From positions 4,464,001-4,528,000 of the forward strand of contig NC_135819.1 of NCBI RefSeq assembly GCF_964213995.1: a stretch of 64,000 nucleotides of DNA. Direction: 5' to 3'. Positions 1 to 64,000 of the stretch are shown piece by piece. The number at the start of each line of letters is the position of its first letter. Position 1 is the first letter of the stretch. The stretch comes from Mustelus asterias (taxonomy: Eukaryota). The translations under genes were made by a program, and so were the position numbers. The notes beneath the pieces are model-generated. The model was not told the origin of the DNA. It saw only the letters and a program-made list of their open reading frames with translations, and did not search any database.

Positions 1-430
1 GATCTTGTCGTGGGCCTTGCCAGTTCAGTGCTTTACAATTCCCTTTAGTCTCTCGATCACATGTATGTTGAAGAGCTTTCCCAGTGGTCACTAAAGGTCC
101 CAGGAAAATATACTGCTTATAACCCAACCCTCCCAAACTAATCATCATTCATACATCCATCTCTGCAAACTGTGCCCAATCCTGTCCCTCCCATGAATAC
201 CATTCGAGCCAACACACTCAAACATTGTCCACTCTACACCCAACCCCAACCAGAATAATGCATTCCATCCATGCCCTGTTAGATACCATTCCCACTCCAA
301 CGTCGTTGTACTTCCTCAGGCGAGTTGCTGTTCTGAAGTTGTCTCCAATTGCTCAGAGAATGGAATCACCTGGAACCGGACCCTGGCCCCCACCAGTACC
401 GCCCCATGCCCGCACCTATCAGCTGGTTAC

Positions 431-505
431 CTTTCGGGTGCTGGGCGCCTCAGAATCAGCTTTCTCCAGACTCTCATAAACGTCAGTATTTGGTTGCGAG
501 GACAC
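431..505 (-). CDS. IgSF receptor, cytoplasmic exon 2 (VSSQPNTDVYESLEKADSEAPSTRK)
   Basis: Minus strand: acceptor gtctttctccctttaag, 75-nt open phase 0-0 exon, donor AAG|gtaacc. Carries a YESL tyrosine motif. Phase matches the 4304-4357 exon. No stop-containing terminal exon was confidently located. Confidence 0.65.
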
Positions 506-1015
506 CTTAAAGGGAGAAAGACGTCACCATTGGGAATCATGGCCCTGTCATAGCTACATGAGATTGAAGAGTAAGCCATCTCATCTCCCCTTGTCTCTTT
601 ATTCTGCCCAGTTCAGAATTCACACCACTACATTGGCAGGAAGGCCTTATCGGTCATGGCTTAATCCCATCGCGTTGAAATGAATAGCTCCCCCTTACGA
701 TGGACAACAGACCTCAGACTCATCTCCCATCCAAGAACAGGAAGGAAACTTGGATAAGGTCATAGGGGTGGAAGGTCATCCCCAATATTAACAATGGAAA
801 CACTGGCTGTTACTGGGAATAGAACCAGAGTCAGCTCCCACCTCAGGCCAATGGGTAACTGCACCGGGGGTACAGGTTAAAACGTTCACAGGCTCTGCCC
901 CTGTCTATATCTCCTCAACTGATCCCTGCCCTGACAGTACTCAGGAAACTTGGGCTTTAAGTTTAAAAGTTTAAGTTTGTTTATTAGTGTCAAAAGTAGG
1001 CTTACATTAACATTG

Positions 1016-1220
1016 TAAGGAGTCTTACAACACCAGGTCAAAGTCCAACAAGTTTATTTGGTAGCACGAGCTTTCGGAGCACTGCCCCTTCATCACTCAC
1101 CTGATGAAGGAGCGGCGCTCCAAAAGCTTGTGCTACCAAATAAACCTGTTGGACTTTAACCTGGTGTTGTGAGACTACTTACTGTGCCCACCCCAGTCCA
1201 ACGCCGGCATCTCCACATCA
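1016..1220. mobile_element. Miniature Penelope-derived element: two pLTR fragments head-to-head with hammerhead-like cores, inserted in a SINE tail
   Basis: About 1016-1095 is the reverse complement of about 1101-1180. Ends in ...gccggcatctccacatca like the Penelope at 59068. 14-bp TSD ttacattaacattg at 1002-1015 and 1221-1234. Confidence 0.85.
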
Positions 1221-3025
1221 TTACATTAACATTGCAATGAAGTTATTGTGAAAATCCCCTAGTCGCCACACTTCAGCACCTGTTCGGGTACACTGAGGGA
1301 GAATTTAGCATGGCTAATGCATCTAACCAGCACGTCTTTCAGAGTGTGGGAGGAAACCGGAGCGCCCGGAGGAAACCCATGCAGACACGGGGAGAATGTG
1401 CAGACACTGCACAGACAGGGACCCGAGCCAGGAATCGGACCCAGGTCCCTGGCGCCATGAGGCAGCAGTGCTAACCACTGTGCAGGTAAGAAGGAGATCG
1501 CAGCACTCATGGGTCTGGATGGACCTCTCCACTGTCTGATCCAGGGTGTGGATATTATCTGGAAGCTCCTTCAGATCTTCTCGCAGGTCATGCAGAACTT
1601 TCAGCATCTTCCAGCTTACGAACAATTCTCGATGTGGATCATCAACCTGGGCTTCAATATGAGCCTGGCTCCCACAATGCTTTATTGGTTGCCTTGGCGA
1701 TCACAGTATCTGAAAGCTAATCGGGAGTGCGTGTGGTTTTTTTTTTTTGCAGGTTCTGATCCGAAAAATATTTGTGAACTATATTCACTGATGTGAAAGT
1801 ATCGGTTGCAGACTGCAGGGGAATACAAGTTTATTTATTACTCACAAGTAAGGCTTACATTAACAATGAAGTTATTGTGAAATTCCCCTAATCACTACAC
1901 TCCAGCGCCTGTTTGGGTCACTGCACCCTAACCAGGACGTCTTTCGGACTGTGGAAGGAAATCAGAGCACCCGGAGGAAACCCACGCAGACACGGGGAGA
2001 ACGTGCAAACTCCGCACAGGCAGTGACCCAAGCCGGGAATCGAACCCGGGTCCCCTGGCGCTGTGAGGCAGCAGTGCTAACCACTGTGCCACCGTGACTG
2101 AGATCCAAAGATGTGCGGGTTAGGTGGATTGGCCGTGCTAAATTGACCCCAGTGTCAGGGGGATTGGCAGGGTAAATGTGTGGGGTTATGGGAATAGGGC
2201 CTGGGTGGGATTGTGGTCGGTGCAGGCTCGATGGGCTGAATGGCCTCCTTCTGCACTGTAGGGATTCTATGAGAGCAGGGTCAAGGTCAGGTGGCGTTTG
2301 AAAACCAAGACCCTGTTAACACCCGCTGCCTTGGTTACCACATGAAGTGTGGCCCCACCATGGCAACCAGCTGTGCAGCCCCACCTCAGCAACAGTCAAT
2401 GGGTTTGGGAGGGAGAGGGAGAAAACAGGCCATAAAAGCCAGCAAAATGGGGAATGCACAAGAGGTCAGAAATAGAGGGGGAGTGGATGCTCCAGAGGGG
2501 TTGAAGGAGATTAAAGAGGAGGGATGAGAGCACGGAGAATTTGAAAACAAACATGAGAATTTTCACTTTGCTTAATCAGAAGTCAGTATAATTTTGTGAG
2601 CACAGGGCTGACAGGGGAATGGACTTAGAATCATGGAAGAATCAGAGAATCCCTACAGTGCAAAAAGAGGCCATTCGGCCCATCAAGCCTGCACCGACAA
2701 CAATTCCACCGATCCCTGTAACCCCACTAATCCCCCTGACACAAAGGGGCAATTTAGCATGGCCAATCCACCGAACCTGCACATCTTTTGGACCGTGGGA
2801 GAATGTCTGTGCGGAGCCTGCACTGTCACCTGAGGCTGGAATTGAACGCGGGTCCCTGGCGCTGTGAGGCCGTGCCCCTCTGATTTGCAGCGAGCTAAGA
2901 GAAAGGCAGTAGAGTTTTGAATGACTTCAGGCTTACAGAGGGTAGAATGTGTGAGAGCAGCCAGAAGTGCATTGGAATAGTCTAGTCTAACAAAGGCACA
3001 TCTAACAGCGGATGAGGCTGGAAGG

Positions 3026-3330
3026 GGCGGCACGGTGGCACAGTGGTTAGCACTGCCGGCTCACAGCGCCAGCGACCTGGGTTCAATTCCCGGCCTTGGG
3101 TCACTGCCTGTGCGGAGCCTGCACATTCTCCCCGTGTCTGCGTGGGTTTCCTCTGGATGCTCTGGTTTTCTCCCACAGTCCAAAGATGTGCTAGTTAGGT
3201 TGATTGACCAGGCTAAATTGACCCTTAGTGTCGAGGAATTAGCAGGGTAAATACGTGGGGTTGCGGGAATAGGGCCTGGGTGGGATTGTGGTCGGTGCAG
3301 GCCTCCTTCTGCACTGTAGAGATTTTATGA
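3026..3330 (+). mobile_element. HE1-type tRNA-derived SINE (representative; dozens of copies on both strands, e.g. near 1240, 1850, 7390, 10735, 13735, 21510, 23800, 33900, 37400, 38215, 45960, 49045, 54230)
   Basis: A-box head ggcacggtggcacagtggttagcactgc, B-box ggttcaattcc, conserved body and LINE-like tail ...ccttctgcactgtag...attctatga. Family name comes from my recollection of elasmobranch HE1 SINEs. Confidence 0.85.
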
Positions 3331-3587
3331 TTCATAATGGGGTCGAATGTGACACCAAGGTCGCAAAAAAACTGGTTTAATCTCTGACTATTGGTGGGGC
3401 GAAGGGTGGAGTCTAGGAAACAAATGTGCATGGGATCAGTGACGTCTTCCTGCTGGAATGGGTGAGCACCGTGTTGGTCCCAGCACAGGGAGACAGAGCG
3501 GTGATTCACAGAATGTCCCTGATTGGAAACAGTGTCTGAAAGTCCCAGGTGAACATTGTGCTCCCTCATTCACATTCACACTGAAGG

Positions 3588-4292
3588 GAGGTGATGGCCT
3601 AGTGGTATTATCACTAGTCGATTCATCCAGAAACCCAGCTAATGCTCTGGGGACCCGGGTTCAAATCCCGCCACGGCAGATGGTGGAATTTGAATTCAAT
3701 TTAAAAAATTTGGAATTAAGAATCTACTGATGACCATGAAACAATTGTCGGAAAAACCCATCTGGTTCACCAATGTCCTTTAGGGAAGGAAATCTGCCAT
3801 CCTGACCTGGTCTGGCCTACATGTGATTCCGGAGCCACAGCAATGTGGTTGACTCTCAACTGCCCTCTGAAATCATAGAAACCCTACAGTACAGAAAGAT
3901 GCCATTCGGCCCATCGAGTCTGCACCGACCACAATCCTACCCCCATATCCTTACATATTTTACCCGCTAATCCCTCTAATCTACGCATCCCAGGACACTA
4001 AGGGGCAATTTTAGCACGGCCAATCAACCTAACCCGCACATCTTTGGACTGTGGGAGGAAACTGGAGCACCCGGAGGAAACCCACGCTGACACGAGGAGA
4101 AACTCCACACAGACAGTGACCCAAGCTGGGGATCGAACCCAGGTCCCTGGTCCGCTGTGCTACCGTGCCGCCCAAATGGCCCTAGCAAGCCACATGAAGG
4201 AAGTTCACCACCACCTTCTCAAGGGCAACAAGGGATGGGCAATAAATGCTGGCCTAGCCAGCGAGGCCCATGTCCCACAAATGAATGAAAAA
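3588..4292 (+). mobile_element. Second tRNA-derived SINE family (other copies about 23480-23735 -, 29810-30165 +, 44700-45050 -), here split by an antisense HE1-type SINE at about 3873-4172
   Basis: Head ggtgatggcctagtggtattatc...gggttcaaatccc. Its 3' tail gggatgggcaataaatgctggcc is also seen near 25700, downstream of the degenerate LINE at 24270-24930. Confidence 0.7.
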
Positions 4293-4303
4293 TAATCACT
4301 CAC

Positions 4304-4357
4304 CATGTACACTGGTTCTCCTACCTCTGGCCTTGCCACTCTGCGCCTTCTTTTGAA
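4304..4357 (-). CDS. IgSF receptor, cytoplasmic exon 1 (FKRRRRVARPEVGEPVYM)
   Basis: Strong acceptor cctcttttctttcag and donor ATG|gtgagt, 54 nt. In phase 0 it gives a polybasic stop-transfer segment directly after the TM exon. Confidence 0.85.
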
Positions 4358-4579
4358 CTGAAAGAAAAGAGGGGCAACCGTGATTGACAGATCCGGTCGC
4401 CTTCACCTCACTGCCAACAAAAGCACCAAAGATTGGAGACATCGGAAGTCAGGTCTGTAGAGCAACGAGACGTCAGCCACTCAAGTAAGAGTCTGAGAAA
4501 CTCAAACGTTAAGCAACAGATTCTGTTTCTGTGCAGATGCTGCCTGACCTGATGAGAGTTTGTGCCCCAATAGGAAAAA

Positions 4580-5175
4580 GAAGTTCAGACCAGTTCCCAT
4601 TTCCCCGTTTTACTGGTGTACCGCTTTGAGGTATACAAGACCAGTTCAGACCAGTTTTCTCATTTCCCCGTTTTACTGGTGTACCACTTTGAGGTATACA
4701 AGACCAGTTCAAACCAGTTTTCTCATTTCCCCGTTTTACTGGTGTACCACTTTGAGGTATACAAGACCAGTTCAGACCAGTTTTCTCATTTCCCCGTTTT
4801 ACTGGTGTACCACGTTGAGGTATACAAGACCAGTTCAGACCAGTTTTCTCATTTCCCCGTTTTACTGGTGTACCACTTTGAGGTATACAAGACCAGTTCA
4901 GACCAGTTTTCTCATTTCCCCGTTTTACTGGTGTACCACGTTGAGGTATACAAGACCAGTTCAGACCAGTTTTCACATTTCCCCGTTTTACTGGTGTACC
5001 ACTTTGAGGTATACAAGACCAGTTCAGACCAGTTTTCTCATTTCCCCGTTTTACTGGTGTACCACTTTGAGGTATACAACACCAGTCCAGACCAGTTTTC
5101 TCATTTCCCCGTTTTACTGGTGTACCACTTTGAGGTATACAAGACCAGTTCAGAGCAATATTCTCACTCCCCGGT
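4580..5175. repeat. 63-bp minisatellite, about 9.5 near-identical copies, in the TM/cytoplasmic intron
   Basis: Unit agaccagttcagaccagttttctcatttccccgttttactggtgtaccactttgaggtataca; 21-aa periodicity in the ORF track. Confidence 0.95.
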
Positions 5176-5326
5176 ATATACTGTTTTTTCCGCAGTTCCT
5201 CCACTAATATTCCTGCAGCCCACGACGCAGTTTCTTCTGGGACTTGCTGAGAAGTTTTAGTCACCGCAGAAGCGGGGTTGACGTCAGACACTGAGCAGGA
5301 CCGAGTTAAACCCCAAAGGTACTTAC

Positions 5327-5418
5327 AGCATATATGGCAAGGACTGTCACAATGATCAGGAGGAGCACAACACCGACACTGATCCCAGAGACGAGCCTCG
5401 TTTGTCTGTCAGTCGCAC
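5327..5418 (-). CDS. IgSF receptor, transmembrane exon ((G)ATDRQTRLVSGISVGVVLLLIIVTVLAIYA)
   Basis: Acceptor ttcctcctgtgttgcag, donor GCT|gtaagt, 92 nt, phase 1 to phase 0. Encodes an uncharged hydrophobic helix of about 23 residues. Confidence 0.9.
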
Positions 5419-5659
5419 CTGCAACACAGGAGGAACCTCTTTACTCAGCGGGTGGTTAGAACGTGGAACCTGCCACCGCACCAAGTAGCTGAGGTGGATC
5501 GCATTTGAGGGGAAGTGGGATGGGTACATGGGGAAGAAATGAATGGGGTATTTTGATGGGTTAGGGTGAACTGGGGTGGAAGGAGGCTGGTGTGTAACTT
5601 CAATACTGGCATAGTTGGGCTGAATGGCCTATTTCTGTGCTGTACATTCTGTCGTTCTA

Positions 5660-6436
5660 TAAGACCTTAAGATATAGGAGCAGAATTAGACCATTAGGCC
5701 CATCGAGTCTGCCCCGCCATTCAATCATGGCTGATATGATTCTCATCCCCAGTCTCCTGCTCCCTCCCGTAACCCTTGATGCCCTTATTGATCAAGAACC
5801 TAACTATCTCTGTCTTAAAGACACTCAATGACCTGGCCTCCACAGCCCTCTGTGGCAATGAGTTCCACAGATCCACCACCCTCTGGCTGAAGAAATTCCT
5901 CCGTATCTCAGTTTTAAAGGAGCGTCCATTCACTCTGAGGTTGAGTCCTCGAGTTCTAGTCTCTCCCACTAGTGGAAACATCCTCTCCACGTCCACTCTA
6001 TCCAGGCCTCTCAGTATTCTGTAAGTTTCAATGAGATCCCCCCTCATCCTTCTAAACTCCATCGAGTACAGACCCAGACTCCTCAACCGCTCCTCATATG
6101 ACAAACTCTTAATTCCTGGGATCATTCTGGACCCTCTCCAAGGCCAGCACATCCTTCCTTAGGTACGGTGCCCAAAACTGCTCGCAATACTCCAAATGGG
6201 GTCTGACCAGAATCTTATGCAGCCTCAGCAGTACATCCCTACTCTTGTATTCTAGCCCTCGAGAAATGAATGCTAACATTGCATTTGCCTTCCTAACTGC
6301 CAACTGAACCCACACGTTAACCTTAAGAGAATCCTGAACCAGGATTCCCAATTCCCTTTGGGCTTCAGATTTCCAAAGCCTTATCCCGTTTAGAAAATAG
6401 TCTACGTCTCTATTCTTCCTACGAAAGTGCATAACC
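5660..6436 (-). mobile_element. CR1/HER1-type LINE 3' fragment
   Basis: ORFs with LVRPHLEYCEQFWAP and RRMRGDLIETY..FFSQRVV.LWNSLP, typical of the CR1 ORF2 C-terminus. Confidence 0.9.
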
Positions 6437-6749
6437 TCACACTGTCAGCGAAGCCTCAGTTTCACCTCTGTCACAAGGTTGAGGGTTCAAACATAGAAAC
6501 ATAGAAACTAGAAGCAGGAGTAGACCATTCGGCCCTTCGAGCCTGCTCCGCCATTCATTTTGATCATGGCTGATCATCAAATTCAATATCCTGACTCCCC
6601 CCATATCCCTTGATCCCTTTAGCCCCAAGAGCTATATCTAACTTCTTCTTGAAATCACGCAAGACTCAGTGCAGAGCCTTGAGCATCAAAAAGATTAGGT
6701 GGAGACCCCAGTGCTAAACTGGGGGAATGCTGCATTGTCAGAGGTGATG

Positions 6750-7272
6750 TTGATTTGATTTATTATTGTTGCATGTATTAGTATACAGTGAAAAGTATTG
6801 TTTCTTGTGCGCTATACAGACAAAGCATACCATTCATAGAGAAGGAAAGGAGAGAATGCAGAATGGAGTGTAACAGTCATAGCTAGGGTGTAGAGAAAGA
6901 TCAGCTTAATGCAAGATAAGTCCATTCAAAAGTCTGACAGCAGCAGGGAAGAAGCTGTTCTTGAGTCGGTTGATACGTGACCTCAGGCTTTTGTATCTTT
7001 TTCCCAAAGGAAGAAGGTGGAAGAGGGAATGTCCGGGATGCGTGAGGTCCTTAATTATGCTGTCGAAGCAACGGGAAGTGCAGACAGAGTCAATGGATGG
7101 GAGGCTGGTTTGCGTGATGGATTGGGCTACGTTCACAACCCTTTGTAATTCCTTGTGGCCTTGGGCAGAGCAGGAGCCATACCAAGCTGTGATACAACCA
7201 GAAAGAATGCTTTCTATGGTGCATCTGTCAAGGTTGGTGAGAGTTGCAGCGGACATGCCAAATTTCCTTAGT
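6750..7272 (-). mobile_element. Rex1/Babar-like LINE 3' fragment
   Basis: RLRKFGMS..LTN..RCTIESILSGCITAWYGSC...RLKNSFFPAAVRLLN; (ATCAA)n tail. Confidence 0.8.
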
Positions 7273-8351
7273 CTGTTGTCTGTTGGTGTTGTCTGTTTGA
7301 ACAAAATGCTGAACCGAGGCTCCGTTTATAAGTTTATTTACTAGTGTCACAAGTAGGCTTACATTAACACTGCAATGTTAATGAAATTGCTGGCTCACAG
7401 CGCCAGGGACCCGGGTTCGATTCCAGCCTCGGGTCACTGTCTGTGCAGAGTCTGCACATTCTCCCCGTGTCTGCGTGGGTTTCCTCCGGGTGCTCCGGTT
7501 TCCTCCCACAGTCCGAAAGATATGTGGGTTAGGTTGTTTGGCCATGACTCTTCGGGTCCCAGGATGTGAAGGTTAGAGGGATTAGCAGGGTAAATATGTG
7601 GGGTGACGGGATTGGGCTTGGGTGGGATTGTTGTCGGTGCAGACTCGATGGGCCGAATGGCCTCCTTCTGCACTGTAGAGATTCTATGATTATAGATGGA
7701 CTGGTGGTGATTTAACCTGAAGATCACCACCAGTCCACCTATACTTCCCCGCATGGTAGGGAATCAGAATCCCGACAGTGCAGAAGGTTAAATCACCACC
7801 ACTCAGTTCTCCCTCCTCAAAGGGGAATGCAGCCTGTGGTCATCTGGGACTGTAGCAACTTTACCTGGATTGGACCAGCAACAGGGTATCTTAGCTGAAG
7901 CCTAATGCTGCCCTCAGTCACCATCCAGACTTCCCTGCAGCACCTGTGAGATAGATAACCCTTACCCGGTCTGGCCTACATGTGACTCCAGAGCCAGGGC
8001 AACATGGTTGACTCTTAACTGCCCTCTGAAATGGCCGAGTAAGACACTCCATTCAAGGGCAATTAGGAACAGGAGATCAATGCTGGTCCAGCCAGCGCCT
8101 CCCATATCCCATGAATGAATAAATCTAAAATTCTTGGTGATCCACAGCCTCAGGAACCTGGAGATTCCATCATTCCCACTGCTGCCTCAAAAAACCATAC
8201 AGCACAGAAGGAGACTAGTCAGCCCATCACATCTGGGCCATCTGTTTAAAAGAACTATTCAAGTATTCCCACTGGCCTGCCCTCACCTTATAGTTTTCTC
8301 CTTATTTATTCTATTGAAACCCACTCACAAATTTGAACAAATCCTTTAACG

Positions 8352-10490
8352 TAACATAAGAACATAACATAAGAACTAGGATCAGGAGTCGGCCATCTGG
8401 CCCTCGAGCCTGCTCCACCATTCATTAAGATCATGGCTGATCTTTTCGTGGACTCAGCTCCACTTACCCGCCCGCTCACCATAACCCTTAATTCCTTTTC
8501 TGTTCGAACATTTATCTATCCTTGCCTTAAGAACATTCAATGAGGTAGCCTCAACTGCTTCACTGGGCAGGGAATTCCACAGATTCACAACCCTTTGGGT
8601 GAAGAAGTTCCTCCTCAACTCAGTCCTAAATCTGCTTCCCCTTATTTTGAGGCCATGCCCCCTAGTTCTAGTTTCACCCGCCAGTGGAAACAACTTCCCT
8701 GCTTCTAACTTATCTGTTCCCTTCATAATCTTATATGTTTCCATAAGATCTCCCCTCATTCTTCTGAATTCCAATGAATATAGTCCCAGTCTACTCAGTC
8801 TCTCCTCATAAGTCAACCCTCTCAACTCCGGAATCAACCTAGTGAATATACCCGCCCCCCCCCCCCCCCCCCCCCCCCACACCCTTCAGTGCCAGTATAT
8901 CCTTTCTCAAGTAAGGAGACCAAAACTGTACACAGTACTCCAGGTGTGGCCTCACCAGCACCTTATACAGCTGCAACATAACCTCGCTGTTTTTAAACTC
9001 CATCCCTCTAGTAATGAAGGACAAAATTCCATTTGCCGCTTTAATTGCCTGCTGCACCTGCAAACCAACTCCTTGAGATTCCTGCACAAGGACACCCAGG
9101 TCCCTCTGCACAGCAGCATGCTGCAATTTTTTACCATTTAAATAATAGTCCATTTTGCTGTTATTCCTAGCAAAATGGATGACCTCAATTTACCAACACT
9201 GTACTCCATCTGCCAGACCCTCACCCACTCACTTAGACTATCTATATCCCTTTGCAGAATTTCAGTGTCCTCTGCACACTTTGCTCTGCCACTCATCTTA
9301 GTGTCATCTGCGAATTTTGACACACTACACTTGGTCCCCAACTCCAAATCATCTATGTAACTTGTAAACAGTTGCGGTCCCAACACTGATCCCTGAGGCA
9401 CACCACTAGTCACTGATCGCCAACCAGAAAAACACCCATTTACCCCCCACTCTTTGCTTTCTGTTAGCTAACCAATCCTCTATCCATGCTAATACATTAC
9501 CCGTAACACCGTGCACCTTTATCTTATGTAGCAGTCTTTGGTGCGGCACCTTGTCAAATGCCTTCTGGAAATCCAGATACACCACATCCACAGGTTCCCC
9601 ATTGATCACTGCACATGTAATGTTCTCAAAGAATTCCACCAAATTAGTCAAACATGACCTGCCCTTCATGAACCCACGCTGCGTCTTACCAATGAGACAA
9701 TATATATCCAGATGTCTTGCTATTTCTTCCTTGATGATAGATTCAAGCATTTTCCCTACTACAGAAGTTAAGCTAACCGGCCTATAGTTACCCGCCTTTT
9801 GTCTACCTCCTTTTTTAAACAGTGGCGTCACATTTGCTGTTTTCCAATCTGTGGGAATCACCCCAGAATCCAGCGAATTTTGGTAAATTACCACTCGTGT
9901 ATTTGTTATTTCTCCCGCCATCTCTTTTAGTCACTGGGATGCATTCCATCAGGACCAGGAGACTTGTCTACCTTTAGCCCCATTAACTTGCCCAACACTA
10001 CCTCTTTGGTGATAATGATAGTTCCTAGGTCCTCACCTGCCAGAGCCTTCCTGTCATCAATTTTTGGCATGTTATTTGTGTTTTCCACTGTGAAGACCGA
10101 CACAAAATACCTGTTCAATGCCTCGGCCATTTCCTCATTTCCAGTTATTACATCCCCCTTCTCATCCTCTAAAGGACCAATGTTTCCTTTCACCACTCTT
10201 TTTCGTTTTATATATTTGTAGAAACTTTTGCTATCTGTTTTTATATTCTGAGCTCGTTTGCTCTCATAATCCTTCTTACTTATAGCTTTTTTCGTGGCTT
10301 TCTGTTGACCTTTAAAGATTTCCCAATCCTCGAGGTTCCCACTAATCTTTGCCACTTTGTATGCATTTTCTTTCAGTTTGTTTCCCTCCTTTATTTCCTT
10401 GGATATCCATGGCTGATTATCTCTTTTTCTACAGTCCTTCCTTATCACTGGTATATACTTTTGCTGAGCACTGAAAAATCAGTTTGAAAG
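8352..10490 (-). mobile_element. CR1-type LINE, 5'-truncated and frameshifted
   Basis: RT motifs NYRPVSLTS, YLDFQKAFDKVPH, GVPQGSVLGP and FADDTK spread over several frames. Confidence 0.92.
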
Positions 10491-10520
10491 TCTTATGTTT
10501 GCCCACACTGCAGGATGGAC

Positions 10521-10634
10521 CTTGGGATTGTTGGCTATTTATTGTTGAACTGCCTGCCATTACTGATGATGATAACTGGTTGAGCAATGAGGTATTGGAG
10601 TGCGTCCAGCACACATCCATCAAATCAATCGTCG
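10521..10634 (-). CDS. IgSF receptor, candidate Ser/Thr/Gln-rich stalk exon (ATIDLMDVCWTHSNTSLLNQLSSSVMAGSSTINSQQSQ)
   Basis: Long polypyrimidine tract ending ...ctggaaag, then an open 114-nt phase 1-1 exon. Donor CAAG|gtccat is weak. Unique island between repeats, positioned between the last Ig exon and the TM exon. Confidence 0.5.
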
Positions 10635-11304
10635 CTTTCCAGAGGAGGAAATTGAAAAGAAATATGAATGAAAAAAATAAAATTGGGTCCGATTCTGCGC
10701 ATTTGGGAAAGCAGGAGAGGAAACGAATTGTTAGCGGCGGCACAGTGGTTAGCACTGCTGCCTCACAGCATCAGGGACCCGGGTTCAATTCCGGCCTCAG
10801 ATCACTGTCTGTGCGGAGTCTGCATGTTCTCTCCATGTCTGCGTGGGTTTCCTCCGGGTGCTCAGGTTTCCTCCCACAGACTAAAGATGTGCAGATTAAA
10901 TGGATTGGCCATGCTAAATTGCCCTTTGTGTCCAAAGATGTATTGGTTAGGTGGATTGAATCATAGAATCATAGAATCCCTACAGTGCAGAAGGAGGCCA
11001 TTTGGCCCATCGAGTCTGCACCGACAACAATCCCACCCAGGCCCTATCCCCGTAACCCCACATATTTACCCCGCTAATCCCTCTAACCTACGCATCCCGG
11101 GACACTAAGGGGCAATTTAGCATGGCCAATGCAGCCAACCCGCACATCTTTGGATTGTGAGAGCATTTGGAGGAAACCCACGGAGACACGGGAAGAACGT
11201 GCAGACCCCACACAGACAGTCACCCAAGCTGGGAATTGAACCCAGGTCCCGAGAGCTGTGAGGCAGCAGTGCTAACCACTGTGCCACCGTGCTGCCCCAA
11301 TCAT

Positions 11305-11635
11305 GGATTGGCCATGATAAATTGCCCCTTAGTGTCCAAAGATATGCGGGTTAGGTGGATTATCCATGCTAAATTGCCCCTTAGTGTCCAAAGATTTGCA
11401 GGTTAGCTGGATTATCCATGCTAAATTGCCCCTTAGTGTCCAAAGATTTGCAGGTTAGGTGGATTGGCCATGCTAAATTGCCCCTTAGTGTCCAAAGATT
11501 TGCAGGTTAGGTGGATTGGCCATGCTAAATTGCCCCTTAGTGTCCAAAGATTTGCAGGTTAGGTGGATTGGCCATGCTAAATTGCCCCTTAGTGTCCAAA
11601 GATTTGCAGGTTAGGTGGATTGGCCGTGCTAAATT
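11305..11635 (+). repeat. Tandem array of the 52-bp SINE-internal unit (about 6 copies)
   Basis: Unit gtgtccaaagat(t/g)tgcaggttaggtggattggccatgctaaattgcccctta repeated. Confidence 0.9.
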
Positions 11636-11856
11636 TCCAGTGCTACGAAAATAGGGTGGAGCGGTGGGCCCGGGTGAGATGTTCTTTCAGGGATATGGCA
11701 CAGACTCGATGGCCAAATGGCCTCTCTCTGCTCTGTTGGGATTCTATAGTTCAGGGAGTTCAGTGCAGCCACTTCAGGCCAAAGAGTCTCTTTCTGTATT
11801 GTGAGGTTGTGTGGTTAACTGAAGATGCCTTCAGTACAAAGCCAATAGATACAAAC

Positions 11857-12135
11857 CGGGCTTCAGGGAACCAATCACGTCGACCTGCACCGTTGTGAAT
11901 CTGGTTCCCAGCCTATTCTCAGCGGAGCAGACGTAGTTCCCCTGGTCACTGAGTGAGATGTTCTCCACTTGGAGTTTCAGATGATTTGTTACTCTGCTCA
12001 GCAAGACTGTTCCATTGAGCATCCAAGACATTTTGGCTTTGGGGTTGCTGTTGGATATACACAGCAACTCGAGTGGTTCATCTTCTATCTTCACTATCTC
12101 TCCCTCTGGTCTCACTGTGAGATTTACAGGCCCAT
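11857..12135 (-). CDS. IgSF receptor, membrane-proximal C2/I-set Ig domain exon
   Basis: Acceptor cttttcttacag; (Y)GPVNLTV..LELLC.SNSNP...SW.LNG...L.VENISLSDQGNYVCSAENRLG. Phase-1 donor most likely CCC G|gtttgt; an earlier ATT G|gttccc is an alternative. Confidence 0.88.
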
Positions 12136-12319
12136 CTGTAAGAAAAGAGCATCATAAAAACAGGTGGAGAAAAACCATAGCGGGAGGCAATGGTCTAATG
12201 GTATTATCATAGAATCCTACAGTGCAGAAGGAGGCCATTCGGCCCGTCAAGTCTGCACCGACCACAATCCCACCCGGGCCCTATCCCGATAACCCCATGC
12301 ATTTACCCTAGCTAGTCCC

Positions 12320-12790
12320 CCTGACACTAAGGGGCAATTTAGCATGGCCAATCCACCTAACCCGCACATCTTTGGACACTAAGGGGCAATTTAGCATGGC
12401 CAATCCACCTAACCCGCACATCTTTGGACACTAAGGGGCAATTTAGCATGCCCAATCCAGCGAACCTGCACATCTTTGGACACTAGGGACAATTTAGCAT
12501 GGCCAATCCACCAAATCCACATATCTTTGGACACTAAGGGTCAATTTAGCATGGCCAATCCACCTAACCTGCACATCTTGGGACACTAAGGGGCAATTTA
12601 GCATGGCCAATCCACCTAACCCGCACATCTTTGGACACTAAGGGGCAATTTAGCATGGCCAATCCACCTAACCCGCACATCTTTGGACACTAAGGGGCAA
12701 CTTAGCATGGCCAATCCACCTAACCTGCACATCTTTGGACACTAAGGGGCAATTTAGCATGAGCAATGCACCCTAACCTGCACACCTTTG
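12320..12790 (-). repeat. Tandem array of the 52-bp SINE-internal unit (about 9 copies) inside an antisense SINE
   Basis: ggacactaaggggcaatttagcatggccaatccacctaacccgcacatcttt repeated. Confidence 0.92.
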
Positions 12791-14596
12791 GACTGTGGGA
12801 GGAAACCGGAGCACCTGGAGGAAGCCCACACAGACATGGGGAGAATGTGCAAACTCCACACAGTCACCCAAGGCCGGAATCGAACCCAGCTCCCTGGCGC
12901 TGTGAGGCAGCAGTGCTTACCACTGTGTTGCCATGCTGCCCAATTTATTGCGAGACTTTTCTTCCAGAAACATTCTTTCTCACTCAAGACATAATTCACC
13001 TAAGAAATTGACTGGTTTACAATATCCCAGCGGTCACTAAATAGTCAAGAAACAACATGCAGCCCACCTCAGCCTGATAATGAGCCAAGCACACCAGTAG
13101 GACCCGGTCTGTCTGATGTCTGCCTGATAATGAGTCAAGCACACCAGTAGGACCCTGTCTGTCTGATGTCTGCTCGATGCTGAGTTAGGCAATCCCAGCT
13201 AGGGCACCCTGAACCTCAGTTCCCCTTAGCTAGGGCAGGTAAGGTTCCTGATCATTATCCAGCAATCCCTGCTTCCAAAGTAGGATCAAACTTGGCAATA
13301 TTGGTCCCCCATTGCTGGATGGCCTGCTAATGCCCACTGTCCCTATCCTCAGGTGAAGACCAGACACTCGGGAAAGATCACAGATCAGCAGAGAAGGCAG
13401 CCATTCGGCCCATCATGCCTGTGCTAGCTATCTGGCAGAGCTATCCAATTGATCTCACTTCCCCTCCACCTCCCCCCCCCACCCCACCCCCCAAACCTGC
13501 ACCTTCTCTTTCCCCCAGCAAATTCTTTTTAAAATATTTTTTCATGGGATATGGGCATCGCTGGCGAGGCCAAATTTATTGCCCTCGGAAAGCTGGCAAT
13601 GAGCAATCAAACCCACATGGTTGTTGGTGAACCCACGGAGCTGCTAGTTTTCAAGTACGTAACCAATTCCCTTCTGAAAGTTAGGATTGTATCTGCTTTC
13701 AGGTGGCGCATTCTAGATCACAAGCACTTGGAGTGGCACGGTGGCACAGTGGTTAGCACTGCTGCCTCACAGCGACAGGGATCCAGGTTCGATTCCCGGC
13801 TTGGGTGACTCTCTGTGTGGAGTCTGCTCGTTCTCCCCTGAGTCTGCGTGGGTTTACCCCGGGTGCTCCGGTTTCCTCCCACAGTCCGAAAGACATGCTG
13901 GTTAGTGTGCATTGGCCATGCTAAATTCTCCCTCAGTGTACCTGAACAGGCACCGGAGTGTGGCGACTAGGGAAATTTCACAATAACTTCATTGCAATGT
14001 TAATGTAAGTTTAAGTTTAAGTTTATTTATTAGTGTCACAAGTAGGCTTACATTAACACTGCAATGAAGTTACTGTGGGTTTCCTCCGGGTGTTCCGGGG
14101 CAGCACAGTAGCACTGTGGTTAGCACTGCTGCTTCACAGCGCCAGGGACCCAGGTTCGCTTCCCAGCTTGGGTCACTGGCTGTGCGGAGTTTGCACGTTC
14201 TCCCCGTGTCTACGTGGGTTTCCTCCGGGTGCTCCAGTTTTCTCCTACATTCTGAAAGACGTGCTGGTTAGGGTGCATTGACCCAAACAGGTGTCGGAGT
14301 GTGGCGACTCGGGGAATTTCACAGTAACTTCATTGCAGTGTTAATGTAAGCCTTAATTGTGATGAATAAATAAACTTCAATTTTAACTTTTTCCTCCCAC
14401 AGTCCGAAAGATGTGCTGGTTAGGGTGCATTGGCCGTGCTAAATTCTCCCTCAGTGTACCCGAACAGGCGCCAGAGTGTAGCGGATTTTCACAGTAACGT
14501 AATTGCAGTGTTAATGTAAGCCTACTTGGGACACTGATGAATAAACTTTAAACTTAAAACTTACTGCATGAAAAAGACTCGAGACAATGTTTAAAA

Positions 14597-14842
14597 GCAA
14601 ATTACTGCGGACGCTGGAATCTGAAACCAACAGAGAAAATGCTGAAAAATCTCAGCAGGTCTGGCGGCACCTGTAAGGAGAGAAAAACGCTGACGTTTCG
14701 AGTCCAGATGACCCTTTGACAAAGCACAAAGCAGGCGTCAGCTTTGACAAAGAGTCAACAGGACTCGAAACTTCAGCTCTTTTCTCTCCTTACAGGTGCC
14801 GCCAGACCTGCTGAGATTTTCCAGCGTTTTCTCTTTTGGTTT
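14597..14842. mobile_element. Inverted (hairpin) pair of pLTR-like fragments from a second, probably Penelope-related, family
   Basis: About 14623-14725 is the reverse complement of about 14741-14842; contains the ttgacaaag(g/a)gtca..ggactcgaaac hammerhead-like motif. Related pieces near 4490-4570, 19660-20195 and 21235-21360. Confidence 0.6.
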
Positions 14843-14939
14843 GAGAAAATGTTTGGTGCATGCCCAGGTTTAATTGGGCAAAGAATCAGCACCAAGGAGG
14901 GAAAGTGAGAATTGGTCATCCTATCTGTACAGCACTTAC

Positions 14940-15239
14940 ATGAAACCTGGAGCTGTAGAGTCTTCGGTATCCTTGTATTTTCATGAGTGATGTAGCAGTT
15001 GATGAATTTACTGTGGTCGTTCGCTTGTGGCACAAATGCGATCATGGACATAGCATTGAAGCTTCCATCACAACGAGTTTCGACAGATACCAGAGAGCTT
15101 GGCTGCAGCTTCTCCTTGCCTGCATACCAATCCACCAGAATCTTTTTCGGATAAAACCTGATTATATTCAAGTACAGAATGGCAGGCTTGTTCTCTTCCA
15201 GTGGTGTGCTCAGGAATGAAACCTGAGAAATGGAGACAG
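14940..15239 (-). CDS. IgSF receptor, C1-set-like Ig domain exon (no B-strand Cys)
   Basis: Acceptor ttttctcttttgttgtttaag, donor T|gtaagt, 300 nt, phase 1-1. Motifs FYP..I.V.W, DGSF...S and C.ITH are C1-set hallmarks. Confidence 0.88.
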
Positions 15240-15312
15240 CTTAAACAACAAAAGAGAAAAGTATTAAAGCGCTTTGTTGGACGCGGGAATTTCACAGTAA
15301 CTTCGCTGCAGT

Positions 15313-16000
15313 GGGCGATAACTTCAGTCAGGCAAATGGCCTGCTGGAGTATGAACTTCCTGATTGAGTCCCTTTGCCTGGTGTGGAGGGGGGCTGGGGG
15401 AGGGGGCGGGTCGGGAGGACGACCTCCTCCTGGGCCTGGCGAGGAGTGCCATCAATAGGTCCAGGCAGCAGGCGATCGACGGGGTCATCCATCCTGACTG
15501 TCTGCCCCTCTACCGCGGCTATATTCATGGCCAGGTGTCCCTAGAGAGGGAGCATGCGGTGTCCACGGGCACAGTTCACGCCTTCCGTGCCCGCTGGGCA
15601 CCGCAGGGGCTGGGGTGTATTATAGAACCCGACAATCACATTTTAATTTGATGTTTTAAGTTTCCTTTCTGCTTTTTGGTTTGGGCTGTTCCCCCTCCTT
15701 TTGGGGAGCTGCCCTTTTTGATTTGTCCCTTAGTTAAATTTGATTTTGTCGAATTTGTTGGTACACAAAAATAAGTCCCTGATTGAGTCCGGGACACTAA
15801 AAGATATCCCTGATTGGGCCATTAATTAGGACTCAATCAGGGAGCCTCATGTTCCCTATTTAAAGCAGGTGTGTCAGTCTCTCTGCCTGCTGAAGCGGGG
15901 AACACACAGGGAGCACACAGGGATCACACTGTTGTATAGTATGCCTTGCAAATAAAGGAACTTTTGATGACGGGACCTTCGCCTCTGTGGAGTTATTACA
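15313..16000 (+). mobile_element. Solo LTR inserted in a SINE tail, itself interrupted by a Tx1/L1-like 3' fragment (about 15372-15775)
   Basis: TATA-like tatttaaag, AATAAA and a ...agttattaca end, flanked by cagtg. The inner insert encodes LLLGLARSAINRSR...VSLEREHAVSTG..AFRARWAP with a T-rich tail and is flanked by a cctgattgagtcc duplication. Confidence 0.6.
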
Positions 16001-16629
16001 CAGTGTTAATTTAAGCCTCACTTGTGACTAATAAATAAACTTTAACTTTTTACTTTGAAGTAACCCAGCTGTCAGCTCATACATTCAAAGAACAAAGAAA
16101 ATTGCAGCACAGGAACAGGCCCTTCGGCCCTCCAAGCCTGCGCCGACCATCCTTGCATTTGGACTAAAACCCCTTCTGGGGACCGTATCCCTCTATTCCC
16201 ATCCTATTCATGTATTTGTCAAGATGCCCCTTAAAAGTCACAGAACCACAGAATAATTCATTAGGTGTCCGGTTTAAATTTAAGATTACTGTTTGTAAAA
16301 AGTTGGGAACGTATATTTGTTCTGGTGTCACAACAGTCGTTCTCCATCTCTCATAGATTCAGAGGCGTTTACAGCATAGAAGGAGGCCCTGCGGCCCATC
16401 ATATCTGCGCCAGTCAACAAGGATCTGACTACACTGATCCCATTTTCCAGTGTTTGGCCATAGCCCTGGAAATTACGGCAGTTCATCCCGATGGCCACCT
16501 ATTCTCTCTGCGTGTGTTATTCATGGACGAATGATCTATTCACTGAAGCAGCCAGTACAGTTCCAATCTGATAGACACCCAGAAAGGTTAATGCTTCTGA
16601 GGAATAGCTCTCGATAGAAGGATTACCTT

Positions 16630-17172
16630 TTCTCATAGATTCAGAGATGTTTACAGCACAGAAGGAGGCCATTCAGCCCATCGTGTCCATGGCAGTCAAC
16701 AAGGATCTGACTACACTCATCCCATTCCCCAGCACTTAGCCCATAGTCCTGGAGGTTACGGCTGCGCAAGTGAATATCTAAGTAAATATCTTCAATGTTA
16801 CGAGAGTTTCTGACTCCACTATCCTTTCAGGCAGTGAGTTCCAGACTCCCACCACTCTCTGGATGAAAAAGTTTCTCCTCAATTCCCCTCTTAGCCTTCT
16901 ACATCTCACCTTAAACCTCTACCCCCTCTGGTCATTGACCCCTCCACTCATGGAAAAAGTGCCTTCTTATCCACCCCATCCCTCTCAGCCTTCTCTGCTC
17001 CAAGGAACACAGCCACGGCCTATCCAATCTCTCCTCATAGCTCAGACGCTCCAGCCCAGGCTGGTGAACCTCCTCTCCAGTGCAATCACATCCTTCCTAT
17101 AAGGTGGCGACCAGAACTACACACAGTACTCCAGTTGTGGCCTAACCAGTGTTTTATACAGTTCCAGCATGA
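16630..17172 (-). mobile_element. Degenerate CR1 3' fragment
   Basis: LVRPQLEYCV.FWSP-type sequence and CR1 3' UTR on the minus strand. Confidence 0.7.
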
Positions 17173-18009
17173 CCTCCCAGCTCTCATCTCACTCCGTGCT
17201 GAAGCCACTGGGTCATGCCAGGCGATGATAGCAAGACTACCGTGCCCATCTGCACCCTCACCCAAACAGCTTGGTCGACACCCATGGACACTGAGTTGCT
17301 GTATATTTTCCAATCACAACCTGTTGGATTGTGTCCTCGTAATCAGGTCATAGGTGGCACGGTTCGCACTGCTGCCTCACAGCGCCAGGGACTCAGGTAC
17401 ACGTTCTCCCCGTGTCTGCATGGGTTTCCTCCGGGTGCTCTGGTTTCCTCCCACAGTCCAAAGATGTGTGGGTTAGGTGGATTGGCCATGCTAAATTGTC
17501 CTTAGTGTCAGGGATTAGCAGGGTAAATATGTGAGGCTATGGAGATAGGGCCTGGAATGGATTGTGGTTGGTACAGACTCAATAGACCGAATAGTCCTGC
17601 AGAAGTTAATGGGCAGCTACTGATAACAACTGTTGGTTTGAGTCTTTCTTACTTGGTGCATAGATTAGCAACCTTCCTGCCGAGAGAGGACTCACTGAGC
17701 TTCACTGGTCCAATGGGCCATAGTGGGACAACAGCAAAGGCACTGGGTACGATGGGCAGTCGCTATTCAGTGAACCCTGACATTGGCACTTGTGTTCTGT
17801 GTCAATCGAGTGTGAAATTACTGTTTCTTCCTGTGTTGCGCGACTGGTGGCCACAATGCTGTGGTCTCCTCTCCTGGATACAGTCCTGGTTCACCGTCAG
17901 TTTCTCCTTTGTGTGGCCATCTGTTCGCAGAAGCTAAAAACCAAATATTGCGCTGGGAAAACTGAGACTGCCATTCTGGGAACAACCGGCATCCTGTCCT
18001 GTTTAAAAA

Positions 18010-19445
18010 CATGTCCAGAGGACTGGAAAGGAGCTAATATAACACCGCTGTTTAAGAAGGGAAGGAGGCAGCAAACGGGAAATTATAGGCCGGTTAGCCT
18101 GACTTCGGTCGTTGGCAAGATTTTAGAGTCCATTATTAAAGATGAGATCGCAGAGTACTTGGAAGTGCATGATAAAGTAGGACTGAGTAAGCACGGCTTT
18201 GTCAAGGGAGGTCATGTCTGTCAAATCTGTTAGAGTTCTTTGAGGAGATAACAAGGAAGTTAGATAAAGGAGAACCAGTGGACGTGATTTATTTAGATTT
18301 CCAGGAGGCCTTTGACAAGGTGCCGCATAGGAGGCTGTTAAATAAGTTAAGTGCCCATGGTGTTAAGGACAAGATCCTGGCATGGATAGAGGATTGGCTG
18401 ACTGGCAGAAGGCAGAGAGTGGGGATAAAGGGGTCTTTCTCAGGATAGCAGCCGGTGACTAGTGGTGTGCCTCAGGGGTCGGTGCTGGGACCACAACTTT
18501 TCACAATATACATTAACGATTTGGAAGAAGGAACTGAAGGCACTGTTGCTAAGTTTGCAGATGATACAAAGATATGTAGAGGGACAGGTAGTATTGAGGA
18601 AGCAGGGGGGCTGCAGAAGGACTTGGACAGGTTAGGAGAATGGGCAAAGAAATGGCAGATGGAATACAATGTGGAAAAGTGGGAGGTTATGCACTTTGGA
18701 AGGAGGAATGGAGGCATAGACTATTTTCTAAATGGGAAAATGCTTCGGAAATCAGAAACACAAAGGTTAACGTGCAGGTTCAGTCGGCAGTTAGGAAGGT
18801 AAATGCAATGTTAGCATTCATGTTGAGAGGGCTAGAGTACAAGAGCAGGGATGTACTTCTGAGGCTGTATAAGGCTCTGGTCAGACCCTATTTGGAGTAT
18901 CGTGAGCTGTTTTGGGACCCATATCTAAGGAAGGATGTGCTGACCTTGGAAAGGGTCCAGAGGACGTTCACAAGAATGATCCCTGGAATGAAGAGCTTGT
19001 CGTATGAGGAATGGTTGAGGACTCTGGGTCTGTACTCGTTGGAGTTTGGAAGGATGAGAGGAGATCTTATTGAAACTTACAGGATACTGCGAGGCCTGGA
19101 TAGAGTGGACATGGAGAGGATGTTTCCACTAGTAGGAAAAACTAGAACCAGAGGGCACAACCTCAGGCTGAAGGGACGATCCTTTAAAACAGAGATGAGG
19201 AGGAATTTCTTCAGCCAGAGAGTGGTGAATCTGTGGAACTCTTTGCCGCAGAAGGCTGTGGAGGCCAGGTCATTGAGTGTCTTTAAGACAGAGATGGATA
19301 GGTTCTTGATTAATAAGAGGATCAGGGCGTTATGAGAAAAGGCAGGAGAATGGGGATGAGAAAAATATCAGCCATGATTGAATAGCAGAGCAGTCTCGAT
19401 GGGCCGAGTGGCCTAATTTTGCTCCTATGTCTTATGGTCTTATGG
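18010..19445 (+). mobile_element. CR1-type LINE ORF2 3' portion
   Basis: RT motifs NYRPVSLTS, GVPQGSVLGP, FADDTK, CR1 C-terminus and tandem tatggtct tail. Confidence 0.92.
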
Positions 19446-20759
19446 TCTAGGTGCATTGGCCGTGCAAAATACTCCCTCAGTACCCAAACAGGCGTCGGAG
19501 TGTGGCGACTAGGGGATTTTCACAGTCACTTCATTGCAGTGTTAATGCAATGTGATACTAATAAATAAACTTTAAAACTTTAAACTTTAAGCATCAGACA
19601 GTACTGAACGCTGCCCTCCAATATCAAACATCCCAGGATACATTATTTCCAAAAATAAAAGCAAATCGCTGCAGAATCTGGAAATCTGAAATAAAAACAG
19701 ACAATTGCTGGATAAATTCAGCGGCTGGAATGTTACAGCCTTGCCCGTCCCGAAACGTGTGGAATTCACTCCCACAGAAAGTAGTTGAGGCCAAAACATT
19801 GTGTGATTTCAAGAAGAAATTAGATATCGCTCTTGGGGCCAGAGGGATCAAGGGATATGGAGGGAAGAGGGATCAGGATATTGAATTCGATGATCAGCTG
19901 TGATCAAGATGAATGGCGGAGCAGGATCGAAGGGCCGAATGGCCTCCTCCTGCTTCTAGTTTCTATGAAACAGTAAAATCCCGCCCGGGTTAAAGGGACT
20001 TTCCCATGTCTGCCCCTCGCCCGCTCCGATTCCTGTGGCGGGTGGGGCGCTAAAATTCCGGCGAGCCGGTCTGTGGAGAGAGAAACAGAGTAAATGCTTC
20101 GAGTCTGGTTACATGGACGCGAAAAGTTAACTCTGCCTCTCTCTCAACACAGACGCTGCCAGATCTGCTGAGGTTTTCCAGCATTTTTCTGGTTCAGTGG
20201 AAATTAGTCCCTACTTTGAAAGCCTCTCTTCCATCCAAATAGGCAACATAGAATCCCTACAGTGCAGAAGGAGGCCATTCAGCCCATCGAGTCTGCACCG
20301 ACCACAATCCCACCCTGGCCCTATCCCCATAACCCCATGCATTTACCCTAGCTAGTCCCCCTGACATTAAGGGGCAATTTGCCAATTCACCTAACCTGTG
20401 CATCTCATAACCCCACATATTCGCCCCGTTAATCCCTCTAACCCCATGCATCCCGGGACACTAAGGGGCAATTTAGCACAGCCAGTCCACCCAACCTTCA
20501 CATCTTTGGACACAAAGGGACAATTTAGCATGGCCAGTCCACCCAACCTGCACACCTTTGGACTGTGGGAGGAAAACGGAGCACCCGGAGGAAGCCCATG
20601 CAGACATGGGGAGAACGCGCAGACTCCACACAGACAGTGACCCCATCCGGGAATCGAACCTGGGTCCCTAGTGTTGTGAGGCAGCGGTGCTAACCACTAT
20701 GCCACTGTGCCACCCCGATGGCTGCACAGTCACTATGGGGACCTGATTTCAGCACTCAC

Positions 20760-21152
20760 CTTTGATAATCAGCTGTGATATGTCAGGCTCTCTTTTATAT
20801 CCAATTCTGGAACAGAAATAGAATCCAGCATCTGACCCGATTAATCCTCTGATGTGCAGTTGGGCAGTGTGAAGGGAAATTATTGAGCTCGAATAATGAA
20901 AAAAGGAAGCACATCGGTTTAAATCGGAGGTGTTTGCAATGATTGCGACCCTTTTTCGGTCATTGGCGTGTTTGTAATATGACCATTGCAGGGATGACAT
21001 CTCAGCCACCTTTGCTTTGGAGAATTGTGTAGATATTTTGGGTGCCAAAGTCGGTTTCTGGATGGCATCTGCGTACTTGCAGCTGATTACCACATCTTTG
21101 TTTAGTTCACCAGAGATTACCTTCTTAAGTTGTGCATTGCTACCAATGTTCC
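20760..21152 (-). CDS. IgSF receptor, N-terminal V-set Ig domain exon
   Basis: Acceptor ttttaatttgtattccag, donor AAA G|gtgagt, 393 nt open, phase 1-1. VVISC...LQW...AQLHIRGLIGSDAGFYFC matches the V-set D-x-G-x-Y-x-C motif. Confidence 0.9.
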
Positions 21153-21749
21153 CTGGAATACAAATTAAAATTTACAGCGGGATAGAACGGGCATTTAAAT
21201 AAAATAATCACAGCGCACGCCATCACATGACCAAAGCAAAATAACGCAGATGCTGAAAATCTACAACATAAATAGAAAATGCTGGAAATACTCAGCAGGT
21301 CAGGCAGTATCTGTGGAGGGAGGACCAGAGTTTGTTTCAGGCCTGTTTCATCAGAACCTTTCATTTAAACGATCAATTTTAAAAAATGTATTCATGGGAC
21401 ATGGGTGTCGCTGACTGGGCCAGTATTTATTGCCCATCCCTAGTCGCCCTTGAACTGAGTGGCTTGCTGGGCCATTCCAGAGGGCAGTTAAGAGTCAACC
21501 ACATTGCAGCATGGTGGCACAGTGGTTAGCACTGCTGTCTCAGAGCGCCAGGGACCCGGGTTCAATTCCCGGCTTGGGTCACTGTCTGTGTGGAGTTTGC
21601 ACATTCTCCCCCATGTCTGCGTGGGTTTCCTCCGGGTGCTCCGGTTTCCTCCCACAGTCCGAAAGACGTGCTGGTTAGGTGCGTTGACCTGAACAGGCGC
21701 CGGAGTGTGGCGACTAGGGGAATTTCACAGTAACTTCATTGCAGTGTTA

Positions 21750-23443
21750 ATAGAACATAGAACAGTACAGAACAGTACAGGCCCTTCGGCCCTCGATGTT
21801 GTGCCGCGCTTTGCCCGAAACCAAGATCAAGCTATCTCACTCCCTATCATCCTGGTGTGCTCCATGTGTCTATCCAATAACCGCTTGAAAGTTCCTAAAG
21901 TGTCCGACTCCACTATCAAAGCAGGCAGTCCATTCCACACCCCAACCACTCTCTGAGTGAAGAACCTTCCTCGGACATCCCTCCTGTATCTCCCACCATG
22001 AACCTTATAGTTATGCCCCCTAGTAATAGCAACATCCACCCGAGGAAATAGTCTCTGAACGTCCACTCTATCTATCCCCCTCATCATCTTATAAACCTCT
22101 ATTAAGTCGCCTCTCATCCTCCTCCGCTCTAAAGAGAAAAGCCCTAGCTCCCTCAACCTTTCCTCACAAGACCTACCCTCCAAACCAGGCAGCATCCTGG
22201 TAAATCTCCTTTGCACTCTTTCCAATGCTTCCGCATCTTTCTTATAGTGAGGTGACCAGAACTGCACACAATATTCCAAATGTGGTCTCACCAAGGTCCT
22301 GTACAGTTGCAGCATAACCCCACGGCTCTTAAACTCAAACCCCCTGTTAATAAACGCTAACACACTATAGGCCTTCTTCACGGCTCTATCCACTTGAGTG
22401 GCAACCTTCAGAGATCTGTGGATATGAACGCCAAGATCTCTCTGTTCCTCCACATTCCTCAGAACCCTGCCGTTGACCCTGTAATCCGCATTCAAATTTG
22501 TCCTACCAAAATGAATCACCTCACTTATCAGGATTAAATTCCATCTGTCATTTTTCAGCCCAGCTCTGCATCCTATCAATGTCTCTTTGCAGCCTACAAC
22601 AGCCCTCCACCTCATCCACTACTCCACCAATCTTGGTGTCATCAGCAAATTTCCTGACCCACCCTTCAGCCCCCTCCTCCAAATCATTGATAAAAATCAC
22701 AAATAGCAGAGGACCCAACATTGATCCCTGTGGTACACTGCTGGTAACTGGTCTCCAGTCTGAAAATTTTCCATCCACCACCACCCTCTGTCTTCTATGA
22801 GATTGTAAGAAGTTTAACAACACCAGGTTAAAGTCCAACAGGTTTATTTGGTAGCAAAAGCCACACAAGCTTTCGGAGCTGCAAGCCCCTTCTTCAAGTG
22901 AGTGGGAATTCTGTTCACAAACAGAGCATATAAAGACACAAACTCAATTTACATGAATAATTGTTGGAATGCGAATACTTACAACTAATCAAGTCTTTAA
23001 GAAACCTCTATGAGATTGCCAGTTACTTATCCAATCAGCCAAATCTCCCTCTATCCCACACCTCCTTACTTTCTTCATGCGCCGACCATGGGGAACCTTA
23101 TCAAACGCCTTACTAAAATCCATGTATACAACATCAACTGCTCTATCTTCATCTACACACCTAGTTACCTCCTCAAAGAATTCAATCAAATCTGTGAGGC
23201 AAGACTTACCCTTCACGAATCCATGTTGACTATCCCGGATTAAGCTGCATCTTTCCAAATGGTCATAAATCCTATCCCTCAGGACCTTTTCCATTAACTT
23301 ACCGACCACCGAAGTAAGACTAACTGGCCTATAATTACCAGGGTCATTCCTATTTCCTTTCTTGAACAGAGGAACAACATTCGCCACTCTCCAGTCCTCT
23401 GGCACTATCCCCGTGGACAGTGAGGACCCAAAGATCAAAGCCA
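21750..23443 (-). mobile_element. CR1-type LINE 3' portion, interrupted by a Penelope pLTR fragment (22806-23006)
   Basis: RT motifs in ORFs 21827-23444. The insert matches the Penelope 3' end and is flanked by a 12-bp TSD tctatgagattg (22794-22805, 23007-23018). Confidence 0.9.
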
Positions 23444-24269
23444 TGTGTCTAATAAATAAATAAACTTTAAACTTTATTGCTGTGGCACTGGAGTCACATA
23501 TAGGTCAGACCAGGTAAGGACAGCAGATTTCCTTCCCTAAAGGACCATAGTGAATCAGATAGGTTTTTCTGACAATCGACAATGGTTTCATGGTCATCAA
23601 CAGATTCCTAATTCCAGATTTTTTTGATTGAATTCAAATTCTACCATCTGCCATGGCGCGATTCAAACCTGGGTCCCCATGAGTTGAGTTTCTGGATTAA
23701 TAGTCTAGCAATAATACCACTCGGCCATTGCCTCCCCGATAATTGGCTAAGATAATGCACCTTCAGATCACCATGTATTCATGAAAAGTGAACTTTCATA
23801 GAATCCCTACAGTGCAGAAGGAGGCCATTCTGCCCAACGAACCTGGACCAACTCTCGGACAGTATTTTACCCAGACTTTATCCCCATAACCCCACTAATC
23901 CCTCCAACCTACGCATTTTCGGACACTAAGGGGCAATTTAGCATGGCCAATGCATCTAACCTGCATGTCTTTGGACTGTGGGAGGAAACTGGAGCACCCG
24001 GAGGAAATCCATGCAGACACAGGGAGAATGTCTGTAGGAGTTTGCACAGTCACCGAGGTCAGAATTGAACCTGGGTCCCTGGCGCTGTGAGGCAGCAGTG
24101 CTAACCACTGTGCCACCGTGCCGCCCAGAATCAATCTCAGGTGATCCTCAATAGCACAGAGGATGCACAACAATCACTCTGTGTCGGGAGCTGCCTCAGA
24201 GTGCGTTCCTTAATGATTGCACTGTTTCCTAAACCATTCACAACTCCTTAGCTACTAAAGCAGCCCGTG

Positions 24270-24930
24270 CCCATATGCAGCAAGAATTGGGCAACATTAA
24301 GGTGGTAAATGACGCACACAAGTGCCACGCAATGACCATCCACAAGAAGAAGAAATGTAACCATCTCTCTTTGATACTCAATGGCATTTCCATCACTGAA
24401 CAACTACCATCAACATCCTGGGGATTACCATTTCCCAGACGTCTAACTGGAGCAGCTATATAAATACTGTGGCTACAGGGACAAGTCAGAGGCCAGGAAT
24501 ACTGCAGCGAGTAACTCACCTCCTGACTCCCCAGAACCCATCCACCATTCATATTCAGGAGTGCGATGGAATGTTCTCATGCCTTGCCTGGATGAGTGTG
24601 GCTCAAACAAGACTCAAAAAACTTGACAAAGTCCAGGACAAAGCAGCCTGATCTATTGGCACCCCCTCCACCATATTAAACATTCAATTCCTCCGCCAAC
24701 GATAAACATTAACAGCAACGTGTACCACAAATGAGTTGAACTCAGCAATTCACCAATACTCTCTTTATAGCACTTTGCAAACCTACCACCTCCACCACCT
24801 GGAACGAGAAAGGCAAAGGATACAAGAGAACACCACTGCCTGCAAGTTCCCCTCCAAGTCATACACTATCCTGACTTGGAAATATATTGCTGTTCCTTCA
24901 CTGTTGCTGGGTCAAATTCCTGGAACTCCC
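24270..24930 (+). mobile_element. Degenerate non-LTR retrotransposon 3' region (likely partner LINE of the second SINE family)
   Basis: Broken ORF QRPGILQRVTHLLTPQ....LAWMS...LKKLDKVQDKAA resembles an RT thumb region; clade not assigned. Confidence 0.55.
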
Positions 24931-25054
24931 TTCATAGAATCACAGAATCCCTACAGCGCAGAAGAAGGCCATTTGGCCCATCGAGCCTGCACTGACAATA
25001 ATCCCACCCAGGCCTGATCCCCGTAACTCCATACATTTACCCTGTTGATCCCCC

Positions 25055-25470
25055 TGACACTACGGGTCAATTTAGCATGGCCAATCCACCTAACCCGCAC
25101 ATCTTTGGGACACTAAAGGGCAATTTAGCATGGCCAATCCACCTAACCTGCACGTCTTTGGGACACTAAAGAGCAATTTAGCATGGCCAATCCACCTAAC
25201 CTGCACATCTTTGGGACACTAAGGGGCAATTTAGCATGGCTAATCCACCTAACTTGCACATCTTTGGGGCACTAAGGGGCAATTTAGCATGGCTAATCCA
25301 CCTAACTTGCACATCTTTGGGGCACTAAGGGGCAATTTAGCATGGCCAATCTACCTAACCTGCACATCTTTGGACACTAAGGGGCAATTTAGCATGGCCA
25401 ATCTACCTAACCTGCACATCTTTGGACACTAAGGGGCAATTTAGCATAGCCAATCCACCTAACCTGCACA
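25055..25470 (-). repeat. 52/53-bp SINE-internal tandem array (about 8 copies)
   Basis: Same unit as the other arrays, antisense. Confidence 0.9.
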
Positions 25471-25928
25471 CCTTTGAACTGTGGGAAGAAACCGGAGCAC
25501 CTGGAGGAAACCCACGCAGACATGGGGAGAACGTGCAAACTCCACACAGACAGTGACCCGAGGCTGGAATTGAACCCGGGCCCCTGGCGCTCTGAGGCAG
25601 CAGTGCTAACCACTGTGCCACTGTGCTGCCCTAACTGCATTGTGGTGTGCCTATACCACAAGGACTATCAAGAAGGGGGCTCTTCATAACTCACTTCTGG
25701 GCAATTAGGGATGGGTAATAAATGCTGGCCTTACCATCGACGCTCACATCGCATGTATAATTTTTTGTTTAAATTGTCTCTGGCACACACTGCCTTAGTA
25801 TCTCGTCAGTTTTCTTGCAATTATATCGATATATAGAAATACTACAAACCCCTAAAGTACTGAAATTTAAAGAGAAAAAATTTTTTTAAATGGGAGCAAT
25901 CAAACCTGCAAGACTAAATGCCGTCTAC

Positions 25929-25974
25929 CCTCCATTCTGGAGCAGTATGATAATGAGATTAAACACACCAACAT
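25929..25974 (-). CDS. Alternative candidate leader exon (MLVCLISLSYCSRME-G)
   Basis: ATG, short hydrophobic stretch and phase-1 donor G|gtagac (weak), compatible with the V exon. Confidence 0.3.
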
Positions 25975-26269
25975 TCCCAGGGTATCCCACTCCGTAACAC
26001 ACTGTAAAAAGATCCGGTGACTGACTCAGACAGCTAGACACAGTTAACTGAAGAACGAGTCTACAACTACTCATTCCCGGGCACGAGCCCATTCCCCGTG
26101 CTTTCCATTTCCCAAACTCCATTCTCAACAGAGCCTCGGATGTGGAGGGAAAGAGTCCATAGAATCCCTACAGTGCAGAATGAGGCCATACGGTCCATTG
26201 AGCCTGCACCGACAACAATCCCACCCAGACCCGATCCTCGTAACCCCACACATTTACCCTGCTAATCCC

Positions 26270-26780
26270 CCTGACACTAAGGGGCAATTTAGCATGACTA
26301 ATCCACCTAACCTACACATCTTTGGACATCAAAAGGCAATTTAGCATGGCCAATCCACCTAACCAGCACATCTTTGGACACTAAGGAGCAATTTAGCATG
26401 GCCAATCCACCTAACCTACACATCTTTGTACACCAAAGGGCAATTTAGCATGGCCAATCCACCTAACCCGCAAATCTTTGGACACTAAGGGGCAATTTGG
26501 CATGGCCAATCGACCTAACCTACACATCTGTGGACACTAAGGGACAATTTAGCATGGCCAATCCACCTAACCTGCACATTTTTGGACTCTAAGGGGCAAT
26601 TTAGCATGGCCAATCCACCTAACCTGTACATCTTTCGACACTAAGAGGCCATTTAGCATGGCCAATCCACCTAACCTACACATCTGTGGACACTAAGGGA
26701 CAATTTAGCATGGCCAATCCACCTAACCTGCACATTTTTGGACACTAAGGGGCAATTTAGCATGACCAATCCACCTAACC
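26270..26780 (-). repeat. 52-bp SINE-internal tandem array (about 10 copies)
   Basis: Same unit, antisense. Confidence 0.9.
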
Positions 26781-26826
26781 AAAGGTTAAAAGGATCAAAA
26801 AGAAAGTCAGAAAGTCAATCTTGTAC

Positions 26827-26890
26827 CTGCGAAATAGAGACCAGTGATAGACATGCGCCAAAACCAGACGGAGAGGGCTAGACAATTCAT
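26827..26890 (-). CDS. IgSF receptor, probable signal-peptide exon (MNCLALSVWFWRMSITGLYFA-G)
   Basis: ATG at 26890, 64 nt, hydrophobic, phase-1 donor GCA G|gtacaa in frame with the V exon. Confidence 0.55.
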
Positions 26891-27529
26891 TCTTTGTCTG
26901 TGCTGTTCTCCTCCCTTCTGCAAAGTGACTGCAATATACTTCACATGGGAAGAGGAACCTCGGTAGTGGTGCAATTATTTCTTTTGCTGTTTTTGTTCCC
27001 TTGTGCAATGAGGTATGATTCAATTTTACTGTAAGATCCTGTTTTGATTTTTTTTTTGTTTTTCTCCCACCATCTGTTTAGCTTTCAATATCTCTGTTCT
27101 GACACCAGACCGTGAGCTTTCACATCACCCCAGAACACAGTGGTGGAACAATGGAGGCTGCAGACACCTACACAAACATGTCATGATAGGCGAATGACCC
27201 CACCCCTTCACCAAGGCAATTTAGGAGGAATCGGGCATAATCAATACCATCCCACAATTCCTACGCACACCCAAATCAACTTTAACCTTGTTCCATGACC
27301 AGGAACTGCCGTAACCGACTAAGGCAATTTGGTACCAACAAGTCCTTCTTTTTTCCAGATCGGACTGTTTCGGTCACAATATGGGCAGCACGGTGGCGCA
27401 GTGGTTAGCACTGCTGCCTCACTGCGCCAGGGACCCGGGTTCGGTTCCGGTCTGTGTGGAGACTGCACATTCTCCCCATGTCTGCATGGGTTTCCTCTGG
27501 GTGCTCCGGTTCCCACGCACTGTCCAAAA

Positions 27530-28860
27530 TGTGCAGGTTAGGTGGATTGGCCATGCTAAATTGTCCTTTAGTGTCCAAAGATGTGCAGGTTAGGTGGATT
27601 GGCCATGCTAAATTGTCCTTTAGTGTCCAAAGATGTGCAGGTTAGGTGGATTGGCCATGGTAAATTGCCCTTTAGTGTCCAACGACGTGCAGGTAAGGTG
27701 GATTGGCCATGCTAAATTACCCCTTAGTGTCCAGAAATGTGCGGGTTAGGTGGATTGGCCATGCTAAATTACCCCTTAGTGTCCAAAGATGTTACGGTTA
27801 GGTGGATTGGCCATGCTAAATTGCCCCTTAGTGTCCAAAGGTGTGTAGGTTAGGTGGATTGGCCATGCTAAATTGCCCCTTAGTGTCCAAAGATGTGTAG
27901 GTTAGGTGGATTGGCCATGCTAAATTGCCCCTTAGTGTCCAAAGATGTTAAGGTTAGGTGGATTGGCCATGCTAAATTGCCCCTTAGTGTCCAAAGATGT
28001 GCGGGTTAGGTGGATTGGCCATGCTAAATTGCCCCTTAGTGTCCAAAGATGTGTAGGTTAGGTGGATTAGCCATGCTAAATTGCCCCTTAGTGTCCAAAG
28101 ATGTGTAGGTTAGGTGGATTGGCCATGCTAAATTGCCCCTTAGTGTCCAAAGATGTGTAGGTTAGGTGGATTGGCCATGCTAAATTGCCCCTTAGTGTCC
28201 AAAGATGTTAAGGTTAGGTGGATTGGCCATGCTAAATTGCCCCTTAGTGTCCAAAGATGTGCGGGTTAGGTGGATTGGCCATGCTAAATTGCCCCTTAGT
28301 GTCCAAAGATGTGTAGGTTAGGTGGATTAGCCATGCTAAATTGCCCCTTAGTGTCCAAAGATGTGTAGGTTAGGTGGATTGGCCATGCTAAATTGTCCTT
28401 TAGTGTCCAAAGATGTGCAGGTTAGGTGGATTGGCCATGCTAAATTGTCCTTTAGTGTCCAAAGATGTGCAGGTTAGGTGGATTGGCCATGGTAAATTGC
28501 CCTTTAGTGTCCAACGACGTGCAGGTAAGGTGGATTGGCCATGCTAAATTACCCCTTAGTGTCCAGAAATGTGCGGGTTAGGTGGATTGGCCATGCTAAA
28601 TTGCCCCTTAGTGTCCAAAGATGTGTAGGTTAGGTGGATTAGCCATGCTAAATTGCCCCTTAGTGTCCAAAGATGTGTAGGTTAGGTGGATTGGCCATGC
28701 TAAATTGCCCCTTAGTGTCCAAAGATGTGTAGGTTAGGTGGATTGGCCATGCTAAATTGCCCCTTAGTGTCCAAAGATGTGTAGGTTAGGTGGATTGGCC
28801 ATGCTAAATTGCCCCTTAGTGTCCAAAGATGTGTAGGTTAGGTGGATTGGCCATGCTAAA
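27530..28860 (+). repeat. 52-bp SINE-internal satellite, about 25 copies, inside one SINE (head about 27383, tail to about 28970)
   Basis: Direct tandem units; variant units recur at 260-bp and 832-bp spacing. Confidence 0.95.
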
Positions 28861-29009
28861 TGTACAAGGTTACGGGGATTCAGCGGAGGGGAGGGCCTGG
28901 GTGGGTTGTTCTTTCGGAGAATCAATGCAGACTCAATGGGCCAAATGGCCTCCTTCTGTAGGGATTCTATGGTAATAGGGATTGAACGATTGGGTTAGAT
29001 GCCAGTTCA

Positions 29010-29185
29010 AACCATTGACAGACAAATGCCGATCAACTGGGGAGAGCGAGTAGATTCATAGTTGTATGTTCCTCCCTTGTACCAAGTGACTGTGCACATT
29101 GCACCTCAGTGATGGTGCAATGATTTCTTTTACAGCTGTTATCCCCTTGTGCAATTCAATTTTACCGTAAGATCCTGTTTAGATC
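29010..29185 (-). pseudogene. Diverged, disabled duplicate of the leader exon and its upstream region
   Basis: Aligns by eye to 26830-27045; ATG at 29059 reads MNLLALPS-stop versus MNCLALSVW. Confidence 0.6.
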
Positions 29186-30274
29186 ACATTTTTCTGAGTT
29201 ACAGAATATTCTTCTTGGAACTTGAAATCGAAAACCCTTCAGAAATATTTCAGTTCCATTTCCTATCCTTCATCCAACAGTGTAGGGTATCTACACCGTC
29301 TCGCCCAGTCAATTGGAACTGTCTGTAGAAACCAAGTCTTACCCCATACAGATCCTATTGCAGTATCTAGTCCTCATTCTAAAAGGGAGTGTTGGACATC
29401 ATTCTTCATTCTCTCGGGATCTGGTTACAGGAACCAGGTTCAAATCATTGCCGTGTGAGCCTGACCTCATCTGCAGTGTACACATTGAACAGGTATTCAT
29501 AAGGACTCCAATTTCAGCTGATGTCACACCCACGGAGCGCTGAGGAATGACTAATCCAAAGCTGTGTAAGAATGTGGTGTATAATAAAGGAAGTGCTGGG
29601 TGGTGCAAAAACTTACCATCAATTTCCCGAAAAGAGGCCGAAAGTGTTCCATCCTGGTGCCAAGTGGTTCATTGGCAGTGCAGATCCTTTCTCACTCGAG
29701 CCATAATTCACCGAAGGAATTGACCGATTTACGATATCCCAGCAGTCACTACACTCGTCATGAAACAAAACGTGCAGCCCACTCGGGGAGTCGGGGGGTG
29801 GGGGGGGGAGGTGATGGCCTAGTGGTATTATCGCTAGACTATTAATCCAGAAACTCAGCTAATGTTCTGGGGGACCCGGGTTCGAATCCCGGCACGGTGG
29901 ATGGTGGAATTTGAATTCAATTTAAAAAATCTGGAATTAAGAATCTACTGATGACCATGAAACCATTGTCGATTGTCAGAAAAAAACCCATCTGGTTCCC
30001 TCATGTCCTTTAGGGAAGGAAATCTGCCGTCCTTACCCGGTCTCGCCTACATGTGACTCCAGAGCCACAGCAATGTGGTTGACTCTCAACTGCCCTCGGG
30101 TAACTAGGGATGGGCAATAAATGCTGGCCCAGCCAGCGGCACCCATGTCCCACGAGTGAATAACAAAAAACTTCAAATTTGTGCCCAAGCACATAATGAA
30201 TGATGCATGCCAAAACTGTGAATGATGCATCCTCCCATTGGGACCAAAGACATTGACTTCAAGGAAATAAATGG

Positions 30275-31567
30275 AGAAAGGAATAAACTCATTAACGATA
30301 GTCAGCATGGTTTTGTGAGAGGGAGGTCATGCCTCACTAACCTGGTGGAGTTTTTTGAAGAAGTGACCAGAATGGTTGATGAGGGAAGGGCCGTGGATGT
30401 CGTCTATATGGACTTTAGTAAAGCGTTTGACAAAGTCCCTCATGGTAGGTTGGTGCAAAAGGTTGGATCTCATGGGATAAAGGGGGAGGTGGCTAGATGG
30501 GTGGAGAACTGGCTTGGTCACAGAAGACAGAGGGTGGTAGTGGAAGGGTCTTTTTCCGGCTGGATGCCTGTGACTAGTGGTGTTCCGCAGGGCTCTGTAT
30601 TGGGACCTCTGCTGTTTGTGATTTATATAAACGATCTGGAAGAAGGTGTAACTGGGGTGATCAGTAAGTTTGCAGACGACACGAAAATGGCAGGACTTGC
30701 AGATAGTGAGGAACATTGTCAGAGGCTACAGAAGGATATAGATAGGCTGGAAATTTGGGCAAAGAAATGGCAGATGGAGTTCAATCCAGATAAGTGCGAA
30801 GTGATGCATTTTGGTAGAACTAACGTAGGGGGGAGCTATACAATAAATGGCAGAACCATAAAGGGTGTAGATACGCAGAGGGACCTGGGTGTGCAAGTCC
30901 ACAGATCCTTGAAGGTGACGTCACAGGTGGAGAAGGTAGTGAATAAGGCATATGGCATGCTTGCCTTTATAGGACGGGGCATAGAGTATAAAAGTTGGGG
31001 TCTGATGTTGCAGTTGTATAGAACATTGGTTCGGCCGCATTTGGAATACAGTGCCCAGTTCTGGTCGCCACACTACCAGAAGGATGTGGAGGCTTTAGAG
31101 AGAGTGCAGAGGAGGTTTACCAGGATGTTGCCTGGTATGGAGGGGCTTAGTTATGAGGAGAGATTGGGTAAACTGGGGTTGTTCTCACTGGAAAGACGGA
31201 GGATGAGGGGTGACCTAATAGAGGTGTATAAAATTATGAAAGACATAGATAGGGTGAACGGTGGGAAGCTTTTTCCCAGGTCGGTGGTGACGTTCACGAG
31301 GGGTCATAGGTTCAAGGTGAGAGGGGGGAGGTTTAACACGGATATCAGAAGGACGTATTTTACACAGAGGGTGGTGGGGGCCTGGAATGCGCTGCCGGGC
31401 AAGGTGGTGGAGGCGGACACACTGGGAACGTTTAAGACTTATCTAGATAGCCACATGAATGGAGTGGGAATGGAGGGATACAAAAGAATGGTCTAGTTTA
31501 GACCAGGGAGCGGCGCGGGCTTGGAGGGCCGAAGGGCCTGTTCCTGTGCTGTATTGTTCTTTGTTCT
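30275..31567 (+). mobile_element. Young CR1-type LINE 3' portion with an uninterrupted RT ORF
   Basis: 424-aa ORF with QHGF, DFSKAFDKVPH, GVPQGSVLGP, FADDTK and the CR1 C-terminus. Confidence 0.95.
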
Positions 31568-32004
31568 TCACCTACAAAGAGCCTTATTGAAAGCCCCTAA
31601 GGATGGCACGGTGGGCACAGTGGTTAGCACTGCTGCCTCACAGGGTCAGGCACCCGGGTTCGATTCTCGGCCTTGGGTGACTGTGTGGAGTCTGCACGTT
31701 CTCCCCCGTGTCTGCGTGGGTTTCCTCCGGGTGCTTCAGTTTCCTCCCACAGTCCAAAGATGTGCAGGTTAGGTGGATTGGCCACGTTAAATTGCCCCAT
31801 AGTGTCAGGGGGACTAGCTAGGGTAAATGCATGGGGTTATGGGGATAGGGCCTGGGTGGGATTGTGGTTGGTGCAGACTCGAGGGGCCAAATTGCCTCCT
31901 TCTGCACTGTGGGATTCTATGATTCTACCCCATCTCTGCATGGGTTTCCTCCGGGTTCTCCGGTTCCATCTCACAGACTGAAAGATATGCTGGTTAGATG
32001 CATT

Positions 32005-32802
32005 GATTTGATTTGATTTATTATTGTCACATGTATTAACATACAGTGAAAAGTATTGTTTCTTGCACGCTATCCAGACAAAACATACCATTCATAGAGA
32101 AGGAAATGAGAGAGTGCGCAGAATGTAGTGTTACGGTCATAGCTAGGGTGTAGAGAAAGATCAGCTAGGTGCAAGGTAAGTCCATTCAAAAGTCTGACAG
32201 CAGCAGGGAAGAAGCTGTTCTTGAGTCGGTTGGTACGTGACCTCAGACTTTTGTATCTTTTTCCCGAAGGAAGAAGGTGGAAGAGAGAATGTCCGGGGGG
32301 CGTGGCGTCCTTAATTATGCTGGCTGCTTTCCCGAGGCAGCGGGATGTGTAGGCAGAGTCAATGGATGAGAGGCTGGTTTGCATGATGGATTGGGCTACA
32401 TTCATGACCTTTCAGAACATAGAACAGTACAGCACAGAACAGGCCCTTCGGCCCACGATGTTGTGCTGAGCTTTATCTGAAACCAAGATCAAGCTATCCC
32501 ACTCCCTATCATCCTGGTGTGCTCCATGTGCCTATCCAATAACTGCTTAAATGTTCCTAAAGTGTCTGACTCCACTATCACTGCAGGCAGTCCATTCCAC
32601 ACCCCAACCACTCTCTGCGTAAAGAACCTACCTCTGATATCCTTCCTATATCTCCCACCATGAACCCTATAGTTATGCCCCCTTGTAATAGCTCCATCCA
32701 CCCGAGGAAAGAGTCTTTTGTAGTTCCTTGTGGTCTTTTGGGCAGAGCAGGAGCCATACCAAGCTGTGATACAACCAGAAAGAATGCTTTCTATGGTGCA
32801 TC
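32005..32802 (-). mobile_element. Rex1-like LINE fragment with a nested CR1 3' end (about 32415-32715)
   Basis: Rex1 C-terminal ORF split by a CR1 tail. Confidence 0.8.
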
Positions 32803-32954
32803 TGAGCCATGCTAAGTTCTCCCTCAGTGTACCCGAACAGGCTCCGGAGTGTGGTCACTAGGGGGCTTTCACAGTAATTTCATTGCAGTGTTAATGCAAG
32901 TCGACTTGTGGCACTAATAAATAAATATACTTAGAGAAATTAAACTTTGAACAT

Positions 32955-33100
32955 TTATGAATGTGAACTTTAAATTACAAGGAGGTGACAAATGATTGCT
33001 TTTATTCTGTCAGCCTGCAGAGGGCAGTGTGGTTGTCTTTGGCCAACTCATCCCATTGAATACCAGCCAATCGGAATCAGTTGGCGTGAGGCCATGGGAT
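32955..33100 (+). promoter_or_regulatory. CTCF-like + CCAAT module, copy 1
   Basis: CCTGCAGAGGGCAG at 33014-33027 and CCAAT at 33067; homologous to 39515-39660. Confidence 0.45.
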
Positions 33101-34546
33101 CGGATTTGCACTGCGTTTGCGTTTCTTGTTCCAATTTACCAATCTAACTTAATTGGCCTTCAATGAGAGTTACTCAATTCACCTGGGGATTGCTACCAGC
33201 TGCTGCTGTGGTCTATGGTCGGAACTAAGGTCCAGCGGGCAAAAGATAGTGCAGCCACTCTGACTCGCCACATTGCAGTGACCCAGGGAGAATCCATGTT
33301 TCAATCTGATGAACCATATTTCGAACCGGATTTCGCAGTCAGTAGCCGAGGCCTTCCCTGCACACTCCTGCTCAAAACAAAGTTCTCACGGGATATTGAG
33401 CGCGGCCTTGCTCTAATCTGGCATCTGTTGCAAAGCAGCACCCCCTCCTGGGGGGGTCTCTGGTGCCTACAAATGGGACAAGAAACCGCAAAAGCTCCAA
33501 TCAAATTGAAGGAACCTCACTGAGCCACGCAGAGTCTAAACCAGGAAGTTAAATCAGGGAAGATAACTTCATGCACAGAAATCAAAATGAAGGTTGGGAA
33601 ATACTGGAATTAATCGAGAGGGATAAAATAGACAGACAGAATATTTCTTTTTCAATAAGATCCAGTTCTCATAACACATTCCAATAGCAACTACCATGGA
33701 ATAACAAGTGGAACTTCAGCTAATTTCCCTTTCCCATCCTATCCCATCCCTTCTGTAATAGTCGAGGGCACCATGATGTGGCTTGAATCAACAAAGTTTG
33801 ATTGCCAACAATGGGAATAAGATATACAACAAAGTCAGACTGAATTACAATTCAACCGTTCTACTCGACTCTCTATAATTTTTGATTTATTTATTAGTGT
33901 CACAAATAGGCTTACATTAACACTGCAATGAAGTTACTGTGAAAAATCCCTAGTCGCCACACTCCTGTTCGGGTACACTGAGGGAGAATTTAGCACGGCC
34001 AACGCACTCTAACCAGCACGTCTTTCAGACTGTGGGAGGAAACCGGAGCACCCGGAGGAAACCCACGCAGACACGGGGAGAACATGCAGACTCCGCACAG
34101 ACAGTGACCCGAGCCGGGAATTGAACCCGGGTCCCTGGCGCTGTGAGGCAGCAGTGCTAACCACTGTGCCACCATGCCGTCCATATTGGCTTCAACTGCG
34201 AAGCTTCTCCTTGACCCATGGTATGATAGATAGATAGATACCCTACAGTGCAGAAAGAGGCCCTTCGGCCCATCGAGTCTGCACCGACCACAATCCCACC
34301 CAGGCCCTATCCCTACATATTTTACCCACTAACCCCTCTAATCTACACATCTCAGGACTCTAAGAGGCAATTTTGTTTTAGCACGGCCAATCAACCTAAC
34401 CCGCACATCTTTGGACTGTGGGAGGAAACCGGAGCACCCGGAGGAAACCCACGCAGACACGAGGAGAATGTGCAAACTCCACACAGACAGTGACCCAAGC
34501 TGGGAATCGAACCCAGGTCCCTGGAGCTGTGAAGCAGCAGTGCTAA

Positions 34547-34668
34547 CCACTGTGCTACCGTGCCGCCCCACTGTGCTACCGTGCCGCCCACTGTGCTACC
34601 GTGCCGCCCCACTGTGCCACCGTGCCGCCCACTGTGCTACCGTGCCGCCCACTGTGCTACCGTGCCGC
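34547..34668 (-). repeat. Six tandem copies of the 20-21-bp SINE head (A-box region)
   Basis: cactgtgctaccgtgccgcc x6 at the 5' end of an antisense SINE. Confidence 0.9.
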
Positions 34669-35850
34669 TCTCCTGCTGCTTGGTCCAGCTTCCCGCCATG
34701 ACAATCCATAGGGTCCGGCCCAATCACATGGCCCTTGGGATAGGCCGCACCAGCCCCGCCACATGGGGCCACACAACTACAACTTCCCCAGCTTGGAGCA
34801 CAAGTGCTTCTGTCAGATTCATGGCCAACTGATGGATCTCCAATCAGACCTGGGGTCTCCTTGCAATTATTGACTCACTGCCACACTGCATTGCCGTAGT
34901 CCCACTGGATACATTAATCCAGGGTGTCCTTGAGCTTGGACATTCCAGGGCAATTTTAGGCCTTAAATGGTGCCAGCAAGGCCTGGTTCCAATCAAGGCC
35001 AAATTCTTTAAACGTGAAGGGGAAGAGAGAGAGCAGACATGGCTGAATTGGGCGGCAGGGTGACACTGCTGCCTCACAGCTCCAGGGACCTGAGTTCGAT
35101 TCCCGGCTTGGGTCACGTTCTCCCCGTGTCTGCCTGGGTTTCCTCCGGGTGCTCGGGTTTCCTCCCACAGTCCGAAAGACGTGCTGGTTAGGTGGATTGG
35201 CTGTGCTAAATTGCCCCTTAGTGTCCCAGAATGCATAGATTAGAGGGATTAGTGGGGTAAATATGTGGGGTTATAGGGGTAGGGCCTGGGTGGAATTGTT
35301 GTCAATGCAGACTCGATGGGCCGAATAGTCTCTTTCTGCACTGTAGGGATTCTATTACTGGCTTGCTTCAACATCTCAAATCCTCTCCATCTGCTGGGAC
35401 TAAATTCACCATTTATTTTTACATCCACAATATGTTCTCCTCACTATAGAACCTTTCTTAAGGTTTTAGTTTACCTTCACCTAAAGTGTCAACCTTCACA
35501 CCATCGGCAATGCACAACAATCACTGGGACATCACAGCTAATTATGAATCAAAATTCAGACTGTGTCCATTCCTAAGGGCCAATCCAAGCCATAGCCAAT
35601 GGCAGTTTGCAGCCTCTCGGTTCACTGAAAGGTCATACAGAGCGACCTTCCCCCATTCCCCTCTGCGGCGCCTGCCCCAAGCTTTAGTGCGTCCCTCAGC
35701 ACCTAGTCCTGGGTTTTTGAATGTGCCAGTCTGCAACAGTTGGGGACAACTCCTTTCTCTGGAAGACCAACAAGTTTCAGGTGGACCAAAGAGCGTCTTT
35801 TACCGAGTTGATGACACTCCAGCAGCAGCTGATACTTGTCTCAGAGTGCT

Positions 35851-36990
35851 TCCCTGGGAACAGCCCGTAGAGCACAGAGTCCCCGTCACTGGGAACAGCC
35901 CGTAGAGCGCAGAGTCCCCGTCCCTGGGAACAGCGCATAGAGCGCAGAGTCCCCGTCCCTGGGAACAGCCCGTAGAGCGCAGAGTCCCCGTCCCTGGGAA
36001 CAGCCCGTAGACACAGAGTCCCCGTCACTGGGAACAGCCCATAGAGCGCAGAGTCCCCGTCCCTGGGAACAGCCCGTAGAGCACAGAGTCCCTGTCCCTG
36101 GGAACAGCCCGTAGAGCACAGAGTCCCCGTCCCTGGGAACAGCCCATAGACACAGAGTCCCCGTCCCTGGGAACAGCCCATAGAGCGCAGAGTCCCCGTC
36201 CCTGGGAACAGCGCATAGAGCGCAGAGTCCCCGTCCCTGGGAACAGCCCGTAGAGCGCAGAGTCCCCGTCCCTGGGAACAGCGCATAGAGCGCAGAGTCC
36301 CCGTCCCTGGGAACAGCCCGTAGAGCGCAGAGTCCCCGTCCCTGGGAACAGCGCATAGAGCGCAGAGTCCCCGTCCCTGGGAACAGCCCGTAGAGCGCAG
36401 AGTCCCCGTCCCTGGGAACAGCCCGTAGACACAGAGTCCCCGTCACTGGGAACAGCCCATAGAGCACAGAGTCCCCATCCCTGGGAACAGCCCATAGACA
36501 CAGAGTCCCCATCCCTGGGAACAGCCCGTAGAGCACAGAGTCCCCGTCCCTGGGAACAGCCCGTAGAGCGCAGAGTCCCCGTCCCTGGGAACAGCCCGTA
36601 GACACAGAGTCCCCGTCCCTGGGAACAGCCCGTAGAGCGCAGAGTCCCCGTCCCTGGGAACAGCCCGTAGAGCACAGAGTCCCCGTCACTGGGAACAGCC
36701 CGTAGAGCGCAGAGTCCCCGTCCCTGGGAACAGCCCATAGACACAGAGTCCCCATCCCTGGGAACAGCCCATAGACACAGAGTCCCCATCCCTGGGAACA
36801 GCCCATAGACACAGAGTCCCCATCCCTGGGAACAGCCCGTAGACACAGAGTCCCCATCCCTGGGAACAGCCCATAGAGCACAGAGTCCCCGTCCCTGGGA
36901 ACAGCCCATAGACACAGAGTCCCCATCCCTGGGAACAGCCCGTAGACACAGAGTCCCCGTCACTGGGAACAGCCCATAGAGCACAGAATC
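35851..36990. repeat. GC-rich 34/35-bp minisatellite, about 33 copies
   Basis: Unit ccctgggaacagcccgtagagcgcagagtccccgt with interspersed variants. Confidence 0.95.
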
Positions 36991-38495
36991 CTGCATCACA
37001 GAGCTGCTCAGGATGAACCTCAACAAAGAAACCACTTGATCTCACTCCAGAACCTTCTTCGCAAAGGTACATTCCACAAGGAGGTGTGCGACCGTCTCAT
37101 CGTCCCCGCAGTCACCTCGAGGGCAACGTAGAGATGGAGTGAGACTCTGGACGTGTAGGAAGGATTTGACGGGAAGTTCCCTTCTCACCACCGGCCAAGC
37201 CAGGTCTTGGTGCTTGTTTGTAAGTCCTGGTGATGAGGCATTCTGCCAGATGACACTGACAGTCTGCTCAGAGAACCATCGACAGGATCCACCATCTCCT
37301 TTTCCCTCAGGGCCTCGAGGGCGTTACATACAGATCACTGCCTGATGGACTTGTGGTCAAAGCTGTTTTTCTGGACAAACCTTTCAACGAGGGGCAGTTG
37401 GTACGGCACGGTGGCACAGTGGTTAGCACTGCTGCCTCACAGCGGCAGGGACCCAGGTTCGATTCCAGCCTTGGGTCACTGTCTGTGCGGAGTCTGCACA
37501 TTCTCCCCGTGTCTGCGTGGGTTTCCTCCGGATGCTCTGGTTTCCTCCCACAGTCCGAAGATATGCGGGTTAGGTTGATTGGCCGTGCTAAGTTGCCCCT
37601 TAGCGTCAGGGGAATTAGCAGGGTAAATATGTGGGGTTGCAGGAATAATGGGATTGCTGTTGGTGCAGACTCGATGGGCCAAATGGCCTCCTTCTGTACT
37701 GTAGGGATTCGATGATTCTAATTGGAGTGTTCCGCAGCAGTGTGGCTAAACCCCTTTTTCACAACACCGGGGACAGTTAGAACATCAGTACCTAGAGACA
37801 CTTGGTGTTAGTGTACCGAGGATCTACACACAGCTTGATGCAGCCACACACAAAGGTGGCCGTCAGGATGAGGGTTCTGTTGGGTACACTTCTCCCACCC
37901 TAGCGACCAGTGTAAATCCAAGACAGCAGATATGTGCATGTTAATTCAGTTCCTGCGTGCTGTTTGACTGCGACCCGGACACAATTCCAACCCCTTCACA
38001 ATTATTCAGCCGAAACAGCGGAATAAAGCGAACAGTATCAAAGTTAATTACCATTCCTTTGAAGCAGAAAAATTCAAAGGGAATTTAATTTTCCCCTCAA
38101 CTCCTCCTCTGCCCCTGAAGACTCTGCCACTTTGCGAGATTGTAGATAACATACAGAAATGCCCTCAGAGAAATTAAGCTATTAATATTCATATATCGAC
38201 TTTAAGGTTAAGGGCGGCACGGTGGCACAGTGGTCAGCACTGCTGCCTCACAGCTCCAGGGATACGGGTTCGATTCCCGGCTCGGGTCACTGTCTGTGCG
38301 GAGTCTGCATGTTCTCCCCGTGTCTGCGTGGGTTTCCTCCGGGTGCTCTGGTTTCCTCCTACAGTCTGAAAGACGTGCTGGTTAGGTTCATTGGCCGTGC
38401 TAAATTCTCCCTCAGTGTACCCGAACAGGCACCGGACTGTGGCGACTAGGGGATTTTCACAGTAACCTCACTGCAGTGTTAACGTAAGCCGACTT

Positions 38496-39506
38496 GTTGT
38501 TCAGTCTCTCAGTTGCAGTCCAGTAATAAATGATGACGCAAGTCCAGCTTCTCATAAATGTGAGGTGATTCATTTTGGTAGGACTAATTTAAATGTGGAT
38601 TACAGGGTCAAAGGTAGGGTTCTGAAGACTGTGGAGGAACAGAGAAATCTTGGGGTCCATATCCACAGATCTCTAAAGGTTGCCACTCAAGGGGATAGAG
38701 CTGTGAAGAAGGCCTATAGTGTGTTAGCTTTTATTTCTACAAAGCTTTTATTAACAGGGGGTTGGAGTTTAAGAGCCGTGGGGTTATGCTGCAACTGTAC
38801 AGGACCTTGGTGAGACCACATTTGGAATATTGTGTGCAGTTCTGGTCACCTCACTATAGGAAGGATGTGGAAGCGCTGGAAAGAGTGCAGAGGAGATTTA
38901 CCAGAATGCTGCCTGGTTTGGAGGGTAGGTTTTATGAGGAAAGATTGAGGGAACTAGGGCTGTTCTCTCTGGAGCGGAGGAGGCTGAGGGGAGACTTAAT
39001 AGAGGTTTATAAAATGATGAAGGGGATAGATAGAGTGAACGTTCAAAGACTATTTCCTCGGGTGGATGGAGCTATTACGAGGGGGCATAACTATAGGGTT
39101 CACGGTGGGAGATATAGGAAGGATATCAGAGGTAGGTTCTTTACGCAGAGAGTGGTTGGGGTGTGGAATGGACTGCCTGCAGTGATAGTGGAGTCAGACA
39201 CTTTAGGAACATTTAAGCGGTTATTGGATAGGCACATGGAGCACACCAGGATGATAGGGAGTGGGATAGCTTGATCTTGGTTTCAGATAAAGCTCGGCAC
39301 AACATCGTGGGCCGAAGGGCCTGTTCTGTGCTGTACTGTTCTATGTTCTATGTTCTTCACAAACTCACTTTATTCTCTTTTACAACTCCACATACACACC
39401 CCCAACACCCAGTGCCACTTGTAACCCCTTTATATATCCCGGTGAGTGCTATTAAACAATTAACGTACAAATTAGTTCTAAAGTTATAGTTAATCCATTC
39501 CTCACA
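38496..39506 (-). mobile_element. Probable solo LTR (minus strand) interrupted by a CR1 3' fragment (about 38556-39355, plus strand)
   Basis: Minus strand starts TGTGAG, has TATATAAA and AATAAA, and resumes across the CR1 to end ...AACA. The CR1 ORF 38762-39274 is unambiguous; the LTR call is weaker. Confidence 0.55.
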
Positions 39507-39514
39507 CTTGTGAC

Positions 39515-39660
39515 ACGAATGAAGAAACTTAAATTGCAAAAAGACAAATTATTGCTTCATTTCTGCAGGCCTGCAGAGGGCGCTCCCGTCATCTTTGGTC
39601 ATCTAATCCTATTGCGAACCAGCAAATCGGAGACGCGGGAGTATGAGATCATAGAGAGAG
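39515..39660 (+). promoter_or_regulatory. CTCF-like module, copy 2
   Basis: CCTGCAGAGGGCGC at 39570-39583; flanks align with 32955-33100. Confidence 0.45.
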
Positions 39661-39944
39661 TGAAACAGGATCTGAGAAGCTGAATAATATACAGGTGAGG
39701 CAAACCACAGCTCTGATATTTCTAACTGTAATTAAGAGAATAATAAACAGAGCCAGCCACACAACACACACCCATCAACACGGTACACAGCGGTTAAAGG
39801 ATGTGAACTCTCTCACAACAATGTTTCCTTCTCTGCCGGAGCTTATTTTGTTTTTACTGGGGAAACGGTTGCAGGCACGACGAAACGGCAGAACGAATAA
39901 GAGAAGGAAATAGACTGGGGGCAATTGCGAGGTGCGTCGCAGTA

Positions 39945-40370
39945 ATCGCAAGCAACTACAAAAGGTGGTGAATGTAGCCCAATCCATCACGCACACCAGC
40001 CTCCCATCCATTGACTCTGTCTACACTTCCCGCTGCCTCGGAAAAGCAGCCAGCGCAATCAAGAACCCCACGCACCCCGGACATTCTCTCTTCCACCTTC
40101 TTCCGTTGGGAAAAAGATACAAAAGTCTGAGGTCACGCACCAACCGACTCAAGAACAGCTTTTCCCTGCTGCTGTCAGACTTTTGAATGGACTTACCTTG
40201 CATTAAGTTGATCTTTCTCTACATCCTAGCTATGACTGTAACACTACATTCTGCGCTCTCTCATTTTCTTCTCTATGAACGGTATGTTTTGTCTGTATAG
40301 CGCGCAAGAAACAATACTTTTCACTGTATGTTAATACATGTGACAATAATAAATCAAATCAAATCAAAAA
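39945..40370 (+). mobile_element. Rex1-like LINE 3' fragment
   Basis: LQKVVNVAQSIT...RLKNSF and (AAATC)n tail. Confidence 0.8.
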
Positions 40371-40599
40371 TCAAAAGTATCATTATCAGAATGCATTTTG
40401 AAATTGGGGCATTGCCAATTGTGTGGAGGGGGAAGGCTATTTAACCCTTTGACTGTTCTCCACTCAATGAGATCCTGATCGGACCTCAACCCCATTTACC
40501 CTCCTTTGTTCCATGACTCTCACCAGCTTTTACAGATGCACCAAGGAAAGCGATCTTTCTGATCGTATCACAGCTCGGTCTGGCTCATTTTATGGGACA

Positions 40600-43500
40600 T
40601 TTGATCAGTATTGGAACAGGAGGGATCTGTAAGCTTGTAACGGTCTTCACCTGAATCGATCTGGGACCAGTGTTCTCGCGAAAGGGATAAATAGGGTGGT
40701 CACAAGGACTTTAAACTAGCAAGTTGGGGGAGGGGGAAGAGAGGAGTAAAACTACGGGAAATATACGGAAAGAAAAGCAGCAGGTTAGCATGTGGGGAGA
40801 ATGTTCCAACTACATCAAAAATCAGGAAAAAAGTTAAAAGCCACAGCACATGGACTGCAGCGATTCAAGAAGGCAGCTCACCACCACCTTCTCAAGGGGC
40901 AACTAGGGATGGGCAATAAATGCTGGCCCAGCCAGCGACGCCCAGGTCCCACAAATGAATAATAAAAAGTAAGGAGAACTCAGGGGATGTTATTAATGGA
41001 AGTGTAAAAATTCAAAAAGGTACAAAAACTAGCATAAGGGCATTTTATCTGAATGCTCGTAGCATTCGAAACAAGGTCAATGAATTGATGGCACAAATCA
41101 TTGCGGACGAGTATAATTTGGCAGCCATTACAGAGACATGGTTGCAGGGTGGTCAAGACTGGGAGTTAAATATCCAGGGGTATCAGACTGTTCAGAGGGA
41201 CAGATAGGAAGGTGAGGGAGGTGGTGTAGCTCTGATATTTAAGGATGACATCAGGGCAGCAGTGAGAGATGATATAGGTTCTATGGAAAAAGAGGTTGAA
41301 TCCGTTTGGGTGGAAATTAGAAATAGTAAGGAGAAAAAGTCACTGATAGGCGTAGTCTACAGGCCACCAAATAATGACATCATGGTGGGGCAAGAAATAA
41401 ACAAAGAAATAACTGATGCATGTAAAACTGGCACAGCAATTATCATGGGGGATTTTAATCTACATATCAATTGGTCAAACCAGGTTGGTCAAGGCAGCCT
41501 TGAGGAGGAGTTCAGAGAATGTATCCGCGATAGTTTCCTTGAGCAATATGTAATGGAACCTATGAGGGAGCAAGCTATCCTAGATCTGGTCCTGTGTAAT
41601 GGGACAGGAATAATTAATGATCTTACAGTTAGGGATCCTCTTGGAAGAAGCGATCACAGTATGGTTGAATTTAAAATAGAGATGGAGCGTGAGAAGGTAA
41701 AATCCAATACCAGTGTCTTGTGCTTAAACAAAGGCGACTACCAAGGGATGAGGGAGGAGTTGGCTAAGGTAGACTGGGAGCAAATACTTTATGGTGGGAC
41801 AATTGAGGAACAGTGGAGGACTTTCAAAGCGATCTTTCACAGTGCTCAGCAAAAGTATATACCAGTGATAAAAGTCTGTAGAAAAAGAGATAATCAGCCA
41901 TGGATATCTAAGGAAATAAAGGGGGGTATCAAATTGAAAGAAAATGCATACAACGTGGCTTTTACTGATGAAGGAGCAGCGCTCGAAAGCTTGTGGCTTG
42001 TGCTACCAAATAAACCTGTTGGACTTTAACCTGGTGTTGTGAGACTTTTTACTGTGCTTACACCAGTCCAACGCCGGCATCTCCACATCTTTAGAGGGTG
42101 AGAAGGGGGATGTAATAACTGGAAATGAGAAAATGGCTGAGGCATTGAACAGGTATTTTGTGTCGGTCTTCACAGTGGAAGACATAAATAACATGCCAAA
42201 AACAAGAAGGCTCTGGCAGGTGAGGACCTAGAAACTATCATTATCACCAAAGAGGTAGTGTTGGGCAAGCTAGTGGGGCTAAAGGTAGACAAGTCTCCTG
42301 GTCCTGATGGAATGCATCCCAGTGACTAAAAGAGATGGTGGGGGAAATAACAAATGCACCAGTGGTAATTTACCAAAATTCGCTGGACTCTGGGGTGGTT
42401 CCTGCAGATTAGAAAACAGCAAATGTGACGCCACTGTTTAAAAAAGGAGGTAGACAAAAGGTGGGTAACTATCGGCCGATTAGCTTAACTTCTGTAGTAG
42501 GGAAAATGCTTGAATCTAATATCAAGGAAGAAATGGCGAGACATCTGAATATAAATTGTCCCATTGGTAAGATGCAGCACGGGTTCATGAAGGGCAGGTC
42601 ATGTTTGACTAATTTGGTTGAATTCTTTGAGAACATTACATGCGCAGTGGACAATGGTGAATCTGTGGGTGTGGTGTATCTGGATTTCCAGGAGGCATTT
42701 GACATGGTGCCGCACCAAAGGCTTCTGCATAAGATAAAAGTGCACAGTGTTACGGGTAATGTATTAGCATGGATAGAGGATTGGTTAACTAACAGAAAGC
42801 AAAGAGTGGGGGGTAAATGGGTGTTTTTCTGGTTGGCGATCAGTGACTAGTGGTGTGCCTCAGGGATCAGTGTTGGGACCGCAATTGTTTACAGTTTACA
42901 TAGATGATTTGGAGTTGGGGACCAAGTGTAGTGTGTCAAAATTTGCAGATGACACTAAGATGAGTGGCAGAGCAAAGTGTGCAGAGGACACTGAAAGTCT
43001 GCAAAGGGATATAGATAGTCTAAGTGAGTGGGTGAGTGGTCTGGCAGATGGAGTACATTGTTGGTAAATGTGAGATAATCTATTTTGCTAGGAATAACAG
43101 CAAAATGGATTATTATTTAAATGGTAAAACATTGCAGCATGCTGCTGTGCAGAGGGACCTGGTGTCCTTGTGCAGGAATCACAAAAGGTTGGTTTGCAGG
43201 TGCAGCAGGTAATTAAGAAGGCAAATGGAATTTTGTCCTTCATTGCTAGAGAGGTGGAGTTTAAAAACAATGAGGTTGTGTTGCAGCTGTATAAGGTGCT
43301 GGTGAGGCCACATCTGGAGTACAGTATACAGTTTTGGTCTCCTTACTTGAGAAAGGATATACTGGCACTGGAGGGGGTGCAGAGGAGATTCACTAGATTG
43401 ATTCCAGAGTTGAGAGGATTGGCTTATGAGGAGAGACTGAGTAGACTGGGACTATACTCATTGGAATTCAGAAGAATGAGGGGAGATCTTATAGAAACAT

Positions 43501-43870
43501 ATAAAATTATGAAGGGAATAGATAAGATAAAAGCAGAGAAGTTGTTTCCACTGGCGGGTGAAACTAGAACTAGGGGGCATGGCCTCAAAATAAGGGGAAG
43601 CAGATTTAGGACTGAGTTGAGGAGGAACTTCTTGACACAAAGGATTGTGAATCTGTGGAATTCCCTGCCCAGTGAAGCAGTTGAGGCTACCTCATTGAAT
43701 GTTTTTAAGGCAAGGATAGATAAATTTTTGAACAGTAAAGGAATTAAGTGTTATGGTGAGCGGGCGGGTAAGTGGAGCTGAGACCACGAAAATATCAGCC
43801 ATGATCTTATTGAATGGCAGAGCAGGCTCGAGGGGCCAGGTGGCCTACTCCTGCTCCTAGTTCTTATGTT
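40600..43870 (+). mobile_element. CR1-type LINE with APE endonuclease and RT, disrupted; Penelope pLTR fragment at about 41964-42090
   Basis: YLNARS, AITETW, YRPP, MGDFN, LDLV and SDH endonuclease motifs, followed by RT motifs in broken frames. Confidence 0.92.
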
Positions 43871-43874
43871 CTTG

Positions 43875-44295
43875 TGTCTTGCTCTGCCCAAGACTGCAAG
43901 AAACTACAAAAGGTCGTGAATGTAGCCCAATCCATCAGGCAAACCAGGCTCCCATCCATTCCCGCTGCCTCGGCAAAGCAGCCAGCATAATTAAGGACCT
44001 CACACACCCCGGACATTCTCTCTTCCACCTTCTTCCGTTGGGAAAAAGATACAAAAGTCTGAGAGCACACACTAACTGACTCAAGAACAGCTTCTTCCCT
44101 GCTGCTGTCAGACTTTTGAATGGACCTACCTCGCACTAAGTTGATCTTTCTCTACACCCTAGCCATGACTGTAACATTAATTCTGCACCCTCTCCTTTCC
44201 TTCTCTATGAACGGTATGCTTTGTCTGTATAGCGCGCAAGAAATAATACTTCTCACTGTATCCCAATACATGTGACAATAATGAATCAAATCAAA
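43875..44295 (+). mobile_element. Rex1-like LINE 3' fragment
   Basis: Same family as 39945-40370. Confidence 0.8.
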
Positions 44296-45174
44296 ATATC
44301 CAAAATATCTATCCATCCTTTTCAGTCTTGGAAGCTCTAATTGACCCCCAGCATCCCAGTGATCTTGGGGTGGGGGTGTGTGGTGGTGTGAGAGGAGAAT
44401 TCCACCATCCTTAGTGTGGGAGATGCTTCCTTATTTCCCTCCTGAAAGAGACGATCCTTCAGAACCGAGATGAGGGGGAATTTCTTCAGCCAGAGGGTGG
44501 TGAATCTGTGGAATTCATTGCCACAGGAGGCTGTGGAGGCCAGGTCATTGAGTGTCTTTAAGACAGAGGTAGATGGGTTCTTGATTGGTAAGGGGATCAA
44601 AGGTTACGGGGAAAAGGCGGGAGAATGGGGATGAGGAGCATATCAGCCATGATTGAATGGCGGAGCGGACCAATGGGCCGAATGGCCTAATTCTGCTTTT
44701 TTTTCATTCGTGGGACAAGGGCGTCGCTGGCTGGGCCAGTATTTATTACCCATCCCTAGTTGCTCTTGGAGAGCAGTTGAGAGTCAACCACATTGCTGTG
44801 GCTCTGGAGTTACATGTAGGCCAGACTGGGTAAGGGCAGCAGATTTCCTTCCCTAAAAGGGATCAGTGAACCAGATGGGTTTTTCCGACAATCGACAATG
44901 GTTTTATGGTCATTATTAGATTCTCAATTCTAGATTTTTAAAAATTGAATTTAAATTCTACCATCTGTCGTGACGGGATTTGAACCCAGGTCCCCAGAAC
45001 ATTAGCTGAGTTTCTGCGTTAATAGTTTAGCGATAATACCACTAGGCCATCACTTCCTCTCAAATACTTACTAAAAATTACAAATATCATGTTAAAACTA
45101 TGTACAGTTTCTAACTTTACTTATCTGGAGTGTGATGGGCTGAATACTTTTCCTCATTCTAAAGCTTAAGAGGG

Positions 45175-45420
45175 TGTGATAATCCCCACCACTTGCATGG
45201 GGAGTCACTGACTGAGCTCCCTGCAGGACTCATTGACTATGAGCTCCCTGAGGATTGGTAATTAGCTAACTAGGTGGAGCTTGTATACCGAGCCGAGTAT
45301 AAAGCAGGCCCCTGAGTGGGTCCATTATTGCATTGTCCCAGTTGGGACCCGTTTGTGTTCACCACAGGGGTTGTTCTTGTGTGCAATAATGTACTGTTCC
45401 TTCACAGCTGACTCCTGGGA
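45175..45420 (+). mobile_element. Possible solo LTR remnant
   Basis: Starts TGTGATAA and contains tataaagcagg like the 15313-16000 LTR; 3' end unclear. Confidence 0.35.
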
Positions 45421-45714
45421 TGGGATTTTATGGCCTCACTCGTCCCGAAACTGTAAGATTCCGCCCGGGGTCGGTCAACGCACCTTTCCATGGTCTGCTG
45501 CTCGTCTGCTCCGATTCCCGTGGCGGGCGGGACAATAACATTCCAGCCTTTGAGTTATTATAGAGGAAAATGAGAGATTTCATGATCTGGGAACGCGCTC
45601 CCTAAAATCTGGTTTTTAAAAAATCCCATAATCACTTGCAGAAGTTCAATGAGAAACCAAGACTTGATGAAGACTTGAGATGAAGGTGATGGGGGACGGG
45701 GGACGGGGCGGGGG

Positions 45715-47050
45715 TATAGCGCACAAGAAACAACACTCTTCACTGTATCCCAGTACATGTGACAATAATAAATCAAATCAGACTGTAACACTACATTCTG
45801 CACCTTCTCCTTTCCTTCTCCCCTATGTACTCTATGAATGGTATGCTTTGTCTGTATCGCGCGCAAGAATCAATACTTTTCACTGCATCCAAATACATGT
45901 GACAATAATAAATCAAATTAAAGTTACTAATGAATCCTAATTCTGCTCCTATATTTTATCGCCACGGTGGCAGAGTGGTTAGCACTGCTGCCTCTCAGCG
46001 CCAGGGACACGGGTTCAATTCCAGTCTCGGGTCACTGTCTGTGTGGAGTTTGCACATTCGCCCCGTGTCTGTGTGGGTTTCCTCCGGATGCTCCGGTTTC
46101 CTCCCACACTCCAAAGATGTGTAGGTTAGGTTGATTGGCCATGATAAATTGTCCTTTAGTGTCAGGGTGACTAGCAGGGTAAATACATGGGTTAACGGGC
46201 TAGGACCTGGGTGGGATTGTTGTCAGTGCAGGCTCGATGGGCCGAATGACCTCCTGCACTGTAGAGATTCTATGATTCCATCTATTTTCTGAACTCTGTC
46301 CTTTCCTTCTCTCCTGGATACTTCTATGAATGGAATGTTTTGTCTGTATAGCGTGCAAGAAACAATACTTTTCACTGTATCCCAAGACATGTGACAGGTT
46401 CATAGAATCATTGAATCATAGATCACTGTTTGTGTGGAGTTTGCACATTCCCCCTGTGTCTGTGTGGGTTTCCTCTGGGTGCTCCGGTTTCCTCCCACAG
46501 GTGGATTGGCCATGCTAAATTGCCCATTAGTGTCAGGGGGACTAGCTAGGGTAAATACATGGGGTAACGGGATAGGGCTTAGGTGGGAGTGTTGTCAATG
46601 GGCTGAATGGCCTCCTTCTGCACCGTAGGGATTCTATGATTCTATCTGTTTTCTGAACTCTCTCCTTTCCTTCTCCCCTGTGTACTCTATGAACGGTATG
46701 CTTTGTCTGTATAGCACGCAAGAAACAATACTTTTCACTGTATCCAATACATGTGACAATAATAAATCAAATCAAAGACTGTAACACTATATTCTGCACC
46801 CTCTCCTTTCCTTCTCCCCTATGTACTCTATGAACAGTATGCTTTGTCTGTATCGCGCACAAGAAACAATACTTTTCACTGTATCCCAGTACGTGACAAT
46901 AATAAATCAAATCAAAGATTGTAACACTATATTCTGTCCTTTCTTTCTCCCCTGTGTACTCTATGAACGGTATGCTTTGTCTGTATAGTGCGCAAGAAAC
47001 AATACTTTTCACTGTATCCCAATACACGTGACAATAATAAATCAAATCAA
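45715..47050 (+). repeat. Tandemly reiterated Rex1 3'-UTR tails (about 120-125-bp units) interleaved with SINE pieces
   Basis: Repeated ...tatgctttgtctgtatagcgcgcaagaaacaatacttttcactgtatcccaatacatgtgacaataataaatcaaatca. Confidence 0.8.
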
Positions 47051-47786
47051 ACATTACATCACTCCCAAAGTATTTCACAGCCAATTAATAACTTTTGGCA
47101 CAAAAACAGAAAAATGCTGGAAAAATCTCTAATATACTTTTGATTTGTCCTGAATGCAGACAGCCAATTTACACCCAGCAAACTCCCACAACCAGCCATG
47201 TGATGATGACTGGATTTATTTTCTGGTTTGTGCTGTCGGAATCTGGACATTGTCAGTTAACACAGAGCATTCCAGCTTCCACGGGGCACTTTAATATGGC
47301 CGGGGGGGGGGGGGGGAGAGTGGGTCATTGATCTGGAGAGTTCAAGACTCTGATTCTGAATGAGGGAGGCACAATAGGGGGGGGGGGGGAAGGAGAGGGC
47401 TCAATGGGCTGGGGTTGTAGGAAAGGTTCCCTCTAGGTGGTGCTGCGAGTGAACGAAACATCACCACCTGAAAGCAGTGAAAAATGACGAGTTAGGGGAA
47501 CAGCCCAGCCTCCAGTGTGAGTGAGTCAGCGCAGTACCTGGCTGCTGGAGGGAGAGGGAGGAGGTTCGGCAGCACAGTGGGGGGAGAGAGAGAAGGAAGG
47601 GAAGGAATTAGAGCTCTTTATCCAAGTATTGCTCTGCAACTCCAACTGGGCGAAAGGGAGCTAAGGAGGGAAGTGAGCCATTGAAGAGGTGGTGGTGGAA
47701 GAAAAGAATAATCCAATTCTCCCTTCTTTCTCGCTTTGACTGTGGCTTGAACCGACACTGCGGATGGCCGCTTGTGTCCTCCTGCT

Positions 47787-47916
47787 ATGGTAGATGTGGA
47801 TGAAATGAGGAAGACTTTTCTTGTACCGGAGATCAAGCCTTTGGACCAGTACGACATTAGCCGAGCCAAGATCGCGGGGAGCTTGTCCTGGCTGGTAGCC
47901 AGGTCCTATGGATCAG
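47787..47916 (+). CDS. CAMSAP3: CAMSAP family gene, first coding exon (most similar to CAMSAP3)
   Basis: MVDVDEMRKTFLVPEIKPLDQYDISRAKIAGSLSWLVARSYGS matches the CAMSAP N-terminus as I recall it (CAMSAP3 RRTFLVPEIKSLDQYDFSRAK; CAMSAP2 MRKTFIVPAIKPFDHYD). Phase-1 donor TCA G|gtacag. Repeat-poor, G-rich flanks fit a promoter/first exon. Confidence 0.82.
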
Positions 47917-50226
47917 GTACAGTGGCTCGGAGCCTCTCCTCTCTTGCTGTTTTGACAGGAGAGGGAGATTTCTCTCCTGATTTATATTGTGTGTGTGTGT
48001 GAGGCTGTTGTAATGCGCAACCGGAAGATGGTCTTGTTTTAACACAAAAAAAATAGCAGACATTGAACCTGTCCCGCAGCCCCTGAACTGGCAGCTGAGA
48101 ATAGCATATACAAACCCAGACACAATCGTTAATCCTCTTTCCCCCCCGCCCAAAAAAGGCGAATTTTTCTCCCCCCTTATTCAGTTAATTAAAAACAAGA
48201 GAAGCTTTTGATACTGCTAGACTCCCAACTGCTTGATTTATGGCCCATTGTATGTTTTGAATTATTCCGGATAATTTATTGTGTTTTTTTTTTGTTGTGT
48301 GTTGAGGTTTGGATGGATGGATTTAAAGCCCCCCAAAAAAACACTAATTGTAAGGTCTATCTCTGCCTCAATGCAATCTGCATTATTGATCTAATGCATT
48401 CAGGGGAGGGAGGGGGAATTGAGTCATTAATTAAACTGGTTAAGAGGATTGAGAATAATTCCTGAATTGGGTTTCTGTATATAATGTGTGTCTGTCTCTC
48501 TCTCTCCCCTGCCCAGATTGTGTTAAATGAAATGGCCGTGTTTGTGTGGGAAGGGGAGAGAGAGAAGGATTTATTTTAATTCCTTATCAACAGTGCCAGC
48601 TCTCTCTCTCTCTCTTTCTCTCTCCCCCCGGTTTAAAGGGACTGTGTTGAAATTGCAGAGAGGAGGAGGGAGGGGTGGGTGGGGGGCGTGTGGTTACTTT
48701 CAATCGTGAAATTGACAGCCTATCAATCCCACCCCCTTTCCCAATCGCGAGGGTTTTTGAGGGGATCCTCTTGGGCATTTTATTTTAACCCCCTTTTGAC
48801 GGTTCTGGGCCCAACCCTTGGCTATTTCTACCCTGCCTGATTTACTGTGTTGTTTATATTTGGAGAAAATAACCAACCCCCCCCCCGCCACACACACACA
48901 CACACATGTAAAATTGTACTTTGATCATGACTCAAGTCAATTGTGTAATGAGCGACTGGAGGTCAACTTGCCCTCACCTTCTCTAAATGCTGCTTGTTTT
49001 TGTTTTCCATTAAGATCTGGATGTGTTAAGTTTTTAATGTCATGGGTGGCACAGTGGTTAGCACTGCTGCCTCACTGCTCCAGAGGCCTGGGTTCGGTTC
49101 CCGGCTTGGGTCACTGTCTGTGTGGAGTTTGTATGTTCTCCCTGTGACTGCATGGGTTTCCTCCGGGTGCTCCGGTTTCCACCCACAATCCAAAGATGTA
49201 CAGGTTAGGTGGATTGGCCATGCTAAATTGCCCCTTAGTGTCCAAAGATGTGCGGATTAGAGGGATTGGGGGGGGGGGTGAATATGTGGGGTTATGGGGA
49301 GAGGGCTTGGGTGGGATTGTGGTCAGTGCAGACTCGATGGGCCAAATGGCCTCTTTCTGCACTGTAGGGTCTCTATGATGTCCCAGGTTTCACTGTGGAA
49401 TAGTACATGCTGAGAGATTGGTGGGGTGGGGGAGTGGTTAGTTGTCGTGTATCTCAGTGTAGATAAGAGTGTGAGACTGGGTGAAGTTTACAATTGACCA
49501 TGGACCCTCTGGATTGCGTGGTTGCCAGTGATCATTCCCTGCTGTCTTGTCTTTGATTGAATCGACCTGTGCTGTGCAGGTTGGAGAGGGTCAGTCTTCA
49601 GCTGACATTCAGCCCTTGTGGGTGGGAGGGTGGGGGTGTTGACCGTGTGTTAGACAATGTTGCGGATTTGCATTGTTGTTGTAGCAGGTTTCTGGCCAAA
49701 ATTGCTGATCGGCCATGTTTCAAACTAGCAGAACAGGCTTGAGGCCTTATACTCCTGTTCCTGGAACTGTACACAAGCTATAGTCATGGCCTGCTTTGTG
49801 TATCCTATTAGATCATAAGACAAAGGAGCAGAATTAGGCCATTTGGCCCATCATGTCTGCTCCACCATTCGATCGTGGCTGATGTGATTCTCATCCCCCA
49901 TTTTCCTGCCTTTACGTAGAATGTCCACTGTGCTGAAGGAGTCCATTCGACCCATCGAGTCTGCACCAACAACAATCTAACCCCACATCCCCACTAACTC
50001 CTCTAATCTACACTCCTGGGACAATATGGGGCAACTTTGCATGGCCAATCAACCTAACCCGCATATCTTTGGACTGTGGGAGGAAACTGGAGCATGCAGA
50101 GGAAATCCATGCAGACACGGGGAGAATGTCTGTGTGGAGTTTGCACAATGACCCAAGCTGGGAATCGAACCCGGGTCCCTGGAGCTGTGAGGCAGCAGTG
50201 CTAACCACTGTGTTACCGTGCCACCT

Positions 50227-50670
50227 GTAACCTTTGATCCCCTTACCAATCAAGAACCTATCTATCTCTGTCTTAAATGCACTCGATGACCTAGACTCCA
50301 CAGTCTTCTGCGGCAAGGAATTCCACAGATTCACCACCCTCTGGCTGAAGAAATTTGGTTCTAAAGAGTCGTCCCTTTACTCTGAGGCTGTGCCCTTCAA
50401 TCCTAGTCTCTCCCACTGATGGAAACATCTTCCTCACATCCACTCTATCCAGGCCTTTCAGTATTCTGTAAGTTTCAATGGGATCCCCCCATATCCTTCT
50501 AAACTCCATCGAGTACAGACCCAGAGTCCTCAAACGCTCCTCATAGGTAAAGCTTTTCATTCCAGGGATTGTTCTCGTGAACCTCCTCTGGACCCTCTCC
50601 AAGGCCAGCACATCCTTCCTTAGATACGGGGCCCAAAATTGCTCCAATATTCAAAATATGGTCTCACCAC
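50227..50670 (-). mobile_element. CR1 3' fragment
   Basis: EQFWAPYLRKDVLALERVQRRFTR... Confidence 0.85.
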
Positions 50671-52107
50671 ATTTATCCTGAGTATAGTCAACAAATGATG
50701 GTTTGCTTTATGATCCAGTATATTGGTGTTTCTCTTCTGCGATGCCTGAGACATCTATTGCATGAGAGACCAGTGCGATAATGGCAAATGTTGTCATCTT
50801 AAAAGGAGAAGTAGGTTTTATTTGAGAATGAAAAGCAGCATTTTGGCCACTTTTCTGAGGGATTTCCCCTCATTAACAAGCGTGTCAGGCCCTCGGGAAA
50901 GATGGATCCCAATCTTAAAAAGAAATAGCACCCCATCTGTGAGTTGGCACCTCTGACAATGCAACTCCACTGCAGCTAATAAATAAACTTCGCATTGAGG
51001 AGGAAGTGGGGACTTGCCCTGGCCTTGGATCGTGTACGTTGCGTACAAGAGGTGATTGCCAATATTTTAGCTTTGACTATAGGCTTGTGCCACATCTACA
51101 TGTGAGAGAGGATTTTTTTTTAACCAATCCTGTCTGAGCCAAGGCTTGGTTTTGCAGTCGATTTGATTGCAGGTGATCTCGGTATCCCTGGAGCATTTTA
51201 GGCTTGAAAGTTCCTTGAAGCTTTCAGCAGTGTGAGAAACCTCCAAGCTGATGTGGTGTTTGAGTCTAATCAGTTGCAAATGCTTACCGGGAACTGGACC
51301 TGTTAATGCTATAACCACACAGTGGTGTAAGGGGGAGGTGGCAGGGGAGCAATGTAGGAAGCATATGGTTCAATGGAAAGGCTGCTTTAGACCAGACAAC
51401 CCATCTTGCTGTATATGTTTTGCTTCCAGACCATGACCTTGATTTTATTGTGTGTTTAATTTCATCACCGTTTTGAGTTGGGCCTGAAGTATGTGTTAAC
51501 CATTTGGGCTGGAATGTCTTGAAGATCCCTGATTTGAAGTTTTAATATCATGCTCAGATAAACATGGGTTCTGTATTTACATTGAATTGTACTTGGATGC
51601 AGAAAATGGGTGCAATTGAGTCAATTAAATTCCTCCCTGTGAAAAACGGTCAGAAGTATGGCATAGCCTGGTCTCACTCAATGGTGGCACAGCGGTTAGC
51701 AGTGCTGCCTCACAGTGCCAGGGACCCAGGTTCAATTCCGGCCTTGGGGACTGTGTCTGTCTGTGTGGAGTTTGCCACCGTGTCTGCGTGGGTTTCTTCC
51801 GAGTGCTCCGGTTTCCTTCCAGACTCCAAAAATGTGCGGGTTAGGTTGATTGGCCATGCTACATTGCTCCTTAGTGTCAGGGGGATTAGTAGGGTAAATA
51901 TGTGGGGTTACGGGGGTAGGGCCTGGGTGGGATGCTCTGACAGAGTCGGTACAGGCCTGACGGGCCAAATGGCCTCCTCTTGCAATGTAGGAATTCTATT
52001 CTATTATGTATGTGTCGGTTAGGTGGATTGGCCATGCTAAATTGCCCCTTGGTGTCCAAAGATGTCTAGGTTAGGGGGATTAGTGGGGTTACAGTGATAG
52101 GGAGCCA

Positions 52108-52520
52108 TGGTGTGGAGATGCCAGCGTTGAACTGGGGTGGGCACCGTAAGTAGTCTCTCAAGTCCAACAGGTTTATTTGGTAGCACGAGCTTCGGAGGGC
52201 TGCTGCTTCATCAGGTGAGTGGGAATTGGGTTCACAAACAGGGCATATATAGGCACAAACTCAATTACAAGATCATGGTTGGAATGCGAGTCTTAATAGG
52301 TAATCAAGTCTTTACAGATGCAGACAATGCGAGTGGAGAGATGGTTAAGCACAAGTTAGAGATGCGAATTGTCTCCAGTCAGAACAGTTGGTGAGATTTT
52401 GCAAGTCGTGGGGGTTACAGATAGTGTGACATGAACCCAAGATCCCAGTTGAGGCCGTCCTCGTGTGTGGAACTTGGCTGTCAGCCTCTGCTCAGCGACT
52501 CTGCGCCGTCGTGTGTCTTG
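52108..52520 (-). mobile_element. Older Penelope 3'/pLTR fragment inserted in a SINE
   Basis: Homologous to 58620-59068, including the GIY-YIG C-terminus and the hammerhead-like core. Confidence 0.8.
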
Positions 52521-53149
52521 AAAGTCACAGAGAGGGTCTGGGTTCTCCGGTTTCCTCCCACACTCAAGATGTGCGGGTTAGGTTGATTGGCCATGCTAAA
52601 TTTCCCCATGGTGTCAGGGGGATTAGCAGGGTAAATATGTGGGCTTACAGGGCCTGGGTGGGATTGTGGTCGGTGCAGGCTCGATGGGCGGAATGGCCTC
52701 CTTCTGCACTGTAGGGATTCTATATCTATGAAGTTCAAGATCTGACCCGAAAATGTTCCTAGCATTTTTTGATTTGTCTCTGCACTCTCTGCCCTCAAAT
52801 TGCCAAGGTTCATGTGTTGCTTTGTGCTTCCTTCCCCACCTTGCTATCCTCCGTTCCTTTCACCATTCCATTCTGGTCTCAGCCAAGGACGATGGCTCCT
52901 ATTTTCCTGTCGGGGCTGAGTCAGGTCACACTCAGTGTTGGTGAACATCTCTGATTAGATTACAATGAGGTCCTATCCCAGCAGAGCAGAATGGGTAGCT
53001 GGCTCTCTCACACCTGCAGAGTTAACAGACGCAGGCAAACGCAATGTAATATTATGTTAGCGAAGGCAGTTGGTCCTGTTTGTGTTCATGTTTCCAGAGA
53101 GCAAGTGGGAGGTTTTGTACAACTGGTCTTGATAGTACAAGATGCTTTA

Positions 53150-53800
53150 CAAAGAAAAGTAAAGTACAGCACAGGAACAGGCCCTTCGGCCCTCCAAGCC
53201 TGCACCGATCATGATGCCTGCCTAAACTAAAACCGTCTGCACTTACAGACTCTGTATCCTTCCATTCCCATCCTATTCATGTATTTGTCTAGTTGCCCCT
53301 TAAATGCCGCTATCGTACCTGCTCCCACCCCCTCCCCGGGCAGCGCGTTCCAGACATTCACCACCCTCTGTGTAAAAAAAACTTGCCTCGCACATCTCCT
53401 CTAAACTTTTCCCCACTCACCTTAAACCTATGTCCCCTAGCACTTGACTTTTCTACCCTAGGAAAAAGCATCTGACTATCCACTCTGTCCATGCCCCTCA
53501 TAATCTTGTAGACCTCTATCAGGTCGTCCCCTCAACTTCTGTCATTCCAGTGAGAACAAATCCAGTTTATCCAACCTCTCCTCATAGCTAATACCCTCCA
53601 GACCAGGCAACATCCTGGTAAACCTCTTCTGTACCCTCTCCAAAGCATCCACATCCTTCTGGTAGTGTGGTGACCGGAATTATACACAATATTCTAAATG
53701 AGGCCTAACTAAGGTTCTGTACAGCTGCAACGTGACCTACCAATTATACTCAATGCCCGACTGTTGGAGGCAAGCATGCCGTATGCCTTCTTGACTTTTT
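53150..53800 (-). mobile_element. CR1 3' fragment
   Basis: CR1 C-terminal coding remnant and 3' UTR. Confidence 0.85.
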
Positions 53801-56634
53801 TGTCTGTGACTTCCAACTTCTGGGAAGGAGGGATGAATGCGTTTGACTAGGCTTTTGGATAGGCACAGATATTTGTGTATAAATTTAAACGAGGTTTTAT
53901 TCATCCCAAACCAGAGTTGGACTCCAGCTTTGAGACCAGCCATCCCGAAACAAATTTTCCCATCTCGCACGCGAGTTGTCGATGTTGGTGGCCACTGGTT
54001 TCACAGATTGTGTGAGATAAGCAGCAGAAGGAGAAATGGATTGAGGGATCTCGTGATGAAATTGTCTGGATGAATCAAAAAAGATGCAATTGACCATTTT
54101 TGTCTGGTATTTGGGGGGTGCTGGCAAAGGCCACGTTTATTGTCCAACTCTTATTGTCCTATGAAGGTAGTGCTGGACTTTTTAAATGTGTTGTGAATGC
54201 ATACAGTGTCCTAAATCATACCAAGTCGGGTGGCACAGTGGTTAGCACTGCTGCCTCACAGCCCCAGGGACCCGGGTCCGATTCCCGGCTTGGGTCACTG
54301 TCTGTGTAGCGTCTGCACGTTCTCCCTGTGTCTGCGTGGGTTTCCTCCAGAGGTAGTGTGGTTCCCACACACCAAAGATGTGTGGGTTAGGTGAATTGGC
54401 CGTGCGAAATTGCCCTTTAGGGGGACGAGCTAGATTAAATGCATGGGGTTATGGGGATAGGGCCTGGGTGGGATTGTGATCTATGCAGATTTGATGGGCT
54501 GAATGGCCCCCTTCCGCACTATGATTCTAAGCCTGTTCGCTTATAGTCCCTGTGTTTGCTCCCCTCCCCACCCCCAAATCCCTAATCTCTTCCAAACCCA
54601 CAATCCTCCCAAGATGTCTGCACTCTTTGACTCTGGTCAGTTGAGCAACCCTGATTATAAAGTTGGTCCACCCATGTTGGCAGTGTGAACCTTGATTCCT
54701 CTAAATCTCTCTTTGCCTCTCTACCTTGCTCTCTCTTTTGAAGGCAGTTCTTAAACCCAAACTCAGCTAATATCTCCTTATGTGGCTCAGTGTCATATAT
54801 TTTTAGTGCTTTAAGATGCTCCAATCTTGCACAATTGTTAAACTTCAAATGACAATGAGAATCAACTTTATGGAATCCCTACAGTGCAGAAGGAGGCCAT
54901 TCAGCCCATCAAGCCTGCACCGACCACAATCCCACCCAGGCTCTATCCCCATAACCCCACACATTGACCCTGCTAATCCCCCTGACACCAAGAACAAAGA
55001 AAATTATAGCACAGGAACAGGCCCTTCGGCCCTCCAAGCCTGCACCGATCATGCTGCCGGACTGAACTGAAACCCACTACCCTTCTGAGGACCATATCCC
55101 TCCATTCCCATCCTATTCATGTATTTGTCAAGATGCCCCTTAAATGTCACTATCGTATCTGCTTCCACTACCTCCAGTAAGAAGTTTAACAACACCAGGT
55201 TAAAGTCCAACAGGTTTATTTGGTAGCAAAAGCCACACAAGCTTTCAAGGCTCTGAGCCCCTTCTTCAGGTGAGTGGGAATTCTGTTCACAAACAGAACT
55301 TATAAAGACACAAACTCAATTTACATGAATAATGGTTGGAATGCGAATACTTACAACTAATCCAGTCTTTAAGAAACAAAACAATGGGAGTGGAGAGAGC
55401 ATCAAGACAGGCTAAAAAGATGTGTATTGTCTCCAGACAAGACAGCCAGTGAAACTCTGCAGGTCCACGCAACTGTGGGAGTTACAAATAGTGTGACATA
55501 AACCCAATATCCCAGTTGAGGCCGTCCTTGTGTGTGCGGAACTTGGCTATCAGTTTCTGCTCAGCGACTCTGCGCTGTCGTGTGTCGCGAAGGCCGCCTT
55601 GGAGAACGCTTACCCGAATATCAGAGGCCGAATGCCCGTGATTGCTGAAGTGCTCCCCAACAGGAAGAGAACAGTCTTGCCTGGTGATTGTCGAGCGGTG
55701 TTCATTCATCCGTTGTCGCAGCGTCTGCATAGTTTCCCCAATGTACCATGCCTCGGGACATCCTTTCTTGCAGCGTATCAGGTAGACAACGTTGGCCGAG
55801 TTGCAAGAGTATGTACCGTGTACCTGGTGGATGGTGTTCTCACGTGAGATGATGGCATCTGTGTCGATGATCCGGCACGTCTTGCAGAGGTTGCTGTGGC
55901 AGGGTTGTGTGGTGTCGTGGTCACTGTTCTCCTGAAGGCTGGGTAGTTTGCTGCGGACAATGGTCTGTTTGAGGTTGTGCGGTTGTTTGAAGGCAAGAAG
56001 TGGGGGTGTGGGGATGGCCTTGGCGAGATGTTCGTCTTCATCAATTACATGTTGAAGGCTCCGGAGGAGATGCCGTAGCTTCTCCGCTCTGGGGAAGTAC
56101 TGGACAACGAAGGGTACTCTGTCCACTGTGTCCCGTGTTTGTCTTCTGAGGAGGTCGGTGCGGTTTTTCGCTGTGGCGCGTTGGAACTGTCGATCGATGA
56201 GTCGAGCGCCATATCCTGTTCTTATGAGGGCATGTTTCAGTGTCTGGAGGTGTCTGTTGCGATCCTCCTCATCCGAGCAGATCCTGTGTATACGGAGGGC
56301 TTGTCCGTAGGGGATGGCTTCTTTAACGTGTTTAGGGTAGTTTGTTGTCACAAGGCAAACACGACAAGGCAGACGAGACAAAGGAACTACACCATCTACA
56401 TGCACACCAAGAACAGGAAACTTGAGAAACTCGGCATCACCACCAGCAGCAACCAAGCCTCCCCCGGTACCACAGTAGAAAACAGTACCACTGCAGGGAA
56501 GTCCATTGTCAACTTATCCGACTACACACTTCAACCAGATGAAATCGAAGTTCTCAGCCGAGGGCTTAATTTTTGCCCCACCACCAAAATAGACCCCATC
56601 AGTCTCGCAGCGGACACAGGAATTCATCAGGCGA

Positions 56635-58725
56635 ATGAGGCTGAGGGAGTTCTTCCACAAACCCCAAGAGGCCAACAACGAACACAATGAGACAGCCAAT
56701 GAACCGGATCAGCCGACAGAGAGATCCGCAGTGCATCCGAAGAGGAAAGAGTCGAATTGGACTCCTCCGGAAGGCCGCTGCCCTCGACTTGACATCTATG
56801 CCCAAGCCGTCAGGAGGTGCGTCAACACCAAATTCATCAGCCGCACTCACAAGACAGCCCCGAACATCACCCAAGCACAACGTAACGCCATCCACGCTCT
56901 CAAGACCAACCGCAACATTGTCATCAAACCAGCAGACAAAGGAGGGGCCATCGTCATACTGAACAGAACGGATTACTGCAAAGAAGTGTACCGACAACTA
57001 AACAACGAGGAACACTACAGACAGTTACCTGCAGATCCGACCAAAGAACACACCCGTCAACTCAACACTCTGATCAAGACCTTTGATCCGGACCTTCAGA
57101 ACACCCTCCGTGCTCTCATCCCACGTACTCCCCGCGTTGGAGATCTCTACTGCCTCCCGAAGATACACAAGGCAAACACACCCGGCCGTCCCATCGTATC
57201 GGGCAATGGGACCCTGTGCGAGAACCTCTCCGGCGATGTCGAGGGCATCCTGAAACCCATTGTACAAAGAACCCCCAGCTTTTGTCGCGACACGACGGAC
57301 TTCCTACAGAAACTCGGCACACATGGAGCAGTTGAACCAGGAGCGCTCCTCGTCACAATGGATGTCTCAGCACTCTACACCAGCATCCCCCATGACGATG
57401 GCATTGCTGCAACGGCCTCAGTGCTCAGCGCCAACAACTGCCAGTTTCCAGATGCAATTTTACATCTCATCCGCTTCATCCTGGACCACAATATCTTCAC
57501 CTTCAACAACCAGTTCTTCATCCAGACACACGGAACAGCCATGGGGACCAAATTTGCACCTCAATATGCCAACATCTTCATGCACAGGTTCGAACAAGAC
57601 TTCTTCACCGCACGGGACCTTCAACCGATGCTATACACTAGATACATCGATGACATTTTCTTCCTTTGGACTCATGGTGAACAATCACTGAAACAACTCT
57701 ATGATGACATCAACAAGTTCCATCCCACCATCAGGCTCACCATAGACTACTCTCCGGAATCGGTTGCATTCTTGGACACGCGCATCTCCATTAAGGACGG
57801 TCACCTCAGCACCTCACTGTACCGCAAGCCCACGGATAACCTCACGATGCTCCACTTCTCCAGCTTCCACCCTAAACACGTTAAAGAAGCCATCCCCTAC
57901 GGACAAGCCCTCCGTATACACAGGATCTGCTCGGATGAGGAGGATCGCAACAGACACCTCCAGACGCTGAAAGATGCCCTCATAAGAACAGGATATGGCG
58001 TTAGACTCATTGATCAACAGTTCCAACGCGCCACAGCGAAAAACCGCACCGACCTCCTCAGAAGACAAACACGGGACACAGTGGACAGAGTACCCTTCAT
58101 TGTCCAGTACTTCCCCGGAGCGGAGAAGCTACGGCATCTCCTCCGGAGCCTTCAACATGTAATTGATGAAGACGAACATCTCGCCAAGGCCATCCCCACA
58201 CCCCCACTTCTTGCCTTCAAACAACCGCACAACCTCAAACAGACCATTGTCCGCAGCAAACTACCCAGCCTTCAGGAGAACAGTGACCAAGACACCACAC
58301 AACCCTGCCACAGCAACCTCTGCAAGACGTGCCGGATCATCGACACAGATGCCATCATCTCACGTGAGAACACCATCCACCAGGTACACGGTACATACTC
58401 TTGCAACTCGGCCAACGTTGTCTACCTGATACGCTGCAAGAAAGGATGTCCCGAGGCATGGTACATTGGGGAAACTATGCAGACGCTGCGACAACGGATG
58501 AATGAACACCGCTCGACAATCACCAGGCAAGACTGTTCTCTTCCTGTTGGGGAGCACTTCAGCGATCACGGGCATTCGGCCTCTGATATTCGGGTAAGCG
58601 TTCTCCAAGGCGGCCTTCGCGACACACGACAGCGCAGAGTCGCTGAGCAGAAACTGATAGCCAAGTTCCGCACACACAAGGACGGCCTCAACCGGGATAT
58701 TGGGTTTATGTCACACTATTTGTAA
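56635..58725 (+). CDS. Penelope RT + GIY-YIG endonuclease ORF (5'-truncated; N-terminal part in another frame)
   Basis: KPADKGG, LPKIHK..PGRPIVS, DVSALYT, GTAMG, RYIDD, FLD; C-terminal NVVY.I.C..C...YIGET..LR.R..EH. Confidence 0.95.
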   Translation: MRLREFFHKPQEANNEHNETANEPDQPTERSAVHPKRKESNWTPPEGRCPRLDIYAQAVRRCVNTKFISRTHKTAPNITQAQRNAIHALKTNRNIVIKPADKGGAIVILNRTDYCKEVYRQLNNEEHYRQLPADPTKEHTRQLNTLIKTFDPDLQNTLRALIPRTPRVGDLYCLPKIHKANTPGRPIVSGNGTLCENLSGDVEGILKPIVQRTPSFCRDTTDFLQKLGTHGAVEPGALLVTMDVSALYTSIPHDDGIAATASVLSANNCQFPDAILHLIRFILDHNIFTFNNQFFIQTHGTAMGTKFAPQYANIFMHRFEQDFFTARDLQPMLYTRYIDDIFFLWTHGEQSLKQLYDDINKFHPTIRLTIDYSPESVAFLDTRISIKDGHLSTSLYRKPTDNLTMLHFSSFHPKHVKEAIPYGQALRIHRICSDEEDRNRHLQTLKDALIRTGYGVRLIDQQFQRATAKNRTDLLRRQTRDTVDRVPFIVQYFPGAEKLRHLLRSLQHVIDEDEHLAKAIPTPPLLAFKQPHNLKQTIVRSKLPSLQENSDQDTTQPCHSNLCKTCRIIDTDAIISRENTIHQVHGTYSCNSANVVYLIRCKKGCPEAWYIGETMQTLRQRMNEHRSTITRQDCSLPVGEHFSDHGHSASDIRVSVLQGGLRDTRQRRVAEQKLIAKFRTHKDGLNRDIGFMSHYL

Positions 58726-58932
58726 CTCCCACAGTTGCGTGGACCTGCAGAGTTTCACTGGCTGTCTTGTCTGGAGACAATACACATCTTTTTAGCCTGT
58801 CTTGATGCTCTCTCCACTCCCATTGTTTTGTTTCTTAAAGACTGGATTAGTTGTAAGTATTCGCATTCCAACCATTATTCATGTAAATTGAGTTTGTGTC
58901 TTTATAAGTTCTGTTTGTGAACAGAATTCCCA

Positions 58933-58972
58933 CTCACCTGAAGAAGGGGCTCAGAGCCTCGAAAGCTTGTGT
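58933..58972 (+). ncRNA. Minimal type-I hammerhead ribozyme-like motif in the Penelope pLTR (antisense twin at about 55235-55274)
   Basis: CAC-CTGAAGA-(AGGGGCTCAGAGCCTC)-GAAA-GCT-T-GTG: CUGANGA and GAAA cores, stem II, palindromic AAGCTT stem III, CAC/GTG stem I. Confidence 0.65.
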
Positions 58973-61900
58973 GGCTTTTGCTACCAAATAAACCTGTTGG
59001 ACTTTAACCTGGTGTTGTTAAACTTCTTACTGTGTTTACCCCAGTCCAACGCCGGCATCTCCACATCATCCACTACCTCCCCCAGCAATGTTTTCTAGGC
59101 ACCCACCACCCTGACAACAAAATGCCTTGTACATCTCCTTTAAACCTTGCCCCTGGCACCTAAAACCTATGTTGCCTAGTAATTGACTCTTCCACCCTGG
59201 AAAAAGCTTCTGACTATCCACTCTGTCCAAGCCCCTCATAATCTTGTAGACTTCTATCAGGTCGCCCCTCAACCTCCGTCATTCCAGTGAGAACAGACCA
59301 AGTTTCTCCAACCTCACCTCATAGCTAATGTCCTCCATACCAGGCAACATCTTGGTAAATCTTTTCTGTACCCTCTCCAAAGCCTCCACATCCTTCTGGT
59401 AGTGTGGCGACCAGGATTGAACACTATTCCAAGTGAGGCCTAAGGTTCTATAAAGCTGCAACATGGCTTGCCAGTTTTTAAACTCAATGCCCCGGCCGAT
59501 GAAGGCAAGCATGCCGTATACCTTCTTGACTACCTTCTCCACCTGCGTTGCCACTTTCAGTGACCTGTGTACCTGTACACCCAGTTCCCTCTGCCTATCA
59601 ATACTCTGAAGGGTTCTACCATTTACTGTATATTTTCTATCTGTATTAGACCTTCCAAAATGCATTACCTCACATTTGTCCAGATTAAACTCCATCTGCC
59701 ATCTCTCCGCCCAAATCTCCAACCAATCTATATCCTGCTGTATCCTCTGATGGTCCTCATCGCTATCTGCAAATCCACCAACCTTTGTGTCGTTTGCAAA
59801 CTTACTAATCAAACCAGTTACATTTTCCTCAATCATTTATTTATATATATATATTACAAACAGCAAAGGTCCCAGCACTGATCCCTGAGGAACACCACTT
59901 GTCACAGCCCTCCATTCAGAAACGCACCCTTCCACTGCTACCCTCTGTCTTCTTTGACCAAGCCAGTTTTGTATCCACCTTGCCAGCTCACCTCTGATCC
60001 CATGTGACTTCATCTTCTGCACCAGTCTGCCATGAGGGACCTTGTCAAAGGCCTTACTGAAGCCCATGTAGACAACATCCACTGCCCTACCCTCATCAAG
60101 CATCTTCGTCACTTCCTCGAAAAACTCGATCAAGTTAGTGAGATGTGACCTCCCCCTTACAAAACCATGTTGCCTCTCGCTATTACGTCCACTTATTTCC
60201 AAGTGGGAGTAAATCCTGTCTTGAAGAATCTTCTCCAATAATTTCCCTACCACTGATGTAAGGCTCACCGGCCTGTAATTACCTGAATTATTCTTGCTAC
60301 CCTTCTTAAGCAAAGGAACAACATTGGCTATTCTCCGATCCAATGGGACCTCCCCTGTAGCCAGTGAGGATATAAAGATTTCTCTCAAGGCCCCAGCAAT
60401 TTCCTCCCTTGCCTCTCTCAGTATTCTGGGGTATATCCCTTCAGACCCTGGGGACTTGTCTACCTTAATGTTGCTCAAGAACCTCAATACCTCCTTTTTG
60501 ATCTCAACATGGCTCAAACTATCCACACACCCTTTCCCAGACTCATCATCCACCAAGTCCTTCTCTTTGGTGAATACTGACGCAAAGTACTCATTTAATA
60601 CCTCGCCCATCTCCTCTGGCTCCATGCATCGATTCCCTTCCCTGTCCTTGAGTGGGCCAACCCTCTCCCTGGCTACCCTCTTGCTCTTCACATATATATC
60701 TTTTCCTTAATCCTGCTGGCCAATGACTTTTTGTGATCCCTTTTAGCCCTCTTTCCTTCTTGCTTAAGTTTCTTTCTACTTTCCTTGTACTCCACACTTG
60801 CTTCGTGTGTTCCCAGCCTCCTAGCCTTGACAAATGCTTCCTTTTTCTCTTTGACTAGGCTCACAATATCTCTCGTTATCCAAGGTTCCCAAAACTTGCC
60901 ATACTTATCCTTCATCCTTACAGGAATGTGCCAGTCCTGAATCCCTATCAACTTGCACTTGAAAGCCTCCCACATGCCAGATGTTGATTTGCCCTCAAAC
61001 ATCTGCCCCCAATCAACATTCTTCAGGTCCTGCCTAATATTGTTGTAATTAGCCTTCCCCCAATTTAGCACTTTCACTTGACTACACTTATCTTTATCCA
61101 TCAGTACCTTAAAGCTTACTGAATTGTGGTAATTGTTCCCGAACTGCTCCCCTACTGAAAGGTGACCACCTGGCCGGGCTCGTTGTCCAATACGGCCCCT
61201 TCCCTAGTTGGACTACATTCTGCTTCAAAAAGCCCTCCTTACAAACTCTGTCCCATCCACACCCCTAGCGAGCCCCAGTCAATATAGGGAAAGTTAAAAT
61301 CTCCCACCGCAAGAACCCTGTTACTTTTACACCTTGCCAAAATCTGCCTACATATCTGTTCCTCTATCTCCCACTGGCTGTTGGGCGGCCTATAGTAAAC
61401 CCCCAACAATGTGACTACATCCTTCCTATATCTGAGTTCGACCCATATTGCCTCGCTGTATGAGCCCTCCGAGATTTTCTCCTGCAGAACAGCTGTGATA
61501 TTCTCCTTAACCAGTAGTACAACTCCCCCACCCCTTTTACATCCCCCTCTATCCCGCCTGAAACATCTGTATCCTGGGACGTTAAGCGGCCAATTCTGTC
61601 CTTCCCTTAATCAAGTCTCTGTAATAGCAACCACATCATAGAGCTTGGATTGGTACTTGGAACTAAGTTCCTCTGCCTTGCCTGTTACACTTGCATTGAA
61701 ACAAATGCACTTCAGTCCAACAGACCCCCTCTGATTAGCAATCCCACCTTACCCGCTGTTTCTCTGAGTCTTACTGGCCCTACTCTCTGGTTTCCCTTCA
61801 GCGAATTCACCTTTGCTTTGGTTCCCACCCCCCCGCCAAACTAGTTTAAATCCTCCCGTGTGACACTAGCAAACCTCCCGGCCAGAATATTTATGCCCTT

Positions 61901-62839
61901 CCAGTTTAGATGCAACCCATCCTTGTACAGATCCCACCTGCCCCAGAAGAGACCCCAATGGTCCAGCTATCTGAAACCCTCCCTCCTACACCAGCTGTTT
62001 AGCCACGTGTTGAGCTGCACTATCTTCCTATTCCTAGCCTCACTGGCACGTGGCACAGGGAGTAATCCTGAGATTACAACCCTAGAGGTCCTGCTTTTTA
62101 ACTTTCTACTCAACTCCCTAAACTGCTGCTGCAGGACCTCATCACTCTTCCTGCCTATGTCGTTCGTACCAATATGTAACATGACCTCTGGCTGTTCACC
62201 CTCTCCATTCAGAATGCTTTCTGTCCATTCGGAGACATCCTGGACCCTGGCACCAGGGAGGCAACATACCATCCTGGAGTCTCTTTCATGTCCACAGAAG
62301 CACCTATCTGCACCCCTAACAATAGCGTCCCCTATAACTATTGCTCTAGTGCTCTTTGTTCCTCCCTGCTTAACAGCAGAGCCAGCCATGGTGCCACTGC
62401 TTTGGCTGTTACTACTGTTATTCCCTGACAGGCCATCTCTCCCCCACCGCAGTGACTGCCTGCCCCTTCTAGTAGTCACCCATCCATCTGCCTGCACCTT
62501 GGGTGTGACCACATCTCTAAAGCTCCTATCCATGATGCTTTCCGCCACCTTCATGCTCCTAAGTGCCTCCAACTGCTGCTCCAACCTATCCATGCGGTCT
62601 GTAAGGAGCTGCAATTGGGTGCATTTCCTGCAGATGTTGTCATCCGAGATGTTGGAAGCATCACGGATCTCCCACGTCTCACAGGTGCAGCACTTAACCC
62701 CCTGAGACTCCACTTTATGATGTGTTGAAGCTTATGAGTATCAATTGAAGGTGGAGTCTGTACTCTTGGTTAATTCCTGAAAGCTTCTGAAAAGTCCTGC
62801 TTTCCTCCACCTATTCAGGCCTGGTTAATCAGTCTTGTT

Positions 62840-63500
62840 TGTTTGATTTGACTTATTATTGTCACATATATTGACATAAAAAGTATTGTTTCTTGCGCGC
62901 TATACAGACAAAACCTACCATTCATAAAGAAGGAAAGGAGGGTGCACAGAATGTAGTGTTACAGTCATAGCTAGGGTGTAGAGAAAGATCAACTTAATAT
63001 TCGGTAGGTCCATTCAAAAGTCTGACAGCAGCAGGGAAGAAGCTGTTCTTGAGTCGGTTGGTACGTGACCTCAGACTTTTGTATCTTTTTCCCGATTGGA
63101 AGAAGGTGGAAGAGAGAATGTCCGGGGTGCGTGGGGTCCTTGATTATGCCGGCTGCTTTGCCGAGGCAGCGGGAAGTGTAGACAGAGTCACTGGATGGGA
63201 GGCTGGTTTGCGTGATGGATTGGGCTACATTCACGACCTTTTGTAGTTTCTTGCGGTCTTGGACAGAGCAGGAGCCAATCAGAGCTGTGATACTTCTGGA
63301 TAGGATGCTTTCTATGGTGCATCTGTAAAAATTGGTGAGAGTCTTGGCAGACGTGCCAAATTTCCTTAGCCTCCTGAGAAAGTAGAGGTGTTGGTGGGCT
63401 TTCTTAACTATAGCATCAGTGTGGAGGGACCAGGAAAGGTGGTTGGTGACCTGGACACCTACAAACCTGAAGCTCTCAACCATTTCCACTTCATCCCTGG
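62840..63500 (-). mobile_element. Rex1-like LINE 3' fragment (another starts at about 63785; a CR1 tail lies between)
   Basis: KKAHQHLYFLRRLRKFG..LTNFYRCTIESIL. Confidence 0.85.
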
Positions 63501-64000
63501 TCCATAGAAACTAGAAGCAGGAGGAGGCCATTTGGCCCCTCGAACCTGTTCCGCCATTCATTATGATCGTGGCTGATCATCAAATTCAATATCCTGATTT
63601 TCTTTGCGCCCCCCTCCATATCTCTTGATCCTTTTAACCCCAAGACCTATACCTAATTTCTTCTTGAAATCACACAGCATTTTGACCTCAGCTACTTTCT
63701 GTGGTAGTGAATTCCACACATTCACCACCCGCTGGGTGAAGAAATTTCTCCTCACCTCAGTCCTAAAAGGTTTGAATGTTGATGTTTTTGATTTGATTTA
63801 TTATTGTCACATGTATTAACATACAGTGAAAAGTATTGTTTCTTGTGTGCTATACAGACAAAGCATACCGTTCATAGAGAAGGAAAGGAGAGGGTGCAGA
63901 ATGTAGTGTTACAGTCATAGCTAGGGTGTAGAGAAAGATCAACTTAATGTGAGGTAGGTCCGTTCAAAAGTCTGACAGCAGCAGGGAAGAAGCTGTTCTT

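Follow-up and report, generated by a model that had tools for sequence, protein, structure and literature searches.

Does the minus strand of a 64,000-nucleotide stretch of Mustelus asterias DNA (the window) encode a genuine receptor with V-set and C1-set domains and, if so, to which family of immune or adhesion molecules does that receptor belong? The adaptive immune toolkit of jawed vertebrates has true C1-set domains as its hallmark. Shark genes with a C1-set outside Ig, TCR and MHC serve to reconstruct the origin of that toolkit (PMC12227049, PMC10751288).

The initial annotation had joined eight minus-strand exons into a single gene. We found that all eight are open within the boundaries listed below, with AG before, GT after and compatible phases, and that the leader exon starts at an ATG. 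Residue numbers refer to isoform X1 of the RefSeq model described in the next paragraph.

26827..26890, minus strand: exon 1, start codon and signal peptide; 21 codons plus one base, phase 1 donor (residues 1-21)
20760..21152, minus strand: exon 2, V-set domain, phase 1-1 (residues 23-152)
14940..15239, minus strand: exon 3, C1-set domain, phase 1-1 (residues 154-252)
11857..12135, minus strand: exon 4, I-set/Ig_3 domain and short connecting peptide, phase 1-1 (residues 254-345)
10521..10634, minus strand: proposed stalk exon, rejected; outside the supported gene model
5327..5418, minus strand: exon 5, extracellular juxtamembrane residues and uncharged transmembrane helix, phase 1-0 (residues 347-376)
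4304..4357, minus strand: exon 6, basic stop-transfer stretch and first conserved tyrosine, P-x-Y-[MV] (residues 377-394)
431..505, minus strand: exon 7, second conserved tyrosine, D-V-Y-[ED]-[ST]-L (residues 395-419); absent from isoform X2

When the translations of the eight exons were compared as exact substrings with both Mustelus RefSeq isoforms, seven of them (leader, V, C1, C2, TM, cyt1 and cyt2) were found, in order, in XP_078091045.1, a 428-aa Mustelus asterias model named "Siglec-12 isoform X1", of which they cover residues 1-419; the single residues between the exon blocks are split codons. The leader ends at a GT donor and is conserved among orthologues. Positions 431-26890 thus contain, on the minus strand, the first seven coding exons of one Mustelus asterias gene. 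The 114-nt stalk exon (10634-10521, minus strand) is present in neither isoform X1 nor X2, and in all eight aligned orthologues the third Ig domain runs on to the membrane span with no insert. It matched no Pfam family, its region is unique within the window, and no other exon of the set has such poor splice sites, the acceptor GGAAAG having no pyrimidine run and the donor being GTCCAT. The C2 exon (exon 4) joins the TM exon (exon 5) directly through a split Gly codon.

As exon 7 ends at a GT donor without a stop codon, the gene extends past the start of the window. Neither the last nine residues of isoform X1, which include a third tyrosine, nor the alternative tail of isoform X2 is encoded anywhere within the window, and with these tails encoded beyond it the product is 428 aa (X1) or 408 aa (X2). 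The previously proposed join therefore holds for seven exons and fails for the stalk, while the length of about 455 aa has to be replaced by those of the two isoforms, with the stalk excluded and the last exon lying off the window. The three junction peptides put forward with that model, QLIIK-AVSI, LQVS-YGPV and AIYA-FKRRRR, are all present in the isoform X1 protein. The gene had also been described as hidden; however, RefSeq already models it in Mustelus (XP_078091045.1, XP_078091046.1) and in six of the seven other sharks that carry it. The introns of the Mustelus gene are full of transposon remains. There are no paralogous exons within the window, and database searches returned one cluster per species, which suggests a single-copy gene.

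The Mustelus product is a type I membrane protein: a signal peptide is followed by a V-set domain, then by true C1-set and I-set/Ig_3 domains, and lastly by an uncharged span and a tail. The V exon alone scored 23.4 bits against Pfam V-set, below the cut-off of 26, whereas in the whole protein the V-set match reached 33 bits, and Pfam V-set was matched in all eight orthologues. The domain contains the canonical B and F cysteines, one extra cysteine and a B-C insertion of about 20 residues. Its AlphaFold2 model had a pLDDT of 71.9, with exon residues 29-47 below 50, and Foldseek matched it to pIgR D2 and to Ig light-chain V domains. Both canonical cysteines are kept in seven species and both are missing from Pristiophorus; mean pairwise identity of the domain across the eight shark species is 0.49.

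The second domain scored 34.1 bits against Pfam C1-set (PF07654; cut-off 21) compared with 19.7 for C2-set_2, and a single C1-set stretch was matched in each of the eight orthologous proteins. Sequence matches of the C1 exon in the PDB were to Ig constant domains, MHC class I alpha-3 and beta-2-microglobulin. The model (pLDDT 84.7) has the seven strands A, B, C, D, E, F and G, and its best Foldseek matches were HLA-DM, MHC class II and beta-2-microglobulin. The canonical B-F disulfide of this domain is missing in seven of the eight species: the F-strand cysteine is present in all, but in the MAFFT alignment the B-strand column reads L, L, L, L, L, L, C, L, with cysteine in Heptranchias alone. 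The Mustelus domain has a tyrosine beside this column and an additional cysteine in the D-E turn. The latter and the extra cysteine at the foot of the V domain are both present in five species and both absent from three. The C1 domain has a mean pairwise identity of 0.51. The loss of its disulfide, like that of the Pristiophorus V cysteines, could reflect relaxed constraint on parts of the ectodomain.

The third Ig domain is the most conserved (mean pairwise identity 0.59). Its exon scored 45.6 bits against Ig_3 and 38.7 bits against I-set, one or other of which was matched in 8/8 orthologues, and in the PDB it matched contactin-2, CEA and MAG. Pfam matches per exon and across all eight orthologues thus bear out the proposed layout of V, C1 and third Ig domains followed by a membrane span and a tyrosine-bearing tail, and the C1-set call is upheld by Pfam, by PDB sequence matches and by the predicted fold.

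The membrane span has no charged residue and its hydrophobic run is conserved in the eight orthologues. The tail of about 50 residues contains three tyrosines conserved in all eight species, in the contexts P-x-Y-[MV] (membrane-proximal, the tyrosine column being invariant), D-V-Y-[ED]-[ST]-L and [IV]-Y-[AE]-N (distal, encoded off the window in Mustelus). The ITIM consensus is [SIVL]-x-Y-x-x-[IVL]. The three tyrosines of Mustelus isoform X1 have P/S, D/L and A/T at -2/+3, and none of them fits the ITIM or ITSM consensus; across the family the ITIM consensus is fitted solely by the third tyrosine of Heptranchias. An ITAM was also looked for in the tail and rejected, as L/I is missing at +3 of the first tyrosine and some 22 residues separate the second from the third. 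ITAM-coupled activating receptors are recognised by a charged transmembrane residue or by a tail ITAM; neither was found here, and this candidate class was set aside. By consensus, the invariant Y-x-N is a candidate Grb2-type site and Y-x-x-L a candidate SH2 site of the generic kind.

Orthologues were found in eight sharks including Mustelus, spanning Galeomorphii and Squalomorphii. The seven others are 40-58% identical to the Mustelus protein; six are modelled in RefSeq, and the Pristiophorus member is known here from UniRef entries only. The gene tree matches the shark species tree, with all five inner branches supported at 98/98 or above, and the eight-species alignment has 71 invariant columns, among them the tail tyrosines. 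Judged by the exact match to a database protein and by orthologues at these identities, far beyond chance, the gene is intact and real. The family HMM separates the family sharply from other proteins: full-length members scored 488-795 bits and the next entry was a 2158-aa multi-C1 frog protein, at 348 bits summed over 14 domains. Outside sharks, no relative closer than about 25% identity came up in the searches, of which a single one, with just the C1 exon as query, was exhaustive and the others were word-limited; within that scope the family is apparently restricted to sharks.

Public annotation already predicts the gene under inconsistent borrowed names, CADM1/3-like on the one hand and Siglec-8/12/14 on the other: Mustelus, S. 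torazame, Heptranchias and Pristiophorus carry the Siglec name, and Cetorhinus, Carcharodon, S. canicula and Heterodontus the CADM name. It seems that nobody has studied the family in the literature. The suggestion that the receptor falls into no named family and may be lineage-specific agrees with its occurrence in the eight shark species only, and with the failure of the Siglec, CADM/nectin, SIRP and UrIg features that we tested.

We infer that the locus encodes a member of an unnamed, fast-evolving shark V-C1-I receptor family, neither Siglec nor CADM, whose products act as tyrosine-signalling surface recognition receptors, and we put the probability of this reading at roughly 0.6. Such a receptor would sit at the cell surface, and the ligand of its V and C1 domains, both of which evolve fast, is probably carried by another cell or by a microbe. 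Engagement of the ligand would lead to phosphorylation of the tail tyrosines and recruitment of SH2 proteins, and signalling would probably be autonomous, without a charged-TM adaptor. Isoform X2, which lacks the second-tyrosine exon and ends differently, may be a signalling-poor variant.

A different origin would be as a SIRP-like V-C1 offshoot in which exon shuffling swapped the membrane-proximal C1 for an I-set domain, a step made mechanically easy by the fact that all the Ig exons are phase 1-1. Four of the ten sampled best non-family profile matches come from amphibians or reptiles and bear the label SIRP-beta-1-like or PTPNS1-like. For one of these four, comparison with the family profile gave a probability of 98.9% and an E of 3.6e-17 across 186 columns that reach from the V E-strand to the end of C1; its first C1 shares 29% identity with the C1 exon. 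SIRP-alpha domain 3 is among the PDB profile matches. However, the SIRP-type labels are automatic names, and any C1 domain would show similarity of this degree. In none of the eight species does V strand G contain a J-like G-x-G motif, which argues against a SIRP-like origin, domain 3 is Ig_3/I-set and not a SIRP C1 in all eight, and the tail motifs fall outside the ITIM consensus in seven. We consider a SIRP offshoot unlikely.

Rather unlikely, too, is that the family is the shark-only survivor of an ancient non-rearranging V-C1 stock, to which an adhesion-type I-set domain was fused by phase-1 shuffling and in which a V-to-C1 bridge replaced the C1 disulfide in Lamniformes and Carcharhiniformes. 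That stock would also have been the source of SIRP-like and antigen-receptor-like genes. If, in addition, the locus were linked to an MHC-paralogous region, it would say something new about the spread of C1 domains, both before antigen receptors appeared and afterwards.

We also considered a diverged CADM or nectin-type orthologue engaged in homophilic or heterophilic cell adhesion, which the shared ectodomain layout of V, C1-like and I-set domains would allow. Among the matches listed for the C1 model, mouse Necl-4 domain 2 had the top TM-score (0.83; rmsd 1.7, rank 45), a Nectin-2 cluster was among the look-alikes of the V exon in the Atlas (score 0.94), and nectin-1 domains 2-3 were among the PDB profile matches (E 2.5e-15), although this last match leaves out the V domain and no CADM chain is among the best 60. 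CADM and nectin tails have a conserved FERM-binding motif and a C-terminal PDZ/afadin-binding motif. The tail ends of the shark proteins, by contrast, vary by species in length and sequence and share neither a hydrophobic PDZ-type C-terminus nor a juxtamembrane FERM-type motif, the conserved elements being the three tyrosine motifs. Moreover, CADMs are very conserved, whereas these orthologues are just 40-58% identical to the Mustelus protein. An adhesion molecule of this type is improbable.

The name given to the Mustelus model implies a true Siglec, with a V domain that binds sialic acid and inhibitory signals in the tail. Bat Siglec-14 is the best non-family match of the profile search (E 5.4e-9) and is collinear with the family profile across three Ig domains (probability 98.5%, E 2.3e-15, 315 columns), the stretch linking domains 2 and 3 can be aligned with its Siglec counterpart, and CD22 and MAG are among the PDB profile matches for these two domains. 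Identity to bat Siglec-14 is only 22%, however, and collinearity at such a level is expected of any three-Ig receptor. In Siglecs an arginine in strand F of the V-set binds sialic acid, and a B-E intrasheet disulfide takes the place of the B-F one. The column aligned to this arginine reads S, V, S, D, D, A, R, V, with arginine in one of the eight species; that of the E-strand cysteine is an invariant alanine, and the ordinary B and F cysteines are kept in seven species. Domain 2 also scores better as C1-set than as C2-set_2. It is very improbable that these proteins are Siglecs.

That the open exons are remnants of a decaying or mis-modelled gene, as the lost C1 disulfide, the sub-threshold V exon and the transposon-crowded introns might imply, is scarcely credible given seven open exons with consensus splice sites, intact orthologues with a species-like tree in eight species that diverged as far back as the origin of modern sharks, and 71 invariant columns that include the tail tyrosines.

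To the shark genes with a C1-set domain outside Ig, TCR and MHC, this one contributes an unnamed V-C1-I receptor, conserved across modern sharks, with a tri-tyrosine tail of its own. The practical value is modest: the misleading automatic names Siglec and CADM are corrected and nothing known is overturned. The gene is a defined candidate for work on expression and ligands and for mapping relative to MHC-paralogous regions.

Compared with known systems, the family resembles Siglecs (CD33-related, CD22 and MAG) as type I proteins with an N-terminal V-set, a C2-set_2-matching second domain, an Ig_3/I-set domain and tail tyrosines, but lacks their conserved F-strand arginine and the B-E cysteine pair. 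With CADM, nectin and Necl proteins it shares the V, C1-like, I-set ectodomain and a C1 model that fits Necl-4 domain 2; its fast evolution and the three tyrosine motifs in place of FERM- and PDZ-binding ends set it apart from these proteins. Like SIRPs it combines a V that does not rearrange with a true C1-set domain behind it, and has tail tyrosines; unlike SIRPs (V-C1-C1) it has an I-set third domain, no J-like V motif and, in seven of eight species, no ITIM. CEA is the top PDB profile match (E 1.2e-38, summed over repeated CEA domains), a score that is high because several CEA repeats match the one I-set domain of the family; CEACAM6 aligns at profile positions 108-344, and the third domain and linker are of CEACAM type, although the domains that follow V in CEACAMs are C2/I-type and none is C1-set. 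UrIg genes are reported to combine a VJ domain with many C1 domains, of which nurse shark UrIg2 has nine (PMC12227049), whereas the present family has one C1 and one I-set domain and no J motif. Like UrIg and UrIg2, however, its members are non-rearranging shark IgSF genes in which a V exon is followed by a C1 exon, and PDB entry 9dmx is matched both by the C1 exon (E 1.3e-4) and by the family profile (E 1.6e-17).

The eight exons that the initial annotation had proposed for the receptor gene on the minus strand were each translated singly, with the frame of each set by the phase of the preceding exon.

Proposed exons of the V-C1-Ig receptor gene, window positions 431-26890
26890-26827, minus strand: leader exon, start/end phases 0/1
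21152-20760, minus strand: V exon, phases 1/1
15239-14940, minus strand: C1 exon, phases 1/1
12135-11857, minus strand: third Ig (C2) exon, phases 1/1
10634-10521, minus strand: stalk exon, phases 1/1
5418-5327, minus strand: transmembrane (TM) exon, phases 1/0
4357-4304, minus strand: first cytoplasmic exon (cyt1), phases 0/0
505-431, minus strand: second cytoplasmic exon (cyt2), phases 0/0

All eight were open in this exon-wise translation, with AG before and GT after them at all internal boundaries. Seven of the translations are exact substrings, in order, of residues 1-419 of the 428 aa M. asterias RefSeq isoform X1 (P0161, XP_078091045.1), so that these seven exons had been correctly drawn, as had the overall architecture of V, C1 and third Ig domains, membrane span and tyrosine-bearing tail. 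A cluster mate of P0161, the M. asterias protein P0158 (XP_078091046.1, 'sialic acid-binding Ig-like lectin 12 isoform X2'), is likewise identical to the window's exons. The gene, which had been described as hidden, was therefore already modelled in RefSeq.

The proposed stalk exon had the poorest splice signals of the set, with an acceptor (...TCCTCTGGAAAG) that has no pyrimidine run beside the AG, and the donor GTCCAT. Its peptide matched no Pfam family, and there was no second copy of it inside the window that would mark it as repeat-derived; nor were second copies of any other exon found within the window. We rejected this exon because its peptide is found in neither M. asterias isoform, X1 or X2, and because an alignment of the eight shark orthologues (A1) shows nothing inserted where the third Ig domain adjoins the membrane span. 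A further coding exon had been missed at the other end of the model. Since cyt2 has no stop codon and ends at a GT donor, the reading frame must run past window position 1, and no frame of the window encodes either the final 9 residues of X1 or the differing 14-residue end of X2. The gene's 3' end is outside the window.

Sequencing runs for this stretch comprised 23 rows, none recorded as RNA; 10-18% of the sampled words, which may come from exons or from repeats, occur in 18 small runs presumed to be RNA. The predicted splicing and expression of the gene rest on the RefSeq models and on cross-species conservation. We conclude that the gene is real and already modelled, and that it belongs to a family that is without a name and has so far been seen in sharks only.

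The introns and the 27-64 kb part of the window are filled with LINE-type frames and many SINE-like frames; LINE-type reverse-transcriptase/endonuclease-like open frames lie at 8457-10478, 18191-19332, 21830-23504, 41208-43778 and 59282-61610. No second cellular gene was recognised in the six-frame listing of the introns or of the 27-64 kb part, which consists mostly of reverse-transcriptase and SINE-like frames. Both strands of the TM-cyt1 intron have long open frames at 4512-5408 in which a peptide unit of some 20 residues recurs, indicating a putative tandem minisatellite adjoining the TM exon. Several overlapping long frames on the minus strand at 35780-37096 also contain a repeated unit (…GLFPGTGTL…), suggesting some 1.3 kb of arrayed tandem repeats.

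Pfam and PDB sequence searches were run with each exon singly. The V exon scored 23.4 bits against V-set (E 7e-5), slightly below the cut-off of 26; it had no significant match among PDB sequences (best E 0.028), a word-based search found no candidate, and the ESM Atlas returned generic V-set clusters only (CD200R-like, Nectin-2, PD-1). The C1 exon reached 34.1 bits against C1-set (cut-off 21) versus 19.7 bits against C2-set_2, and its PDB matches were Ig constant domains, MHC class I alpha-3 and beta-2-microglobulin, with E values down to 1e-7, along with UrIg2 (PDB 9dmx, E 1.3e-4). For the third Ig exon the Pfam scores were 45.6 bits (Ig_3) and 38.7 bits (I-set), and the PDB matches were contactin-2, CEA and MAG.

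The V and C1 exons were also modelled structurally, with the seven other orthologues supplied as alignment. The V exon model is a V domain of nine strands (pLDDT 71.9) with an insertion at residues 29-47 where pLDDT falls below 50, and Foldseek matched it to pIgR domain 2, Ig light-chain V and TCR V domains; these fold matches are all generic V domains and name no family. The C1 exon model has seven strands (pLDDT 84.7), and its highest TM-score, 0.83, was to Necl-4 domain 2. At the level of the predicted fold the C1 assignment stands despite the missing B-strand cysteine, because the model folds like a C1 domain and has HLA-DM, MHC class II, beta-2-microglobulin and MHC class I alpha-3 as its best fold matches.

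Cysteine sites were compared across the eight species at window positions 14940-15239 and 20760-21152 (A1 columns 105, 186, 219 and 244).

Cysteines of the V and C1 domains in eight shark species
C1 B-strand cysteine: Heptranchias only, 1 of 8
C1 F-strand cysteine: 8 of 8
C1 D-E turn cysteine: 5 of 8, the Carcharhiniformes and Lamniformes
Extra cysteine, V C''-D region: the same 5 of 8
V canonical B- and F-strand cysteines: 7 of 8; Pristiophorus is without both

It can be seen that the extra V cysteine and the C1 D-E turn cysteine occur together in five species and are both absent in the other three. Given how Ig domains are usually arranged, the C''-D loop of V lies opposite the D-E turn of C1 at the domain junction, which makes a V-to-C1 interdomain bridge possible, with one phylogenetic event behind it. 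The two cysteines may form such a bridge in place of the lost C1 disulfide. In a V-C1-C1 protein of the frog Pelodytes ibericus (P0144, 'PTPNS1-like') the first C1 domain has Ser at the B-strand cysteine site, so that the shark family is not alone in having lost the canonical C1 disulfide.

The membrane span contains no charged residue, and three tyrosines of the tail are conserved in all eight species.

Conserved tail tyrosines
First: P-x-Y-[MV], cyt1 exon
Second: D-V-Y-[ED]-[ST]-L, cyt2 exon
Third: [IV]-Y-[AE]-N, last exon, off the window

Judged against the usual consensus sequences, none of the three Mustelus tyrosines fits an ITIM or ITSM, the third tyrosine of Heptranchias being the only one to fit an ITIM, and no pair of tyrosines forms an ITAM; the third fits a Grb2-type Y-x-N in all species. 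Mustelus isoform X2 skips cyt2 and has another tail of 14 residues, with its last exon off the window, and so is without the second and third conserved tyrosines. In Pristiophorus japonicus (P0159/P0160) the tail unit bearing the second tyrosine is tandemly duplicated, and in isoform X2 of this species the C1 exon is cleanly skipped, so that V is joined straight to the third Ig domain. The family combines an ectodomain of V, true C1 and I-set domains with a conserved tri-tyrosine tail, and its function is inferred.

An exhaustive phmmer search with the C1 exon against 1.84 billion cluster representatives gave 220 proteins at E <=1e-3, of which the best 150 were examined. Exactly three of these 150 matched in a single stretch, namely P0004 (60% identity), P0008 (433 aa, 54%) and P0058 (44%), and these were also the highest identities among the 150; the remaining proteins each had at least two C1 stretches, mostly at 21-35% identity. 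Word-based searches returned seven proteins with P0008, all family members, and nine with A1, seven of them in the family. Lineage records were consulted for three of the eight member species.

Species with a family member
Carcharhiniformes: M. asterias (Triakidae), Scyliorhinus canicula, S. torazame
Lamniformes: Cetorhinus maximus, Carcharodon carcharias
Heterodontiformes: Heterodontus francisci
Hexanchiformes: Heptranchias perlo
Pristiophoriformes: Pristiophorus japonicus

The database names of these proteins conflict ('cell adhesion molecule 3-like', 'cell adhesion molecule 1-like', 'sialic acid-binding Ig-like lectin 8 / 12 / 14'). V-set, C1-set and Ig_3/I-set were matched in all eight species, the orthologues are 40-58% identical to the Mustelus protein, and mean pairwise identity is 0.49 for V, 0.51 for C1, 0.59 for the third Ig domain and 0.54 for the TM exon. 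Full-length members scored 488-795 bits with the family HMM; the best outsider, at 348 bits, was a 2158-aa frog protein with 14 C1 repeats summed. All five inner branches of a maximum-likelihood tree of the eight proteins were supported at >=98/98, and the tree agrees with shark systematics, separating Squalomorphii from Galeomorphii and placing Heterodontus outside Lamniformes and Carcharhiniformes. This species-like tree and the finding of a single cluster in each species suggest that the gene is single-copy and has been handed down from the ancestor shared by modern sharks. As terminal branches measure 0.06-0.7 changes per site, the gene evolves fast. A literature search that included the accession numbers of six family members found no paper describing the family; it could still be listed in the supplementary gene tables of PMC12227049 and PMC10751288.

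Outside the family, the best match of the profile search was a bat Siglec-14 (P0164; E 5.4e-9, 24% identity), with which the family profile is collinear across all three Ig domains (probability 98.5%, 315 columns, 22% identity). Where the Siglec has its F-strand arginine, the eight species have S, V, S, D, D, A, R and V, so that the arginine is not conserved; the column at the Siglec E-strand cysteine is invariant alanine, and the family retains the ordinary V-domain B and F cysteines in seven of eight species. On these grounds a Siglec reading was rejected.

A sample of ten was drawn from the best non-family matches to the family profile, plus the top match of the C1-exon phmmer search. Four, from frogs or lizards, carried SIRP-beta-1-like or PTPNS1-like labels, five were uncharacterised (four frog, one unnamed MetaClust entry) and one was labelled only 'Ig-like domain-containing'. 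The alignment with the SIRP-labelled P0144 begins at the V E-strand and extends through C1 (probability 98.9%, E 3.6e-17, 186 columns), and the first C1 domain of P0144 shares 29% identity with the C1 exon. The PDB profile search gave a mosaic, in which CEA, contactins, MAG and CD22 align with either the third domain or domains 2-3, Nectin-1 matches domains 2-3, Ig lambda chains match V and C1, and UrIg2 and SIRP-alpha match C1. Readings of the gene as a CADM/nectin, as a SIRP or as a pseudogene were considered, and all were rejected.

A further reading was that the family belongs with UrIg and UrIg2, which PMC12227049 describes as carrying a VJ domain and many C1 domains. The shark family, in contrast, is without a J motif and has a single C1 domain, and we rejected this reading on that difference.
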